A stretch of DNA of 64,000 nt from an uncultured Anaerolineae bacterium (GTDB lineage Bacteria > Chloroflexota > Anaerolineae > Promineifilales > Promineifilaceae). The notes under the pieces are model-generated. The model was not told the DNA's origin. It saw only the letters and a program-made list of their open reading frames with translations, and made no database searches. Of the stretch, positions 1 through 64,000 are shown piece after piece (within the stretch, counting starts at the first letter, position 1; the number at the start of each line of letters is the position of its first letter). The stretch is taken from NCBI GenBank assembly GCA_905479495.1, contig CAJQMR010000043.1, positions 2,979 to 66,978 on the forward strand. Direction: 5' to 3'. The position numbers were made by a program, and so were the translations under genes.

Positions 1-581
1 CTGTCCACTTGAAGCTGTTTGCGCGCTTCTTCCACCACCTGCCAATTTTCTAGCAGATTGGTGTAATTGGTGATCATTGCCCGAAAATCAACCTCTTCCT
101 CGGAATCAATGCCATCTTTTGTCACATCATTGTTGAGGCGATCCAACACGGTAGCGGCCGTCAGCTGGGTTGAGAGCCAAATTTCTTGATCAGCTGTTAA
201 CAAGGGCACTTGCCCAATTTCTTTGAGATAAGTATGAACCGGATCGTCTTCTACCGTACCGGTGAGGTAGGAAGTCCCTTCCTCTTTGTCGTCGTCGTCG
301 TCCAGATTGGTAAGCAGGTTGGAAGATTCACCAAAATCATCCAGCGTTTCACCATTTTCTGAGACGATACGAATATTCATCTTTTGCAGGCGAGCATAAA
401 GGCGCTCTGCCTGTTCTTCATCCGCCGAAGCCAGCAAAGCCTGGACGTCTGCTTCGTTAATCTCACGAGAGCGGCGCGCCTTCTTTACCAAAGCTTCAAT
501 ATCAATAACTTCAGCTTCGTCTTCGCTGTCATCGTCTTCGATATTTTCGTCGAAATCGTTGTCTAGTTCAGATAAATCCAT
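1..581 (-). CDS. rpoD: RNA polymerase primary sigma factor (RpoD/SigA), N-terminal part; gene runs off the left edge
   Basis: Absent from the ORF track because it is truncated. My translation from the ATG at 581 reads MDLSELDNDFDENIEDDDSEDEAEVIDIEALVKKARR...DDPVHTYLKEIGQVPLLTADQEIWLS. That is an acidic region 1.1 followed by the conserved sigma-70 region 1.2 motif. It lies directly downstream of dnaG, as in the classical dnaG-rpoD operon. Confidence 0.85.
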   Translation of the reverse strand, partial: MDLSELDNDFDENIEDDDSEDEAEVIDIEALVKKARRSREINEADVQALLASADEEQAERLYARLQKMNIRIVSENGETLDDFGESSNLLTNLDDDDDKEEGTSYLTGTVEDDPVHTYLKEIGQVPLLTADQEIWLSTQLTAATVLDRLNNDVTKDGIDSEEEVDFRAMITNYTNLLENWQVVEEARKQLQVD

Positions 582-695
582 CTTATATTTTCCTGACCTG
601 AATGAGGAGTTTCCAAGGGCTATTATTTTCTACTTCAGAAAAGTGTTCACGAGTTGAACAATGTTTACTCACTGCGTTTTGCTACATTGGAATTT

Positions 696-2675
696 TTAGA
701 AACGGCCGTTTAAAGCATCTTCTGCGCGGCGGCGGCTGGTAGCCGACATTGAATCTCTGGCTTTGTTGAGCTGTAAGACAGCCAAGGGCAGCTCACGTAG
801 CTGCTGCTGGTAAATTGCCAGGGTTTCCATATCATTTTCCGCTTGGGCCTCATGAAGCAGATGATTCACCTCACTAAGCAGCTGCCTGACCTTGGCTAAA
901 CGCCAATCTAACACGGATAAAACAAGGGTGTCGGCAATACGCTCAAGCTCCGTTTCTGGTGATTGGGGTAATGTCAGCAAGAACTTCAACCGATCCTGAA
1001 GCGTCTGCTCTAGACTATCCCACAATTCATCAATCGTGACAACCGAGGACGAGGCGATCAACTGGTACATTTGTCGCATGATGGCCCGATCTTCGGCCAA
1101 CAAAAAATCTTCGTCCGCTACCTGCGGCTGACCACATTCCCCCAGTTTCTGATTCACACGTAAAATCACCTGCGGGAAGCGCATGCAATGATGCAAAAAA
1201 TCAGACTGGCGCATATCGGTGGCCAGCGGATTCATGCTGGTTTGCCCTTTCCTGGGCACCGTGGCCCAACCGACGTGGCCTTTTGGCTGTGCGGGCTTGG
1301 TCGCCTGGCTTATTTTGGCGGCCTGATGGGGCTTCACTGGCAGGCGAATTTGGCGCAGCGCTCGTTCATCAATTCTTAAGGCGTGGGCCAGCTGCTGCCA
1401 ATAATGGTCGCGTTCGATAGGCTCCTGAATGTCCTTGATGAGCGGTAAGACTTGTTGGGCAACGGCCGTTTTGGCCTTGGCATCATTCATATCCAACCCT
1501 TGCGTCGCCACATCAATCACATAGGCGACCACTGGTTTGGCCTGAGCCACCAGCTTCGTCCACGCTTCCGGGCTTTCCTGAATGATGTTGTCCGGGTCTT
1601 TGCCATCCGGCATGGTGATCACCCGAATGTCTGCCTGGAGCCGGCCCTCTTGCTGCACTAAACCGTGCGCGTCAAACTTCACATCCACTTCTCGGTCTAG
1701 CGTTTCGCGAGCCACCTGCAAGCTGCGCAGAGTGGCGTTTTGCCCGGCCGCATCCGCATCCAGTGCCAGGACAAACTGCTTGGTGTACCGCTTTAGCAAG
1801 CGTAACTGCTGCTCCGTCAGCGCTGTGCCCATCTGGGCCACCACATTGCGGAAACCGGCCTGCCAGGCCTGCATCACGTCCATGTACCCTTCCACAATCA
1901 CCGCCTGCCGCGCTTCACGGATGGCTCGTTTGGCCCCGTCCAGCCCATAAAGCAGGTGACTTTTGTCGAACAGAGCGGTCTGGGGCGAGTTGAGGTATTT
2001 GGGGATACCGTCTTTTTCCAGTGTGCGTGCGCCGAAACCCACGATACGGCCGTCTACATCTCGAATTGGTATCATCAGCCGGTTACGAAAACGATCGTAC
2101 TTGCTGCCCTTGTCCACATTTTCCGTCAGCAGCCCCGCCGCCAGCAGTTCCTGATCGCTGTATCCTTGCATATTAAAATGGGAACGGAAATCATCCCAGG
2201 AATCCAGGGCAAAACCGAGGACAAAATGCTCAATTGTTTCTTCATTGAGGCTGCGCCGGGCCACATATTGCCGGGCCACTTCTCCCTGAGGCGCATACAA
2301 AAAGAGCTGGTGAAAATAATCGGCGGCGGCTTGCAGCAGGCCCGCCTGTTTGTTGTGGGCAGCGCGCTTCTCTTTATCGACCGGCGTCTGTTCTTCCAGC
2401 GTCACCCCGGCCCGCTGCGCCATATTTTTCAGCGCTTCTTTAAATTCCCAGCCTTCCTTCTTCATCACAAAGGAGAAAAGGTCACCGCCTTCGGCGCAGG
2501 CGCCAAAGCAGCGCCAGGTTTGCGTTTCGGGAAAAACAAAAAAGGCAGGGGTGCGCGTGTTTTGGTGGAAGGGGCAAAAGCCAGCGTAATTCCGCCCTGA
2601 GCGGCGCAACGACACGCTTTCAGAGACGATATCGACAAGATCGAGGCGGCTTTTAATATCTTCGGTAACAGTCAT
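696..2675 (-). CDS. dnaG: DNA primase DnaG
   Basis: 659 aa. CHC2 zinc finger CPFHQNTRTPAFFVFPETQTWRCFGAC, a TOPRIM region (EGYMDV ... LDADAAG) and a C-terminal helicase-interaction-like domain. Confidence 0.95.
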   Translation of the reverse strand: MTVTEDIKSRLDLVDIVSESVSLRRSGRNYAGFCPFHQNTRTPAFFVFPETQTWRCFGACAEGGDLFSFVMKKEGWEFKEALKNMAQRAGVTLEEQTPVDKEKRAAHNKQAGLLQAAADYFHQLFLYAPQGEVARQYVARRSLNEETIEHFVLGFALDSWDDFRSHFNMQGYSDQELLAAGLLTENVDKGSKYDRFRNRLMIPIRDVDGRIVGFGARTLEKDGIPKYLNSPQTALFDKSHLLYGLDGAKRAIREARQAVIVEGYMDVMQAWQAGFRNVVAQMGTALTEQQLRLLKRYTKQFVLALDADAAGQNATLRSLQVARETLDREVDVKFDAHGLVQQEGRLQADIRVITMPDGKDPDNIIQESPEAWTKLVAQAKPVVAYVIDVATQGLDMNDAKAKTAVAQQVLPLIKDIQEPIERDHYWQQLAHALRIDERALRQIRLPVKPHQAAKISQATKPAQPKGHVGWATVPRKGQTSMNPLATDMRQSDFLHHCMRFPQVILRVNQKLGECGQPQVADEDFLLAEDRAIMRQMYQLIASSSVVTIDELWDSLEQTLQDRLKFLLTLPQSPETELERIADTLVLSVLDWRLAKVRQLLSEVNHLLHEAQAENDMETLAIYQQQLRELPLAVLQLNKARDSMSATSRRRAEDALNGRF

Positions 2676-2712
2676 GTGGCCTTAAACAAAGCTTAGTCGG
2701 ACAACTGGGCAA

Positions 2713-2742
2713 ATTATACCGTAGACCTTACAAATGTTCTAA
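2713..2742 (-). promoter_or_regulatory. Candidate sigma-70 promoter of dnaG (TTAGAA-N18-TATAAT on the minus strand)
   Basis: Sequence match only. The -10 TATAAT is the reverse complement of 2713-2718 and the -35 TTAGAA that of 2737-2742. It sits 40-65 nt upstream of the dnaG ATG. Confidence 0.3.
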
Positions 2743-2790
2743 ACAGTGGTGGGGGAACGGCCGTCATTTTTACCATAATCTAACAAAGGG

Positions 2791-2826
2791 AAATGAAAAG
2801 AGGCACCCTGCTGCACAGGATGCCTC
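2791..2826 (-). terminator. Intrinsic terminator after the DUF4397 gene
   Basis: GAGGCACCCTG / CAGGATGCCTC stem with one mismatch and a 5-nt loop, followed on the minus strand by CTTTTCATTTC. Confidence 0.6.
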
Positions 2827-2895
2827 TCGCAAAGAAGGAAACAGTTAAGCTAGAGTGCGCAGCGCGGGCGGCCCACTCAGCCAAATGCCATAAAT

Positions 2896-4206
2896 TTAGT
2901 TAGCAGGGGATGGCAAACGAACTGACTGCACCAACACGGTGAAGCTGCCGTCATCCAGCGAGCCAACCGCGTAGACAAAGTAGGCAAAGCCAGGATCAAG
3001 GCTCAGGTCGGCCGGGCCAAACACCACGGTATCGGTGCCCGCAGGTTGGATGGTGGCCAGGTAGCGGTTACGCGGCACCTCAAGCTGCACCTCGTTAGGA
3101 TTGCTCAGCCCTTCGGCCGTGCCCACAAAGTCACCGGTACGACGGTCGAACAGAGAGACATCAACGGTGGGGGCTGCGGCCGTGTGGCGCATCACCAGGC
3201 GGCTCAGGCCACGATCAATTTCAGAAACGTCATTTACAAAAACGGAGAGCGTTGGCGTGCCAGCTTCCGTCAGATGGGCCACGATGGAAACGTTGGCCCC
3301 ACCAGGCAGGAAGGCGGAACCCGCAATGGCCGGGGCAGTTGCGCTCGGATCAGCGCCAGCCGGGTAAATTTCAATATCATAATTGCCTTCGGGCAAGGTC
3401 AGCGGGTCGGTGACCGTGTAAGGCTCGAAGTTGGGCAAGGCCAGACCACCATTCACGTAAACGTCCACCGTCAGGCCAGGAACGCCGTGAATCACAGTGA
3501 CGTCGCCAACCGGAATGCTATCCAGATCAATGGTTTGTACCAGCAGTTGGAAGCTGCCATCGGCTAAGGAGCCAACAGCATAGATGATGTAGGAGCGATC
3601 AAACTTAGGATTGAGCCAGAAGCGAGCCGGGCCAGCCACGACGTCATCGGTGCCAGCAGGCAGAATGGAGGCGAAGTACAAACCGGTACCTACCTCAACC
3701 TGGGCTTCTTCTGGATTGCTTAGACTTTCAATTTTGCCAATTTCATCGCTTTTGTAGGTCAGGGCGACATCTACTGTGGGGGCAGCGGCCGTATGACGCA
3801 CAACCACCCGGGCATCCCCTTCATTAATCGCCGAGGTGTCATTGACAAAAACAGAAAGGGTTGGCGCCCCAGCTTCCGTCAGGTGGGCCACGATGGAGGC
3901 ATTGGCGCCAGCAGGCAGCGTGGTGGAACCAGCAATCGCCGGGTCAGTCGCGCTTGGATCTGCGCCAGCCGGATAAATTTCGATGTCATAATCACCAGCG
4001 GGCAAGGTCAACGGGTCGGTGACAGTGTAAGGCTCGAAGTTGGGCAAGGCCAGTCCGCCGTTGACGTATACATCAACCGTCAGACCTGGTACGCCGTGAA
4101 CAACGGTAACGATACCGGTATCAGCTTCTTCATCGGCCGCTACCCAGGCGGCAGTGGTAAGGAACAGGGCCATGAAGGCAAAAATAAGCAGTTTAACTTT
4201 TTTCAT
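2896..4206 (-). CDS. Secreted DUF4397-type protein made of two tandem 204-aa units
   Basis: 436 aa with an N-terminal signal peptide (MKKVKLLIFAFMALFLTTAAWVAA). The block VHGVPGLTVDVYVNGGLALPNFEPYTVTDPLTLP...SIVAHLTEAG.PTLSVFVND occurs twice, offset by 612 nt. It lies next to an ECF sigma/anti-sigma pair. Confidence 0.8.
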   Translation of the reverse strand: MKKVKLLIFAFMALFLTTAAWVAADEEADTGIVTVVHGVPGLTVDVYVNGGLALPNFEPYTVTDPLTLPAGDYDIEIYPAGADPSATDPAIAGSTTLPAGANASIVAHLTEAGAPTLSVFVNDTSAINEGDARVVVRHTAAAPTVDVALTYKSDEIGKIESLSNPEEAQVEVGTGLYFASILPAGTDDVVAGPARFWLNPKFDRSYIIYAVGSLADGSFQLLVQTIDLDSIPVGDVTVIHGVPGLTVDVYVNGGLALPNFEPYTVTDPLTLPEGNYDIEIYPAGADPSATAPAIAGSAFLPGGANVSIVAHLTEAGTPTLSVFVNDVSEIDRGLSRLVMRHTAAAPTVDVSLFDRRTGDFVGTAEGLSNPNEVQLEVPRNRYLATIQPAGTDTVVFGPADLSLDPGFAYFVYAVGSLDDGSFTVLVQSVRLPSPAN

Positions 4207-4435
4207 TGTTTTTCTCCTATTGTGTTTATGTAATTTTGTTTCTGGAATTGCTTCAGTTTTTTGTAAATAGGTTCATTTAGATTGGCTATTTGCTAAGCGG
4301 ATGCATCACCTCCAACGTTTAGATTTTTTAGGCCACAAGCAGGAGGCAGCGTTAAGAGAACTCACGAGGAGCCAGGTTTCTGCCATTTTTTCGTAAAGCT
4401 TGTGGATTTGTTTCTTCTGTTCTTCTACCGCTAAA

Positions 4436-4464
4436 TACGAATCTGTCTTTATTTTGTACGTATC
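4436..4464 (-). promoter_or_regulatory. Conserved ~29-nt motif upstream of the DUF4397 gene, shared with the ECF sigma operon
   Basis: TACGAATCTGTCTTTATTTTGTACGTATC matches about 25 of 30 positions of TACGAATACAGTCTTATTTTGTATCTATC at 6342-6370. Confidence 0.4.
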
Positions 4465-4562
4465 GTAATTAGACAAATCATTTACAATTTAGCCAGTTCA
4501 CTAAGAATTACGAACTTGTTCAGGTTTTGTACTTGTTTGATTTGCAAATTGGGGGAATTGGC

Positions 4563-4593
4563 AAAAAAAGAGACGCTTGAGGGAAGCGTCTCT
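4563..4593 (-). terminator. Intrinsic terminator of the sigma/anti-sigma operon
   Basis: Perfect 10-bp stem AGAGACGCTT / AAGCGTCTCT with a 5-nt loop, followed by T7 on the minus strand. It sits 75 nt after the anti-sigma stop. Confidence 0.7.
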
Positions 4594-4666
4594 GCGAGGT
4601 TCATACTTTTATATTTCTCCAGGAACTTCAAAAAATCCGTGTCAAATCGTTCCCGGGGAATTCGTG

Positions 4667-5698
4667 TCAGTTGATGATGCTGCCTAGCAGCACAATGTCA
4701 CCGGTGCGCTGCACGCTGCCGCCTTCTGGCTCAATAGAAACGCCAACGGCATCAAAGGATTGCAGCGGTTCAGGGGAATGAACCAGCAGCACCCCCTCTC
4801 CTTGCGTATCCACGCGGAAGGTTTCGGCCGTTTCGTGTTCCGTGCCACGAATGAGCAGCACCTGATAGACAGAATCTTGTGGCAGTGAGGGCATGCCATC
4901 TACAATGAGCAGCGCCGTATTCGACACGGGATCGATCACCAGTTGCGCCGATGCCTCCGGCTGATCTTCGGTGCCTGGCAGCGTAACAGAGTAAACGGCC
5001 GAAGAATCAAAAGGCTGGTTGGCCACGATTTTGGATATTTCCGCTTCTAGATTGGCACTGTATGTTTCCAGCTCGGCTAAATCAGCAGATGCCTGAGCTA
5101 AGTCGGTTTGCAGGCTGTTGTTGGTGGCGATGAGATTGGCGTTGTTTTGGGCCAGGTCGTCAATTTGTTGGTCAAGCGCTTGATTGGCAGCTTGCAGTTC
5201 GGCCACACGGGCAGTGAGCGTGAGGTTTTCGCTAGACAGGGCAGCAAAATCGGTGCGCAAGCTGCTGTTGTCGGCCGCCATCTGCTGCACATTCTGGTTT
5301 AGATTTTTTACCTGACTGTTAAGCGACAGCCCCCAAATGAGGAGCAGTACGGCCGTTGCCAAACTTACGGCCGTTACCAGCGGTGTACTAAAGAAAGTGC
5401 GAATTTGATCCCAGAGGGTGGGTTGATTGGATGGGGTGGATACGGCCGTTCGCTTTACCGGTTTAGCCTGTGCCGCCAAATCTGCTTCTACGCGGGCAAA
5501 CAGGGCCGCTTCCGCCTCTGGCGATGGTGTGACTGGCGGTGCGGTGTAAGGCAGCAGCGCCGCCGCCGCGTACGCCTCTTCCAGCAAGGCCACGGCTTGC
5601 GGATTTTCCGCAAGGTATGCCTCAACTTCGGCTTCTTCTTTTGACGACAGCCCACCTAAAACATAAACTGCGAGCAGTTCCTCAATTTGCTCGTTCAT
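4667..5698 (-). CDS. Anti-sigma factor, RskA-like (N-terminal sigma-binding helix, TM segment, coiled coil, C-terminal RskA domain)
   Basis: ORF 4667..5710. I prefer the ATG at 5698 (MNEQIEELLAVYVLGGL), which has GAGGA 5 nt upstream. The C-terminus VYQVLLIRG...DAVGVSIEPEGGSVQRTGDIVLLG resembles the anti-sigma-K RskA domain. It starts 1 nt after the ECF sigma stop. Confidence 0.8.
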   Translation of the reverse strand: MNEQIEELLAVYVLGGLSSKEEAEVEAYLAENPQAVALLEEAYAAAALLPYTAPPVTPSPEAEAALFARVEADLAAQAKPVKRTAVSTPSNQPTLWDQIRTFFSTPLVTAVSLATAVLLLIWGLSLNSQVKNLNQNVQQMAADNSSLRTDFAALSSENLTLTARVAELQAANQALDQQIDDLAQNNANLIATNNSLQTDLAQASADLAELETYSANLEAEISKIVANQPFDSSAVYSVTLPGTEDQPEASAQLVIDPVSNTALLIVDGMPSLPQDSVYQVLLIRGTEHETAETFRVDTQGEGVLLVHSPEPLQSFDAVGVSIEPEGGSVQRTGDIVLLGSIIN

Positions 5699-5699
5699 C

Positions 5700-6278
5700 T
5701 TAATCCTCAAATCCTTGCGCCTGCAAGGCTCGTTTCAATTTATCCAGGGCCAGTTTTGCCCGGGTATTAATCGTGCCAAAAGGAATATCTTGTTCCTGGG
5801 CAATTTGCCGTCGCGTTTTGCCCTGAAAATAGATCCATTCCACCACATCCCGCTGTTCATCAGGTAAGGTGATCATGGCCGCGTGCACCTGCTCGTGCCG
5901 CATCAACGATAGGGCCGCATCAGCTACATTGTGGTCAGCTTCATAATGCGGGCTGGATTCCAAGTGATCGTGGTGCATATCAGGCAGGGCCTGCATCTTA
6001 ATCTTTTGCCCCCGGCGCACAATATCAATAGATAAATTGCGGGCAATGCCAAACATCCAATTAGGAAATGACCCCCGCTGCGTATCAAACGAAGCCGCAT
6101 TGTGCCAGATGCGCCAAAATGTTTCCTGCATCACCTCTTCGGCGGCAGCCTGATCCTGCAAAATTTTGTATGACAACCCTAAAACGGAACGCTTGTACCG
6201 TTCATACAAGGTTTTGTAAGCAGCCATATCTTTGTTTATGACGCGAGCCATCAGCTGCTCATCACTTAATTCATTCAT
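5700..6278 (-). CDS. ECF-type RNA polymerase sigma-70 family factor
   Basis: 192 aa. Region 2 (FWRIWHNAASF, PNWMFGIARNLSIDIVRR) and region 4 HTH (QRDVVEWIYFQGKTRRQIAQEQDIPFGTINTRAKLAL). Confidence 0.9.
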   Translation of the reverse strand: MNELSDEQLMARVINKDMAAYKTLYERYKRSVLGLSYKILQDQAAAEEVMQETFWRIWHNAASFDTQRGSFPNWMFGIARNLSIDIVRRGQKIKMQALPDMHHDHLESSPHYEADHNVADAALSLMRHEQVHAAMITLPDEQRDVVEWIYFQGKTRRQIAQEQDIPFGTINTRAKLALDKLKRALQAQGFED

Positions 6279-6341
6279 AACACACAGAATGGTACAGTCC
6301 GCTTAACAAACCAGATCAGTTGCCAAGCTACTACTAGTAAC

Positions 6342-6370
6342 TACGAATACAGTCTTATTTTGTATCTATC
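6342..6370 (-). promoter_or_regulatory. Conserved ~29-nt motif upstream of the ECF sigma gene (candidate autoregulated promoter or operator)
   Basis: Lies 64-92 nt upstream of the sigma start. A near-identical copy is at 4436-4464. Confidence 0.4.
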
Positions 6371-6387
6371 CAATTTATTCAGTTGGA

Positions 6388-6531
6388 CTAGAAACCTTCA
6401 AGCTCAGAGAGATCGGCCAAACCAGTGGTTAAGGCAGCGATGTGTTGCAGCAGGGCCAGGCGGTTGTGGCGTACGGCCGTATCCTCATCCATCAACAAAA
6501 ATTGGGGGATGGCTGGATTTAGGTACTCACG
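6388..6531 (-). pseudogene. Displaced 3'-terminal fragment of glycyl-tRNA synthetase (second copy of the last ~45 codons of glyQS)
   Basis: The minus-strand reading ...[46 protein letters not shown] compares with the functional C-terminus ...[50 protein letters not shown]. By manual alignment the last 108 nt are about 84 percent identical. There is an in-frame stop upstream at 6532-6534. Confidence 0.7.
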
Positions 6532-6542
6532 TTATGACCTTA

Positions 6543-6890
6543 CTAGTGGTTTAACCAGTTAACCAAATTTGCTTTAATTTGCAGCACTCTACTGGCATCA
6601 ACTTCACCAATTGAGCCAAGCAATAGTGAGACGTCAACAACTGCCAGACGGCCAACACGAATAACGCTGCTGCTCTTTAAGCCTGATAGAGGAAAATCAG
6701 GATCATCAGGAGTGATGATATTATCAAACCCTTCAATATGGTGGCGAGATTGAGAGGAAATCATACAAATCAACCAATCTTCAAAAGAACCTGGCAACTT
6801 GCCAATGATTAAAGCTGGTCGAAGTTTCCCACGACGTAAATCGGTTTGAGGAAATCGAAAAAGAACAATTTGTCCAGCATGGACCATCAA
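6543..6890 (-). CDS. Type II toxin, PemK/MazF family
   Basis: 115 aa with the family-typical N-terminus GQIVLFRFPQTDLRRGKLRPALII. It overlaps the upstream antitoxin gene by 4 nt. Confidence 0.75.
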   Translation of the reverse strand: MMVHAGQIVLFRFPQTDLRRGKLRPALIIGKLPGSFEDWLICMISSQSRHHIEGFDNIITPDDPDFPLSGLKSSSVIRVGRLAVVDVSLLLGSIGEVDASRVLQIKANLVNWLNH

Positions 6891-7120
6891 AATGTTTCCT
6901 TCAGGTCGCCCAGCGTATAAGGTTCTTCCTCATCTTCCATGCCACGCATTGCCATTGCCAAAGACAAGTTTGACCAGCTCAGATTGTCAACATCTTCAAG
7001 CGCTTCCTGTGGAATAGACGCGCTTTTTGACAACAAAAATTCAACAAAGTCCAGAACTTGTGTTTGCATCGATTCAGGGAGAATCAGTACACGCTGCTGA
7101 ATTTTTTCTATCACAGTCAT
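6887..7120 (-). CDS. Antitoxin, DUF2281-like
   Basis: 77 aa. IEKIQQRVLILPESMQTQVLDFVEFLLSK is typical of DUF2281 antitoxins. It is translationally coupled to the MazF-like gene. Confidence 0.6.
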   Translation of the reverse strand: MTVIEKIQQRVLILPESMQTQVLDFVEFLLSKSASIPQEALEDVDNLSWSNLSLAMAMRGMEDEEEPYTLGDLKETF

Positions 7121-7211
7121 CGTTCACCTCCGTCAAGGCATCATCAAAAAACTGCTCACATCTAAAGTATAACAGATTGTTTCTGACGATAAACGGCCGT
7201 TTCCACCTCAA

Positions 7212-10187
<2,976 letters not shown>

Positions 10188-10271
10188 CTACACCCTCAAT
10201 GGAATCAATCATCAAATGAACAGCCGATGATTATAGCATGGGGGCAACACGCTGGCATCTTGTGGATTATT

Positions 10272-10350
10272 AATCACGAATTTAGCGAATGGACGAATGA
10301 GACGAATCTTTTTCATTGGTAATATTCGTCAATTTGGGCCATTCGTGATT
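10272..10350. repeat. Unit-repeat hairpin (ACGAAT units; terminal inverted repeat AATCACGAAT / ATTCGTGATT)
   Basis: The left arm has four ..CGAAT units and the right arm has ATTCGTC / ATTCGTG units. It lies between the recO stop and the glyQS start. Confidence 0.7.
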
Positions 10351-10357
10351 CAGCTTT

Positions 10358-11143
10358 TTACTCAGCGGGAGGCAGCAGGAGGGCCGCTTCCTGGCGGAGG
10401 CGGTGGAGGAATTCAACGGATTTGAGGTTGCGTTCCAGGACGTAGGTGATGTAGAAGTGCATCACGTTTTCCAGCTCGGTATGGACAGCACGCTTGAGGC
10501 GCAGGTTGTGGACGGTATCCCACGGCCGTGTTTGCAGGTAGCGTAGAACTTTGACGGAAACGGCCGTAATCGCCACAGCCCGCCTATCTTCCGTTCGACA
10601 GTTAGGACATAATACCCCACCCAACTCCCCGCTAAAAAATTGGTCCTGCTCCTCAATCGCTTCACCGCAGGCCACACAGTGGAACAACTGTGGCCGAAAA
10701 CCAGCTAATCCCAACAAACGCAGTTCGTAAAAGCGGGCCACCAGCAGCACATCTTCATGGGTGGTCAGCCAACCGAGAGCATCGGCCAACAGCTGGTAGA
10801 TGCCACTGTGTTTGTCTTCTTCGACTGTGAAGCGATCCAGCAGCTCCACCAGGTAGGCGGCGTAGGTGCTCAGAATGAGATCGTCGCGCAGGGCGGTGTA
10901 TGGCTGCACCATTTCCGCCTGGGTGAGGATGGCAATGTCGCGCCCGCTGGCAAAGAGGAAATTGGAGCGCATGAACTGCTCCACATGGCCCGTCTTGCGA
11001 CTCTGCGGCTTGCGTGCGCCCTTGGCAATTGCCTTGATCTTGCCAAAGTCGCGGCTGTAGAGAGTGAGCAGGCGGTCAGCTTCGCCAAAGTCGGTGCGAC
11101 GCAAAACAATTGCTTCGCTGCGGAAGGTACGTTCTCGGGCCAT
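10358..11143 (-). CDS. recO: DNA repair protein RecO
   Basis: 261 aa. N-terminal OB fold (EAIVLRRTDFGEADRLLTLYSRDFGKIKAIAKGARK) and a zinc motif CVACGE...CPNC. Confidence 0.9.
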   Translation of the reverse strand: MARERTFRSEAIVLRRTDFGEADRLLTLYSRDFGKIKAIAKGARKPQSRKTGHVEQFMRSNFLFASGRDIAILTQAEMVQPYTALRDDLILSTYAAYLVELLDRFTVEEDKHSGIYQLLADALGWLTTHEDVLLVARFYELRLLGLAGFRPQLFHCVACGEAIEEQDQFFSGELGGVLCPNCRTEDRRAVAITAVSVKVLRYLQTRPWDTVHNLRLKRAVHTELENVMHFYITYVLERNLKSVEFLHRLRQEAALLLPPAE

Positions 11144-11183
11144 GCGTGAAGTGTAGCAGCAGACTGCCTAATTTAAAAACCTT

Positions 11184-11271
11184 GACGCAAAGGCACAAAG
11201 AGGCAAAGAACCGATCAAGAAAGTTAATGATCCTTCCTTTGCGACCTCTAATTCTTTGCGTTCTTTGCGTC
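11184..11271. repeat. Unit-repeat hairpin (GCAAAG units; GACGCAAAG ... CTTTGCGTC), terminator-like on the minus strand
   Basis: Left arm GACGCAAAG GCACAAAG AGGCAAAG. Right arm CTTTGCG x3. An A5 run on the plus strand precedes it, giving a T-run on the minus strand. The same unit family occurs at 51391-51475. Confidence 0.65.
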
Positions 11272-11282
11272 GAAATTCTTTT

Positions 11283-12248
11283 TTAGCGACCAGGGGGAAA
11301 GATGCTGACCTTGTCGCCTGGTTTGATGATTTGGTTGGGGCCGTTTTCAAAGCTGATGTTACGGCCGTTTAACAACACCCGCCACCCTTTACGCACCCGG
11401 TGCGATTTTTCCACCACCATCCAAGGCCGTCCCCGCTCATCCAACCGTTCTTTATCCAACCACTCAATCGCAAAAACGTCTGATCGGGCCACGGGAAAGT
11501 AGTTAAAGAAACGAGTCAACAACATATCCATGCGGCTGCCTTCTGGCAAATGCATCGTCATGGCTTGTCGTTTGGTGTAGTTACGTACCCGTCCATAGAA
11601 AGAAAGTTCAACGGGAAAATCGCCCGCATCCCAGGCGCGCGCCGACTGGTAACCCAGCAACATCAGGTGCAGATGCAGGCTTAGTAGTTTGTTCCAACCA
11701 GCCAGCGCCGCTGGCACGATGGGGTTGCCCGGCATCTCTTCTGTGAGAAAGCGAGCAAAGGTAGCATTAACCAAGCTAATCGAGCCGGTCACATACAGTT
11801 CTGGCACATGAATCCGGCGCGGACCATGCGCACCATGAATCTGTCCGGCGCGGAAAAGATAACGAGCAAACTCGTGGCTCAGATCCAGGCCCAAAGTGCG
11901 GGCCAGCCAAACGGTAAAGAAGCGGCGGCGCTCAGCCAGATGTTCAGGATTGGCTCCCTTTTCCCAACCGAGGATAACGGCCGTATCATGGTGTGCCAGC
12001 AAATAATCATATGTACCCACAACCAGTTCAGACCCACGCCGAAAAAGGGGCTCCACCGTTGCCAACATCGCCTCATAATCAGCCGGTCCCAAACCAAGAA
12101 AGCTTCGCAACCGATCCCATTCTTCCTCTGGCGTTGGTGCCAGATTCGATAAATGCCACAAAGTCTCTTTTGCTGAGTGACCATTTAATACAGTATCCAG
12201 TCCCATTTGAACCTCCAATGCCTGAATCCTAACACGAAAATTCGACAA
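11283..12248 (-). CDS. Protoglobin-like domain fused to a C-terminal MoaD/ThiS-like beta-grasp domain
   Basis: 321 aa. The N-terminal ~200 aa resemble protoglobin / globin-coupled-sensor globins (YDYLLAHHDTAVILG...RRRFFTVWLARTL...RAGQIHGAHG). The C-terminus VLLNGRNISFENGPNQIIKPGDKVSIFPPGR is MoaD-like but ends in GR, not GG. Confidence 0.6.
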   Translation of the reverse strand: MSNFRVRIQALEVQMGLDTVLNGHSAKETLWHLSNLAPTPEEEWDRLRSFLGLGPADYEAMLATVEPLFRRGSELVVGTYDYLLAHHDTAVILGWEKGANPEHLAERRRFFTVWLARTLGLDLSHEFARYLFRAGQIHGAHGPRRIHVPELYVTGSISLVNATFARFLTEEMPGNPIVPAALAGWNKLLSLHLHLMLLGYQSARAWDAGDFPVELSFYGRVRNYTKRQAMTMHLPEGSRMDMLLTRFFNYFPVARSDVFAIEWLDKERLDERGRPWMVVEKSHRVRKGWRVLLNGRNISFENGPNQIIKPGDKVSIFPPGR

Positions 12249-12300
12249 GCGTGATTTTGTGGTAAGATTATTTTAAACCCCGTCAGGAGAATAATACACT

Positions 12301-12579
12301 ATGAAAGTCAACTTCTTCGCTACCTTGCGCCAAATTGTTGGTCAAAAAACGGTAGAAATTGATTTACCAGAAAACACCTCTGTGCAAGATTTTGTAGAAA
12401 TGGTAGTAACGCAATATCCACCAATGCGCAAGGAACTGCTAGATGAACAGGGCAATCTTTACCGGCATGTCCATGTCTTTGTCAACGGCCGTGATGCCCC
12501 GTTTCTGGAAAATGGCATGGAGACAATCATTCAACCAAGCGACACATTAAACATTTTCCCAGCTGTGGGCGGAGGCTAA
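12301..12579 (+). CDS. MoaD/ThiS-family ubiquitin-like sulfur-carrier protein
   Basis: 92 aa. VFVNGRDAPFLENGMETIIQPSDTLNIFPAVGGG has the family's C-terminal Gly-Gly. Confidence 0.8.
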   Translation: MKVNFFATLRQIVGQKTVEIDLPENTSVQDFVEMVVTQYPPMRKELLDEQGNLYRHVHVFVNGRDAPFLENGMETIIQPSDTLNIFPAVGGG

Positions 12580-12583
12580 CGCT

Positions 12584-12841
12584 ATGTATACCGAATCGCG
12601 GCAAATCCGTGGCATTCCCCTTTGGCTGTTGCGTGAATATTTAGAAGAACTGGGGGGAACGGCCGTCAGCGAAACCCGCGTCGAAGGAGATGGCTGGAGT
12701 ATTACCCTGGCCAAAATGGAACCCTTTGCCCTGGGGTCTCTCCGCGTTGGCCAGGTCATGATGGAAATTGAAGGGGAAGAAGAAGCCATCACCCGCCTTA
12801 AACCCGGCCTGGAAAAGAAAACAATGCGCGCCGGCGCATAA
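12584..12841 (+). CDS. Small conserved hypothetical protein coupled to the MoaD-like gene
   Basis: 85 aa, starting 4 nt after the MoaD-like stop. I recognise no family. Confidence 0.5.
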   Translation: MYTESRQIRGIPLWLLREYLEELGGTAVSETRVEGDGWSITLAKMEPFALGSLRVGQVMMEIEGEEEAITRLKPGLEKKTMRAGA

Positions 12842-12851
12842 TAATAATTAC

Positions 12852-12888
12852 AAAAGGTGCGGCTCAGAAACGAGACCGCACCTTTTTT
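12852..12888. terminator. Bidirectional intrinsic terminator between convergent genes
   Basis: AAAAGGTGCGGCTC ... GAGACCGCACCTTTTTT, a GC stem flanked by an A-run and a T-run. Confidence 0.6.
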
Positions 12889-12945
12889 AGTTAACCTGAT
12901 AGAGCGGCTTTAGATTTCCAAAACCACCCTAAGCATGCAAAGCTA

Positions 12946-14802
12946 TTAGAGAATTTCTAACTCTTTTAGCTTAGCCTCTGGCACAACACCATTCTCCCAA
13001 CCACGTGCCGTGTAATACTCTTCTAGCATCAAATCCAATTCACAAACATGGCCTTCTGAACCAGGCATTGTCGATGGCTCTTCAGTGAACCGCTTGGGCA
13101 GATAGTCGCTACCCTCACCAAGACCGGCCAGATTGTTGTAGTAGCGCTCCAGATTGTAAATGCGTTCGCCCGCTAACAACACATCATCGGCCGTAAAATC
13201 TTCAACCCCCACAAAAGCAGCGTACTGCTGAGCATACTCATCAGCACCTACAGCAAAGGCGCTAAATTTGCACAGGTCCAGGCTGTCGGAAAAGGCATGA
13301 ATATCCTGGAATATCTTCACCAACTCGCCTTTACCTTTCCATTCCAGCGGGTCCACGCTCAGGGATTGGAAGGGCATGATGTTCAATTCAGCGGCAGGTG
13401 TATAAGCACGGAGATGGCAGGCACCACGATTGCTGGTCGCATAGGCAATGCCCATCCCCTTCAAACCACGTGGATCATAGGCTGGGATACCTTGTCCCTT
13501 GACCGACATGGCGATTTCAGGATGGTTAAAATGATTGGCCACAGCATTCACACCATTTGCCAGTACATCACCAATGCCTTGACGATGGGCTACTTCTTCG
13601 ATCGTGGCTACCATGTCCATGTAGTCGCCTTCAGCCAAACCGCCGTCACCATTAGTGAACCCTCTGGTGCTGGCTTCAATATAGGTGGCCAACACGTCAC
13701 CAATTTCAATCGCGTCCATACCAAAGTCGTTGGCCATATCAATCATCTTAGCCACGGAGTTAATATTGTCGTTACCGCAGTTAGCCCCGAGCGCCCAAGC
13801 TGGTTCATACTCAACACTTTCCATACGCAGGCCAGCAAATTCACCTTCGGTAATTTCTACTTCTTTCTTGCAAGCAACCGGGCAGGCATGGCAGGTAGGA
13901 TTGTTAACCAAAATATTGTCGTTAACGTATTCACCGCTGAGCAGTTCTGCTCGTTCACCAAAGGAAGTAACACGGCCGTTTAAGGCAGGAAGTCCCCCCA
14001 TTGTGCTTGTGATATTCATCAACACGTTGGTGCCATAAACAGACAACCCACCCTTTCGTGGGCTGGTAATATTGGCTTCGTCCATGATGGCAGACAATGT
14101 GCGTGAGTGTGCTTTCTTCCAATCACTTTTTTCAGCTGGTTTGGGCATCTTCTTTTTGGCTTTGACGACAACCGCTTTCAAGTTTTTGCTACCACCAACG
14201 CAGCCAGTTCCACCACGTCCACTCGCCCGATCGTCTTCATTAACCCAGCAAGCATATTTCACTAAATTTTCTCCAGCTTGCCCGATAGCAATCACGGTCA
14301 AATCTTTTTCACCGTATTGTTCCTGGAGAGTTTTGATCGTATCGTGAACACCGGTTCCCCAAAGGTGAGAGGCATCACGCAGCTCAATCGTGTCTGTTTC
14401 TGCCTCAATGTAAAGGTAAACAGGTTTGTCGGACTTACCCTTGAAAATGAGGCCATCATAGCCGGACCAACGCAGTCTGGCAGCTGACCAGCCCCCATGA
14501 TGGCTGTCGGTAACAGTGCCGGTAAGAGGAGATTTGGTAACAACAGCCATGCGCCCACTCATGTTTGCGGCCGTTCCGGTCAGTGGCCCATTCATGAAAC
14601 AAAGCCAGTTGTCGGGTGATAGCGCATCAACTGTAGGTCCAGCTTCAAGCATGTAGCGCACACCCAAGCCACGAGCACCTATGTATTTAAGAGCCCACTC
14701 TTCCGGGATTGGTTTATGCTCAATTTCTCCTTTGGTTAAATCGATATGAGCAACGCGGTTTGCATATCCTTTAAGATTCATTTGTCTTCTCCTTATGGGC
14801 AC
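12946..14802 (-). CDS. aor: Aldehyde:ferredoxin oxidoreductase (tungstopterin AOR family)
   Basis: 618 aa. AOR N-terminal domain and a 4Fe-4S ligand motif CHACPVAC (CxxCxxxC) plus a distal Cys (GACHLRA). Confidence 0.93.
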   Translation of the reverse strand: MPIRRRQMNLKGYANRVAHIDLTKGEIEHKPIPEEWALKYIGARGLGVRYMLEAGPTVDALSPDNWLCFMNGPLTGTAANMSGRMAVVTKSPLTGTVTDSHHGGWSAARLRWSGYDGLIFKGKSDKPVYLYIEAETDTIELRDASHLWGTGVHDTIKTLQEQYGEKDLTVIAIGQAGENLVKYACWVNEDDRASGRGGTGCVGGSKNLKAVVVKAKKKMPKPAEKSDWKKAHSRTLSAIMDEANITSPRKGGLSVYGTNVLMNITSTMGGLPALNGRVTSFGERAELLSGEYVNDNILVNNPTCHACPVACKKEVEITEGEFAGLRMESVEYEPAWALGANCGNDNINSVAKMIDMANDFGMDAIEIGDVLATYIEASTRGFTNGDGGLAEGDYMDMVATIEEVAHRQGIGDVLANGVNAVANHFNHPEIAMSVKGQGIPAYDPRGLKGMGIAYATSNRGACHLRAYTPAAELNIMPFQSLSVDPLEWKGKGELVKIFQDIHAFSDSLDLCKFSAFAVGADEYAQQYAAFVGVEDFTADDVLLAGERIYNLERYYNNLAGLGEGSDYLPKRFTEEPSTMPGSEGHVCELDLMLEEYYTARGWENGVVPEAKLKELEIL

Positions 14803-15053
14803 CTATCGTTCAGGGGTAATAGAAATAGATCAACGCAAAAGATTGATCTTGAGTTAACAAAATTTTCGATTTGTGCGATGTGGGTAGGTACTACATACTT
14901 GCCAACAGAAGGGCAGGTTAAACACAATGAAATGATGTTAATCTGTCAATAAGACAAATACGAACACCTCCTTGCACCTATTGATTTACAGTGTACTTGA
15001 GTCAATAGCAATCCGCAATATGTAGGAAAATCATAACGCTCCAGGCAATAATA

Positions 15054-15452
15054 TTATGTCAAATGCTCTGGGCCAAAATGGTCGGGGAGAAGGGCATAGA
15101 GGGTGGTGTCCCGGCCGTTTCCCTCATGGTCTACCAGAAAAACCGGTACATCCCCAGCAAACTCGGTAAGCACCTGGCGGCAGGCACCGCAGGGCGAACC
15201 TGCATTTTCAGTAGCAACAGCCACAGCTAAAATTTTTTGCTGCCCTTCAGAGACCGCCTTAAAAACGGCCGTCCGCTCGGCACACATCGACAAGCCGTAA
15301 GAGGCGTTTTCCACATTGACGCCGGTGATGATACGGCCGTCTTTCAGCAGCAAGGCGGCACCCACCGGATAGCGCGAGTAGGGTGCATAGGCACGTTCTC
15401 GTACTTCAATCGCTGCCTGAATTAATGCCGATCGTTGTTCGTAAGTTACCAT
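15054..15452 (-). CDS. cdd: Cytidine deaminase
   Basis: 132 aa with zinc motifs CAERTA and PCGACRQ. Confidence 0.9.
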   Translation of the reverse strand: MVTYEQRSALIQAAIEVRERAYAPYSRYPVGAALLLKDGRIITGVNVENASYGLSMCAERTAVFKAVSEGQQKILAVAVATENAGSPCGACRQVLTEFAGDVPVFLVDHEGNGRDTTLYALLPDHFGPEHLT

Positions 15453-15468
15453 TGTTCACCTACCTAAA

Positions 15469-15561
15469 ATTGTGAATGGTGAACAATTAATTGTGCATTG
15501 TGAAGGGGCGCTTTTTCATTCACAATTCATCATTCTCAATTCACAATTCATGATTCCTCAT
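15469..15561. repeat. Inverted arrays of the heptamer ATTGTGA (5 forward units, GC-rich centre, 6 reverse units TCACAAT)
   Basis: Forward: ATTGTGA ATGGTGA ACAATTA ATTGTGC ATTGTGA. Centre: AGGGGCGCTTTTTCAT. Reverse: TCACAAT TCATCAT TCTCAAT TCACAAT TCATGAT TCCTCAT. All units are in 7-nt phase. Confidence 0.8.
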
Positions 15562-16572
15562 TACTGTAAATGGCTCCACGGCTGTACCGGGAGGCAACAC
15601 TATCCTTTCCACCACCGCCTGCTCAATGTGGCATCCATTGCCTACGGCCGTATCCCGCAAAATCGTGTTTGGTCCAATGACACAATCCTGGCCAACGGCC
15701 GTTTGTCCCTGCAAGTAGCTGTTGGGCCAAATCACCGTATCCTGGCCAATTGTCACGTCCGGGTCAATGTACGTGCTGTCTGGGTCTACGATGGTAACGC
15801 CTTGCGCCAACCAGCGATTATTGGCCCGACGACGAAACGCTTTTTCCACTGCCACCATTTCTGCCCGCGTACCAGCCCCCAGGCATTCGTCGGCATCGGG
15901 CGTGGTCATAGCCGCCACGCCCTGGTTTTGCTGCACGGCCAGTTCAATCATGTCAGTGAGATAATATTCTGGCCCGCTGCGTGCCTGCCGCAAAGGCAGC
16001 TTGTCGATATTGTCCCACAGCCAATCGGCGGCAAAACAGTAAACACCGCCATTTTGTTCAGAAATAGCCAGCAGATCGGCTGCGTTAGGTCGTCGTTTGG
16101 CCTGGGCAACTTCCAAAATTTCGTTTACACGGCCGTTTTCATCCCGCACCACGCGGCCAAAAGAGGATTCAGAACTGCCCATGACGCTGAGGAGAGTAAC
16201 GGCCGTTCTCGTTTCAGCTTGCAAATCGGCCAATTTTTGCAACGTTAGGGTTTGCAACAACGGCATGTCGGCGTAGGTGACAATGACTTGATCAGACAGG
16301 CCCGCCAGCAAAGGTCGCGCCATTTGGGTGGCATGTCCCGTGCCCAACTGCTGCTCCTGCACCGCATACTGCGCCCGGCTGCCAAACAGCTGCCGCACGC
16401 CATTGCCCCCCTTGCCAATGATGAGGACAGGGGAAATTGGGGTGAGGGAAACGGCCGTATCAAACAAATGCTGCACCATCGGCTTACCACCCACCTCATG
16501 CAAAATCTTTTGCTTCTTGGACAACATCCGGCTGCCCTGCCCAGCTGCCAAAATTACAATTGCTAACGTCAT
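15541..16572 (-). CDS. GlmU-like sugar-1-phosphate nucleotidyltransferase with a short left-handed beta-helix
   Basis: 343 aa with the N-terminal motif IVILAAGQGSRM. The hexapeptide-repeat C-terminus is much shorter than in canonical ~455-aa GlmU. The last codons lie inside the heptamer array. Confidence 0.75.
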   Translation of the reverse strand: MTLAIVILAAGQGSRMLSKKQKILHEVGGKPMVQHLFDTAVSLTPISPVLIIGKGGNGVRQLFGSRAQYAVQEQQLGTGHATQMARPLLAGLSDQVIVTYADMPLLQTLTLQKLADLQAETRTAVTLLSVMGSSESSFGRVVRDENGRVNEILEVAQAKRRPNAADLLAISEQNGGVYCFAADWLWDNIDKLPLRQARSGPEYYLTDMIELAVQQNQGVAAMTTPDADECLGAGTRAEMVAVEKAFRRRANNRWLAQGVTIVDPDSTYIDPDVTIGQDTVIWPNSYLQGQTAVGQDCVIGPNTILRDTAVGNGCHIEQAVVERIVLPPGTAVEPFTVMRNHEL

Positions 16573-16590
16573 AAAGAATAGTAATTGGGC

Positions 16591-16626
16591 AATTGGGTAA
16601 TTACAAAATTACTTAATTACCCAATT
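16591..16626. repeat. Unit-repeat hairpin (AATTGGG units; AATTGGGTAATTA / TAATTACCCAATT, perfect 13-bp stem)
   Basis: Lies between the glmU-like start and tRNA-Gln. The loop is 10 nt. Confidence 0.75.
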
Positions 16627-16646
16627 ACATCAAATTTATTTAGGGA

Positions 16647-16679
16647 TAAAAAAAGGACTGAGCCAAAAACCCAGTCCTT
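16647..16679 (-). terminator. Intrinsic terminator downstream of tRNA-Gln
   Basis: AAGGACTG / CAGTCCTT stem followed by a T-run on the minus strand. Confidence 0.6.
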
Positions 16680-16686
16680 CTACCTA

Positions 16687-16758
16687 CTGCGGTGCCTGGA
16701 TTCGAACCAGGGAATGGCGGATTCAAAGTCCGCTGCCTTACCACTTGGCGACACCGCA
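16687..16758 (-). tRNA. tRNA-Gln (anticodon UUG)
   Basis: Minus-strand sequence TGCGGTGTCGCCAAGTGGTAAGGCAGCGGACTTTGAATCCGCCATTCCCTGGTTCGAATCCAGGCACCGCAG. Acceptor stem TGCGGTG/CACCGCA, anticodon loop CTTTGAA, T-loop GGTTCGAATCC. No CCA is encoded. Confidence 0.9.
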
Positions 16759-16817
16759 AAGACGGGCAAATGTTAGCACATTGGCAGGGCGATGGCAAAC
16801 AAGATTGCCCCGGCCAT

Positions 16818-17420
16818 TTACAGCTCCTGTCGCCCTTCCAGCGCGCGGCTCAGCGTAATCTCGTCAGTGTACTCCAGGTCGCCACCCACGGGCAGGCCTC
16901 GCGCCAGACGCGTAAGCCGTACACCTGTTTCTGCCAAGCGGCGCTGGAGGTAGAGTGCGGTTGATTCCCCTTCCAAGGTAGGATTGGTTGCCAGGATAAT
17001 TTCCTGAAAATCGCTTTGCTGTACCCGGCTCACTAATTCGTTGATACGCAAATCTTCTGGGCCAATGCCTTCAACTGGGGAAATAGCTCCGTGCAGCACA
17101 TGGTAACGGCCGTTAAATGCCTGCGACCGTTCAATGGCCAGCACATCCAGCGGCTCCTCCACCACACACAGCAGCCGATCATCCCGTGCCGAATCCGTGC
17201 ACAAAGCACACGGATCTTCTTCAGTGATGTGAAAGCAGCTACTGCAAAAAATGGTGCGCTCCTTCATCTCCTGAAGGGCCACCGACAAATCCAATGCTTG
17301 CTCATCGGCCATGCGCAGCAGGTAAAACGTCAGCCGCGCCGCCGATTTAGGGCCAATACCGGGCAGACGAGCAAATTCATTGATGAGCCGCTGCACCGGC
17401 TGGGGTAAAGCCGAAGCCAT
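16818..17420 (-). CDS. recR: Recombination protein RecR
   Basis: 200 aa. HhH (LPGIGPKSAARL), a C4 zinc finger (CSSCFHITEEDPCALC) and a Toprim domain. Confidence 0.95.
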   Translation of the reverse strand: MASALPQPVQRLINEFARLPGIGPKSAARLTFYLLRMADEQALDLSVALQEMKERTIFCSSCFHITEEDPCALCTDSARDDRLLCVVEEPLDVLAIERSQAFNGRYHVLHGAISPVEGIGPEDLRINELVSRVQQSDFQEIILATNPTLEGESTALYLQRRLAETGVRLTRLARGLPVGGDLEYTDEITLSRALEGRQEL

Positions 17421-17804
17421 TTAGCCTAACCCCATGCCGCCCAGCAAATCGTTCAGGCCACCGCCCAAACCGCCAGTAATGCCTTCCATCCGCTCAGCAG
17501 CCAAGGCTTGCGACTGCTCGATAGCGGCGTTTACGCCAGCCACCAACATATCTTGCAGCATTTCGGCGTCATCTGGCGTGAGCAATTCAGGGTCCACCTT
17601 AATGGACTCAATGCGCTGATGACCGGTGATAACAATGCTAATCGCCCCGCCACCAGCAGTAACGGTAATGGTTTCATTTTCCAGAGCGGATTGGGCCGTG
17701 GCCATCTGCTCCTGCATTTGCTGCATTTGGTTCATCAAACCACCGGCGCTGGGCATTTTGTTTTTCTTCGGCTTGGGTCGGCCGCGAAAGGATCGTTTTG
17801 ACAT
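17421..17804 (-). CDS. ybaB: Nucleoid-associated protein YbaB/EbfC
   Basis: 127 aa, located between dnaX and recR in the conserved dnaX-ybaB-recR cluster. Confidence 0.9.
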   Translation of the reverse strand: MSKRSFRGRPKPKKNKMPSAGGLMNQMQQMQEQMATAQSALENETITVTAGGGAISIVITGHQRIESIKVDPELLTPDDAEMLQDMLVAGVNAAIEQSQALAAERMEGITGGLGGGLNDLLGGMGLG

Positions 17805-17901
17805 AGTTTACTCCTTACAAATCAACCAAGGATGACAACCAGAAGTTGTTTAATCCTCGCATGTGCGCGCTAAGAAAGCGCGGCTACAGGTTTCTACAAA
17901 A

Positions 17902-19542
17902 TTATTCTTCAGCTACGGTGCCGCCCAGTTCCTCCGCCAACGCGCGGAAATCATCGGGCTGAACAGGCACAGTGTATTCGCTGGTGACAACACCACGGAC
18001 AGTGGTGTCCTGCCCCAGCAGCTCAGTTAACATATCACTGACCAAAGGAACTGCGCCCGCCAGATTATCGAATTTATCTTTAAACAGGGGGTAATCAAAG
18101 CCAATAACCAGCGTGCGCCCCTCGGCAGCCAGCGGTTTGCCCATATTGAGCAACGCTGGCAGATTTTTTATTTTTTCGCCTGACTGTGCCACCAAAGCAG
18201 CCCACACGGCCTGTACTTCGCGCACAGTTAGCGGTTTGGTGGGGGTCTTTTCTGCTTTTTTGGCGGCAGGTTTAGCGGTTTCTTTGGGAGGCTCTTTTTC
18301 GGCCGGCACAGACCTCACCTCAGCTTGGGGCGGAGCGGCTTGGGCAGCAACGGCCGTTTCTTCCACCTTTTCCTTTTGTTGCTCTTTGCTAGGCTTTGTT
18401 TTGGCCGCTTGCGGCGTTGGCGTGGGAACGGCCGTTACCGTCACCGCAGGCATTGGAGTCTCTGGCAACAATTCGATGAAAGCCATCTCCAGGGGCAGCT
18501 GTGGCTGCCAACTGCCTGCGGCCACCAGCGCGGCTTCGTTAAACCGTTTAATTGCCTCAATCAGCCCCTGACGTGGGGCACGCTGCGCCTGGGTCAACAT
18601 TTCACTGCGCTGCTCTGGCGTTGCATCAAGTGGCAGCGTATCGCCTGCGGCTTGCAGCAGCAGCAGATCACGCAGGTAAGCTACCATTTGGCGGCAAAAT
18701 TGGCGGGCATCTGTGCCTGAGGCCAGGGCCTCGTGAATGAGTGACAGACCGCCGGCACCATCTCGACCCAGCCAGGCATTGGTGAGCTGGACCACCGCCT
18801 CATTAGAAGCCGTACCCAACACCATTTGCGTTCGCTCGGCCGTGATCACATCATCCTGGCTCACCACCAATTGATCCAGCAAGCTTTCGGCATCACGCAA
18901 GCTGCCAGCACCCTGGCGGGCAATCATTTGCAGCGCCTCCGGCTCAATGGTGAACCCTTCTTTGTCTGCCAGCCAATGCAGCCGTTCGCTAATTTCTTCC
19001 TGGTTAAACAAGCGGAAGTTGAACTGCTGGCAGCGAGATTTAATGGTAATGGGAACTTTATGTTCTTCGGTGGTAGCCAGAATGAATTTGATCCAATCTG
19101 GTGGTTCCTCCAGCGTTTTGAGCAACGCATTAAACGCAGCGTTTGAAAGCATATGCACTTCGTCAATGATATATACTTTGAAACGAACATTGGAACCAGG
19201 ATGAAACTTGACCATATCCCGCAGTTCCCGAATATCATCTACACCAGTGTGGGAAGCAGCATCAATCTCGATGAGATCAAGAAATGTGCCATTGCGAATG
19301 GATTCACAATTAACACATTCATTACACGGCCGTTCAGCCAAATCCTCATGCAAACAGTTCACAGCTTTGGCCAACAGACGAGCGGTAGTCGTTTTACCCG
19401 TGCCACGCGGACCGCAAAACAAGTAGGCATGACCCAACCGATCCGCCGCAACGCTGTTTTTAAGCGTGCGCGTCACGTGTTCCTGACCAATCACATCATC
19501 AAAGCGAGCAGGCCGCCATTTACGGTACAGAGCTTGGGACAT
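17902..19542 (-). CDS. dnaX: DNA polymerase III subunit gamma/tau
   Basis: 546 aa. Walker A GPRGTGKTT, a zinc module CNECVNCESI and Walker B IIDEVHML. Confidence 0.95.
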   Translation of the reverse strand: MSQALYRKWRPARFDDVIGQEHVTRTLKNSVAADRLGHAYLFCGPRGTGKTTTARLLAKAVNCLHEDLAERPCNECVNCESIRNGTFLDLIEIDAASHTGVDDIRELRDMVKFHPGSNVRFKVYIIDEVHMLSNAAFNALLKTLEEPPDWIKFILATTEEHKVPITIKSRCQQFNFRLFNQEEISERLHWLADKEGFTIEPEALQMIARQGAGSLRDAESLLDQLVVSQDDVITAERTQMVLGTASNEAVVQLTNAWLGRDGAGGLSLIHEALASGTDARQFCRQMVAYLRDLLLLQAAGDTLPLDATPEQRSEMLTQAQRAPRQGLIEAIKRFNEAALVAAGSWQPQLPLEMAFIELLPETPMPAVTVTAVPTPTPQAAKTKPSKEQQKEKVEETAVAAQAAPPQAEVRSVPAEKEPPKETAKPAAKKAEKTPTKPLTVREVQAVWAALVAQSGEKIKNLPALLNMGKPLAAEGRTLVIGFDYPLFKDKFDNLAGAVPLVSDMLTELLGQDTTVRGVVTSEYTVPVQPDDFRALAEELGGTVAEE

Positions 19543-19757
19543 GATGCTAGTTTAACATTCCCCCTACCCCCTGACAAGCTGACAATGCAGCTTGTTAGCA
19601 AACGTTTACAGGCAAGAAATTACCAATAGGCTAGTACCTACGTTAAGCGTCAACAATATAATTCCAAGTTTGTTTATGTTATAATTTTTGCCAATCATCG
19701 AACTGGAGTAGAACAGTTTTACCCAATTTTTAAGACAGAGATCATCTCACATACAGC

Positions 19758-22700
19758 ATGACCATTGACCAGATCATCCCTCCTCCACAACCCCCAGAAA
19801 CAGAAAGCACCACAGTAAACGGCCGTTACATCATCCATGAAAAGATTGGTGAGGGTGGCATGGGGGTTGTCTACCGAGCCACAGATCGACTGACAGACCA
19901 TATTTTGGCCTTCAAACAGGTAATCGTACCCACCTGGCATTATCAGGTTGATGCCGATACGGAGGGTGAAATTGAAGAGGCGCTGCGCCTGGCGCTAGCC
20001 CATGAATTTGAGACGCTGGCTTCGCTGCGACACCCTAATATTATTTCCGTGTTGGACTATGGCTTTGATGAAGAAAGACGGCCGTATTTCACCATGGACT
20101 ACCTGATGGAATCCAAAAACATTTTGGATGCAGGTGCCAAGCTGGATGAGATGGCTAAGATAAATCTGATCCAGCAGATGCTTCAGGCGCTGGCTTATTT
20201 GCACCGACGCGGCATTTTGCACCGCGATCTTAAACCGGCCAACGTTTTGGTCACCCACCGCACCGTCCGCATTTTGGATTTTGGTCTGGCCACCACCCAG
20301 CGCAGCACCATGCAGGCCGCTGGCAGCATTCCCTACATTGCCCCAGAAGTGTGGGAAGATCAGCCCCACAGCGAAGCAGCCGACTTATACGCTGTAGGTA
20401 TCATTGCTTTTGAGCTGCTTGCCGGGCGGCATCCTTTTGACATTAATAGCCACCGCTTTATTGACCAGGTATTGGACGATCCGCCTGATTTAAGTTTGCT
20501 GGATGCCTCGCCAAACGTAACGGCCGTAATCGGCAAGCTAATTGATAAAACACAAGAAACCCGCTATGCCTCCGCTGAAGCATGTATTGCCGCTTTTAGT
20601 CAGGCAGTGGGGCTGCCCATTCCCGCCGAGAGCGTCGCCATCCGCGAAAGTTACCTGCAAGCAGCTAAATTTGTGGGTCGCGCCCAGGAAAAAGAGGCGC
20701 TGCTCCAGGCGCTCGAGGCAGCAAAAGAAGGGCAAGGCTCCAGCTGGCTGGTGAGCGGTGAGAGCGGCGTGGGCAAATCTCGGTTGCTAGATGAAATTGG
20801 CACACAAGCCTTGGTGAATGGGGCACTGGTACTGCGCGGCCAGGCCATTGAAGATATTAGCGGCTCACCGCTGCAACTGTGGCGTGAAGCGCTGCGCCGC
20901 CTAATCCTCACCGCACCGCTGGATGATTTGGCCGTTGGCGTTCTGCAAGGGCTTATCCCCGATATTGGTCACCTCCTGCAACGCCAAGTGTTCCCCGTGC
21001 CGGAACTGGATGCCACCGCTGCCCGCCAACGTTTAATCAGCACCATCACCGGTCTATTTAGCAACCAAACTCAGTGGATTTTGCTTATTTTGGAAGATTT
21101 GCACTGGGCCGATGCCGGTTTAGAGATTTTGCAGCAACTCACGCGCCTGGTCACCCGTCTGCCGCTGCTCATTATTGGCAGCTACCGGAATGATGAAAAC
21201 GCGTCGCTAACACAGCAGCTGCCATTGATGCAAGAACTGCCGCTTAATCGTCTGGCTGCGGAGGAAATTACCGAGCTGAGTACCAGCATGTTGGGAGAAG
21301 CGGGGGAAAACCCAGAGGTATTGGCTTTGCTGCAGCGGGAGACAGAAGGGAATGCATTTTTCCTGGTTGAAGTTGTGCGAGCCCTGGCAGAAGAGGCTGG
21401 TCGCCTAAGCGCGATCGGGCGTACTTCGCTGCCTGAGCAGCTATTTCCGCAGGGCATTCAAACAATTGTGCAGCGCCGCCTGGCACGTGTGCCTGACGCA
21501 GCGGTGCCGCTTTTGGTGGGTACGGCCGTTGCCGGACGTCAGCTAGACCTCAATTTGCTTCCCCTGCTGGCTGGTTCTACCAAAACCACCGTGCCCGTAG
21601 AAACCTGGCTGGCAACCTGTGCCGAAGCGGCCGTACTGGAACTATTTAATGGCAATTGGCGCTTTGCCCATGACAAACTGCGCGCCGGCATTCTAGAAAC
21701 CATCAATCCAGACCGGCAAAAAAGTTGGCACCACACCATCGCTGAACTGATAGAGCAAGTCTACCCCGAGCAACCGGAGCACGCCGCAACCTTAACCTAC
21801 CATTGGCACAAAGCGGGCAACATCGCCAAAGAGCGACAATACGCACATGTTGCCGGAACACACGCGCAACAACAGTTTCTCAATGAAGCTGCTCTCAATT
21901 ATTTTGATCGTGCCCTGGCGCTCACAAAACCAAACGACCTGCCTGGTCAATTTGAACTGCACCTCGCCCGCGAGCAGATTTATCATCTGCTGGGTCTACG
22001 CGACGAGCAGCAAGCGACCCTAACGACGTTAGGTGCTATTGCTACTCAATTAGCGAAGCAGCATAATCTAGAAAAACGGGCCGAAGTGGCCCTGCGCCTG
22101 GCCAGCTATGCGGAAACCACAGGAGATTACCCTACCGCAATTGCTGCCGCCCATGAAGCGCTCCGTGTGGCCCAGGCCAGCGGTGACCGGCAAAATGAAG
22201 CTGCCAGCTACCTGGCCAGCGGGCGAGTATTGTTGCGGCAAGGTGATCACGAAAAAGCCCGACACATCTTGCAAAAGAGCCTGGCTGCGGCGCGCACCTA
22301 TAGTTTCACCAAGCTAGAAGCAGACAGCCTACGTCAGTTCGGGGTCCTAACCTACGATATGGGTCAGTTGGAACTGGCCAATGCGTATTATGAACAATCA
22401 TTGTCACTGTACGAAACACTAAAAAACAAACAAGGTGAAAGTGCTGTTCACAATAATCGTAGCATTGTGGCCATTTCTCAGGGCAACATTGAGCAAGCGC
22501 TTGTTTCGTTAGAAAAGGCACAGCAGATTGATGAGGCTATTGGTGATCGTCACGGGAGAGCTCGCATTTTGACGAACTTGAGTTCCCTGTATATGGATTT
22601 AGGTGACTTTGAAACATCAGAAACTTATAGCAAAGCAGGCCTGGAACTCTGCCGTGAGATTGATGTACTTTTTGGCGAATGTTTTAACTTGATTAATCTC

Positions 22701-23231
22701 AGTCTGACGGCTCATTTTCTGGAAGATGATGTTCAAGCAGAGAACTTTAGTCAGGATGCATTGGCGTTGGCAAACAAAATTGGTAGTCAATTTTTGCGCG
22801 GATTGGCCCTTAAAGATCGGGGCTTCTTACTGGCAAATCAACAAAAGTTTGCAGAAGCAGAGGTAGCGTATCAGACTTCTTTATCTTGTTTGGCTCATAC
22901 GGAACAGATTCTGGAATCGCAAGCTGGGCTGGCCTGGCTGACACTACGGCGTGGAGAGGAAACGGCCGTAAATACCCACATCACCCCCATCGTTGAACAC
23001 CTCAAACAAGGTGGAACTCTGGACGGCACTTCGCGCCCCCTTTATATTTTGCTGTTTACCTACAAAGTGCTGCACTGGCTAGATGATCCGTATGCAACAA
23101 CTGTATTGGAGTCAGCTTACGGCCGTTTGGTTACCTGGGCCAATCAAATCACAGACGATGAGCGGCGCAGCTCCTTTTTAAACAACGTGCCCTTTAACCG
23201 AGAAATTGCCTCGCTGTACAAATCCCAATAA
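19758..23231 (+). CDS. Ser/Thr protein kinase fused to an AAA/STAND-type ATPase and TPR repeats (PknK-like architecture)
   Basis: 1157 aa. Kinase motifs GEGGMGVVYRA, HRDLKPANVL and DFG. P-loop GESGVGKSRLL. The C-terminal ~450 aa are TPR-like. Confidence 0.85.
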   Translation: MTIDQIIPPPQPPETESTTVNGRYIIHEKIGEGGMGVVYRATDRLTDHILAFKQVIVPTWHYQVDADTEGEIEEALRLALAHEFETLASLRHPNIISVLDYGFDEERRPYFTMDYLMESKNILDAGAKLDEMAKINLIQQMLQALAYLHRRGILHRDLKPANVLVTHRTVRILDFGLATTQRSTMQAAGSIPYIAPEVWEDQPHSEAADLYAVGIIAFELLAGRHPFDINSHRFIDQVLDDPPDLSLLDASPNVTAVIGKLIDKTQETRYASAEACIAAFSQAVGLPIPAESVAIRESYLQAAKFVGRAQEKEALLQALEAAKEGQGSSWLVSGESGVGKSRLLDEIGTQALVNGALVLRGQAIEDISGSPLQLWREALRRLILTAPLDDLAVGVLQGLIPDIGHLLQRQVFPVPELDATAARQRLISTITGLFSNQTQWILLILEDLHWADAGLEILQQLTRLVTRLPLLIIGSYRNDENASLTQQLPLMQELPLNRLAAEEITELSTSMLGEAGENPEVLALLQRETEGNAFFLVEVVRALAEEAGRLSAIGRTSLPEQLFPQGIQTIVQRRLARVPDAAVPLLVGTAVAGRQLDLNLLPLLAGSTKTTVPVETWLATCAEAAVLELFNGNWRFAHDKLRAGILETINPDRQKSWHHTIAELIEQVYPEQPEHAATLTYHWHKAGNIAKERQYAHVAGTHAQQQFLNEAALNYFDRALALTKPNDLPGQFELHLAREQIYHLLGLRDEQQATLTTLGAIATQLAKQHNLEKRAEVALRLASYAETTGDYPTAIAAAHEALRVAQASGDRQNEAASYLASGRVLLRQGDHEKARHILQKSLAAARTYSFTKLEADSLRQFGVLTYDMGQLELANAYYEQSLSLYETLKNKQGESAVHNNRSIVAISQGNIEQALVSLEKAQQIDEAIGDRHGRARILTNLSSLYMDLGDFETSETYSKAGLELCREIDVLFGECFNLINLSLTAHFLEDDVQAENFSQDALALANKIGSQFLRGLALKDRGFLLANQQKFAEAEVAYQTSLSCLAHTEQILESQAGLAWLTLRRGEETAVNTHITPIVEHLKQGGTLDGTSRPLYILLFTYKVLHWLDDPYATTVLESAYGRLVTWANQITDDERRSSFLNNVPFNREIASLYKSQ

Positions 23232-23240
23232 CTTCATGAA

Positions 23241-23284
23241 ACAAAAATGAAAACGGCCCAACTTCTACAAGAAAAGTTGGGCCG
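23241..23284 (-). terminator. Intrinsic terminator after the S8 protease gene
   Basis: Perfect 11-bp stem CGGCCCAACTT / AAGTTGGGCCG, with a T-rich tail on the minus strand. Confidence 0.6.
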
Positions 23285-23306
23285 CTGAGTCGTTGTAATT
23301 CAATCG

Positions 23307-26300
23307 TTAGGGCTGTTGAGCCATAAAACCAGTCTGGTATTGATCAACTGCAACATTGTCTTGTGAATACAGAGAACTGTTCCAATAATAATCATCATTC
23401 TCAAAATAATTGTCCGCCCAGTAGTTGCCCTCTGCCCAATAACTACTATCTGCCCAGTAATTGCCTCCAGCCCAGTAGCTACTATCTGCCCAGTAGTTAC
23501 CATCCGCCCAGTAATTACCATCTGCCCAATAGTTACCATCTGCCCAGTAATTGCCTCCGGACCAATAATTACGACCGTCCCAGAAGAAATCTTCCCCTTC
23601 CAGCAGTGGATTACGGTCGGCATCTACAAGTACGTAACCACCTCGGGTTTCATCATAGACCACCGGGCCAACATACGCTTCACCGGGAATCATCGCTCCA
23701 TTGGCGGCGCCGGGATAATCACCCAAAACAGCTTCGGGAGCCCAAATGCGGCCTGCGCCTTGCTGAAAGATACTGGCCGCCAACACGCCATTACTATCAA
23801 CCGAGGGTTGTGCTGTCACCAGCAAACGATATTTCACCTCGTTGGGCGTAAGATTTGGGTTTTCTTGCAACATCAGGGCAACAACACCAGAAGTAACGGC
23901 CGTTGCTGCCGACGTCCCTGACCCCTGATACCAACCACCGTCTCGTCTAAGCTGCGGATAAGTTTCAGCATAATCACTATTGTCGCCGACATACATCCAA
24001 AGATGCGCGCCAGGTGCCAAAACATCTGGCTTGATAAAGCCTGCTTCCGAAGGGCCAGAAGCACTAAAAGGTGGCACATAATCATCATTGAAATACAAAG
24101 GCGAGTAGTTATCAGTAAAAGCACCCACTGTAATAACAAATGGATCATTACCAGGTGTGGTAATTGAACCCGCAGACGGGCCACTGTTACCCGCCGCCGT
24201 TACAACGACAACGCCATGGGCCCATAGCTGCTCAACCGCCTGATTGATCGGATTGTTCCAGTAAGCATCGGTCACGGCACCAGACAGCGACATATTCACA
24301 ATACGGATATTGTAAATGTCCTTATTTTCTAAAACCCATTGCAAACCCGCAATTACGTTTGAGGTGTTTCCCTTACCATGTTTGTCTAGAACCTGCACGT
24401 TGATGATCTCGGCACCAGGCGCAACTGCGATAGGATTGCCTAAGGCATCTGTCGCACCACCGGCAATCAATCCGGCCATAAAGGTCCCGTGACCATTGCT
24501 ATCCCCATTCAATAAGTTTAGATCGATAGCAAAATCTGTCTTGGTCATCTTGCGCAGCACAGCAGCGTTAATACCAGAATCAAGGACCGCAATTGTCACA
24601 CCAGAGCCATCAATGCCCATGTCGTGCAGTTCATCTACACCGGTCACTTGCAAATAATCATTGAGCTGTGCCTCTGCCGTCATTGAGGTTAAAGAAAGAT
24701 CATCCACCAACAAACTACAGCTTGAGCAGCTGGTCAGCCAGGCAATCGCACGAACATAGGCTGTACCTTCTGGAGCAATACTTGATATCTGGAAGGGTGA
24801 CCAAACATTGTCCAGATAAATTTCATGATGGGATTCTCCAATAAAATTGTTGTCAACATCTTCATAAATAATTGAGACGACCACCCATCTGTTCCAAGAA
24901 AAACCGTAGGAAGTTACCGATTTAAACCACCCAGAATACGTATACTTTTGACCTGGTGAGCCGAAGATTTGCTGCCAAATACCATTTCCATCCCAGGAAC
25001 CATCTACTTGCAGGCTCGTACTATCTACAGGCGAATCGCTCACCACGTTTGTCGTACTATCAGCCCCCCAAGTTCCCCAATATTTTTCGCCGTTATCAAA
25101 GCTCCCATTATCTAGCATGTTGACTAAATTCTGATCTGACCCAGGTGTATCTACGCTTAGATTGACATCATCTAGATAAAATTTACCGAAACCGTCTTTA
25201 CCGATCCATACATCAATATAGGCAGTTTGTGGTGGGGCCATACCAGATATTTGAAATTCGGAATATTCAGTAGCGTATGGCAAGTCGGTGCCAACGGCCG
25301 TTAGATAATTCCAATCAGCATCATAAAAATCAATCCAAATGCTTCCCCAATCCACACCACTGGCAGACATTTTGTACCAGCCAGAAAGCGTATAATCCTG
25401 ATCCGGGGTGACGGGAAGCCATTGATCGATACTGGTGGATCCCCAGCTCAGCTCCATGCCATAATTACCACTATATTTATTGTAAGTGGTTGTGCGCACA
25501 ACCCCGCTTGTATACCAATTATTAAACCGGCTTTCAAAACCGCCGTTTAACAACAGATTGGCATCGCTTGTACCATCAGGCTCAGTATCATTGCTAACGG
25601 TCAAAGCAGTATCATCAACCAGCAATGTGCCATCAATTCCTTCAGTCCACACGAGCGCAACGACATAATATGCCTGTGCTGGCACTTCATACTCAACGGT
25701 GTACTGCTCGTACTGGTTCGCCGTAATTTGAGCTCGGGGATTAGCGATGCGATATCCATAAGCATCGTAAAAATCCAGACCCATGTCGGCCCAACCTGGA
25801 TTACCAACGCGTTTGGCCCACAATGAAAATGTCAACATGGTTCCTGGGGCAACAGGAATGTTTTGATAAGCGACATCATCCATTTCGAGTGCATTGGCAT
25901 CACTATGCGCCTCACCAGAAATAGTTGCATTGCCCTCTACATGCCAGCCTATAAACCCGGACTCAAATCCAGGATTTGTCAGCCGATTGCTGGCATCGCT
26001 GCTTTCCACTTCAGCATCAAGGCTAATGTATGCCACAGCCTGTGAGTTGGCCAGATGCAAAATAGCCTCACCGCTCAATTCGGCAGCAAAGGCGTTGATG
26101 ATAGGCAATGGCTGATTGACGCTGCCCCCCAGCTGCGTCAATAGTTGCTCTGCCTGATCCGTATCTTCTATTTTTTGAACAATAATGGGCACGATTGATT
26201 CTGGTTGCTCCGCAATTAACGTCTGTACTGCTGGGTCCAGCTTTTGCGTGGCAGTTTCAGTGATACCTGCGTCAGCAACGGCCGTTCCCCCAGTAAACAC

Positions 26301-26384
26301 CATAATAGCCGCTGTTAACAGCGACATGAGGATTATGATAATTGCCAAGCGGGGACTAGGTGAATAGTTGGCTCCCTGGTTCAT
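23307..26384 (-). CDS. Secreted multidomain subtilisin-like (S8) serine protease: signal/TM, I9-like propeptide, three CBM_4_9-like modules, S8 domain, C-terminal YW hexapeptide repeats
   Basis: 1025 aa. Triad contexts are VLDSGI, NGHGTFMAG and GTSAATAV. The three modules start NPGFESGFIGW, NGGFESRFNNW and NGSFDNGEKYW. The tail reads GGNYWADGNYWADGNYWADGNYW... Confidence 0.85.
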   Translation of the reverse strand: MNQGANYSPSPRLAIIIILMSLLTAAIMVFTGGTAVADAGITETATQKLDPAVQTLIAEQPESIVPIIVQKIEDTDQAEQLLTQLGGSVNQPLPIINAFAAELSGEAILHLANSQAVAYISLDAEVESSDASNRLTNPGFESGFIGWHVEGNATISGEAHSDANALEMDDVAYQNIPVAPGTMLTFSLWAKRVGNPGWADMGLDFYDAYGYRIANPRAQITANQYEQYTVEYEVPAQAYYVVALVWTEGIDGTLLVDDTALTVSNDTEPDGTSDANLLLNGGFESRFNNWYTSGVVRTTTYNKYSGNYGMELSWGSTSIDQWLPVTPDQDYTLSGWYKMSASGVDWGSIWIDFYDADWNYLTAVGTDLPYATEYSEFQISGMAPPQTAYIDVWIGKDGFGKFYLDDVNLSVDTPGSDQNLVNMLDNGSFDNGEKYWGTWGADSTTNVVSDSPVDSTSLQVDGSWDGNGIWQQIFGSPGQKYTYSGWFKSVTSYGFSWNRWVVVSIIYEDVDNNFIGESHHEIYLDNVWSPFQISSIAPEGTAYVRAIAWLTSCSSCSLLVDDLSLTSMTAEAQLNDYLQVTGVDELHDMGIDGSGVTIAVLDSGINAAVLRKMTKTDFAIDLNLLNGDSNGHGTFMAGLIAGGATDALGNPIAVAPGAEIINVQVLDKHGKGNTSNVIAGLQWVLENKDIYNIRIVNMSLSGAVTDAYWNNPINQAVEQLWAHGVVVVTAAGNSGPSAGSITTPGNDPFVITVGAFTDNYSPLYFNDDYVPPFSASGPSEAGFIKPDVLAPGAHLWMYVGDNSDYAETYPQLRRDGGWYQGSGTSAATAVTSGVVALMLQENPNLTPNEVKYRLLVTAQPSVDSNGVLAASIFQQGAGRIWAPEAVLGDYPGAANGAMIPGEAYVGPVVYDETRGGYVLVDADRNPLLEGEDFFWDGRNYWSGGNYWADGNYWADGNYWADGNYWADSSYWAGGNYWADSSYWAEGNYWADNYFENDDYYWNSSLYSQDNVAVDQYQTGFMAQQP
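23413..23592 (-). repeat. Coding 18-bp tandem repeat (ten hexapeptide units, consensus G-N-Y-W-A-D)
   Basis: The Trp codon (CCA on the plus strand) recurs exactly every 18 nt from 23418 to 23580. Confidence 0.9.
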
Positions 26385-26544
26385 AATGGTTCCCCTAATA
26401 AAATACGTTACTTCCCCAGTTTAGTATAAAAGGTCTATGCCTTGTAATCATACGCTAGTGAATTTAGCTTACGAAAAATGTTACACAATCTTACAAAGAA
26501 GCTTAATTAGTGCTAAAGTACTATCTCTTCTATGGTAAGTGTAA

Positions 26545-26578
26545 TAAAAAAACGGCTATTTCCTGGGGAAACGGCCGT
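26545..26578 (-). terminator. Intrinsic terminator after the histidine kinase gene; one arm is an ACGGCCGT copy
   Basis: ACGGCTATTTCC / GGAAACGGCCGT stem followed by T6 on the minus strand. Confidence 0.6.
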
Positions 26579-26611
26579 CTTGTAACACAAATTTTTTTGC
26601 CAGCTAACAGC

Positions 26612-27913
26612 TTAGATCGCTTCTGGCTCTGGAACAAAACAAGGCAGCGTCACCGTGCAGGTGGTACCCGGCAACAACACTTCATCGTAACCATGACTCT
26701 CCAGGCGAACACAACCCCGGTGTGCCTCCACAATACCTCGAGCAATTGGTAAGCCGAGACCAAAACCACCACCTCGATAAGCAATTTTGCTGGTAGAGTG
26801 TGTACTGAGCGAGCCAAGCACGTGGAACATATCAAATACCCGCTTTTGCTCCTCGAATGGCACACCAATACCTGTATCCTTCACAGCAATCTCAATCCGG
26901 TCTTCTACGCAGCTTGCTTCAATCTTAATCTCACCCCCATCGGGCGTATATTTCACTGCGTTGCCAATAATATTTTGAAACACAACCTTTAATTGGCGAG
27001 AATCGGCATCAATCAAAGGCAGCCTTTTTATATCTTCTGCTACTTCAATGGTTAGCTTCCGCTCCTCGCAAACAGTCACTAAATTATTTACCACAGGCAA
27101 AATCACATCGCACAGCCTGATTTTATTGATGGCTAGCTCTAGTTGACCAGATGCAATGCGGAAAAATTGCACGATCTCATCAATAACATGCTGCATACGC
27201 CCCGTTGCTTTATCCAAATTAGCGGCCGTACGGCTGAGCATCGGGTCGTTTTGTAACCCGGCCTTCTCGATAATCATGTTCATTAGCTGCGTATTGGTGG
27301 AAACGGCCGTTAACGGTGTCTTGAGCTCATGCGAGATCAAAATAATGAAATTGTTTTTCAGCTCATCCAATTCTGTTAGATGCTCATTGGCAATCTTCAA
27401 ATTTTCGATGAGCTCTGTGTTTTCAATAGCAATCGCTGCCTGGTTGGCAAAAAGCTGCAAGGGAGCGAGATCCGATTCCCGAAAACGGCCGCGAATCGAG
27501 CGATTCTCCACGTAAATCGCACCAATCGTCCGATTTCGTGTTACCAATGGCACACACATGATCGAGCGCAGACGCAAGGTCATGACACTGATAGCATGAC
27601 CAAACTGAGGGTCCCGCATGGCATCACTCAAAACAACCGCTACACCGGTTTGCACCACCTCTTCCAAAACGGAGGAACTAATCTCGTCCGTCGTACCCGT
27701 CAAATCATTGCCCTTATTATCTCGCCTGATTCTCAAATCAATTGAGCCATCACCGTTTTTCAGGACAATGTAGCCTCGTTCGGCTCCAACTAATGTCAAA
27801 ACCTGGTCAATTGTATAAGCGAGAAGGGGGGCCAGCGAATGAGACTCTGCCATCTGGCGGCTAACGCGCAGCATAAAGTCCAGGAGTTCAATGCCTTCAA
27901 GTCGTTTGGTCAT
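26612..27913 (-). CDS. GAF-domain sensor histidine kinase
   Basis: 433 aa. N-terminal GAF domain, H-box ILISHELKTPLTAV and HATPase G-box GGGFGLGLPIARGIV. No response regulator is adjacent. Confidence 0.85.
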   Translation of the reverse strand: MTKRLEGIELLDFMLRVSRQMAESHSLAPLLAYTIDQVLTLVGAERGYIVLKNGDGSIDLRIRRDNKGNDLTGTTDEISSSVLEEVVQTGVAVVLSDAMRDPQFGHAISVMTLRLRSIMCVPLVTRNRTIGAIYVENRSIRGRFRESDLAPLQLFANQAAIAIENTELIENLKIANEHLTELDELKNNFIILISHELKTPLTAVSTNTQLMNMIIEKAGLQNDPMLSRTAANLDKATGRMQHVIDEIVQFFRIASGQLELAINKIRLCDVILPVVNNLVTVCEERKLTIEVAEDIKRLPLIDADSRQLKVVFQNIIGNAVKYTPDGGEIKIEASCVEDRIEIAVKDTGIGVPFEEQKRVFDMFHVLGSLSTHSTSKIAYRGGGFGLGLPIARGIVEAHRGCVRLESHGYDEVLLPGTTCTVTLPCFVPEPEAI

Positions 27914-28001
27914 AGCTTAATAATATGACCGTTAACGGCATGGTTCTATGGGAAATAGGGGGTAATCAAATTCTATTTTCGCCTTTTTCACGCGCCTGAT
28001 T

Positions 28002-29021
28002 TCATTGAAACAGACTCGGGTTTGATGACACCCAACTGTATAAATCTCGAATCCCTTTTTGTGGCGAGATAGTAGGCTGCCAATCCAGTTTTTGGGCAAC
28101 TTTACGAATGTCGGCTACAAACACACGCTGGTCGCCCGGACGCCATTCTGCCCAATTAATTGATACTTCGTGGCCAGCGAGTTCTGCCAGCAAGGGGCCA
28201 AATTCTGTCCAAATAGATAATGTGTTTTCAGGGCCGCCACCCACATTAAAGACCTCGCCACGCAGGGTATCGATTTTTTGTATGCCGCGTTCATAAGCAC
28301 GAACCAAATCTTGCACATGCAGCAAATCGCGCACCTGCTTGCCATCCCCGTAAATGGTAATAGACCGGTTCATGATGGTAGCGATGACAAAATGGGCCAC
28401 CCACCCCTGATCTTCGATACCAAACTGCCGCTGACCATAAATGCAAGATTGGCGGAATACCATTGTTTTGAGACCGTAGATACGGCCGTAATCCAGCATA
28501 TATTGATCCCCTGCGCCTTTCGAGCAGCCGTACGGAGAATGAAAATCAAGGGGATATGTTTCTGGGATGCCATGTGTGTAATCGGCATAGCTGTAACGGC
28601 CGTTCGCCTGCACCACCTTGGCCCCCTCCATACCCCCGTACACCTTGTTGGTTGAGGCATACAAAACGGCCGCATTCGGGCATTCGTGCCGCACAGCTTC
28701 CAACACATTAAACGTCCCCAAGGCGTTAATTTCAAAATCTTCTCGCGGATTCTGTACCGAGGTGGTGACCGCCACCTGGCTGGCCAGATGCAGCACTGCA
28801 TCCGCCCCACCGATAGCCCCTGCCAAGGCATCATAGTCGCGAATATCACCAGCCACAAAGTGAAGGCGTTCGCCGTGCCGTGCCCGCAGCCACTCCAGAT
28901 TTGCTGGGCCACCCTTACGTGACAGATTATCAAACACCACCACGTCATGCCCCTGCTGTAAAAAATAATCGGCGCTGTTACAGCCAATAAATCCAGCCCC
29001 GCCCGTAATAAATAGTTTCAT
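28002..29021 (-). CDS. NAD-dependent sugar epimerase (SDR; CDP-paratose/tyvelose 2-epimerase-like)
   Basis: 339 aa with GGAGFIGCN, YGCSKGAGDQY and GIEDQGWVAHF. Confidence 0.8.
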   Translation of the reverse strand: MKLFITGGAGFIGCNSADYFLQQGHDVVVFDNLSRKGGPANLEWLRARHGERLHFVAGDIRDYDALAGAIGGADAVLHLASQVAVTTSVQNPREDFEINALGTFNVLEAVRHECPNAAVLYASTNKVYGGMEGAKVVQANGRYSYADYTHGIPETYPLDFHSPYGCSKGAGDQYMLDYGRIYGLKTMVFRQSCIYGQRQFGIEDQGWVAHFVIATIMNRSITIYGDGKQVRDLLHVQDLVRAYERGIQKIDTLRGEVFNVGGGPENTLSIWTEFGPLLAELAGHEVSINWAEWRPGDQRVFVADIRKVAQKLDWQPTISPQKGIRDLYSWVSSNPSLFQ

Positions 29022-29092
29022 ACTTGATTCCTAACCTTGAAAATGAAAATCAAAAGCGTCCCTCGATACCTTTTTATACAGGGAACACTTGC

Positions 29093-29641
29093 TCAAGCCT
29101 CACTTTGCAGCCGCTGGTAAAGTGTGGCTTGCTGTTCCTTCAGAAATTGATGATAGCGCGCATTGAGCGAAGCCATTGTCATAAGCAAGGCGTCTTCCCC
29201 AGTGTCCCGATAGTAACGGGGACGCGTACCAACTTCTTCAAACTGATATTTGCGGTAGAGGGCCTGAGCCACCCGATTACTTTGGCGCACCTCAAGTGTC
29301 GCCATGTTAGCCGGATGATCATAGGCTTGAAACAGTAGGTAGAGCAGCAGTAATTCTCCCAGACCGTGTCCGCGCCATTGGGGATGCGTGGCAATCGTGC
29401 TGATGTGAACCTCGTCGGCAATGAGCCAAAACCCGGAAAATCCGATGATTTGTGGCGAACGGCCGTCTTCCCCCAGCCCCAATACCTGATAATGCGCAAT
29501 ATTATTCTGCGCCAGTTCATGTTCAAACAAACCGGCCCGCGCTGGCGTAGGAAAAGAAAGCCGGTCAATAGTCTGTACCGCAAACAGATCAACCATTTGC
29601 ATGGAACGTAGCCAATATGGCGTTTTAGGAATTGATAACAT
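29093..29641 (-). CDS. rimI: Ribosomal-protein-alanine N-acetyltransferase RimI (GNAT)
   Basis: 182 aa. GNAT motif (HPQWRGHGLGELLL) downstream of tsaE-tsaB. Confidence 0.8.
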   Translation of the reverse strand: MLSIPKTPYWLRSMQMVDLFAVQTIDRLSFPTPARAGLFEHELAQNNIAHYQVLGLGEDGRSPQIIGFSGFWLIADEVHISTIATHPQWRGHGLGELLLLYLLFQAYDHPANMATLEVRQSNRVAQALYRKYQFEEVGTRPRYYRDTGEDALLMTMASLNARYHQFLKEQQATLYQRLQSEA

Positions 29642-29656
29642 GGGGCGTGTATAACA

Positions 29657-30328
29657 CTAATTGCCAGCCGGATCACGCAAGTAGATGGGGGCTAATGTTT
29701 GGGCATCGTCCACATCACCAGCACGCAGACGCCGCCAACCTAGCTCAGCCAGATAACCTGCCCGACGTACGGCCGTTGCTGGCAGGGCAATCTGGAATGT
29801 CTTGTTGGTTGCCTTAATTTTCTTGGCCGCTTGCGCTGTAATTTCCCCGGCAAAGGTTACACGCCCTTCCAATTTGGGCAGCAGATCATCCCAACTTTCT
29901 ATCAGCGGGGTCTCAGCAGTTTGCCAGCCAAGGCCGTTTTCCCATTCATACGGTGCCGTGCAAATGCGAGTCCGTCCCGCTTCGGCCACCACCCACAGCT
30001 GTCCTGGAAACGGACCAAAGGCTGCGGCAACAATGTCCAGCGTGCCAATGCCCAGCAGCGGCGTCTGGTTGGCCAATGCCAATCCTTTGGCTAAGGCCAG
30101 GCCCACCCGCAACCCGGTGTAAGAGCCAGGGCCAACCGCCACAGCAATTCCCTCCAAATCCAATGCAGTAACGCTGGCCCGCTGCATCATCTGCTGCAAA
30201 TTTGGGGTGAGCTCAATGGTGTGGTTATTCAAACAGCGCCACCCCATTTCGGCCACAACGGCCGTTCCATCGTGCAGCGCCATTCCCAGCCAGCGCGTTG
30301 CTGTATCAATCGCTAAAATCATTATCAA
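29657..30328 (-). CDS. tsaB: tRNA t6A biosynthesis protein TsaB
   Basis: 223 aa. N-terminus ILAIDTATRWLGMAL and motif GPGSYTGLRVG. It overlaps tsaE by 4 nt. Confidence 0.9.
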   Translation of the reverse strand: MIMILAIDTATRWLGMALHDGTAVVAEMGWRCLNNHTIELTPNLQQMMQRASVTALDLEGIAVAVGPGSYTGLRVGLALAKGLALANQTPLLGIGTLDIVAAAFGPFPGQLWVVAEAGRTRICTAPYEWENGLGWQTAETPLIESWDDLLPKLEGRVTFAGEITAQAAKKIKATNKTFQIALPATAVRRAGYLAELGWRRLRAGDVDDAQTLAPIYLRDPAGN

Positions 30329-30825
30329 ACCCCAAAGGCACTCTTTTTAAAATCTTCCAATAGTTCGGCGGATCGTTCACCGGTAGCATTGATGCGTAGT
30401 TTACGCCGGGTTTCACTCACGTAACTCAACCCAATCCACAGCCGGTCTTCCGGCAGCAGCGCCTCAATGCGCTCCGGCCATTCAATCATCACGGCCCCAG
30501 CGCCATACAAAATATCTTCCAGCCCTACTGTTAGCTGATCTTCTGCTGCTTCTAGCCGGTAACAATCAATATGGTAAAGGATACGGCCGTCTGCCAGCCG
30601 AGGATATTCATTCACCAGCGTGAACGTTGGGCTGGTTACCCGCAACCCGGTGCCCCAGCCCCGGCCAATGCCACGCGCCAACGCCGTTTTGCCAGCTCCC
30701 AACTCCCCAGCCAGGCAAAGCAAATCCTGTGCCTGCAACAGTTCGCCCAGGCGCACACCCAAGCGAGTCGTCTGTTCCACGCTGCTGCTTACAAAATCAA
30801 TTGTCCAGCGATCCAATATAGCCAT
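30325..30825 (-). CDS. tsaE: tRNA t6A biosynthesis ATPase TsaE
   Basis: 166 aa. P-loop GELGAGKTALARG and SPTFTLVNEY. Confidence 0.9.
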   Translation of the reverse strand: MAILDRWTIDFVSSSVEQTTRLGVRLGELLQAQDLLCLAGELGAGKTALARGIGRGWGTGLRVTSPTFTLVNEYPRLADGRILYHIDCYRLEAAEDQLTVGLEDILYGAGAVMIEWPERIEALLPEDRLWIGLSYVSETRRKLRINATGERSAELLEDFKKSAFGV

Positions 30826-30931
30826 TTAGTCACCTGCCGCTTAAATTCACGGCTGATTTATTATACCCTCTCCCGTTGATCATGGTATCATAAACAACGT
30901 CTCAAATGAGGCAAGAAATTCTTAAAGCAGA

Positions 30932-31681
30932 TTGTTTATGCGAATTCTTATAATATCTGACATCCACGCCAATCTCACCGCTTTCCAAGCCGTGTTAGAA
31001 CATGCCAAAAACCAATGGGACGTTATCTGGTTTCTAGGCGATCTCGTTGGCTACGGGCCAGACCCAAACGAATGTGTCCAGGAACTGCAAAAACATAACC
31101 ACATTGCGCTGTCCGGTAATCATGATCAAGCCGTTTTGGGGAATCTAGATATTAAATCCTTTAATCGAGAAGCAAAATTTGCCATTACCTGGACAAAAGA
31201 AGCTATCAGCCCAGAAACGGAAAGCTATTTAAAAAACTTGCCCTCTAAACAAGTGGAAGGGGATTTTACCCTGGCCCACGCCAGTCCACGCTACCCGGTA
31301 TGGGAATATATTTTAGACCCCCTCACCGCCTCAGAAAATTTCAACTGGTTTCAAACGGAATTTTGCCTGGTTGGTCACACGCATGTGCCCGTTATCTTTG
31401 AGGAAAGATTAAACGGTTTTCGCAAAGTAAACGTGCGCCCACCCCAATATGGTCAGGGGCGCGACGCGCTTTACTTGGGACCAGAACGGCTCATCATCAA
31501 CCCCGGCAGTGTTGGCCAACCCCGTGACTCTGATCCCCGCGCTGCCTATGCCCTCCTCGACACCGAGTCAATGACCTGGTCTTATCAGCGGGTTCCCTAC
31601 GCCATCCATGAAGTACAAGAGCGCATGGAAAAGTTTGGTATGCCCAAGCGACTGGTAAACCGATTAGCCTACGGCATCTGA
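30932..31681 (+). CDS. Metallophosphoesterase (YfcE/MJ0936-like)
   Basis: 249 aa with ISDIHAN, GDLVGYGPDP, GNHD and GHTH. Confidence 0.8.
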   Translation: MFMRILIISDIHANLTAFQAVLEHAKNQWDVIWFLGDLVGYGPDPNECVQELQKHNHIALSGNHDQAVLGNLDIKSFNREAKFAITWTKEAISPETESYLKNLPSKQVEGDFTLAHASPRYPVWEYILDPLTASENFNWFQTEFCLVGHTHVPVIFEERLNGFRKVNVRPPQYGQGRDALYLGPERLIINPGSVGQPRDSDPRAAYALLDTESMTWSYQRVPYAIHEVQERMEKFGMPKRLVNRLAYGI

Positions 31682-31830
31682 TTTTCCACACCCAGAACTT
31701 TCTACTGGATTTGTAAATGTGGCTCACTTCAATACCAACCTACAGAAGGTTGGGAACTTTTCGCCAGATTCTTGCGTTCTACTCTCTAGAAGCACAAATT
31801 AATTAATCAAACACTCAGGAGAGCATTATC

Positions 31831-32802
31831 ATGACCCGCAAAAAAATATTCGTCATTGCAGCGACTTTATTCTTACTTCTTTTGGTTGCCTGTGGTGGAG
31901 CTGCCTATTCAGAAGACTCAGCTTCTTCTGCGCCAGCCGCCATGCCTGCACGGGACACGTACAGCGGTGGGGATACGGCCGATTTTGAAATGGTTGAAGC
32001 AGAAGCGATGGATGAGATGGCAGGTGAAGATGGCAGCTTTGGCGTAAGCACGACCAACCAGGGTTCCAACGTCCAGCCCTTCCAGGAACGGCTTATCATT
32101 CGCACCGCCAATATGAGCCTGGTTGTGGCCGACACGGAAGAAGCCATGGCCACCATCAGCCAGATGGCCGAAGAAAACGGCGGCTGGGTGGTGAACAGCT
32201 CCGTCTTCCAGTACAACGAAAATGCCAAAACGGGCAACATCACTATCCGTGTGCCCTCTTCTGGATTTAACAGCGCCCTGGAAGCGCTGCGCAGTATGTC
32301 GGTTGAGGTGCGCAATGAAAGCACCTCTGGCCAGGACGTGACCGAAGAGTTTGTCGATGTCTCGGCCCGATTGGAGAATCTAGAAGCTACGGCCGATCGC
32401 GTGCGTGGCTTCCTGGATGATACCGAAACGGTGGAAGAGGCATTGCAAGTGAATCAGGAGCTAAGCCGTCTGGAGAGCGACATTGAAGCCATGAAAGGCC
32501 GCCTGCAATATTTGAGCCAATCCGCTTCCTTCTCCACCATTACCGTAGACCTGACGCCTGACATCGTCTCCCAACCGATTGAAACATCCAGCTGGCGGCC
32601 TGCGCGGGTTTTCCGCAATGCAGTGGATTCTCTGGTTGATGCCCTGCAAGAGGTAGCCGAGTTTGGTATCTGGTTTGCCATTTACCTGCTGCCCTTGCTG
32701 CTCATCGTGGGCATTCCGCTGTGGCTGGTTGGTCGTTTTATCTGGCGGCGCTGGCGACGACGCGGAACAGTTCAAACGGAAACGGCCGTTTCCAGCGAAT
32801 AA
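31831..32802 (+). CDS. DUF4349-like lipoprotein with a C-terminal TM anchor
   Basis: 323 aa. Lipobox LLVACGG, a coiled-coil central part and a C-terminal TM plus basic tail (RRWRRRG). Confidence 0.65.
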   Translation: MTRKKIFVIAATLFLLLLVACGGAAYSEDSASSAPAAMPARDTYSGGDTADFEMVEAEAMDEMAGEDGSFGVSTTNQGSNVQPFQERLIIRTANMSLVVADTEEAMATISQMAEENGGWVVNSSVFQYNENAKTGNITIRVPSSGFNSALEALRSMSVEVRNESTSGQDVTEEFVDVSARLENLEATADRVRGFLDDTETVEEALQVNQELSRLESDIEAMKGRLQYLSQSASFSTITVDLTPDIVSQPIETSSWRPARVFRNAVDSLVDALQEVAEFGIWFAIYLLPLLLIVGIPLWLVGRFIWRRWRRRGTVQTETAVSSE

Positions 32803-32820
32803 CACAAGCTCAAGAACCAA

Positions 32821-32872
32821 CCTCCCGGAGGCTTTAGCTCAAAGTATCTTCAAAAGCGAAACCTCCGGGAGG
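32821..32872 (+). terminator. Hairpin (CCTCCCGGAGG ... CCTCCGGGAGG) with a T-rich tail after the DUF4349 gene
   Basis: Perfect 11-bp arms separated by 30 nt, followed by CTTTCTTATTTATTTTTA. Confidence 0.45.
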
Positions 32873-32887
32873 CTTTCTTATTTATTT

Positions 32888-33652
32888 TTATGCCCCGGTT
32901 TGAATCTTCTCAATCGCTTGTCGCACTGCCCCAGAACAGTTTTGAAACTGCTTGGACCCTTGCATCTCAATAGTCCGCGGTCGTGGCAGGGCAATTTCGA
33001 TGCGCTCAGTAATGGTAGCTGGCTGTCCTCCCATCACCACCACCTCATCAGCCAGCAATACCGCTTCGGCAATGCTGTGAGTAACCATGAACACCGTAAT
33101 GGGCAGTGCAGCCCAAATACGCAGCAGTTCCTGCCCCATGCGCTCCCGCGTCAGGGCATCCAATGCCCCAAATGGTTCATCTAGCAGCAGCAGCGCTGGC
33201 CGATGCACCAGCGCCCGGGCCAGGGCCACCCGCTGCGCCATCCCACCAGACAACTGCGCTGGATAGCTTTGCTCATTGCCGGTGAGTCCCACCAAATTCA
33301 ACATATCCTGTACGGCCGTATCCGACTCTGCCAGCGACGCACCTTTGACCTCTAGCGGCAGACGCACATTTTCATAAGCGGTGCGCCAGGGCATGAGATT
33401 ATCCTTTTGGAACATGAGGCCAATCGAAGGCGGCTGGCCGTTGAGCTGGTTAGCATACTGAATTTGGCCGGAAGACGGCCGTAATAACCCCGCCAGCAAA
33501 CGCACCAGCGTCGATTTTCCCACGCCCGATGGCCCCACCAACGCCGTAAAGCCCCCCGCAGGCAGCGAAAACGACAAGTTAGTCAAGACTTTTTGCTTGT
33601 CTCCAAAAACGTGGCTAACGTTTTGGACGGTAAGAAAGGATTTCTGAGACAT
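32888..33652 (-). CDS. ABC transporter ATP-binding protein (NitT/TauT-type)
   Basis: 254 aa. Walker A GPSGVGKST, signature LSGGMAQRV and Walker B LLLDEPF. Confidence 0.9.
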   Translation of the reverse strand: MSQKSFLTVQNVSHVFGDKQKVLTNLSFSLPAGGFTALVGPSGVGKSTLVRLLAGLLRPSSGQIQYANQLNGQPPSIGLMFQKDNLMPWRTAYENVRLPLEVKGASLAESDTAVQDMLNLVGLTGNEQSYPAQLSGGMAQRVALARALVHRPALLLLDEPFGALDALTRERMGQELLRIWAALPITVFMVTHSIAEAVLLADEVVVMGGQPATITERIEIALPRPRTIEMQGSKQFQNCSGAVRQAIEKIQTGA

Positions 33653-33672
33653 CTCTGGTAATTGGGCAATTA

Positions 33673-33709
33673 AGTCATTGGGTTACTGCAAGCTAATTAC
33701 CCAATGACT
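33673..33709. repeat. Unit-repeat hairpin (AGTCATTGGGT / ACCCAATGACT, perfect 11-bp stem; AATTGGG-type units)
   Basis: Lies between the ABC ATPase start and the binding-protein stop. Confidence 0.7.
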
Positions 33710-33720
33710 CAATGACATAT

Positions 33721-34704
33721 TTACTCGTTGCTTGCTAAAACAAACTGGTTGGTGAAAACGGCCGTTAAATCCGGCAGCGGCGCATCCAGCAACCCCGCAT
33801 CCAGCAGCACTTGCTGGGTGTTTTGCCACGATTCCAGGTCCGATAGGCCCAATGTGTCGGCCTGCCACAGCGGCAGCGACGCTGCCAAAACCGCCTGGCG
33901 GTCATCGTCTAGCCCCTCAACATAATTTTTACTGATCGCAAAGGCTCCATTAGGGTCAGCCAGGGTGTCCGCCAGGCCGCGCAAGGCCGCGCCCACAAAT
34001 CGTGCCACCATCTCTGGATTTTCAGCAAGTGTCGTCTCATTGGTGATGATGCCGTTGGCCACCATATCGATGTAATCGGACACCTGAATGACATTGATGG
34101 CCTCACCGCGCCCGGCCAGTTGCACCGGTTCATTGTTGGCATAGCCTACCACCGCCTCAGACTGGCCGCTCAGCAGAGATTCAATTTGGTTAAAACCAAT
34201 ATCCTGGCCCGCCACATCTTCTGGCTGTAGGCCGCTGGCAGAAAGCAGGCCAAGATAGCCAATGTAGCTCGCACCAAAAAAGCCAGGGAGTCCTACGGAA
34301 CGGCCGTCTAAATCTGCCGGTGTTTCAATATTGGCCTCTTCCTTGCTTACCACAGCAATGGGGAACTTTTGGAACCATTCCATCACGTAGACCACCGGTA
34401 TCTCCTGTGAACGGGCCAGCAACACCTGCTCTCCACTGACAATAGCAAAAGGCAGTTCATTGGCCCCCACCAACGAAACACCATCTGTTTCAAAACTGTA
34501 ATCAAATGCCACGTCAAACCCAGCTTCTTCAAAGTAACCTTTATCTACAGCTACGTAAAATGGCGCAAACTGCGGATCGGCAACATAGCCCATGGGCAAT
34601 CGAAGCGGCATCAATTCTGTTTCAGCCGGTTCCTCTGGCTTACAGGCAGCCAACAGCAATACAATTGTAAAAATGCCAATGAATATGCGAAATTTCTTTT
34701 GCAT
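33721..34704 (-). CDS. ABC transporter substrate-binding lipoprotein, NMT1/THI5-like (ThiY/SsuA-type fold)
   Basis: 327 aa. Lipobox LLLAAC and an NMT1/THI5-like pattern (LRLPMGYVADPQFAPFYVAVDKGYFEEAG). Confidence 0.8.
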   Translation of the reverse strand: MQKKFRIFIGIFTIVLLLAACKPEEPAETELMPLRLPMGYVADPQFAPFYVAVDKGYFEEAGFDVAFDYSFETDGVSLVGANELPFAIVSGEQVLLARSQEIPVVYVMEWFQKFPIAVVSKEEANIETPADLDGRSVGLPGFFGASYIGYLGLLSASGLQPEDVAGQDIGFNQIESLLSGQSEAVVGYANNEPVQLAGRGEAINVIQVSDYIDMVANGIITNETTLAENPEMVARFVGAALRGLADTLADPNGAFAISKNYVEGLDDDRQAVLAASLPLWQADTLGLSDLESWQNTQQVLLDAGLLDAPLPDLTAVFTNQFVLASNE

Positions 34705-34768
34705 CCTATTGTTTTCCTTTGCTTTTAGTAGCTGGTGGCAAACCGTTATGACTTGTTACCAGCCAATA

Positions 34769-35539
34769 CTACTGATTCATTTGCCAGCGCAGCAGCCGCT
34801 TTTCCACAATGGTCACCAATCCATACAGGCTCAACGCAATGGCAGACAGCGTAAACAGAACCACAAATACCAAATCAGTTTTGAACTGATAGCGGGCGGT
34901 GATGAGCAAATAACCTAAGCCCTCCGTTTTTGGCTGGACAAACTCCCCCACCAGCGCACCAATCACACTCAGCGTCGCCCCCAGCTTAAACCCGGCTAGA
35001 ACAATTGGCAGGGCAGCGGGCCATTCCAATTTGCGGAAGGTTTGCCAGCGCGTGGCCTGCAAAGAATCCATCAACTCGTACAGCTCACGCGGCACAGAGC
35101 GTAGTCCGGCAATGATGTTGATCAACACTGGAAAGAAGACCACCAGAACCGCCACCAACACCCGCGCCCAAAACGTGGAACGTATCCAAATGGTTAGTAA
35201 AGGGGCAACGGCAATCACGGGAATTGCCTGGGAAGCAATGAGGTAAGGGGAGATTAATCGTTCGGCCAACGGCGATTTGGCTAACAAGTAGCCCAGCGGC
35301 AGCGAAATAGACGCGCCGATGAGCAGGCCGGGTATCACTTCGCTGACGGTAATAAGGCTGTGGCGCAGCAAACGGCCGTCTGCCAGCACCAGCCCAAACT
35401 GCCGGGCCACATCCAGCGGGCCGGGCAAAATAAACTTATCGTAGGCACCCAGCCACACCAGCAGCTGCCATAGCAAAAGCAGCAGCACAAAGGAAAGGGA
35501 AACCGTCACCGAAACAGGCTGCCGACGCAACCAGCTCAT
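34769..35539 (-). CDS. ABC transporter permease (BPD inner-membrane component)
   Basis: ORF 34769..35605. I prefer the ATG at 35539 (MSWLRRQPV...). It has multiple TM segments and an EAA-like loop. Confidence 0.85.
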   Translation of the reverse strand: MSWLRRQPVSVTVSLSFVLLLLLWQLLVWLGAYDKFILPGPLDVARQFGLVLADGRLLRHSLITVSEVIPGLLIGASISLPLGYLLAKSPLAERLISPYLIASQAIPVIAVAPLLTIWIRSTFWARVLVAVLVVFFPVLINIIAGLRSVPRELYELMDSLQATRWQTFRKLEWPAALPIVLAGFKLGATLSVIGALVGEFVQPKTEGLGYLLITARYQFKTDLVFVVLFTLSAIALSLYGLVTIVEKRLLRWQMNQ

Positions 35540-35641
35540 ATAATTCCTCACAAATTTGTCGGGGCAAGGTAAAAGTGCACGCGGGGAACAGCTGCCAGAG
35601 AACACCTGTCAAACAAAAACGGCCGTTTCCAACCCATGCCA

Positions 35642-35669
35642 CAAAAAAGCCCCACAACAAATGTGGGGC
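35642..35669 (-). terminator. Leader terminator (expression platform) upstream of the ABC permease gene
   Basis: Minus strand GCCCCACA-TTTGT-TGTGGGGC followed by TTTTTT. It lies between the structured leader and the permease start. Confidence 0.7.
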
Positions 35670-35713
35670 AACAAAAGCATGGCATGACAAACAAAAACGC
35701 AGCGCGTCTCGTT

Positions 35714-35868
35714 TACCTTCTCCCATCCAGACTATACTGTCGGCTCTGGAGTCTCACCAGATCAACAGCGATTGATAAATCGCCGTTCGCGGGCTTGGCC
35801 TGCGCGGGCCTCACCGCCGGTCGGGAATTGAGCGTCAGATTTTGCGCTCGCACCCTGCCCCGAAGGTA
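35714..35868 (-). promoter_or_regulatory. Structured 5' leader, candidate riboswitch aptamer (class unresolved; cobalamin-like core motifs)
   Basis: A 7-bp closing helix UACCUUC...GAAGGUA encloses ~140 nt of GC-rich helices. Minus-strand motifs are GGGUGCGA..AAAUCUGACGC..CCCGACCGGCGGUGAGG and AGUCUGGAUGGGA. A near-consensus promoter lies upstream and a terminator downstream. Confidence 0.5.
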
Positions 35869-35888
35869 TTTATTTTCTTGTGGGGTTG

Positions 35889-35916
35889 ATTATACAGAAG
35901 CGGGGGGGGGCGTCAA
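35889..35916 (-). promoter_or_regulatory. Near-consensus sigma-70 promoter TTGACG-N16-TATAAT driving the leader and ABC operon
   Basis: The -35 is the reverse complement of 35911-35916 and the -10 that of 35889-35894. The spacer contains a run of nine G:C pairs (35902-35910). Confidence 0.6.
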
Positions 35917-36144
35917 TTGTTTTTTGCGGTTTATGGAGAGGAGAATGGAGGAACGGCCGTTTCCTGCACCACATCAATCGACATCCGCCAGCAGAATAAC
36001 AGCTCTGGCAACGCTTCCTCTTTTCTAATCTGAAACGAGATTTTCATGCCACTAAAGTTATGTTAGCCTTTTCCCATCTATACCGGATCTATGTTATACT
36101 GACGGGCGCAAAGTAGCAGATATTTATTTAAGGAGTCAATTCTA

Positions 36145-36318
36145 ATGGCCAAAGTAAGAAAACGGCGTCAGCCCAAAAAGAAACCACCACAAATTTCAGA
36201 GAAAAACCGGATTTACAATCGCAAACGCACCTTTGCCGAGAAGTTCTTGCTGGTGATGGGTATTCTCATCGTACTCAGCATGGTTTTGACCCTGGTTATT
36301 TCCCGAAATGGTTTTTAA
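36145..36318 (+). CDS. Small (57 aa) basic, single-TM membrane protein
   Basis: Below the ORF-track cutoff. AGGAG lies 8 nt upstream of the ATG, and a possible extended -10 TGTTATACT is upstream. Translation: MAKVRKRRQPKKKPPQISEKNRIYNRKRTFAEKFLLVMGILIVLSMVLTLVISRNGF. Confidence 0.45.
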   Translation: MAKVRKRRQPKKKPPQISEKNRIYNRKRTFAEKFLLVMGILIVLSMVLTLVISRNGF

Positions 36319-36417
36319 TATTTTCGAGCAGTAACCGTAACGCGCCTTATCCCCGGCACTGCCTGCCGCAGCCTGCCGGGGGTGACAGGCAACCACAATC
36401 AATCATTCAGATAACGC

Positions 36418-36816
36418 CTACAGCGCTCCCTCCTCACAAATAGCGTCAGCCTCAATTTCTACCAACATTTCTGGCTCCAGCAGGGAGTTTACTTCTACCA
36501 GCGTTGCCGCCGGGCGAATTTGCCCAAACAGTTCGCCGTGCGCTCGCGCCACTTCATCCCAATCAGTTACATCCGTAACGTAGATGCGGGTCCGCACAAC
36601 ATCCGTTAGGGCTGCGCCTGCATTTTGCAGCGCTTGCTCAATTTTGTTCAGGATGAATACGGTTTGGGCATAGGGATCATCAGCGCCAACGAGATCGCCA
36701 TCACCATTTACGGCCGTTGTGCCTGCCACATGCACAAAGGGGCCAACTCGTACTGCACGCGAATAACCCACAATTGATTCCCAGGGGGTGCCGCTTGAAA
36801 TGTTCATCCGTTTCAT
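36418..36816 (-). CDS. RidA/YjgF-family reactive-intermediate deaminase
   Basis: ORF 36418..36882. I prefer the ATG at 36816 (MKRMNISSGTPWESIVGYSRAVRVGPFVHVAGT), which has AAGGAG 6 nt upstream. Confidence 0.85.
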   Translation of the reverse strand: MKRMNISSGTPWESIVGYSRAVRVGPFVHVAGTTAVNGDGDLVGADDPYAQTVFILNKIEQALQNAGAALTDVVRTRIYVTDVTDWDEVARAHGELFGQIRPAATLVEVNSLLEPEMLVEIEADAICEEGAL

Positions 36817-36919
36817 CGCATTCTCCTTATTGATCCAAAGCGCATTCTCTAACGCTATTGGTGAGCCAGAGGATTGTAACAAAGTTAAATAGGTGAACCA
36901 AACGCACTAGAAAGCATAA

Positions 36920-36950
36920 CGCCCCCTGGCCAGCGAATTGCCAGGGGGCG
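36920..36950 (-). terminator. Hairpin after the FecR-type anti-sigma gene
   Basis: Perfect 11-bp stem CGCCCCCTGGC / GCCAGGGGGCG. The T-tail on the minus strand is weak. Confidence 0.45.
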
Positions 36951-36983
36951 TTAGCTAATGGAAAGAGCAGAAAAAGCTATCGC

Positions 36984-39533
36984 TTAATCATCGTCATCAT
37001 GATCGTCGTCATGGTCACCACCTTGACCGCAGGGACCCAGCGTATCGCCATGCCCCAGATGGCCGTTTAGGCCAGATTCAGAGATAGTGAGCGTATTCCT
37101 ATCTTTGTGGCAAATCGTTACTCGATTGTCGCTACTATCGTCAGCGTTATCCCCATCGTCGCCATCATTACCTGGACCAGGCGTCGTGTCTATCACCACC
37201 TGAATTACAATGATATTAATAACCACTACCGTATCATCATCACCCAGGCAAATGTTGATAGCAATGGTGCTGTTGGGCACTAGGTTACCGTCCACTTGAA
37301 CATCATCATCCAGCGTGATGTTGGGCCAATTAGCCAGCGTGATTTGCGAGCCGTTAATGGTGGTGATGCGGGTGTGAATAGTAAAGCAGCCGGTTGTGGG
37401 AGGCAGCAACGGCCGTATCCACACAATCTCCCAACTGCCATCATCGGCCAAGCGAGCCGCCACCTGCACCAGACTGCCTTCCGTGATGTCGTCAGCAATG
37501 TCTGATTCATCCGTGGCCAGCAGCATGATGCCATTAACCAGCCACGGGTCGGTGCTTTCTACCTCGCCGGTAAAGTAGATGATGGTCTCATCCGTTGGCT
37601 GATTATCCAGCAGCTTGATTTCTTCGGCCAGCCAGGTGCCATCGGCCAAAATGATGCCTTCTACTTTGACTAGACTGCCGGGCTCAACGGCCGTATCAAT
37701 CTCTATCCATTCATCTGTGGTCAGAGCAATACCAGCTACCACCCAGGGATCGATGGTTTCCACCAGCCCGGTAAACTCAAATTTGGCCATGTCATCATCA
37801 TCATCATCGTCTACGGCTTTGATTTCATGGGCCAGCCAGATACCTTCCAGCGTGATTTGGCCTTCAACCTTCACCACATCGCCTACGGCCGGATCGTCTT
37901 TGATTTCAGTGTCGGCAGCTACAGCAACCGTAATACCAGAAATTGTCCAGCTTTCCGCGCCGATGGTTTGCACCACGCCCGTAAATTCAAATGGGGAGCC
38001 ATCAGGCGTTTGCTTCTGAATGCGCCGCGCCAGCAGGCTGCCGTCTTGCAGAATCACGCCGGTTACTCGTACCCAATCATCCAGCTCAATGTCAGGATCA
38101 ACGGCCGTTTCTTCATCCAACAAAATAACCAAATCACCCAACAGCCACTGGTCGGCAGCCATGTCGGTCACAACGGCCGTGAGAGTGAACATATCTTGCG
38201 GCACTTCACGCGCCAGCACAATCTGGTCAGCCACCTTAGTGCCATCATCCAGCAAATGGCCTTGCACCGTCACCCAGTCGCCCAACTGTGGATTCCCCAC
38301 GATGACCGTTTGCGCATCGGTAGCAAACGTTTGGCCACCGATGGTCCAGCTTTCGCCCATTTCCGTCACTTCGCCTTCACCGCTCACCTGGAAAACAGGA
38401 TCAGCAGGCGGTTCATCTGCCAAAATGGTGCTGAGCTGACCAGCCATTACCGACACGGTGACGTTGATGCTCGTCACATCGACACGACCTTCCAGCACGG
38501 TGTAGCGGCTGGTGAGATCGGGCAAAACAGAAACTTCGAAAACTGTCCCACGAGCAATCCCTGTACCAGAAGGCGATTGCACCTCATAGCGGGAGCCACC
38601 ATCGTGGCGGAAGGCAACCTCATGGGTGCTGTCGCCGCGCCATTGCGTCATGACAACGGTACGGAACCCTTCTTCTGGCCGCAGGGCGTTGAGTGTGTCG
38701 ATAGAGATTTCGCTGTCTGGCCCAAGTTTGGCCACGCTGCCATCAAAAAAGGTGAGGCTGGCTTTGGACAGCGCCCCGGTACGAACCCGGGTCCCAGCAG
38801 CCAAACTGCTTAATGAATGAACCTGTTCCCAGTTGCCATCCGGCTTCTGCACGGAAACCACCCCTTGCAGATCGCCTAAAACGGCCGTTTGTGGACCCGT
38901 TTGCAAAGGAAGTACCACGTTGGGTAAGAAAAGATCGTAAGCTGGATCGTCTTCAGGCACGGCCGCGACCGCTGGGGCTTCATCGGCATCCATTGCCCCG
39001 CTGGCCACAGGAGATGCCTCATCTGTTGACTCGTCTGCCACCTCTTCATCCCGGCCAAACAGTCGATCGATCAGGGAACTCCCATCAGTCTCGCCGTCTT
39101 GCGCTGGACGATCATCATTTTGCTCCAGCACCGTAGCACTGTTATCTGTACCACGCTCGAACCAACCAGTGGCAAAGCCAAAAATAACAAGCAACATGGC
39201 GGCAAAAGCCGTCGCGCCTACCGCCACGGCTTGATGGCTGCGCAACCATGATACAAACGCGGCAAAAGCAGCAAACTTGCCTTCACCCGGCTGGTTTGCC
39301 ACTGCTGTATCTGACAGTTGTGCTTGTGCCGCTCGCAAAACGGCCGCTCTGTGGTGCACAACGGCCGTTTCATCCGGTTCCGGTAAGGTGATTTCTTTTA
39401 ATTCGGCGGCGAGGTTGAGGGCAACGGCCGTCTCATCTGGCAAATCCGCCCCAGCGGTGGTCAACGGCTCCCCAGCCTCCAGTCGCGCCAATCTTTCCTG
39501 TAATAGTTCGTCTTGTTCGTTCATTGTGTGCAT
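36984..39533 (-). CDS. Membrane-anchored FecR-domain protein with five or more DUF5666-like repeats (putative anti-sigma factor)
   Basis: 849 aa. Short cytoplasmic N-terminus, one TM, a FecR-like segment (GTRVRTGALSKASLTFFDGSVAKLGPDSEISI) and repeated modules of the type VKVEG.ILADGTWLAEEIK. Also has a poly-Asp tract and the C-terminal motif TICHK...GHLGHGDTLGPC followed by GGDHDDDHDDDD. Confidence 0.7.
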   Translation of the reverse strand: MHTMNEQDELLQERLARLEAGEPLTTAGADLPDETAVALNLAAELKEITLPEPDETAVVHHRAAVLRAAQAQLSDTAVANQPGEGKFAAFAAFVSWLRSHQAVAVGATAFAAMLLVIFGFATGWFERGTDNSATVLEQNDDRPAQDGETDGSSLIDRLFGRDEEVADESTDEASPVASGAMDADEAPAVAAVPEDDPAYDLFLPNVVLPLQTGPQTAVLGDLQGVVSVQKPDGNWEQVHSLSSLAAGTRVRTGALSKASLTFFDGSVAKLGPDSEISIDTLNALRPEEGFRTVVMTQWRGDSTHEVAFRHDGGSRYEVQSPSGTGIARGTVFEVSVLPDLTSRYTVLEGRVDVTSINVTVSVMAGQLSTILADEPPADPVFQVSGEGEVTEMGESWTIGGQTFATDAQTVIVGNPQLGDWVTVQGHLLDDGTKVADQIVLAREVPQDMFTLTAVVTDMAADQWLLGDLVILLDEETAVDPDIELDDWVRVTGVILQDGSLLARRIQKQTPDGSPFEFTGVVQTIGAESWTISGITVAVAADTEIKDDPAVGDVVKVEGQITLEGIWLAHEIKAVDDDDDDDMAKFEFTGLVETIDPWVVAGIALTTDEWIEIDTAVEPGSLVKVEGIILADGTWLAEEIKLLDNQPTDETIIYFTGEVESTDPWLVNGIMLLATDESDIADDITEGSLVQVAARLADDGSWEIVWIRPLLPPTTGCFTIHTRITTINGSQITLANWPNITLDDDVQVDGNLVPNSTIAINICLGDDDTVVVINIIVIQVVIDTTPGPGNDGDDGDNADDSSDNRVTICHKDRNTLTISESGLNGHLGHGDTLGPCGQGGDHDDDHDDDD

Positions 39534-39553
39534 CCTATCTCAAACCAATAAGG

Positions 39554-40141
39554 TCATAATTCAACTTGTGCCAACGAGGCCCGCATCGTTTTCAGGCCAC
39601 GATGCTGCATCGCTTTCACGGCCGAGAGCGTGCGTTCCATGACATCGGCCGTTTCTTGCAGCGACAGGCCCACCAAAAAGCGCAAAATGATTACCTGTCG
39701 CTGGTCTGGCACCAATGTTTCCAACGTCGCGCGCAGCGTGTCGCGGGTCATCTGCTGCTCCACCTGCCGCACCGGACTTTGCTCCGGCTGTACCACGGTG
39801 GAAGCCTGTTCCAGCGAAGTCAGCTCCTTGCCATTGCCTACACGAAAATGGTCCATCGTTAAGTTATAGGCAATGCGGAACAGCCAGGCGCGAAACGGCA
39901 CCCCGGTCGGCTGAAATGAGGGCAGATGGCGCACCATCCGCGTAAACAGCTCACCAGCCAAATCCTCGGCCTGCTGGCGCTGCCCCACACGGGCATAAAA
40001 GTAATGAAACATGGCACGATAATGTTTATCGAACAGCCGTCCCACTGCTTCTATGTCACCGGATTGTGCTTGGGTAACCAGTTTTAAGTCGTCTTCCAAC
40101 TTGTATTTATCCATAGATTTTTTAGGGTTGTTGATCAACAT
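39554..40141 (-). CDS. ECF-type sigma-70 family factor
   Basis: The 39554..40336 ORF overlaps rsmF. I prefer a start at 40141 (MLINNPKK...) or 40114. Region 2 FRAWLFRIAYNLTMDHFR, region 4 QRQVIILRFLVGLSLQETADVMERTLSAVKAMQHRG. Confidence 0.85.
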   Translation of the reverse strand: MLINNPKKSMDKYKLEDDLKLVTQAQSGDIEAVGRLFDKHYRAMFHYFYARVGQRQQAEDLAGELFTRMVRHLPSFQPTGVPFRAWLFRIAYNLTMDHFRVGNGKELTSLEQASTVVQPEQSPVRQVEQQMTRDTLRATLETLVPDQRQVIILRFLVGLSLQETADVMERTLSAVKAMQHRGLKTMRASLAQVEL

Positions 40142-40220
40142 CTCTACCAAGAGTAACGGCAAATGTCCCAAAAGGATGCAAATTGGTGTGAAAAAGGTTG
40201 GATTTAATAAAAGAGCCGTG

Positions 40221-41630
40221 CTAGAGCTGAACGTCAGCACGTGACCAGGCTTTGGGGAAATGGCTCTCAACCTGGTTCGATTTGGCGTGGAAAACACCCA
40301 ATCCCAGCGGATAGCCACGATAACAGATGACCACATAGCCCGTGTCGGTGCAGGTGGCCGTTTGGGCTTTGCTTGGGTTAATGATTTGGCGTTGCAGGTA
40401 CGCTTTGGCCTGTTCTGTGGTTAGCTCAACGCGGTTGCGGGCAGCCTGCTGGCCCAGCAGCATCGTAGCGGCTGTAGTCATTTTGGGGTAGCGGCTGCCC
40501 GCGCGAATGAAAAACAAACCGGGCGAATCGAGGCGAGGTCTGGTGGGTAACTGCTGATTCTGGCTCACCAAATACACACCCCGCTTACTCCAACGCACGA
40601 TGTCTAAACTCGCAAAAACGGTTTCGTCAAACCCAAACCGCTCCGTTACTGTCCCTAACCACGGCTCCATCTCCACTGCCATCTTCAAATACTGCGCACC
40701 GTTTACCGATAACGGTTCACCGGCTTTCTCAAGAACCGCCACAAAAAAACCTCCGGTGTCATTTTGCTGTGGCCAGATGCGGCTGGCATGGCACAGGTCA
40801 GGGTGCAATGTTTGGCCCTGCCACTCGGTTAGCCCAGGCGAAGCGACCAACCCAGGCACGCTGCTAGGGCACACCCGGAGCATATCGCCCGATTCGCGCA
40901 GGATAGTGTTGATGACCAGCTCATTCTCTTCCGGGGCAAAGGTGCAGGTGGCGTAAACGATGCGCCCACCGGGGCGGCACAGCTGCACTGCCTTACGCAG
41001 CAGCGCGGTTTGAATCCGGGCTATCTTGTGTGACGCTCCCACTGAAGAGCGTTCCAGTATGCTGGGGTCCTTGCGGCAAGTCCCTTCGCAGGAGCAGGGC
41101 ACATCGACCATAATTTTGTCAAACAGCCCCATCTCAGCCGGCAGATTGCCGCCATCCCGCGTCATGGTGGTAACGTTGGCCAGCCCAATGCGGTTGAGGG
41201 CATGGCGGGCGGCACGCATACGGCCGCTGCTGCGATCATTGGCGATGAGCGTGCCCCGGTTTTGCATCATCGCGCCCATTTGGGCCGTTTTGTTGCCAGG
41301 GGCGGCGCATAAGTCCAGCACCCGCTCCCCCGGCTGCGGATCGAGCAGCAGCGCAGGCAGCAGCGCCACCTCCTCCTGTACCTGGTACAGTCCAGCCAGA
41401 TATTCCCAGCGCAGCCCCGGCATGATCTCATCGGGCAGCCGAAATGCGCCTGGATACCAGTTGACAGGCTTGAGCGCCACGCCACCTTCGGCCATCAGGG
41501 TTTGTAGGTTGTCTGCCGTAATTTTTAGGGGATTGGCCCAGATGGTGGTGGGTAACGGCCGTTTCACCGCTGCCACAAAATCATCCCAATCTTCAATTAC
41601 ATCCCGATACCGCTCAAAATAATCTGTCAT
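40221..41630 (-). CDS. rRNA cytosine-C5 methyltransferase, RsmB/RsmF (NOL1/NOP2/Sun) family
   Basis: ORF 40221..41696. I prefer the ATG at 41630 (MTDYFERYRDV...). SAM motif LDLCAAPGNKT, catalytic DVPCSCEG and ATCT. Confidence 0.85.
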   Translation of the reverse strand: MTDYFERYRDVIEDWDDFVAAVKRPLPTTIWANPLKITADNLQTLMAEGGVALKPVNWYPGAFRLPDEIMPGLRWEYLAGLYQVQEEVALLPALLLDPQPGERVLDLCAAPGNKTAQMGAMMQNRGTLIANDRSSGRMRAARHALNRIGLANVTTMTRDGGNLPAEMGLFDKIMVDVPCSCEGTCRKDPSILERSSVGASHKIARIQTALLRKAVQLCRPGGRIVYATCTFAPEENELVINTILRESGDMLRVCPSSVPGLVASPGLTEWQGQTLHPDLCHASRIWPQQNDTGGFFVAVLEKAGEPLSVNGAQYLKMAVEMEPWLGTVTERFGFDETVFASLDIVRWSKRGVYLVSQNQQLPTRPRLDSPGLFFIRAGSRYPKMTTAATMLLGQQAARNRVELTTEQAKAYLQRQIINPSKAQTATCTDTGYVVICYRGYPLGLGVFHAKSNQVESHFPKAWSRADVQL

Positions 41631-41677
41631 AAAGTTGCCATGTGCGTACGTTGTGTCAAAATAAAGTAACAAACGGA

Positions 41678-41715
41678 TAACTGGGTAATTGAGCAATTAT
41701 GTCATTACCCAGTTA
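41678..41715. repeat. Unit-repeat hairpin (TAACTGGGTAAT / ATTACCCAGTTA, perfect 12-bp stem)
   Basis: Located in the divergent intergenic region between rsmF-like and the nitroreductase gene. Confidence 0.7.
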
Positions 41716-41743
41716 CTCAATTACACTTCCCAGGAGACCCAAA

Positions 41744-42400
41744 ATGGACCTTGCACCCGTTGATAAATTATTAACCACCACCCGCTCCGTGCGCAAACGG
41801 CTCGATCTAGATCGGCCTGTGCCGCCTGAAATCATCGAGGAATGTCTAGAGATTGCCATCCAGGCTCCGACCGGCAGCAATTCACAAGGCTGGCACTTTA
41901 TGGTTGTGACCGATGCGGAGAAAAGGGCGCAAATTGGTGAATTGTACAAGCAGTCATTTTTCATTTATGCCCGCTCCAGCCAGGAGCAAATGGAAAGCCA
42001 GGGTAGTCGGGATCATGATCCCGAACAGCAAACGCGTGTAGTGAAATCGGCCGTTCATCTGGCCCAAAATATGCATAAAGTGCCAGTGCTGGTCATTCCC
42101 TGTATTGAGGGGCGGGTGGAAAATTTGGGGCCAATGGCCCAGGCTGGACTGTACGGCTCGATCTTGCCCGCAGCCTGGTCATTTATGTTGGCCTTGCGCG
42201 CGCGTGGGCTGGGCACATCCTGGACCACTTTACATTTGCGCTACGAAAATGAAATTGCAGAGATCTTAGGCATCCCCAAACAGATCACCCAAGCAGCACT
42301 GCTGCCGGTGGCTTACTACACAGGCGATGATTTTAAGCCAGCCAAACGGGTGCCTGCGGTTGAAGTGACCTCTTGGGAAAGCTGGGGCAGTAAGCGGTAA
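41744..42400 (+). CDS. Nitroreductase-family protein
   Basis: ORF 41699..42400. I prefer the ATG at 41744, with AGGAGA 7 nt upstream. Motif TRSVRKRLDLDRPVPPEIIEECLEIAIQAPTGSNSQGWHF. Confidence 0.85.
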   Translation: MDLAPVDKLLTTTRSVRKRLDLDRPVPPEIIEECLEIAIQAPTGSNSQGWHFMVVTDAEKRAQIGELYKQSFFIYARSSQEQMESQGSRDHDPEQQTRVVKSAVHLAQNMHKVPVLVIPCIEGRVENLGPMAQAGLYGSILPAAWSFMLALRARGLGTSWTTLHLRYENEIAEILGIPKQITQAALLPVAYYTGDDFKPAKRVPAVEVTSWESWGSKR

Positions 42401-42480
42401 GAAAAGAATTTCCCCGGAAACTGTCAGCCAGGTTGTGTGCTCGCCAAAAAGCTTCCGGGGAATATATGACAATGCTAAAT

Positions 42481-43059
42481 TTACTCTAGCGAATCGAGAA
42501 AACGGCTGATCCCGCCTTCGTTCCAGTTGTCCTGGTTACCGAAAATCATCAACATGCCAGGGCTACCACTTTTTGTTTCAAACACCCCGATAATTTGCCG
42601 CACATTGTTGCCTTGACCATCGGTGCCTTCATACGTTCCCAATGTGGTCTCAGACCCGTTGATAGTTACATCTTCACTGCCAACATATTCCAGACTCACA
42701 TTTTGACTTCCCGTGCGATTGGCAAAGGCATCTCGCATTTGCTGCTGCATTTGCTCTTCATCTCCAGCCAATGAGGCAGGGAATTCCGCCAGCATGATCA
42801 TTGTTTGATCATCTCGCCCTGAAATGAAGGCCATGCGAAAACCCAAAAAGTTCATCGCGCCCTGCTCTTCAAACCCAGACGGCAAGTCATAATCAACAAT
42901 GGATTCAGCCACTTCGGCTGCTTCAGCAGGGTCATCAATTCCTTCAGCAAAATTCTGGAACATGCGCGGCAGCACCAGGGCAGCCACAATGGCAATCAGA
43001 CAACAAACACCCAAAATGCCACCAATAATGCCAACAACAATTTTTGTATTCCGACTCAT
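42481..43059 (-). CDS. Hypothetical membrane-anchored protein
   Basis: I prefer the ATG at 43059 (MSRNTKIVVGIIGGILGVCCLIAIVAAL), with GGAGGA 7 nt upstream. I recognise no family. Confidence 0.5.
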   Translation of the reverse strand: MSRNTKIVVGIIGGILGVCCLIAIVAALVLPRMFQNFAEGIDDPAEAAEVAESIVDYDLPSGFEEQGAMNFLGFRMAFISGRDDQTMIMLAEFPASLAGDEEQMQQQMRDAFANRTGSQNVSLEYVGSEDVTINGSETTLGTYEGTDGQGNNVRQIIGVFETKSGSPGMLMIFGNQDNWNEGGISRFLDSLE

Positions 43060-43238
43060 TGAAAATCCTCCATTAAGGAACAAATAACAAACGGCCGTAC
43101 TGCGCCATCATGTAATTTAATCAACTATTTTGTAAATCATCCGGTATTAAAGACCGAACCCATCATATTTGTCAACTTGCAACGATTTGTTGTTTCGTTT
43201 TTGGAAAAGCTGCGGTTCATTAACGGCCGTTGTAAAAA

Positions 43239-43268
43239 TTGACGCAGCTGTTCAAAATTAGGTATAAT
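43239..43268 (+). promoter_or_regulatory. Sigma-70 promoter TTGACG-N18-TATAAT upstream of the DAHP synthase gene
   Basis: -35 at 43239-43244 and -10 at 43263-43268. Sequence match only. Confidence 0.55.
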
Positions 43269-43271
43269 TCG

Positions 43272-43287
43272 TTCAAAATATTTTGAA
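43272..43287. promoter_or_regulatory. Perfect 16-bp palindrome TTCAAAATATTTTGAA just downstream of the -10 (candidate operator)
   Basis: An extra half-site TTCAAAAT sits at 43251-43258 inside the promoter spacer. Confidence 0.4.
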
Positions 43288-43301
43288 AGTTATATTATTT
43301 C

Positions 43302-44228
43302 ATGATTGGCACGTCACAAAAATTACTGGATAATCATTCAAATTTTGGCTGGCCTCCCAATCAAAAAGATAAAATAGCAAGGAAAATTGTGAATATCCTA
43401 TCAAAAACGCAAACCCATTCGCCTAACTCACTCCCCGGCGCAATAACCAAACCTGTGAACATTACGTCACAATTTGCCGTGGGTAGCAGCAATGTGGTGT
43501 TGATGGCTGGTCCCTGCTCTGTAGAAAGCTACGCCCAAACGCGCGCGGCGGCCGAAGCCGTGGCCCGCGTGGGCGGTCGCGTTCTGCGCGGCGGGGCGTT
43601 TAAACCGCGTACCTCGCCAGACAGTTTCCAGGGATTGGGCCAGGAAGGGCTAGAAATTCTGCGCGATGTGGCTGATGAATTTGGCCTGTTGGTCATTACA
43701 GAGGCTTTGGCCGTGGAACATGTGCCGCTGGTGGCTCGCTATGCTGACATCATTCAGCTGGGCAGCCGCAACATGCAGCATTATCCGCTGCTGTGGGCCG
43801 TGGGTGAACTGGAAAAGCCAGTGCTGCTCAAGCGCGGCTTTATGTCAACTATTGACGAATGGCTTAAGGCTGCGGAACATATCAGCAGCCGGGGCAACCG
43901 CAACATCATCCTGTGTGAACGGGGCATTCGCACGTTTGAAACCGCCACACGCAACACGTTGGATACCAATGCCATTGCCCTGGCCAAACAACTCAGCCCC
44001 TACCCTGTTATTGCCGATCCTAGCCACGCTACCGGACGCGCTGACCTGGTTTTGCCTGCTGCCCGCGCAGCCATTGCCGCCGGGGCCGATGGTTTGCTGG
44101 TGGAGTTTCATCCCGATCCAGCCAACGCCCTGTCTGATGGTCAGCAGTCGCTGCCGCTCACAATGCTGCCCTATTTTGTTGAAGAGGTAGGGAAAATTAC
44201 GGCCGTTTTTGGCCGAACCTTTACCTAA
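43302..44228 (+). CDS. 3-deoxy-7-phosphoheptulonate (DAHP) synthase, type I-beta
   Basis: 308 aa with motifs MAGPCSVES and LRGGAFKPRTSPDSFQGLG. An alternative GTG start at 43389 has a better RBS (AAGGA). Confidence 0.9.
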   Translation: MIGTSQKLLDNHSNFGWPPNQKDKIARKIVNILSKTQTHSPNSLPGAITKPVNITSQFAVGSSNVVLMAGPCSVESYAQTRAAAEAVARVGGRVLRGGAFKPRTSPDSFQGLGQEGLEILRDVADEFGLLVITEALAVEHVPLVARYADIIQLGSRNMQHYPLLWAVGELEKPVLLKRGFMSTIDEWLKAAEHISSRGNRNIILCERGIRTFETATRNTLDTNAIALAKQLSPYPVIADPSHATGRADLVLPAARAAIAAGADGLLVEFHPDPANALSDGQQSLPLTMLPYFVEEVGKITAVFGRTFT

Positions 44229-44240
44229 AGCAGATACATA

Positions 44241-44292
44241 GGAGATTAGAGACTGGAGATTGCCAATCTCTAATCTCCAGTCTCCAATCTCT
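44241..44292. repeat. Inverted arrays of the heptamer GGAGATT (3 forward, 4 reverse units)
   Basis: Forward: GGAGATT AGAGACT GGAGATT. Reverse: AATCTCT AATCTCC AGTCTCC AATCTCT. The same unit recurs inside trpF at 52314-52334. Confidence 0.8.
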
Positions 44293-44295
44293 TTT

Positions 44296-44748
44296 ATGAC
44301 CAATTTTATTTTCAGCCTGGGTTATTTTGGGCTGTTCCTCATCAGCTTTTTGTCTGCCTCGCTGCTGCCACTAGCGTCTGAAGTTTTTGTTGTGGGCATG
44401 CCTCCATTAGGCTACAACATTTGGCTTGTGACCTTGGTTGCTACCACAGGTAGCTATTGTGGCTCCTTGGTCAATTATGCCATCGGTAAAAAAGGCACAG
44501 ATTTTGTACTGGGTCGCTATGTCAAAATTAACCCCAAAACTTGGGCCAGGGCGGAACAATTCTACGAGCGTTGGGGACCCGTGGCCCTCTTTTTTTCTTG
44601 GGTACCATTTATTGGCGATCCCTTAACGGCCGTTGCTGGCGCCCTCAACATGCATTTAGGGGTCTTCAGCTTTTGGGTATTGTTTGGCAAAACGTTGCGC
44701 TACCTAGTGCTGCTTGGCATCGCTTCCCGCTTCCTGGATATGGTCTAA
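44296..44748 (+). CDS. YqaA/DedA-type membrane protein
   Basis: ORF 44260..44748. The first 12 codons are repeat-derived, so I prefer the ATG at 44296 (MTNFIFSLGYFGLFLISFLSASLLPLASE). Confidence 0.7.
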   Translation: MTNFIFSLGYFGLFLISFLSASLLPLASEVFVVGMPPLGYNIWLVTLVATTGSYCGSLVNYAIGKKGTDFVLGRYVKINPKTWARAEQFYERWGPVALFFSWVPFIGDPLTAVAGALNMHLGVFSFWVLFGKTLRYLVLLGIASRFLDMV

Positions 44749-44929
44749 CCAGGATCATCGGTATGTAACCAGGCCTCCAATTAACAGAAAACTGCTAGAA
44801 TTGGAGCGTCGGCCTGAATTATCATTTCGACAATAACTATCTGTATCTCAATACTTTCAAATGAGACGACACTGGCTACGCTGAGTCTTAAAAAGGAATC
44901 AGCAGATTTTACAGATTAAGCAGACTTCC

Positions 44930-44989
44930 CTCTATTTTCTCTGTGGTTCTCTGTATCTACTCTGCGCAACTCTGTGTCCCTCTTATTTC
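44930..44989. repeat. Six direct CTCTGTG-type units spaced 10-11 nt apart
   Basis: CTCTATTTT CTCTGTGGTT CTCTGTATCTA CTCTGCGCAA CTCTGTGTCC CTCTTATTTC, immediately upstream of the cyclase gene RBS. Confidence 0.7.
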
Positions 44990-45004
44990 AAAAGGAGCAA
45001 CCTT

Positions 45005-45880
45005 GTGAAATTTATCGATCTGACCATTCCGCTTGGTATTGGAACCCCACCCTGGCCCACCTATGAACCCCTCCAGGTGAAATATTTTAAGCGCCTGGCC
45101 CCCAATGGAGCCAATGGACAAGTTGTCACCCACAGCAACCACGTGGGCACCCATCTAGATGGCGAAATTCATTTCTACACCCCCGGCAAAGATATTGCCC
45201 AGCTTGATTTTAATTTTCTGGCAGGCGACGCTGCTATTGTCGATTTAAGTGATGTGTGTGGGGATTATGATGTCTACACGCCAGAGATGATTGAAGAACG
45301 CGTAGAAGTGCGTGAAGGGGACATCCTCATCATCCACACCGGTTACCACCACTTTGGCTGGGACCAGCCGTACGGTAACGAAGTACGCTACATGGTGATG
45401 CATCCCGGCCCGGATGCCCGTTTTGCTAAGTGGTGCATCGACAAAAAGATTAAGTGGATTGGCGTAGACTGCGGCAGCGCCGATCATCCCATGAACACCA
45501 AAATTCGTGACTGGATGCCGGCTCAGGCAGAAGACGCCGATGCCCATTTCCAGGCAAAGTACGGCAAGCCGCTGGCGGAGTATTTCACAAAAGATATGTA
45601 CCAGATGATGCATTTGTGGATGTTTGACAAGGGCATCATCCATGCCGAATGTGTGGGTGGCGACATTGACTTGCTGGTCAACCGGCGGGTACAGGTGGGC
45701 TGCTTCCCCTGGCGCTTTGTCGATGGCGAAGCCAGCATCGCCCGCATCGTGGCTATGGTGGACGATGATGAGTACGAAACTTTGATGGCTAAGAAAGCAG
45801 CCATGCCTAAAACCAAGTTTGGCGACTGCTACGACCCGGTTCATGTGGAGCGGCTGGGCGGTCGCGGGTCGGTTTATTAA
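45005..45880 (+). CDS. Cyclase-family protein (kynurenine formamidase-like fold)
   Basis: 291 aa with a GTG start and AAGGAG upstream. Metal motif HSNHVGTHLDGEIHF. Confidence 0.8.
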   Translation: MKFIDLTIPLGIGTPPWPTYEPLQVKYFKRLAPNGANGQVVTHSNHVGTHLDGEIHFYTPGKDIAQLDFNFLAGDAAIVDLSDVCGDYDVYTPEMIEERVEVREGDILIIHTGYHHFGWDQPYGNEVRYMVMHPGPDARFAKWCIDKKIKWIGVDCGSADHPMNTKIRDWMPAQAEDADAHFQAKYGKPLAEYFTKDMYQMMHLWMFDKGIIHAECVGGDIDLLVNRRVQVGCFPWRFVDGEASIARIVAMVDDDEYETLMAKKAAMPKTKFGDCYDPVHVERLGGRGSVY

Positions 45881-45888
45881 GATTTTTG

Positions 45889-45954
45889 CCACAGAGGGCA
45901 CAGAGGTTTAAGAGGATTTTTTCTTTTACCTCTGTTTCCTCTGTGGCTTTTTTT
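45889..45954 (+). terminator. Long hairpin of CACAGAG/CTCTGTG units plus T7 (intrinsic terminator of the cyclase gene)
   Basis: CCACAGAGGGCACAGAGGT ... ACCTCTGTTTCCTCTGTGG followed by CTTTTTTT. Confidence 0.7.
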
Positions 45955-45960
45955 ATTCTC

Positions 45961-45990
45961 TTGACACCATACCATAAGGTATGGTACAGT
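45961..45990 (+). promoter_or_regulatory. Promoter (TTGACA-N18-TACAGT) overlapped by the palindrome ACCATACC-ATAA-GGTATGGT (candidate TetR operator)
   Basis: The palindrome is at 45966-45985. A third half-site GGTATGGT lies at 46015-46022, just before the TetR ATG. Confidence 0.5.
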
Positions 45991-46028
45991 TCTGCGCAGC
46001 AAAACATACTAAAGGGTATGGTTTTTAA

Positions 46029-46577
46029 ATGGCAAGAAAAACGAAACGAGATTGGTTTGTAACGGCCGTTCAAATTCTGCGTCAGTCAGGCCCTCAGGGA
46101 TTAACCATTGACGCTTTATGTCAATCTTTAAGCATGACGAAAGGCTCTTTTTACCATCATTTTGGCAGTTACGAGGACTTCAAGACACAGTTTCTGGCGT
46201 TTTATGAGCAGGAAGGGACGCTGGATATCATTTCCGAACTGGCTGATTTACCTACAGCCAAAGAAAAGCTGCATCAGCTTTTGAACCTCATCGTGGATTT
46301 TTCGACCAAATTTCCAGAAGACCCGGATGTCGCGATGCGGGCGTGGGCGCTGCAAGATACGGCCGTTGCCCAAACCCAAGCCCGCGTAGACGGCCGTCGC
46401 CGAGAATACGTGCAATCACTCTGTGAAGAAATTACAGGCGATGCTGCTCAGGCCAAAACTATCGCACAACTGCTTTATGTGGTGCTGGTGGGCAGTGAGC
46501 AGATGCAGCCACCTATTGTAGGTGAAGAGCTACGCCAACTATTTTTTGAATGTTCGCGCTTATACAATCTGAACTAA
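46029..46577 (+). CDS. TetR/AcrR-family transcriptional regulator
   Basis: 182 aa with an N-terminal HTH (GLTIDALCQSLSMTKGSFYHHFGS). Confidence 0.9.
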   Translation: MARKTKRDWFVTAVQILRQSGPQGLTIDALCQSLSMTKGSFYHHFGSYEDFKTQFLAFYEQEGTLDIISELADLPTAKEKLHQLLNLIVDFSTKFPEDPDVAMRAWALQDTAVAQTQARVDGRRREYVQSLCEEITGDAAQAKTIAQLLYVVLVGSEQMQPPIVGEELRQLFFECSRLYNLN

Positions 46578-46601
46578 ACAAACTAAAGGTAAAAGGCACT
46601 C

Positions 46602-47168
46602 ATGTTCAAGAGGTTCAAAAAAGCAGCTATCGATCGTTTTTTAGATGCCTATAAACAGCAAAAGCTGCGGAATTCTAATACCACTTTGGCGCACTGTATG
46701 GCAACATCTCGCGCCATGTTGGCGCAGGCAAAATATTGTTTTCTGATCACACATGGAGAAAATGGCAGATGTTCTACTCGGCTTGTGCAACCGATTGTAA
46801 ATTTAGATGAGATGATCGTCTGGATAGGCACCCATCCTGGATTGAGGAAAGTGGCCGAAATCAAAAACAATGCCGACGTCACGTTAGCTTTTGAGAATCT
46901 GAAAGAAGATGCCAGTTTGGTTCTTTATGGCACGGCTCAAATTGAAACCAGCTCAGCCAAACGCAAACGATATTGGAAATATGAATGGCGTCTATTTTTC
47001 CCTGACGGCCCAGAAAGTAATGATTATGTGGCCATCAGAATTGAGCCATCCACAATAGAGTTAATGAATTTCCAGAAAAATATCGTTCAAGAACCATTTG
47101 GACTACGCCCCATTATCTTGGAAAGGGCAGATGACAAGTGGGACTTTGCTAAGGAACCTATTTTATGA
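46602..47168 (+). CDS. Pyridoxamine 5'-phosphate oxidase-like (general stress protein 26-like) protein
   Basis: 188 aa. This is a family-level resemblance only. Confidence 0.55.
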   Translation: MFKRFKKAAIDRFLDAYKQQKLRNSNTTLAHCMATSRAMLAQAKYCFLITHGENGRCSTRLVQPIVNLDEMIVWIGTHPGLRKVAEIKNNADVTLAFENLKEDASLVLYGTAQIETSSAKRKRYWKYEWRLFFPDGPESNDYVAIRIEPSTIELMNFQKNIVQEPFGLRPIILERADDKWDFAKEPIL

Positions 47169-47686
47169 AACAAAGCATTGATTTTACGGCCGTTCCCACT
47201 CTGCCCCAACTCATGGAAACTGCTAATCACATTGACATAAAAACTATCGATGGCGAGGTCTCATTGCGCCAATTTATTGCCGGGATGCTGACTTATTCAC
47301 CTGCGTGGTTAAAATTTTTGTACGGCGTGCGCTGGTTTTTTGTGCGGCTGTTAGGAATGAAGCAGGAAGGAATGCCCCAAGAGCCAAAGATACGGCCAGA
47401 GACCATCTCTTTTGTGGCTGGCAAACCGGCGCAATTTTTCACGGTACAAATGGCAAAAGAGGAGGCTTACTGGTTTGCGTCTGCTGCCGAATCACATCTC
47501 ACAGCTCATTTGGGTGTGGTGATGGACCCAGGCCAGCCCAATCTCTTTCATGTACTGACAATTGTGCATTACAACCGCTGGACGGGGCCGGTGTACTTTA
47601 ATGTGATACGGCCGTTTCACCACCTCGTCGTCTGGCAAATGATGAAAGCGGGTGTGAAGCAGCCGCTACGCTTGCAGGAAGTTTAA
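47165..47686 (+). CDS. Hypothetical protein (DUF2867-like)
   Basis: 173 aa, overlapping the upstream gene by 4 nt. The family assignment is weak. Confidence 0.4.
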   Translation: MKQSIDFTAVPTLPQLMETANHIDIKTIDGEVSLRQFIAGMLTYSPAWLKFLYGVRWFFVRLLGMKQEGMPQEPKIRPETISFVAGKPAQFFTVQMAKEEAYWFASAAESHLTAHLGVVMDPGQPNLFHVLTIVHYNRWTGPVYFNVIRPFHHLVVWQMMKAGVKQPLRLQEV

Positions 47687-48079
47687 AATCTGGTCAGCAA
47701 TTTCATCACGGACCTGGCGGAATACGGCCGTTACTTCCGCATCTGTCCCTGTAGCCTCCGCCGGATCGTAGAAGCCAATGTGTGTTTTCTGGCCTGCGTT
47801 ACCCAGCCAAACCGGGCATGTTTCTTTGGCCGAATCACACACCGTAATCACGTGGTCAAAATATTGCCCGCGAAACAGCCCTGTTGACTTTGATTTGTTC
47901 TGGCTCAAGTCAATGCCCAGTTCGCCCATGACGGCAATTGCTTTGGGATGCACGTAGCCGCTGGGCGCGGTTCCCGCCGAGTAAGCCACAAACTCGTCGC
48001 CCAGCCGGGCATTGATTAACCCTTCGGCCATCTGACTGCGGCAGGAGTTGCCGGTACACAAGACTAAAACCTTTTTCAT
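47666..48079 (-). CDS. arsC: Arsenate reductase, LMW-PTP (thioredoxin-coupled) type
   Basis: 137 aa. P-loop CTGNSCRSQMAEG and distal Cys residues (VCDSAKETCP). Confidence 0.9.
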   Translation of the reverse strand: MKKVLVLCTGNSCRSQMAEGLINARLGDEFVAYSAGTAPSGYVHPKAIAVMGELGIDLSQNKSKSTGLFRGQYFDHVITVCDSAKETCPVWLGNAGQKTHIGFYDPAEATGTDAEVTAVFRQVRDEIADQILNFLQA

Positions 48080-48094
48080 TTAATTTCTCCACAA

Positions 48095-48122
48095 CGTAGG
48101 TCAAGTTTGCAAACTTGACCTA
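48095..48122. repeat. Perfect 28-bp palindrome GTAGGTCAAGTTTGCAAACTTGACCTAC
   Basis: It overlaps the trpB stop codon and ends 16 nt upstream of the arsC start. Confidence 0.8.
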
Positions 48123-49325
48123 CAAATCCAGCGCCGCCATAACCGTGTTCAAATCTTTGTCACCCCGGCCGCTCAGATTCACCAGGATGATTTGGTCCGA
48201 GCGCATTTTGGGCGCTTGCTTGAGCGCTTCGGCCACGGCGTGGCTGGATTCCAATGCCGGAATAATGCCTTCAATTTTACATAACGTTTGAAAGGCCCCC
48301 AGTGCCTCTTCATCTGTGGCGTAGGTATAGCCCGCCCGCTCCTGGTCGCGCAGCAAAGCGTGTTCCGGGCCCACGCTGGGGTAATCCAGCCCAGCGCTGA
48401 TGCTATGGGTTTCCATAATTTGGCCGTCTGGCGTTTGCATGACGTAACTTTTGGTGCCGTGCAGCACGCCAATGCGGGCAATATTCATGTCGGCAAAACG
48501 AGCGGCGTGTTTGCCCCCGGCAATGCCCTCACCCCCTGCTTCTACGCCAATGAGGTCTACACCCTCGTCGTCGCGGAAGGCATGGAAGATGCCCATCGCA
48601 TTGCTGCCGCCGCCCACGCAGGCAATGATCGTATCGGGCAAACGGCCGACTTCGTCCAACATCTGCTGCCGCGCTTCGTAGCCAATCACACTTTGGAAGT
48701 CACGCACCATCATCGGGTAAGGGTGCGGTCCCAGAACGGAGCCGAGGAGATAGTGGGTGGTTTCCACATTCGTTACCCAGTCGCGAATAGCTTCGTTGAT
48801 GGCATCTTTAAGGGTTTTGCTGCCGCTTTCCACGGCGCGCACTTCTGCGCCCAGCAGCTTCATGCGGTAGACATTGGGCTGCTGCCGGGCAATGTCCACG
48901 CTGCCCATGTAGACGATGCATTCCAGACCCAACAAAGCGCAGGCGGTAGCCGTACCTACGCCATGCTGTCCCGCGCCTGTTTCGGCCACGATGCGGGTTT
49001 TGCCCATGCGCTGGGCCAGCAGCGCCTGCCCCAGGGCATTGTTGATTTTGTGCGCCCCGGTGTGGTTCAAATCTTCCCGCTTGAAGTAGATTTGCGCGCC
49101 ACCCAGGCTGGCCGAAAGTCGTTTGGCGTGGCTGATGGGAGACGGCCGTCCCACGTACGTTTTCAGCAAATGGTTAAACTCAGCCATAAACGCCTCATCC
49201 TGGCACACTTCATCGTAGACACGAATAAGTTCATCCAGAGCGGGCATCAGGGTTTCGGGCACAAATTGACCGCCGTAGGGGCCAAATTTACCTCGTTCAT
49301 CAGGAACGGTTGCAGATTGTGTCAT
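48120..49325 (-). CDS. trpB: Tryptophan synthase beta chain
   Basis: 401 aa. PLP-lysine motif HTGAHKINN and GGGSNAMG. Confidence 0.95.
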
Positions 49326-49660
49326 GAGATCATCCTCTTTTTTGGTTTACAAAGCTGATTATAACAAGGGGAAAGAATTGTGGGGTAAACGTTTTGTAAA
49401 CGGATTCTCCCGGAAACGGCTCGCAAATACCAATCCATCGCAAAGCTTCCAGGAAAATACAGCACCTTCAATTATTTAACAGTGTCAAAGGCGAAGTCTC
49501 GGCCGCCCAGCAACGTCACTCTAGCAAAGGTTATCCGTTGGCTAATGCGTAAAATTCAAATAGCGTATAATCAAAATACACCTTGCATATCCCGAATCAT
49601 GCAATCATTGCTACGCATCACAAAAACCGTTTTTTTACTCTTTTCAGGAGGCTTCAAATC

Positions 49661-51367
49661 ATGCGTCTTTCATCCCCAATTTCCGCTATGAAAGAAGTGT
49701 ATCAAATTGTTGTAATTGGCTCCGGCTATGGGGGCAGCATCGCCGCTTCTCGGCTGGCGCGAGCTGGGCAGGAAGTGTGCCTGCTGGAGCGTGGCCGAGA
49801 GCTTCGGCCTGGTGATTATCCCAATAGCGAATTGGAACTGGCCAAAGAAACTCAGCTAAATACGCCGCTGGGCCACGTTGGTGAAGAAACAGCGCTTAAT
49901 GAGTACCACGTCAACGACGAGATGACCGTTTTGGTGGGCATTGGCTTAGGCGGTGGTTCACTCATCAATGGCAACGTGGCGCTGCGAACCGACCCGCGCA
50001 TTTTTGACCATCCTGATTGGCCACGGCCGTTTCGCACAGATGTGTCTACCCGCCTGACCCACGGCTACGAACTGGCCGAGCAAATGTTGGGCACCACCAC
50101 CTACCCAGACAACTTTCCGGCCATCCCCAAATTTGAAGCGCTGAAAAAAACGGCCGTATCCCTCAACGCCAACTACTATCCTGCGCCCATGAACGTCACC
50201 TTTCATGATGGTCCCAACGTGGTGGGCGTGGAACAAAAAGCGTGCCAACTATGCGGCGACTGTATGACCGGCTGCAACTATCATGCCAAAAATACCACCC
50301 TCATGAACTACCTGCCGGATGCCAAACATCACAGCGCACATATCTTTACGGAAATCGAAGTGCACCACCTTGAGCGCAGGGAAGGCGAATGGGCAGTCCA
50401 CTGCCGCCTGTTAGGCGATTCAGACGCGGCCAAAGCCCAACCAGAGCGTATCATCAAGGCCGAGATGGTGATTTTGGCGGCAGGAACCTTGGGGTCTACC
50501 AAAATATTATTCCGCTCACGCGAGGCTGGGTTGGCTTTATCGCAGCAGTTGGGGCATCACTTTTCTGGTAACGGAGATGTGGGCGCATTTGCCTACAATA
50601 ACAATCTGCCTGTCAATGCCGTCGGCACCGGCCCCAAGGCCGCCGACAAGCCACCCGTCGGCCCACTGATAAACGGTGTGATTGATACCCGTCCCCAAGT
50701 GGATAATTGGGAGGAAGGGCTGGTCATTCAGGAAGGAACGTTCCCCAGCGCGGCGACCCTGGCACTGGCCAAAGGACTCAAGGTGATGGCTACGGCATCG
50801 GGCAAGGACACAGATAAAGGGCTGCTGGATAAGCTAAAGGAAACATATCGTGAATGGGTGAGCTTTTTTCGGGGGCCTTATCATGGGGCAGTGAAGCATA
50901 CGCTGATGTGGTTGGTGATGACCCACGATGACAGTCGCGGCCGACTCGTCCTGAAAAACGACCGCATTCGTATTCAGTGGGACGATATTGGCGATCAGCC
51001 ATTTGCCCAGCGGGTCAATGAATTTTTACGGCGGGGTACGACCGTTCTTGGCGGCACCTTTGTCTCAAATCCACTGTGGAGCCTGCTGACAAACCGCCCG
51101 ATGGTTACTTCTCATCCGCTGGGTGGCTGCCCGATGGGGGAGGATGCTGAGCATGGCGTGGTGAATCACAAGGGGCAGGTGTTTGCTAGTGAGACGGGAA
51201 CGGCCGTACACGAAGGGCTCTACATTTGCGACGGCTCCGTCATCCCCCACTCGCTTGGCGTCAATTTGCTACTCACCATTTCCGCCATGACCGAACGAGC
51301 CATGGCCATCCTGGCCGAGGAACGCGGTTGGCAAATTGATTACAGCCTGCCTCAGCAACGACATTGA
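49661..51367 (+). CDS. GMC-family FAD oxidoreductase (cholesterol oxidase-like)
   Basis: ORF 49583..51367. I prefer the ATG at 49661, with AGGAGG upstream. FAD motif VVIGSGYGGSIAASRLARAG. Confidence 0.85.
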   Translation: MRLSSPISAMKEVYQIVVIGSGYGGSIAASRLARAGQEVCLLERGRELRPGDYPNSELELAKETQLNTPLGHVGEETALNEYHVNDEMTVLVGIGLGGGSLINGNVALRTDPRIFDHPDWPRPFRTDVSTRLTHGYELAEQMLGTTTYPDNFPAIPKFEALKKTAVSLNANYYPAPMNVTFHDGPNVVGVEQKACQLCGDCMTGCNYHAKNTTLMNYLPDAKHHSAHIFTEIEVHHLERREGEWAVHCRLLGDSDAAKAQPERIIKAEMVILAAGTLGSTKILFRSREAGLALSQQLGHHFSGNGDVGAFAYNNNLPVNAVGTGPKAADKPPVGPLINGVIDTRPQVDNWEEGLVIQEGTFPSAATLALAKGLKVMATASGKDTDKGLLDKLKETYREWVSFFRGPYHGAVKHTLMWLVMTHDDSRGRLVLKNDRIRIQWDDIGDQPFAQRVNEFLRRGTTVLGGTFVSNPLWSLLTNRPMVTSHPLGGCPMGEDAEHGVVNHKGQVFASETGTAVHEGLYICDGSVIPHSLGVNLLLTISAMTERAMAILAEERGWQIDYSLPQQRH

Positions 51368-51390
51368 ACCAAACCTGGCAGAGAATTTTT

Positions 51391-51475
51391 GACGCATAGA
51401 ACGCAAAGAATTGAAGGGAGCAAAAAGAAGATTTCTTTCTTGATCCACCTTTGCCTCTTTGCGCCAAGTTTTTTT
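51391..51475. repeat. Unit-repeat hairpin (GCAAAG units) with a T7 tail; likely a bidirectional terminator
   Basis: GACGCATAGAACGCAAAGAA ... CCTTTGCCTCTTTGCGCC AAGTTTTTTT. Same unit family as 11184-11271. Confidence 0.65.
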
Positions 51476-52019
51476 AGCCACTAAGATTCCTCAATTTTTC
51501 GGCGCTTTGCAGCAGAACCAAAGCGGAGGGGGCGTCAGTAATTTCACCCGCAAATGCCATCTGTAAAACTTGCTCAATGGGCTTGATGTGCACCTCGATG
51601 ACTTCGGCCGGTTCGTGAGCTGTCGGACCTAAGGTAACGTCGGTGGCCAAAAAGTAGTGGCCCACTTCGTCACAAATGCCGTTGGCGGTATAAAACTGGC
51701 CCAAATGGGTTAACGCTTCACAGCGGCCGCCGACTTCTTCGTGCAGCTCTTCGAGGGCGGCCTCTTCTAGCGTTTGGCCTGGCTTCACGCTTCCGGCGGG
51801 CAGTTCCCAACACCAATCATCAACTGTATATCTGTAACTGCGACACAGGACAATTTCTCCTTGGGGCGTGACGGGTAAAATCCAAACGGCCGTTGACGTC
51901 GTCACCGTGTTGTAAACGCCCTGGCTGCCATCAGGCAGCAAAATTTCGTCCTGGCGGATGGCGTACCAGGGGCAAGACCAGGCAATGCGGCTGGTTAATG
52001 TTTTGAAAGGTCGTTTCAT
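51474..52019 (-). CDS. NUDIX hydrolase
   Basis: 181 aa with the Nudix box GSVKPGQTLEEAALEELHEEVGG. Confidence 0.85.
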   Translation of the reverse strand: MKRPFKTLTSRIAWSCPWYAIRQDEILLPDGSQGVYNTVTTSTAVWILPVTPQGEIVLCRSYRYTVDDWCWELPAGSVKPGQTLEEAALEELHEEVGGRCEALTHLGQFYTANGICDEVGHYFLATDVTLGPTAHEPAEVIEVHIKPIEQVLQMAFAGEITDAPSALVLLQSAEKLRNLSG

Positions 52020-52060
52020 AATGGTTAATGGTGAATGGTAAATTGTTAATGGTTAATGGC
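52019..52060. repeat. Six tandem heptamers TAATGGT
   Basis: TAATGGT TAATGGT GAATGGT AAATTGT TAATGGT TAATGGC. It spans the NUDIX start codon and the trpF stop codon. Confidence 0.85.
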
Positions 52061-52768
52061 GGATTTGGCGTTTTGGACGAAGGCTCGGACCAGTTCAGGG
52101 GCTTTTTTGCCAGGGCTGGCTTCAACGCCGCTGGCCACATCGACGGCAAACGGCCGTACCAACCGCACCGCCTCGGCCACATTGTCAGCATGCAAACCCC
52201 CGGCCAGCATTAAACCAGGCACAGATTCGGCTAACTGAGCACTCATCGTCCAGTCTCCCGTTGCCCCCGTGCCGCCGCGTAAGGTGGGGTGGTAAGTATC
52301 AATTAAGAGGCTGGGAGATTGGAGATTGGAGATTGGAGGCTGCTCACTGCCTACTGAATACTGATTACTGGCTACCGATAACTGATTACCGTCCACTGCA
52401 TACCACTCCGCCTCCGCTTCCGCTTCGGCCAGGCTGGTAGGGCGTAAGGCTTTGTAGGAACGGCCGTAAATCGGCGATCGTTCATCTCCTACTAAAAACG
52501 GCACCTCTTCGCCACTGAGCTGGGCCAGGTCCAGGCCGACTTCATCCAAAATCTCGGCCATACGCGGGCCGGTTTCGTTGACAAACACGCCGACCAGCAC
52601 CGGGCAGTTGGGTGCCACACGCAGCGTTTGCACGATGGCTCTTGCTGTATTTATGTCAACTGAGCGCTTGCTGGGTGGGTAGAAGATAAAACCGAGGTAG
52701 TCGGCTCCGGCGGCAACGGCCGTTTGTGCATCGGCCAGATTCGTGAGGCCACAAATTTTTACTTTCAT
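52046..52768 (-). CDS. trpF: Phosphoribosylanthranilate isomerase carrying a ~28-aa repeat-encoded insertion
   Basis: ORF 52046..52798. I prefer the start at 52768 (MKVKICGLTN...). Conserved C-terminus RPFAVDVASGVEASPGKK. At 240 aa it is longer than the ~205 aa typical of the family. Confidence 0.85.
   Translation of the reverse strand: MKVKICGLTNLADAQTAVAAGADYLGFIFYPPSKRSVDINTARAIVQTLRVAPNCPVLVGVFVNETGPRMAEILDEVGLDLAQLSGEEVPFLVGDERSPIYGRSYKALRPTSLAEAEAEAEWYAVDGNQLSVASNQYSVGSEQPPISNLQSPSLLIDTYHPTLRGGTGATGDWTMSAQLAESVPGLMLAGGLHADNVAEAVRLVRPFAVDVASGVEASPGKKAPELVRAFVQNAKSAINH
52314..52404. repeat. ~13 tandem heptamers inside the trpF coding sequence (GGAGATT x3, then GNNTACY units)
   Basis: GGAGATT GGAGATT GGAGATT GGAGGCT GCTCACT GCCTACT GAATACT GATTACT GGCTACC GATAACT GATTACC GTCCACT GCATACC. 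Confidence 0.8.
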
Positions 52769-52840
52769 GCCTCTATTATGCCGTGCCGAGGCGGGCACGC
52801 CAAAAGAGACTTGGCGGGTAACGGCCGTCCCGCAATTAGG

Positions 52841-53614
52841 CTACGACAATGCTGGAAAAAGCTGTAAAAATGCCAGAGAGAGATAGAGCAGCAGCACCGC
52901 CGCGCTGTTGGTGGTGATGTGAATGATGATGGGAATAAACAAGGAGCGCGTGCGCTCGTAAGCGTAGGCGTTGACCAAACCAATAACAAAGCTGGCAGCC
53001 ACCACGCTGATGCTGTCGGCGTGGGCCAGGGCAAAAATGGTGCCGCTGGCCAGCACCCGCAGCCAGACCCGCTCCGTTTTGCCCCAAAACCAGGTGTGCA
53101 GCAGGCCGCGAAAGTACAGCTCCTCGGAAATGGGCACAAGTATGCCCGCGCCAAGCAGCGTGCTAAAAAAGCCAATCCAGGAAAATTCCAGCGCGCCGCC
53201 CATGATCAGATCGCTGCGGGCTTGCAGGCTGTCCAGATTGCCTTCGACGAACATTTGCACCAGCAGCCCCAGCGCGGCCCGCCCCGGCAGCAGCAAGATG
53301 GCCACACCAGCGCCAAGCAACAGCCACTGCCAGCTCCAACGGAACGGCCGTAAGCCTAATCCCTGCCAACTAATCTTCCCCCGCCGCACGCCTAGCAAAT
53401 ACGTCGTGCCGCCCAGGCACACAAAGTTGGCCAAAAAGAGCAAAAAAGACGCCCCCAGACTGATCTCTGGAAACAAGGCACTTACCACCCCGGACAGCAA
53501 AATAAAAGAACCAAAACCGATTAGCAGATAAAGCGCCAAATCCAACCAGCTTTGCGGCGCGGGTTTAGTATCTCCTTGTGCTTCCAGGGTGGGTGGCTCA
53601 ATTTCCGCCATCAA
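52841..53614 (-). CDS. CPBP-family intramembrane glutamic endopeptidase (CAAX protease/Abi)
   Basis: 257 aa with motifs SEELYFRG, FALAHAD and IIHITTN. Confidence 0.8.
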   Translation of the reverse strand: MMAEIEPPTLEAQGDTKPAPQSWLDLALYLLIGFGSFILLSGVVSALFPEISLGASFLLFLANFVCLGGTTYLLGVRRGKISWQGLGLRPFRWSWQWLLLGAGVAILLLPGRAALGLLVQMFVEGNLDSLQARSDLIMGGALEFSWIGFFSTLLGAGILVPISEELYFRGLLHTWFWGKTERVWLRVLASGTIFALAHADSISVVAASFVIGLVNAYAYERTRSLFIPIIIHITTNSAAVLLLYLSLAFLQLFPALS

Positions 53615-54536
53615 TCAATTCTCCAGTTTGGCGTGCAGGGCTGGTGCGCCGTCGCAGCAAAATAAAGTAGAAAATAATGGCCATCACCCAAAAAGAGACT
53701 AGGGCATAAACGGCATTCAACTCTGTGACCAAGAAAATCGATTCGGTTTGCAAAGCAGAGTTGACGTAGTTGGCAAACAGCGCCGAGTAAAGATTGTTGG
53801 CCGCGTGGGCACCAATGGCTAACTCGGCCGAATTGTCGCGCAGGGTGATGAAGGCAAAAAAAGCACCGATGCTCAGGTAAAACAGGGGCAGCAAGATGGC
53901 GCTGGCGGCCAATTCAGGATTGCCCAAATGGGGAATCATAAACAAAATGCCATTGACCAACGCCAGGACCCAAAAATTACGGCTTAGGTGACCGCTGGCT
54001 TGCAGCAGGTAGCCACGAAACAGCAGCTCTTCGGCGGTGGTTTGCATAGGGGTGAGCAGCAGCACCGCCAGGGCAAAAATAAAAAAGCGGCCAGGATTAA
54101 AAACAAAGGTGTAGATGTCTGGCGTGAGCAAATATTCTACGGCGCTGGCTAAAGTGACCAGCAGCAGCCAGACGCCAAAGCCCTGCCCTATGCGCCGCCA
54201 GTTGAGCTGTTTGGCGGGGGTGATAATGGAACGAAACGGCCGTCCATGCACAAATCGCACCGTCACAAATACACCCAAAATCAACAGGCCAAAGCTCAGA
54301 TTCAGCACGATATAGTTAAAAATTGGATCGACGCCGCTAAAAAAGCCGGTTTCCATGTTTACGGCCGTTTCTGGATTGCCATCAATCATCACCCACACAA
54401 TTGGCAGCAACACAAACACAGAACCCAAAACCAACCAGAAAAACAAAATCAAAATAAAGCCAAAAAAATAACGGACCCATTCAGTCTGGCCCGCATAAAC
54501 CTGATCTAGAAAAGAATTTTTTATCTCTTTTTCCAT
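53598..54536 (-). CDS. CPBP-family intramembrane glutamic endopeptidase (second, diverged copy)
   Basis: 312 aa with motifs AEELLFRGY, MIPHLGN and GAHAANN. It overlaps the downstream copy by 17 nt. Confidence 0.8.
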   Translation of the reverse strand: MEKEIKNSFLDQVYAGQTEWVRYFFGFILILFFWLVLGSVFVLLPIVWVMIDGNPETAVNMETGFFSGVDPIFNYIVLNLSFGLLILGVFVTVRFVHGRPFRSIITPAKQLNWRRIGQGFGVWLLLVTLASAVEYLLTPDIYTFVFNPGRFFIFALAVLLLTPMQTTAEELLFRGYLLQASGHLSRNFWVLALVNGILFMIPHLGNPELAASAILLPLFYLSIGAFFAFITLRDNSAELAIGAHAANNLYSALFANYVNSALQTESIFLVTELNAVYALVSFWVMAIIFYFILLRRRTSPARQTGELIDGGN

Positions 54537-54561
54537 AACTTTTGTCGCAAATAGGCCGCCC

Positions 54562-54667
54562 GGAGCTAAAGCTCCCAGCTAGTTGTAAGCGCCCCGTCAA
54601 CGGGGCTTATCCTTATCTGGTTAAGCCGGATTTATCCGGCGCATCTACCAGCCCAGACGTTTACGTC
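54562..54667. repeat. Four consecutive short GC-rich tetraloop hairpins
   Basis: GGAGC-TAAA-GCTCC (54562-54575), GCCCCG-TCAA-CGGGGC (54591-54606), GCCGGA-TTTA-TCCGGC (54625-54640) and GACG-TTTA-CGTC (54656-54667). Confidence 0.6.
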
Positions 54668-54681
54668 AGGGCGAATCACAG

Positions 54682-56016
54682 CTAATCTTTATCAAGTTTA
54701 TCTTGAAGACGATTGAGCCGATGTTCCAACTCGGCACGGACGGGATGGTGCTGACCGCGCCTGCCCCAGCTGGCCACCAAGCTTAGCGCCTGTTCGGTCC
54801 AAAAGATTGCCTGGGATAGTTCTTGTGTTTGCCATTCGTAATATTTGGCCAGCTCCACATGGGCGGCCACATCGTCCAGGCTGGTGGCGGCAATTTGCTG
54901 CCAGAGGGGGAGGGCTTCTGTGTAACGGCCGTTTCGCTTCAGCAACAAGCCCAACCGGTGCAAATTGGCATGATACAGCTCCAGCGGCAAATCGCCCTGT
55001 GCCGCCAGCCGCAGATTTTGCTCCGCTGCCTCACTGAGGCCCAAATCCGCCTGCCATTTGCCCAGGCTAAACAGGTCGATGGGATGGTCGGCAAGGTCTG
55101 GTTGGCTGAGCAGCCTGCTCACCCGCGCCGCCAACGTCACCATCGACACCATGTCAATTTGGTTGTGGTAAAAGACGCGCACCAGCTCACGGGCATCGCC
55201 GCTGCGCAAATAGTGATTGTACAGGCTGGGGATAAGCCAGCCGGGCACATCTTCCTGGCTGCGCCGCAGTCCCAGCAGGCTGCCTTCGAGTGAACCGAGG
55301 GCACAGGAGCCAAGCCGGTGCCGCCACAGCCGCCGCGCCGGATGCAGCAAATCCAGATGCGGACGGTCACGCAGGTCAGTGGGCATCCGGTTCATAATAA
55401 AGCGGCCTTCCAGCAGGGGGACGTCAAAGGAACGGCCGTTAAAGGTCACCAATCCCGCTTTTTCCGCCAGCAGCTCATCGAGCAGCAGCAGCAGAGCTGG
55501 TTCATCGCCATGGTCGCGCAAAAAATATTGGCGCACAACAAAACGATCTTCCCCCTGACTGCCTGGCTCAAAAAAACCGACGCCCACCATGAAGGCCAGC
55601 GTGCCCGCGCCAGCCAGACCGGTTGTTTCTGTATCCAAAAAGAGAAAATCGCGGAAGTTGTGCTGGGCCAGCCGCTCATCCTGCACAAACGGCGCGGCAG
55701 CAGCCGGACTGAAGTCCAGCAGGTCAGCCAGCCGGTCATCGCCGTGCTGGTAATCCAGGGTGTAGACGTGATCCAGCACAAAGCATTCACCGTCGGCGGT
55801 AGCGACGATTTCGCCGCCGGGCAGCAAGGTTTCTAAGGGCTGGATGTCGTCGTCATCGGGGAAATTGGTGCGAGATGGGGTGGGGAACGGCCGTACCAAA
55901 TCTTCATCCACCGGCGGGGCAGGCTTGAGCTTGCGCGGCGGCTTGAGCTGCCCCGCTCCGCGCACCACGCCCAAACGGCGCAGCTTCTTTTGTAGATCTT
56001 CGTTCCGGTCGGCCAT
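54682..56016 (-). CDS. RNase H-like (DEDD) exonuclease with a C-terminal TPR domain, YprB/MrfB-like
   Basis: 444 aa. The exonuclease motif LFLDTETTGLAGAGTLAFMVGVGFF ... LVTFNGRSFDVPLL is followed by TPR-like helices. Confidence 0.7.
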   Translation of the reverse strand: MADRNEDLQKKLRRLGVVRGAGQLKPPRKLKPAPPVDEDLVRPFPTPSRTNFPDDDDIQPLETLLPGGEIVATADGECFVLDHVYTLDYQHGDDRLADLLDFSPAAAAPFVQDERLAQHNFRDFLFLDTETTGLAGAGTLAFMVGVGFFEPGSQGEDRFVVRQYFLRDHGDEPALLLLLDELLAEKAGLVTFNGRSFDVPLLEGRFIMNRMPTDLRDRPHLDLLHPARRLWRHRLGSCALGSLEGSLLGLRRSQEDVPGWLIPSLYNHYLRSGDARELVRVFYHNQIDMVSMVTLAARVSRLLSQPDLADHPIDLFSLGKWQADLGLSEAAEQNLRLAAQGDLPLELYHANLHRLGLLLKRNGRYTEALPLWQQIAATSLDDVAAHVELAKYYEWQTQELSQAIFWTEQALSLVASWGRRGQHHPVRAELEHRLNRLQDKLDKD

Positions 56017-56172
56017 ATGTTCTAATTGTAAGCAGCACCGGGGGGAATCGCAACTTGCTTAAACATTTCCACTTAACACCCCAAATAACACCTTCGGGGT
56101 ACGACAGTAATACCATCCAGAAGCTATGCTAAAAGTGTAATAAACGGATAGCACCTTGAATGAACACGCGAT

Positions 56173-56832
56173 GTGTTTACAGGAGCAGATGATCAAATGC
56201 AAACAAAAGAACAAGTAATTGAATTCAGCAAGACCCAAACAGGTTTCAAACCACAGATGCCCACGGCTCAACCTGAAATTATCGTTAAGGGCCTGGTGAA
56301 AAAGTTTGGGGATGTGCAGGCGGTTAATGGCCTGAATCTGGAAATTTACAAGGGCGAGATGTCTGGCTTTTTGGGACCCAATGGTGCTGGGAAAACAACC
56401 ACCCTCTCTATGCTTTGCGGGCTACTGGCACCAACCAGCGGTTCGGCGCAAATTGCCGGGTTTGACATCAGGCAGAAACCGCAAAAGGTAAAGAAACTTA
56501 TTGGCGTTTGTCCGCAGGAAGCGGCCGTTTTTAAATTCCTCACCGGGCTGGAAAACCTGGAACTTTTTGGCAATCTGCACAACATGGACAAACAAACCCT
56601 GAAAGAACGGGCAGCAGCACTCGTGGAGCAAGCGGACTTTGCTGAGGCCGCCAAACGCAAAACCAAGGGATACAGCGGCGGCATGATGCGTCAGCTCAAT
56701 TTAATGATCGCCTTGATGAGCGATCCGGAAATTGTCTTTCTGGATGAGCCGACAGTAGGCATGAACGCTCGCGCCCGCCGCCGCACCTGGCAGCAAATCG
56801 CCGCACTGAAGGATCAGGGCAAAACTTGCTAA
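56173..56832 (+). pseudogene. Truncated ABC-2-type transporter ATP-binding gene (ends just after Walker B; no H-loop, no partner permease)
   Basis: Walker A GPNGAGKTT, signature YSGGMMRQL and Walker B VFLDEPTVG. The ORF stops at ...LKDQGKTC*, where homologues continue into the H-loop region. Confidence 0.55.
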
Positions 56833-56921
56833 TCCTGACCGTCATTAGCCTGGTTATCGTCGTAGCTGGCATCCAGCTTTTCAAAAGAACCGCCTATCGG
56901 TAAAGAAAAAATGACCATATA

Positions 56922-56954
56922 AGATTGGTCCAATCTTCGAGATTGGACCAATCT
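56922..56954. promoter_or_regulatory. Two adjacent 15-bp palindromes AGATTGG(T/A)CCAATCT separated by TCG
   Basis: 56922-56936 and 56940-56954. The copies are reverse complements of each other and lie 33 nt upstream of the acyltransferase ATG. Confidence 0.45.
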
Positions 56955-56986
56955 ACAAACCCCACATTTAGTAGGAGGATAAAATA

Positions 56987-58192
56987 ATGGCTCAAATAAG
57001 TTTACACTCGACTGATAAATCTCAAGTTGTGGCCGCAAAAAGTGAAAAGGCTGCTCGGCTGTTCTACATTGACCACTTACGCGTTGCGCTCATGATCTTA
57101 GTGGTGCTGCACCATGTGGCGCTGGTCTACGGGGCCAGCCTGGAAGGGTATTATTACGTAGAACCCCCATTTACCTCTCCCCTGGCGTTTAAGGCGCTGC
57201 TGATTTTTGCCCTGGTGAATCAGGCCTGGTTTATGGGCGCTTTTTTCTTGTTGTCAGGCTATTTCACGCCAGGTTCATTCGACCGGAAGGGATTGGGCGC
57301 TTTTTTGAAGGATCGGCTGTTGCGTTTAGGCATTCCGCTGGTTGTTTTCTACTTCGTTCTTAGCCCAATTTCCTTCATCGGTTTCTGGCTGATGCCCTCG
57401 GTACTGACCGGAATTACCGAGCCGCTGACCTGGCAAATCTTCTGGCGAGCCTATCCTGACCTGATCGGTTTAGGCCCACTGTGGTTTGTAGCCATGCTGC
57501 TCATCTTTAGCTTTGGCTATGCCATCTGGCGGTTGGTGGCTGGGAATCAGCCAGCACGCCAATCGGCCATGCCTGGCTACCTGGCTGTCGGCATTTTCAT
57601 TCTGGTGTTGGCCCTGGCCAGCACCCTGATGCGCATGGTGATTCCGCTGGGCGAGAGCTGGCACCAGTTCCCCACCCTGGCTTACCTGCCACAGTATCTC
57701 AGCTTCTTTGTGTTGGGGGCAATTGCCTCGCGCAAGGGATGGCTGAAATCACTGTCTGGCACGATGGGTTTTGTGGGGTTTGTGGTGGCGGCAGTTACGG
57801 CCGTCTTCCTTTTCTCCCTCGCCTTTAGTGGCCAGATGTTCTCGCTGGAGTTGACGGAGGCCTTGGACAACGCGATGGGGAACGGGCATTGGCAATCGGC
57901 CATCTACGCGCTTTGGGATTCTGCGTTTGCCGTCGGTCTAACTTTGGGCTTGATTACGCTGTTTCGTCGCTTTGTGAATAGTCGGAATGGATTCGGCCGT
58001 TTCCTGTCGCAACATAGCTACACCGTCTACATTATCCATATTCCTATCGTCGTTTTTGTGGCCCATGCGCTGCGGAACATCGAACTAGAGAGCCTGCAAA
58101 AGTTTGGTTTGGCGTCGATCATCATTGTCCCAATCTGCTTCATTGCGGCTTATCTGGTGCGCAAAATCCCCTTCGCCTCGAAGATTTTGTAG
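56987..58192 (+). CDS. Acyltransferase family 3 membrane protein
   Basis: 401 aa. RLFYIDHLRVALMILVVLHH plus about 10 TM segments. Confidence 0.85.
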   Translation: MAQISLHSTDKSQVVAAKSEKAARLFYIDHLRVALMILVVLHHVALVYGASLEGYYYVEPPFTSPLAFKALLIFALVNQAWFMGAFFLLSGYFTPGSFDRKGLGAFLKDRLLRLGIPLVVFYFVLSPISFIGFWLMPSVLTGITEPLTWQIFWRAYPDLIGLGPLWFVAMLLIFSFGYAIWRLVAGNQPARQSAMPGYLAVGIFILVLALASTLMRMVIPLGESWHQFPTLAYLPQYLSFFVLGAIASRKGWLKSLSGTMGFVGFVVAAVTAVFLFSLAFSGQMFSLELTEALDNAMGNGHWQSAIYALWDSAFAVGLTLGLITLFRRFVNSRNGFGRFLSQHSYTVYIIHIPIVVFVAHALRNIELESLQKFGLASIIIVPICFIAAYLVRKIPFASKIL

Positions 58193-58284
58193 TTATCAAA
58201 ACCTGACAGGTTTGCCCAGAAATTACCTGGTGACTTCTCCGGAAAGACAAGTACCGGATACGGCCGAAAATTGGAGTTTGAACC

Positions 58285-58653
58285 ATGAATGAAATGAAGA
58301 TTACGCTTTCAATGATTTGGGTCGCTGTCATGCTCACCTACCTGCTGGGAGATGTGCTGCGCTTCATTACCGGACAGATGGTTCCCGGCGAAATGATGGG
58401 CGCGCCAATATCGCAAAGAATGGCCCTGGGCATGGCTGTACTGATGGTGCTGCCCATCCTGATGGTGGTACTTTCTTTGCTGCTGCCGCAGGGGGTCAAT
58501 CGCTGGGCAAATATCATCGTGGCGGGGTTCTGGCTGCTGTTTAATCTTGTCGGGCTGCCAGGCTATGAAGGTCTTTACGATAAATTCCTGCTGCTGGTGA
58601 GCATCGTTTTCAACGGCGTGACGATCTGGTATGCCTGGAACTGGAACGCATGA
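58285..58653 (+). CDS. Small 4-TM membrane protein (DUF6326-like)
   Basis: 122 aa. Weak family-level resemblance only. Confidence 0.5.
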   Translation: MNEMKITLSMIWVAVMLTYLLGDVLRFITGQMVPGEMMGAPISQRMALGMAVLMVLPILMVVLSLLLPQGVNRWANIIVAGFWLLFNLVGLPGYEGLYDKFLLLVSIVFNGVTIWYAWNWNA

Positions 58654-59561
58654 AGATTACTGATAGTCCATTCACAAATAACGATACAGAATACAATCTG
58701 ATCAAAGAACTCTTGCTGGAAATTGAAAACCATCCTGATATGGATAACCGCTGGGACCCTGGCAGCATGGACTGGTGGCGCTACAACTATCATGCTGAAA
58801 AGGGAGTAGATTTCTTTCAGGCCAATGCCCATTATTGGAAAACTGAAACAGATCAGGTTGTGGGATTGTTCATCTCTGAATACGGTCAAGATGATTTTTT
58901 CATCGTGGTACATCCGAATTTCTGGGCACTGTTCTCTGAAATATTGAAATGGGGACTTGAATTTTGGGCACGAGGAAAGAGTAAAATCAGCACGGCCGTT
59001 TACACTTATGACCAACAAAAGATCGCGTGGTTGATGGACGCCAGCTTTTATGAGGATGGTCACGAGGCCAACGTCAGAACTTACAGGCTACGGCACTATG
59101 ATTTTTCCTATGACCTCAAGCCGGATTTCAAATTATTGACTTTTTCCGAATATGGCAATTACGAGAGCCGGGTCAAATTAGTTCACAATGCCTTTAACAA
59201 TCCCGCCTATTCTGAAGCTCGCTTACGTTCACTTCAGAGCTCCCCAGGCTATCAAGCGGAACTGGATTTGGTGATTGTGAATCACCAGGGAAAGTGCATC
59301 GCCTACTGCATGGGATGGGTAGAAGAAAATAATCCAAAGTCAGGTTACATCGAGCCGATGGGCGTCCATTCAGATTACAGAAGAAATGGCCTGGGGACAG
59401 CCCTGGCAAAAGAGTGCTTCAAACGTCTTGATAATCTCGGAGTTGAAAGTGTAACGATTGCCTCCCATGCCGAACCAAATGTCTCCAATTTCCTGTATGA
59501 ATCTTTGATCCCAACAAGCATAAAACGGGTGTATAGATTCTCCCTAAACCTTGATGATTGA
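58650..59561 (+). CDS. GNAT-family N-acetyltransferase
   Basis: 303 aa. The C-terminal GNAT core is IEPMGVHSDYRRNGLGTALAKECFKRL. It overlaps the upstream gene by 4 nt. Confidence 0.75.
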   Translation: MKITDSPFTNNDTEYNLIKELLLEIENHPDMDNRWDPGSMDWWRYNYHAEKGVDFFQANAHYWKTETDQVVGLFISEYGQDDFFIVVHPNFWALFSEILKWGLEFWARGKSKISTAVYTYDQQKIAWLMDASFYEDGHEANVRTYRLRHYDFSYDLKPDFKLLTFSEYGNYESRVKLVHNAFNNPAYSEARLRSLQSSPGYQAELDLVIVNHQGKCIAYCMGWVEENNPKSGYIEPMGVHSDYRRNGLGTALAKECFKRLDNLGVESVTIASHAEPNVSNFLYESLIPTSIKRVYRFSLNLDD

Positions 59562-59665
59562 CAGGGGCGTGATCAGCCCGTTTCTAATCCCTTGATTTAC
59601 ATTTTTGTGGAAAGACCCGCCTCCCATATTGGCGCTATGCTGGGAGCATACGAGGAGAAATCAAG

Positions 59666-59758
59666 ATGACTACTGAGAAAGGGATTGCCATGAATAACCA
59701 TCGCATCATGGTAACGCGGCACGGTGGGCCGGAGGTTTTGCAGACGGAGATGATTTGA
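59666..59758 (+). pseudogene. 30-codon remnant resembling the N-terminus of a zinc-type/quinone oxidoreductase
   Basis: MTTEKGIAMNNHRIMVTRHGGPEVLQTEMI*. The RHGGPEVLQ stretch is typical of Qor-like N-termini. The stop lies 1 nt before the next gene's ATG. Confidence 0.4.
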
Positions 59759-59759
59759 T

Positions 59760-60674
59760 ATGCGCTCCTTGTTAGAAAATGAGAAAAGACGTCAGATAGC
59801 AGGCTGGATTGCGGTGGTTTTTTCCACGGCCGTAACCAGCTTTTGGGCGTTTTGGGGCATTATTGAGAATTTTCACGAAGGCTGGTATTACGACTCCTGG
59901 TTGTCGAATGTCGGCTTGATGCTCGTCCAATATCTTGGCCCGATGCTCATCTTTATGGCCGTCACGCTAATAGCAATCGTTTGGCCGAGATTTGGCGGCG
60001 GACTCCACCTAATCCTGGCCCTGCTGGCTGTTGGTTTTTTTAACGCTTTCTCCAATGCCGCTACTTTTTTGCTCATTTTGCCCCTGGCGGGGTTAGGGGT
60101 GATGTATTGGTACAGCCGTCCTCAACCACGTAAATTAGCCCTCTCCCTGATTATTGGCCTGCCGCTGCTCACCCTCATCATCTCCGGCATAGAACCCGTC
60201 ATTCGCGTGTCCCAACGCATCAATGATGGCAACCTACAGGCGCGCACTGTGTCAGGAAACGGGGTGACGCTCATCTGGGCGCCGGATGGACCCGGCTGGC
60301 CCCGCACAGGGACAAACTGGTACGAGGCACAGGAAGTGTGCCAACACCTCACAGAAGATGGCCTGACGCTGGCCCCTGAACCACAATCAATTTGGCGGCT
60401 GCCTACCGTAGCGGAAGCGGTGCGCTCTATGAGCCTGCACGGCCAAAATAGCGGTGGCGTCTGGGATGCAGCCAGGGCCGAGGCCACCTACCAGGCCACC
60501 CCGGATAAAGAGTCACCCTTGTGGAACGTACATTCCCAGGTGATTTACTGGTGGACAGCAACAGAAGTGGATGAAGCGCACGCTTATATCATTGTCTACG
60601 ATGGGAAGGTATGGGCCAGGTCAAAACAGTTCAGCCCGGCTTATTTGGGGTTTCGCTGTGTCAGACCCCCATAA
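59760..60674 (+). CDS. Membrane protein with a C-terminal DUF1566 (Lcl C-terminal-like) domain
   Basis: 304 aa with four N-terminal TM segments. The C-terminus has WRLPTVAEA ... YWWTATEVDEAHAYIIVYDGKVW ... FRCVR. Confidence 0.65.
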   Translation: MRSLLENEKRRQIAGWIAVVFSTAVTSFWAFWGIIENFHEGWYYDSWLSNVGLMLVQYLGPMLIFMAVTLIAIVWPRFGGGLHLILALLAVGFFNAFSNAATFLLILPLAGLGVMYWYSRPQPRKLALSLIIGLPLLTLIISGIEPVIRVSQRINDGNLQARTVSGNGVTLIWAPDGPGWPRTGTNWYEAQEVCQHLTEDGLTLAPEPQSIWRLPTVAEAVRSMSLHGQNSGGVWDAARAEATYQATPDKESPLWNVHSQVIYWWTATEVDEAHAYIIVYDGKVWARSKQFSPAYLGFRCVRPP

Positions 60675-60713
60675 GTTGGTGTAATTTTCAGCCTTTCCTC
60701 ATATAATGGGTCT

Positions 60714-63449
60714 ATGTCTGGCGACCTGCTGCAAACGAAATTGTATGTGCCGCGGTTACGGCCGTCTCTCGTCCCCCGTCTACGTTTAAAAGAACGGTTA
60801 AATCAAGGTCTCCAACTGGGGCACAAATTAACCCTCATCTCAGCCCCGGCCGGGTTTGGCAAAACAACGTTGGTAAGCGATTGGATTCAAGCAATGAGTG
60901 AGGTCACGCCGCCGTTTGCTACCGCCTGGCTTTCGCTGGATGAAGGCGACAATGACCTGAACAGCTTCTTAATCTACTTCATCGCCGCCATACAAACGGT
61001 AGAACCTGACTTTGGATTAGACCCACTGGCTGCACTGCAATCATCTGGAGCGACCAATATTGAAGCAGTTCTGATGGTCCTGCTCAATGAGATCGCTGAT
61101 CTTTCCCAAACCCTGGTTCTCGTTTTAGATGATTATCACGTAATCGAAAATCAATTAATTGATAAAGCACTCACATTTTTACTTGATCACTCGCCTGCGA
61201 CGTTGCACTTAGTCATCACCACGCGCATCGATCCCGCCTTGCCTTTAGCCCGCCTGCGTGGTCGGGGGCAATTGACAGATCTTCGTGTTGCCGATCTGCG
61301 CTTCACCAATGAAGAGGCCACTACATTTCTCAAACAAATGATGCATCTCGAAATCTCAGCAGAAAATATCGCCGCGTTGGGCGCTCGTACCGAGGGCTGG
61401 ATTACAGGATTGCAACTAGCCGCCCTTTCTCTGCAAGAAAGAGACGCAGAATATGTCACCCGTTTCATCCAATCTTTTACCGGCATTCATCATCACATCC
61501 TCGATTATTTGGTCGAAGAAGTTCTGCAACAACAACCGCCAAGATTACATTCTTTTATGCTGCAAACATCAATATTGACGCGCCTGACCGGTTCTTTGTG
61601 CGAAGCCGTCTGTGATTTTGAAAACGACAGCCCTACTCACAGCGACGGACACACATTATTGAACCGACTCGCAAAATCCAACCTGTTCATTGTGCCGCTG
61701 GATGATGAACGGCGTTGGTATCGCTATCATCACCTATTTGCCGATCTGTTGCGCTTTCGCTTGCAGCAAGAACAGGCCAACATGATCCCTGAACTTCATT
61801 GTCGCGCCAGCAAATGGCATGAAGAACACGGGTTCATTGACCAAGCAATTCGCCATGCTATAGCGGCGGATGATCTTGAACAGGCAGCACGACTGGTTGC
61901 AGAACACAGCTTCCCGGCAAACGAGCGGGGTGAGGTGAGTACGGTGCGGCGATGGTTCGAATTGCTGCCGGACGAAAGAGTCCGTTCGGACCCCTCATTA
62001 TCTGTCGACTATGCTTGGACTCTATTCCTCAGTAGTCAGATTGGCGCTGTTGAGGAACGCCTGAACGATGCAGAAGCTTTGCTTAGCAGGCAAACGACAC
62101 CCATCAACAGTAAAAAAGTCACTGAACTATCTTGCCAGATAAACACACTACGCGCGATTCTCTATGGTATTCAGGGAAAACCGATGCGCAGCACTGAAGT
62201 AGCTCAGCAAGTGCTAAGGATCCTACCAGACGATCGTCGTTCCGAGCGAGGGATTCTCCTCTTAACACTCGCCGTTAACTTCAGAGATCTCGGAGACATA
62301 GCGCAAGCCAGCCAGTCATACGCCGATGCTGTCACACTGCTCCTTGCAGCCGAAAACATAATGGCTGCTATTATGGCCGTTGAACAGTTGGTTCGTCTAT
62401 TGGTGATGCAAGGGAAGCTTGTGCAAGCAGTCGAAGTATGCCAGGAGATGCTCGATGCGTCTGCTGAGTTCAGCGCATCGGAACAACTGCGAGCGCTCAG
62501 TTCAGATATGGCGCGAGCGAATATGAGCCATGTACTCTATGAGCGAAACGAGTTAGCTGATGCTGAAGTATACATGCGACGGGGAATCAAACAAACCAAA
62601 CGAGGGGGCTTCTTACAATCGCTGATAAGTGGACAAATGCTATTGGCACGTATTCTGCAAGCACGGGACGATGCAAACGGTGCAAACAAGATGTTGCAAG
62701 CTGCGATTAATAGCACTCAAATGGATCTCCAGCCAATGTATCAGGCAGAGCTGACAGCGTGCCAGGTGCAGTTGTGGCTAGCACAAGAAGAGCTTGATAC
62801 GGCATCTCGCTGGGCGCAGGAAAGCAATCTGAGCGCCGAGATCGAATTCAACCTTCAAAATGAGTATGAACATATCTCGCTGGCGCGGGTGCTAGTTGCG
62901 CAAGGACGAGCCTCATCAGATGGGGTAATGCTGATCAGAGCACTTGGTTTAGTCGAACGACTCGCCCTATCAGCAGAATCAGCAGGGCGAATGGGGCATC
63001 TGATAGATCTTCTGATACTTCAGGCGTTGGCCTTGGATGCACAAGGAGATCTCAATCAGGCGCTGTCTTCCCTTGAGCGGGCGCTTGAGTTGGCCGAACC
63101 GCAGGGATTTGTACGCATCTTTCTAGATAACGGCAGCCCCATCATTCGCCTACTCAAGGAAGCAACCAGGCGCGACATTGCTGCTGAATATGCGATCAAA
63201 TTGCTTACCCAAATCGATACGGACTCGCAGTCTGACACACCTTCGTCCATACTCATAGACCCCCTTTCTGACCGTGAATTGGAAGTCCTTCACCTGATGG
63301 CACAAGACCTATCTTACAGAGAAATAGCAAACCAAATTTTGGTTAGCCTAAATACTGTACGTACCCACGTAAAAAACATTTACAGTAAGCTTATGGTTCA
63401 CAAGCGATCCGAGGCTGTTGCCAAAGCCAGAGAACTAAACCTCTTATAA
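60714..63449 (+). CDS. Large ATP-binding LuxR-family regulator (LAL/MalT-like)
   Basis: 911 aa. Walker A SAPAGFGKTT, TPR-like middle region and C-terminal LuxR HTH (LSDRELEVLHLMAQDLSYREIANQILVSLNTVRTHVKNIYSKL). Confidence 0.9.
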   Translation: MSGDLLQTKLYVPRLRPSLVPRLRLKERLNQGLQLGHKLTLISAPAGFGKTTLVSDWIQAMSEVTPPFATAWLSLDEGDNDLNSFLIYFIAAIQTVEPDFGLDPLAALQSSGATNIEAVLMVLLNEIADLSQTLVLVLDDYHVIENQLIDKALTFLLDHSPATLHLVITTRIDPALPLARLRGRGQLTDLRVADLRFTNEEATTFLKQMMHLEISAENIAALGARTEGWITGLQLAALSLQERDAEYVTRFIQSFTGIHHHILDYLVEEVLQQQPPRLHSFMLQTSILTRLTGSLCEAVCDFENDSPTHSDGHTLLNRLAKSNLFIVPLDDERRWYRYHHLFADLLRFRLQQEQANMIPELHCRASKWHEEHGFIDQAIRHAIAADDLEQAARLVAEHSFPANERGEVSTVRRWFELLPDERVRSDPSLSVDYAWTLFLSSQIGAVEERLNDAEALLSRQTTPINSKKVTELSCQINTLRAILYGIQGKPMRSTEVAQQVLRILPDDRRSERGILLLTLAVNFRDLGDIAQASQSYADAVTLLLAAENIMAAIMAVEQLVRLLVMQGKLVQAVEVCQEMLDASAEFSASEQLRALSSDMARANMSHVLYERNELADAEVYMRRGIKQTKRGGFLQSLISGQMLLARILQARDDANGANKMLQAAINSTQMDLQPMYQAELTACQVQLWLAQEELDTASRWAQESNLSAEIEFNLQNEYEHISLARVLVAQGRASSDGVMLIRALGLVERLALSAESAGRMGHLIDLLILQALALDAQGDLNQALSSLERALELAEPQGFVRIFLDNGSPIIRLLKEATRRDIAAEYAIKLLTQIDTDSQSDTPSSILIDPLSDRELEVLHLMAQDLSYREIANQILVSLNTVRTHVKNIYSKLMVHKRSEAVAKARELNLL

Positions 63450-63459
63450 CTTAACCCCC

Positions 63460-63523
63460 AATCACATAACTCTCCTCCAGCAATCACATCTTTTTCTCCT
63501 CAAGATCACATTCATATGTGATT
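63460..63523. promoter_or_regulatory. Three direct AATCACAT boxes at exact 22-bp spacing plus one inverted copy
   Basis: Direct boxes at 63460-63467, 63482-63489 and 63504-63511 (GATCACAT). The inverted ATGTGATT is at 63516-63523 and forms a palindrome with box 3. Confidence 0.45.
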
Positions 63524-63581
63524 ATTTTCCGATCCACGGCCGTTATCCTGTAATCATAGTTTTAAAAAGAGGTTGACAGGA

Positions 63582-63836
63582 ATGGCAGATGCAGAACACA
63601 ACTTGAATCCAGATAGCCCGGTAATCTACCAGATTACAGTACAAGGATTTCTGGACAAGAGCCGAGCCGATTGGTTCGACGGGATGGCCATTGAGCCTCA
63701 AGTCGATGCAGACGGAAGGAGTGTCACCAAACTGACCGGCACGGTGGTCGATCAAGCCGCGCTGCACGGGTTACTGCGCAGACTGTACGATCTAGGTCTG
63801 TCACTACTGTCGATTAAACGCATCGAACTTGATTAA
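63582..63836 (+). CDS. Small hypothetical protein downstream of the LAL regulator
   Basis: ORF 63573..63836, which the track starts at TTG. I prefer the ATG at 63582, with AGAGG upstream. The C-terminus is TGTVVDQAALHGLLRRLYDLGLSLLSIKR. Confidence 0.5.
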   Translation: MADAEHNLNPDSPVIYQITVQGFLDKSRADWFDGMAIEPQVDADGRSVTKLTGTVVDQAALHGLLRRLYDLGLSLLSIKRIELD

Positions 63837-63953
63837 CCGGATGCCGGAAATATTGAGCAATTGTGTGCCAGAACGATCTCAACCCTTTCTAAGTGTGAAT
63901 GCTGCTCATGGCTCATTATTCGACATCGAATTAGATAAAAGGAATGAAATCTG

Positions 63954-64000
63954 ATGTTGAAAAAAATCTTAACCTTCATCCAGCACAAAACCAGCTGGCT
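63954..64000 (+). CDS. Start of an unidentified gene running off the right edge
   Basis: ATG at 63954 with AAGGAA upstream, reading MLKKILTFIQHKTSW... Too short to call. Confidence 0.25.
   Translation, partial: MLKKILTFIQHKTSW

Follow-up and report, generated by a model that had tools for sequence, protein, structure and literature searches.

HIP-like iteration of an 8-letter palindrome in a marine member of the Chloroflexota

The 8-letter palindrome ACGGCCGT occurs exactly 100 times in the 64 kb window, the whole stretch of 64,000 nucleotides analysed here, which belongs to a marine Chloroflexota bacterium of the Anaerolineae near 'Candidatus Leptofilum' (Promineifilaceae). The number agrees with the approximately 100 copies that an earlier note on this DNA had counted by eye. 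All coordinates that it listed were right except 5348-5355, which is really 5349-5356. The enrichment over chance is about 110-fold, and a HIP-like action of the palindrome at the DNA level is supported. In the searchable literature there was no earlier report of its iteration.

The count was compared with several expectations. In 100 dinucleotide-preserving shuffles the mean was 0.88 (sd 0.99) and the maximum 5, against 100 observed. Markov models of the window predicted 0.83, 1.7, and 3.6 copies at orders 1, 2, and 3, respectively; above order 3 the expectation is contaminated by sub-words of the palindrome itself. Among all the 8-mers of the window this one ranked first; the most frequent unrelated 8-mer had 21 copies, and the runner-up palindromic 8-mer had 7. 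Shuffling of synonymous codons within genes gave 10.6 ± 2.8 copies (maximum 19) and shuffling of the codon order 1.6 ± 1.3, versus 91 observed in CDS. The count is thus far above both the dinucleotide- and the codon-aware nulls, and the excess over the synonymous-codon shuffle argues for an action at the DNA level.

The copies are located in coding (90) and intergenic (10) DNA with equal density. As the earlier note had described, all three phases are used; the coding copies are read 52 times as TAV (phase 0), 23 as [NDY]GR (phase 1), and 15 as xRPx (phase 2). The TAV copies in minus-strand genes lie in DnaG (1462-1469), anti-sigma (5349-5356, 5367-5374, 5442-5449), GlyQS (7297-7304, 7573-7580, 8086-8093, 9160-9167, and 9289-9296, the last in the variable alpha-beta linker), RecO (10560-10567), protoglobin-ThiS (11977-11984), cytidine deaminase (15265-15272), NTP-transferase (15644-15651, 15695-15702, 16199-16206, 16451-16458), DnaX (18350-18357, 18428-18435), S8 peptidase (23896-23903, 25294-25301, 26278-26285), GAF histidine kinase (27303-27310), TsaB (29769-29776, 30258-30265), ABC ATPase (33312-33319), NMT1 binding protein (33758-33765), RidA (36710-36717), FecR-DUF5666 (37687-37694, 38101-38108, 38173-38180, 38881-38888, 39361-39368, 39424-39431), LMW phosphatase (47724-47731), NUDIX (51886-51893), PRAI (52716-52723), and CAAX protease (54361-54368). 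Those in plus-strand genes lie in MoaD-like (12659-12666), Ser/Thr kinase-AAA-TPR (20520-20527, 21522-21529, 22962-22969), DUF4349 (32782-32789), DAHP synthase (44199-44206), VTT/DedA (44626-44633), TetR (46062-46069, 46359-46366), DUF2867 (47186-47193), GMC oxidoreductase (50150-50157, 51200-51207), acyltransferase (57797-57804), GNAT (58992-58999), and a hypothetical gene (59826-59833).

In phase 1, NGR is encoded on the minus strand in DnaG (702-709, at the C-terminus), GlyQS (7674-7681), protoglobin-ThiS (11361-11368), AFOR (13972-13979), NTP-transferase (16129-16136), RecR (17106-17113), epimerase (28596-28603), and RNaseH-like (54925-54932, 55432-55439), and on the plus strand in ThiS (12485-12492) and Ser/Thr kinase-AAA-TPR (19819-19826). 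DGR appears in the minus-strand genes of DnaG (2046-2053), GlyQS (8877-8884, and 9987-9994, at the latter of which outgroups also keep DGR), cytidine deaminase (15333-15340), GNAT (29459-29466), TsaE (30583-30590), NMT1 binding protein (34300-34307), and ABC permease (35372-35379), and in TetR on the plus strand (46390-46397). YGR is found in epimerase (28482-28489) and PRAI (52460-52467), both minus, and in Ser/Thr kinase-AAA-TPR, plus (23119-23126). Phase 2 gives, in minus-strand genes, LRPY in GlyQS (8678-8685), TRPW in RecO (10522-10529), ERPC in DnaX (19326-19333), LRPS in ABC ATPase (33475-33482), IRPL in FecR-DUF5666 (37409-37416), KRPL in RsmF-like rRNA methyltransferase (41555-41562), GRPS in PALP enzyme (49142-49149), VRPF in PRAI (52150-52157), LRPF and GRPF in CAAX protease (53344-53351 and 54236-54243), and VRPF in RNaseH-like (55887-55894); in plus-strand genes it gives RRPY in Ser/Thr kinase-AAA-TPR (20078-20085), IRPF in DUF2867 (47608-47615), PRPF in GMC oxidoreductase (50023-50030), and LRPS in MalT/LuxR regulator (60758-60765). 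The peptides assigned previously at 702 (NGR), 1462 (TAV), and 8678 (RP) were correct. The tripeptide TAV is over-represented 7-fold and 52 of its 55 occurrences are encoded as ACGGCCGTN; it is the palindrome that has inflated its number.

The intergenic copies are found in the DUF4397/DnaG spacer (2757-2764, conserved in L084), within the remnant of a duplicated GlyQS 3′ end (6473-6480), 12 nt after the GlyQS stop (7193-7200), in one arm of a terminator-like hairpin (26571-26578), between the FMN riboswitch and the permease start (35619-35626), upstream of the same riboswitch (35953-35960, overlapped by an ORF at 35636-36028 that is probably spurious), and at 43091-43098, 43223-43230, 52821-52828, and 63536-63543. 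The hairpin, already recognized from the letters, is on the minus strand at 26545-26582, downstream of the histidine-kinase gene, with arms ACGGCCGUUUCC and GGAAAUAGCCGU followed by a U-run (dG −19.1 kcal/mol, z −4.5); a simple terminator scanner did not flag it.

The possibility that the copies are pieces of one longer dispersed repeat, which the earlier note had named as a reason to abandon its reading, was ruled out, since the sequences flanking them are unique. A further 27 sites have a single mismatch, at one of the two outermost bases, close to the roughly 25 estimated. The 10-mer AACGGCCGTT, supposed to hold roughly half of the copies, contains just 33 of the 100. An A is adjacent at the 5′ side in 60 copies and a T at the 3′ side in 55, and as the product of both frequencies is 0.33, the half-site flanks behave independently. 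Several copies had been thought to extend further; the perfect 16-bp GGAAACGGCCGTTTCC at 32778-32793, centred on the DUF4349 copy, was confirmed, but it is the only one, and ten copies fit GNAACGGCCGTTNC.

Between orthologues at 79% DNA identity, 26 of 30 palindrome sites were kept, versus 15–23% for control 8-mers, and the synonymous codons inside these sites were also conserved far above background. Both are tests that have been applied to HIP1 (PMC5861425). Taking into account the nulls, the unique flanks, the equal density in coding and intergenic DNA, the use of all phases, the spelling of TAV, and this conservation, the proposal that the palindrome is favoured at the level of DNA rather than of protein is supported. 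In phage and mobile-element contigs of IMG/VR the palindrome was present at host-like density, and copies there sit within terminase, head, and tail genes.

Relatives belonging to a clade delimited by GlyQS carry "dialects" built on a CGGCCG core, which are new in the present analysis: CGGCCG alone, ACGGCCGT, WCGGCCGW, AACGGCCGTT, CACGGCCGTG, CCCGGCCGGG, and CGCGGCCGCG, the latter with a NotI site within. The part that remains constant across lineages is exactly CGGCCG. Outside this clade, the enrichment was absent in other Anaerolineae, and several of them strongly avoid GGCC or CGGCCG.

In the window and the fetched loci we found no protein that recognizes the palindrome, and no DNA methyltransferase or Vsr-like gene was present in any of them. 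A link of the palindrome to restriction or methylation is inferred: a cytosine methyltransferase would recognize the motif and would be coupled to biased repair or to selection. The constancy of CGGCCG across lineages and the avoidance of GGCC or CGGCCG in several Anaerolineae are circumstantial support for such a link. The main rival explanation is that the palindrome serves as an uptake signal.

By comparison with HIP1 of cyanobacteria, the Chloroflexota palindrome behaves alike in every testable respect and differs in taxon and sequence; HIP1 itself (GCGATCGC) has 0 occurrences in the 64 kb window, consistent with the previous remark that it is not enriched. Considering that the dialects of the relatives share a common CGGCCG core, a second phylum seems to have in ACGGCCGT its own version of the puzzle posed by HIP1 in cyanobacteria.

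The palindrome ACGGCCGT was counted exactly 100 times in the window (51.65% G+C), in agreement with the earlier note, in which about 100 exact copies had been counted by eye. Dinucleotide-preserving shuffles (n = 100) contained on average 0.88 copies (sd 0.99, maximum 5), and the observed/expected ratio (O/E) was about 110. Per Mb, this corresponds to 1563 copies in the window, and its relatives had 500-2400. Markov models of orders 1, 2 and 3 predicted 0.83, 1.7 and 3.6 copies, respectively; the expectations of orders 4-6 were higher only because these models are trained on the sub-words of the motif itself. ACGGCCGT was also the commonest 8-mer of the window. The runners-up were its own overlapping neighbours, the next unrelated 8-mer was found 21 times, and the next palindromic 8-mer, CTGGCCAG, 7 times. 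We conclude that ACGGCCGT is almost certainly a highly iterated palindrome of the HIP type, present in all DNA of this Chloroflexota lineage (Anaerolineae, Promineifilaceae, near 'Ca. Leptofilum') and kept by a force that acts at the DNA level. It is not HIP1 itself, since the cyanobacterial word GCGATCGC, of which the earlier note had likewise seen no enrichment, was found 0 times in the window, and the phylum is Chloroflexota.

The core hexamer CGGCCG occurred 142 times in the window and in 100 of these cases it had A..T flanks. Words that differ from ACGGCCGT at one base were concentrated at the ends: the six outer variants total 27 (about 25 had been estimated by eye) and the 18 inner variants total 16, with 0-3 each. 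When these one-base variants were pooled over 156 kb, there were 70 at the outer positions against 25 expected, 9 at positions 2/7 and 3/6 against 17-21, and 10 at positions 4/5 against 9, which amounts to an approximately 2-fold depletion of inner variants and an approximately 3-fold enrichment of outer ones. Beyond about 4 bp the flanks of the copies are unique, with only weak preferences up to ±4 bp, so the copies are not fragments of a longer repeat; the supposition that all of them might be parts of one long dispersed repeat was thereby ruled out. The preferences describe a weak symmetric extension, G-n-A-[ACGGCCGT]-T-n-C, with a 5' A in 60 copies, a 3' T in 55 and both in 33. The last number is the product of the frequencies of the other two, so the half-sites are independent. 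The share of copies in the 10-mer, previously put at about half, is thus one third (33/100). As regards the 16-mer extension, the perfect copy at 32778-32793 was recovered, but it is the only one in the window and not one of several, and the copy that had been placed at 5348-5355 lies at 5349-5356. The copy at 26571 lies within an arm of a minus-strand hairpin that resembles a terminator (dG -19.1 kcal/mol, z -4.5), as had been described for the terminator at 26545-26578. Spacing between copies was near Poisson (CV 0.88 against 0.99 ± 0.10, P = 0.10); an even spacing was not supported, the largest gap in the window being ordinary. It is also noted that TGGCCA is the second commonest palindromic hexamer of the window (n = 54), and that GGCC is its most frequent palindromic tetramer (524), above the contribution of the ACGGCCGT copies.

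The 57 ORFs called cover 89% of the window. Coding copies were 90 (1.58 per kb) and intergenic copies 10 (1.44 per kb), that is, 10% of the copies in 11% of the DNA, with no intergenic or terminator bias. By phase, 52 copies encode TAV (ACG GCC GTn), 23 encode N/D/Y-G-R (xAC GGC CGT) and 15 encode x-R-P-x. A synonymous-codon shuffle within genes retained 10.6 ± 2.8 copies (maximum 19) and a codon-order shuffle 1.6, against 91 observed in CDS. These two shuffles and the existence of intergenic copies ruled out a codon or peptide preference. The earlier note had held that the motif lies in genes in all three phases as well as in intergenic DNA, and that the force behind it acts on DNA and not on protein. 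Both were borne out, the second point by the synonymous shuffle and by an intergenic density equal to that of coding DNA, and the count stood far above the codon- and dinucleotide-aware nulls that the note had asked for.

The word has altered the proteins encoded in the window. The tripeptide TAV was found 55 times when 7.8 were expected from the amino-acid frequencies (7-fold), with its five permutations at 3-10 each, and 52 of the 55 are spelled ACGGCCGTN; NGR was found 13 times against 2.9 expected, 11 of them as AACGGCCGT. In GlyQS, the fused glycyl-tRNA synthetase, the residues encoded by the motif are located at less conserved columns (0.40-0.54 against 0.66, from 18 motif-free outgroups), where the outgroups have varied residues (REQ, IAQ, ERV) and the carriers have TAV in their place. 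Constrained genes, such as rpoD and the nuo operon in the loci of two close relatives (L083, 17036-22976, and L086, 15316-22976), were poor in copies: nuo of L086 has 1 copy in 5.6 kb, and GlyQS and DnaG have 2-2.7 per kb (2.7 for GlyQS). The more constrained the protein, the lower the motif density seems to be. An IS (DDE_3) region of L083, at 43% G+C, had no copy in 1.5 kb, a comparison of low power. That a short DNA word can reshape proteins to the extent of a 7-fold excess of TAV matters for annotation, codon models and selection tests.

The window is an ordinary chromosomal region that encodes DnaG, the fused GlyQS, RecO, RecR, YbaB, DnaX, AFOR, TsaB/E and DAHP synthase, among others. An identical DnaG protein was found on marine-metagenome contigs (SOLA22, ENA), and the closest relatives of GlyQS, at 87-90% identity, belong to Anaerolineaceae, Promineifilaceae and Ardenticatenaceae MAGs and to 'Candidatus Leptofilum sp.', which places the source in Anaerolineae (Chloroflexota). 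An FMN riboswitch (Rfam RF00050, 109 bits) is located at 35711-35871 on the minus strand, upstream of an operon for an ABC permease, an NMT1 binding protein and an ABC ATPase (32888-35605). One of the ORFs called, of 130 aa (35636-36028), overlaps this riboswitch on the opposite strand, has no family match and is probably spurious. The 3' end of the GlyQS gene is present as a direct duplication of 111 nt with 85% identity (6387-6497 and 7211-7321), and ACGGCCGTATCCTCATCCAT is intact in both copies. The segment between them (6498-7190) has a MazF-type toxin gene on the minus strand (6543-6890) with a putative antitoxin ORF; this cassette has no counterpart in the close relatives L083, L084 and L086 and has the appearance of an insertion by which the end of the GlyQS gene was duplicated or displaced. 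A single tRNA-Gln(TTG) gene (16686-16759, minus strand), between the NTP-transferase and RecR genes, has no motif copy.

The comparison with relatives was carried out on the syntenic loci of four close genomes (L083, L084/L085 and L086) and on the loci of 80 further genomes, found by scanning GTDB species genomes with a GlyQS profile; it covers the window and, for each relative, about 20 kb that mostly surround the same locus. Site conservation was scored in protein-guided codon alignments against control 8-mers. In L083, with 79% nucleotide and 56% third-position identity to the window, 26 of 30 window sites were exact, compared with 15-23% of the control 8-mers. L084 also had 26 of 30 and L086 had 10 of 12. 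In the more distant L009 (70% identity), 13 of 22 sites were exact (controls 9-14%), and in L005 3 of 13. The codons ACG, GCC, GGC, CGT, CGG and CCG were conserved more often inside the motif than outside it, at 0.90 and 0.44 in L083 (p = 2e-12) and at 0.68 and 0.40 in L009. This comparison of codons inside and outside the word is the argument of Xu et al. for selection on HIP1 (PMC5861425).

Outside genes, the site at 2757 is kept in L084, and three of four genomes have a copy of their own in the spacer downstream of GlyQS, at offsets that differ, which indicates turnover of the sites in spacers. The codon alignments with and without a site are collinear, and no indels were required at motif sites, with the exception of the variable linker of GlyQS. 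By these alignments, the word spreads by substitution and not by insertion. Gains by multiple substitutions were considered as evidence of patch conversion, and this was dropped, as 2-5 differences per 8-mer are not clearly above a divergence of 14-21%.

The main new result is that all members of one GlyQS clade are enriched for words built on CGGCCG, with differing flanks. The unit common to the clade is CGGCCG and each lineage has its own symmetric flanks, a dialect; the set consists of CGGCCG, ACGGCCGT, WCGGCCGW, AACGGCCGTT, CACGGCCGTG, CCCGGCCGGG and CGCGGCCGCG, all of them perfect palindromes. The word of the window group is ACGGCCGT (25-35 copies per 23 kb in close relatives, 100 per 64 kb in the window), which is also that of the relatives' loci L009 (55 copies in 23 kb) and L213 (34 in 23 kb). 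L005 has WCGGCCGW (22 in 17 kb). A strict 10-mer, AACGGCCGTT, accounts for 20 of the 22 ACGGCCGT copies of L215, and L214 has CACGGCCGTG, with 12 exact and 24 and 21 half-extended copies out of 46. In L029 the word is CCGGCCGG, with 55 copies, about 73% of which are extended to CCCGGCCGGG. L004 has the NotI site GCGGCCGC 36 times, mostly as CGCGGCCGCG, and zero copies of ACGGCCGT. A JGI 3300062799 contig (L216, 69% GlyQS identity) has CGGCCG with no flank preference, 111 times in 23 kb where a first-order model expects 15.4 ± 3.9; it is the commonest 6-mer there, 7-fold over that model and at 4.8 per kb, and all 16 combinations of outer bases are present, which makes this locus a case with the core alone. 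The same locus has a gene for a small HNH endonuclease (6499-7020), with no evidence of a relation to the word. Milder excesses of CGGCCG without flank preference were seen in L031 (Promineifilum) and L041.

Every dialect occurs in all three phases and has its own tripeptides (PAG, AAA, [PTS]GR or [RSG]GR). One conserved x-G-R column of GlyQS is encoded by ACGGCCGT in the A..T lineages and by CCGGCCGG in L029. Window sites with swapped flanks were few, 2 of 16 being CCGGCCGG in L029 and 0 of 9 being GCGGCCGC in L004, so the dialect sites are mostly independent gains. The linker between the alpha and beta parts of GlyQS (columns 909-927, window ~9270-9300), which is unconstrained and variable, has the own dialect word of nearly every lineage at slightly differing offsets; that of L004 has two overlapping copies of GCGGCCGC. 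Neighbour-joining (NJ) trees of GlyQS group the carriers in one clade, provisionally, as a single protein was used and the trees have no support values, and the outgroups, at 59% identity or less, have no enrichment.

Some of these outgroups show the opposite behaviour. GGCC is avoided in other Anaerolineae (L018 and L019, 1 against 100-180 expected) and also in L021 (10 against 126) and L042 (20 against 76), while CGGCCG is avoided in L011 and L012 (0 against 7-13) and in L023 (1 against about 12 expected from base composition, or 4.0 under a 4th-order Markov model). It is evident from this avoidance that enzymes with GGCC or CGGCCG as their target circulate in Anaerolineae. The site counts suggest active restriction of the HaeIII or EagI type in the avoiding lineages, the opposite of the HIP clade. 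Two other palindromic octamers, locally in excess at unrelated loci, were noted in passing: AAAATTTT, 25 times in 23 kb of a Selenomonadaceae MAG (L047, 48% G+C), and GCGCGCGC, 13 times in 13 kb of the Anaerolineae MAG L018.

The word is written into bona fide phage genes. IMG/VR was scanned for two ACGGCCGT copies within 30 nt, and at least 18 loci had six or more copies together with a density of 1 per kb or more (18 of 120 among the matches listed), densities that this way of searching biases upward and some of which may belong to prophages. For the seven richest viral loci among the matches listed, base composition predicts 0.07-0.35 copies per locus. A large terminase is encoded by L153 (E = 1.6e-43), a major head protein and a head protease by L154, a terminase and a head protease by L169, and a tail spike by L201; in L169, at 46% G+C, 14 of the 15 CGGCCG are ACGGCCGT. 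Copies inside these phage genes have a density of 0.6-3.3 per kb and are found in all phases. Two further loci, L102 (49 copies) and L177 (20), are the two ends of one 100 kb contig with genes for ParA, RadC, a P22-type antirepressor, a lytic transglycosylase and an FtsK/SpoIIIE translocase, a set of genes resembling that of an ICE or plasmid; phage structural genes and this contig taken together have 0.6-3.7 copies per kb. The presence of the word in phages and mobile elements speaks in favour of a process that reaches all DNA resident in the cell; a role limited to the chromosome, or to uptake alone, is disfavoured. Phages may also become assignable to hosts by dialect. In another viral locus (L171, IMGVR_UViG_3300049045_000044) CGGCCG was found 71 times in 10.8 kb (O/E 22) with flank preference at half-sites only, ACGGCCGN 35 times, NCGGCCGT 32 times and both together 14 times; it is possibly an intermediate between dialects.

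A symmetric word of 6-10 bp that is gained by substitution, kept against synonymous drift, costly to proteins, present on every replicon type and conserved in its core while its flanks evolve points to a two-fold-symmetric reader, encoded by the host and with a specificity that can shift. Type II methyltransferases or R-M-derived proteins of the EagI/NotI specificity class would be natural candidates. We propose that a sequence-specific enzyme of the host recognises the word, most likely a solitary cytosine methyltransferase of that class whose extended contacts vary by lineage, and that a step of DNA repair or strand discrimination would respond to the methylation of the word. Sites lost through replication errors would be restored, and sites gained in this way would be methylated and tend to persist, as in a ratchet of the Elhai type. 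Selection for a mark about every 0.4-2 kb might reinforce it, and saturation would come near one site per repair tract (~1 kb). Such a ratchet fits the observed 0.5-2.4 copies per kb and the conservation of sites. It also fits the carriage by phages, because any DNA replicated in the cell would be exposed to it, and the dialects, because the target would change whenever the specificity of the enzyme changes. The pooled counts of one-base variants are compatible with it.

We infer the methyltransferase, the coupling to repair and the balance between drive and selection from these patterns, and the methylation-repair mechanism as a whole is put forward tentatively, with a chance that we place somewhat below even. 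A HIP-type word together with this way of working is the best explanation overall and, in our judgement, by a small measure a probable one. The model generalises the methylation-directed repair ratchet of Elhai (PMC4390886, section 3.4), and it is at best in this wider form that the ratchet applies, since Elhai's rule of a G before the methylated C fits the G..C dialect alone and not the A..T or C..G dialects. Other results also speak against the mechanism. Pfam scans of 50 of the ~57 ORFs of the window gave no DNA methyltransferase, Vsr or restriction gene, the sole methyltransferase being an RsmF-like rRNA enzyme, and neither the window nor any fetched locus yielded a gene for a DNA methyltransferase or for a Vsr-like or MutH-like protein. 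The spacing of copies is near Poisson and not clearly even, and the transition-type one-base variants, which a Vsr-like process would remove, had no specific depletion (small counts). A regex screen of all fetched loci for m5C (PCQ/ENV/FxGxG) and N4/N6 ((D/N/S)PP(Y/F)) signatures had matches only in two motif-poor viral loci, and a scan of viral contigs with an approximate M.HaeIII-like query gave six close relatives, none tied to the motif. To our knowledge, methyl-directed mismatch repair is not used by most bacteria beyond the gamma-proteobacteria, and we know of no case in Chloroflexota.

A broader version of the same proposal, which we consider rather doubtful, is that of a "genome watermark", in which a host recognition/repair module would write its own palindromic target of 6-10 bp into every replicon, phages included, and would have switched specificity repeatedly, from CGGCCG to A..T, W..W, C..G and G..C flanks and then to 10-mers. 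If it were true, HIP-type words would be general, independent of phylum and driven by a definable enzyme, and the dialects would be barcodes of phage host range as well as a natural covariation experiment from which the writer could be identified.

The chief rival of the methylation-repair reading is an uptake or kin-recognition signal like DUS or USS, in which a competence receptor prefers the word, recombination spreads it by molecular drive and dialects arise as the receptor drifts. Density (~1-2 per kb) and lineage dialects on a conserved core are as in DUS (PMC3630211), and the distorted tripeptide frequencies and the location of sites at poorly conserved residues and in less constrained genes are as in USS (PMC2817400). 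Moreover, HIP1 has recently been tied to methylation-dependent transformation and to pilus and secretion genes, with the same role proposed (10.64898/2026.06.24.733823), and type IV pili are encoded by most wastewater Chloroflexota MAGs (PMC10746286). However, the mobile elements of Neisseriaceae are recognised by their atypical DUS content (PMC7371117), whereas here phage structural genes and the ICE-/plasmid-like element have the word at host-like or higher density, and drive by transformation should not reach the DNA of lytic phages. The known uptake signals are asymmetric, while the word and all its dialects are perfect palindromes, and TAV is inflated 7-fold, compared with ~2-fold for the USS tripeptides. 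Weakened by palindromy, by the lack of intergenic bias and by phage carriage, this rival is in our opinion unlikely.

Very-short-patch (VSP) repair is the mechanism proposed for the excess of CCWGG and the deficit of CTAG in E. coli, and the word could be a functionless by-product of a biased process of this kind, in which a Vsr-like nickase and an m5C methyltransferase turn T:G at near-sites into C:G. The core is a classical m5C/restriction target that relatives avoid as GGCC or CGGCCG, the process would reach all DNA in the cell, phages too, and existing sites would be guarded from C-to-T decay, which would yield conservation. Yet such repair drives the position of the methylated cytosine alone, its effect in E. 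coli is small, and by itself it is unable to specify 8-10 bp or an enrichment of 100-fold. One-base variants of the C-to-T and G-to-A type had no specific depletion relative to the others (small counts), gains with multiple substitutions that change amino acids, such as REQ to TAV, were seen, and no vsr gene was seen in the window or the fetched loci. This origin is quite improbable.

Still less probable, in our estimate, is that the word binds a dimeric nucleoid-associated or chromosome-organising protein and is selected for chromosome architecture, as has been proposed for HIP1 from a periodicity of 10-90 kb. Palindromic symmetry over 8-10 bp with independent flank preferences of the half-sites would suit a dimer, and site conservation resembles that reported for HIP1 (PMC5861425). 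Against this, phages and mobile elements have the word at full density, its spacing in the window is near random, and the wholesale replacement of a dialect would require thousands of sites to co-evolve with one protein. We know of no site family of such proteins, parS, matS, NBS and SBS included, that comes near thousands of sites per genome. Finally, a trivial or artefactual origin (dispersed repeats or MITEs, preferred codons or peptides, contamination from assembly or adapters) would explain the raw count and nothing further; it is refuted, and its probability negligible, given the unique flanks, the intergenic copies, the synonymous null and the identical sites in independent assemblies from ENA, NCBI and JGI.

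Compared with other known systems, the specificities of EagI (CGGCCG) and NotI (GCGGCCGC) are exactly the core and one dialect, and the two are related as a 6-bp core plus outer bases, in the same manner as the dialects. The genome of an active restriction enzyme usually avoids its site, unlike here, where the site is hyper-abundant and neither the window nor the fetched loci gave an R-M gene. Dcm/Vsr of E. coli offers the likeness of repair tied to a methyltransferase site, which would shift oligonucleotide frequencies in all resident DNA; its effect is, however, orders of magnitude weaker, one position is driven and a specificity of 8-10 bp is unexplained. Chi and KOPS are also abundant short words, but asymmetric and strand-skewed, and no polarity is possible for ACGGCCGT because a palindrome reads alike on both strands. 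REP/BIME elements are abundant and palindromic, but REPs are 20-40 bp long, extragenic, with conserved flanks and mobilised by RAYT, whereas the flanks of ACGGCCGT are unlike those of REP or MITE copies in being unique, and 90% of its copies lie inside genes.

The likeness to DUS of Neisseriaceae and USS of Pasteurellaceae includes about one copy per kb, dialects on a conserved core, inflated tripeptides, a preference for poorly conserved protein positions and conservation of sites between species. These signals are nevertheless asymmetric 9-12-mers, often paired as terminators, enriched in intergenic DNA (DUS) and atypical in mobile elements; ACGGCCGT, in contrast, is palindromic, without intergenic enrichment and abundant in phage and mobile-element DNA.

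The closest system is HIP1, GCGATCGC (core CGATCG), with the cyanobacterial variants TCGATCGA, GGGATCCC and CAGGCCTG and 10-mer extensions such as GGCGATCGCC. It has been a puzzle unsolved for 30 years, studied in one phylum and essentially on one core. Apart from sequence and taxon, every property of HIP1 that we compared was found in ACGGCCGT. Both are palindromic octamers and the commonest 8-mer, with an O/E of 15-300 for HIP1 and ~110 here; both are found in genes in all frames and in spacers, both spread by substitution, and sites and constituent codons are conserved above controls in both. HIP1 deviates most at positions 1 and 8, where the one-base variants of ACGGCCGT are likewise concentrated, and both have palindromic 10-mer extensions and variants on a 6-bp core that is a classical methyltransferase/restriction target. 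The density of HIP1 is 300-2700 per Mb, or 0.3-2.7 per kb (PMC4390886), a range matched by the Chloroflexota words with 0.5-2.4 per kb (4.8 for the bare 6-mer) and ~1560 per Mb in the window.

The differences from HIP1 are the phylum, Chloroflexota and not Cyanobacteria, and the core, CGGCCG and not CGATCG, which has no GATC, so that no Dam-type partner is possible. A link to methyltransferases is established for HIP1 (DmtC, DmtA) and is postulated for the Chloroflexota word. The full-text literature searched contained no report of a HIP with a CGGCCG core, or of a HIP in Chloroflexota or outside cyanobacteria, which is no proof of novelty, and matches to the bare string were primers; likewise, we found no report of HIP1 in phages or mobile elements, where the Chloroflexota word is carried. 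The dialects are many more within one family-level clade, including the bare 6-mer and the NotI-site form. Since this is an independent second system with at least seven dialects in one clade, the question of reader and writer becomes tractable by comparison, and the responsible protein should co-vary with dialect; the hosts affected are abundant filamentous bacteria of wastewater and the sea. To what is known from HIP1, the words described here add a second phylum, a rich set of dialects that ranges from a bare 6-mer to strict 10-mers, and the presence of the word in phages and mobile elements.
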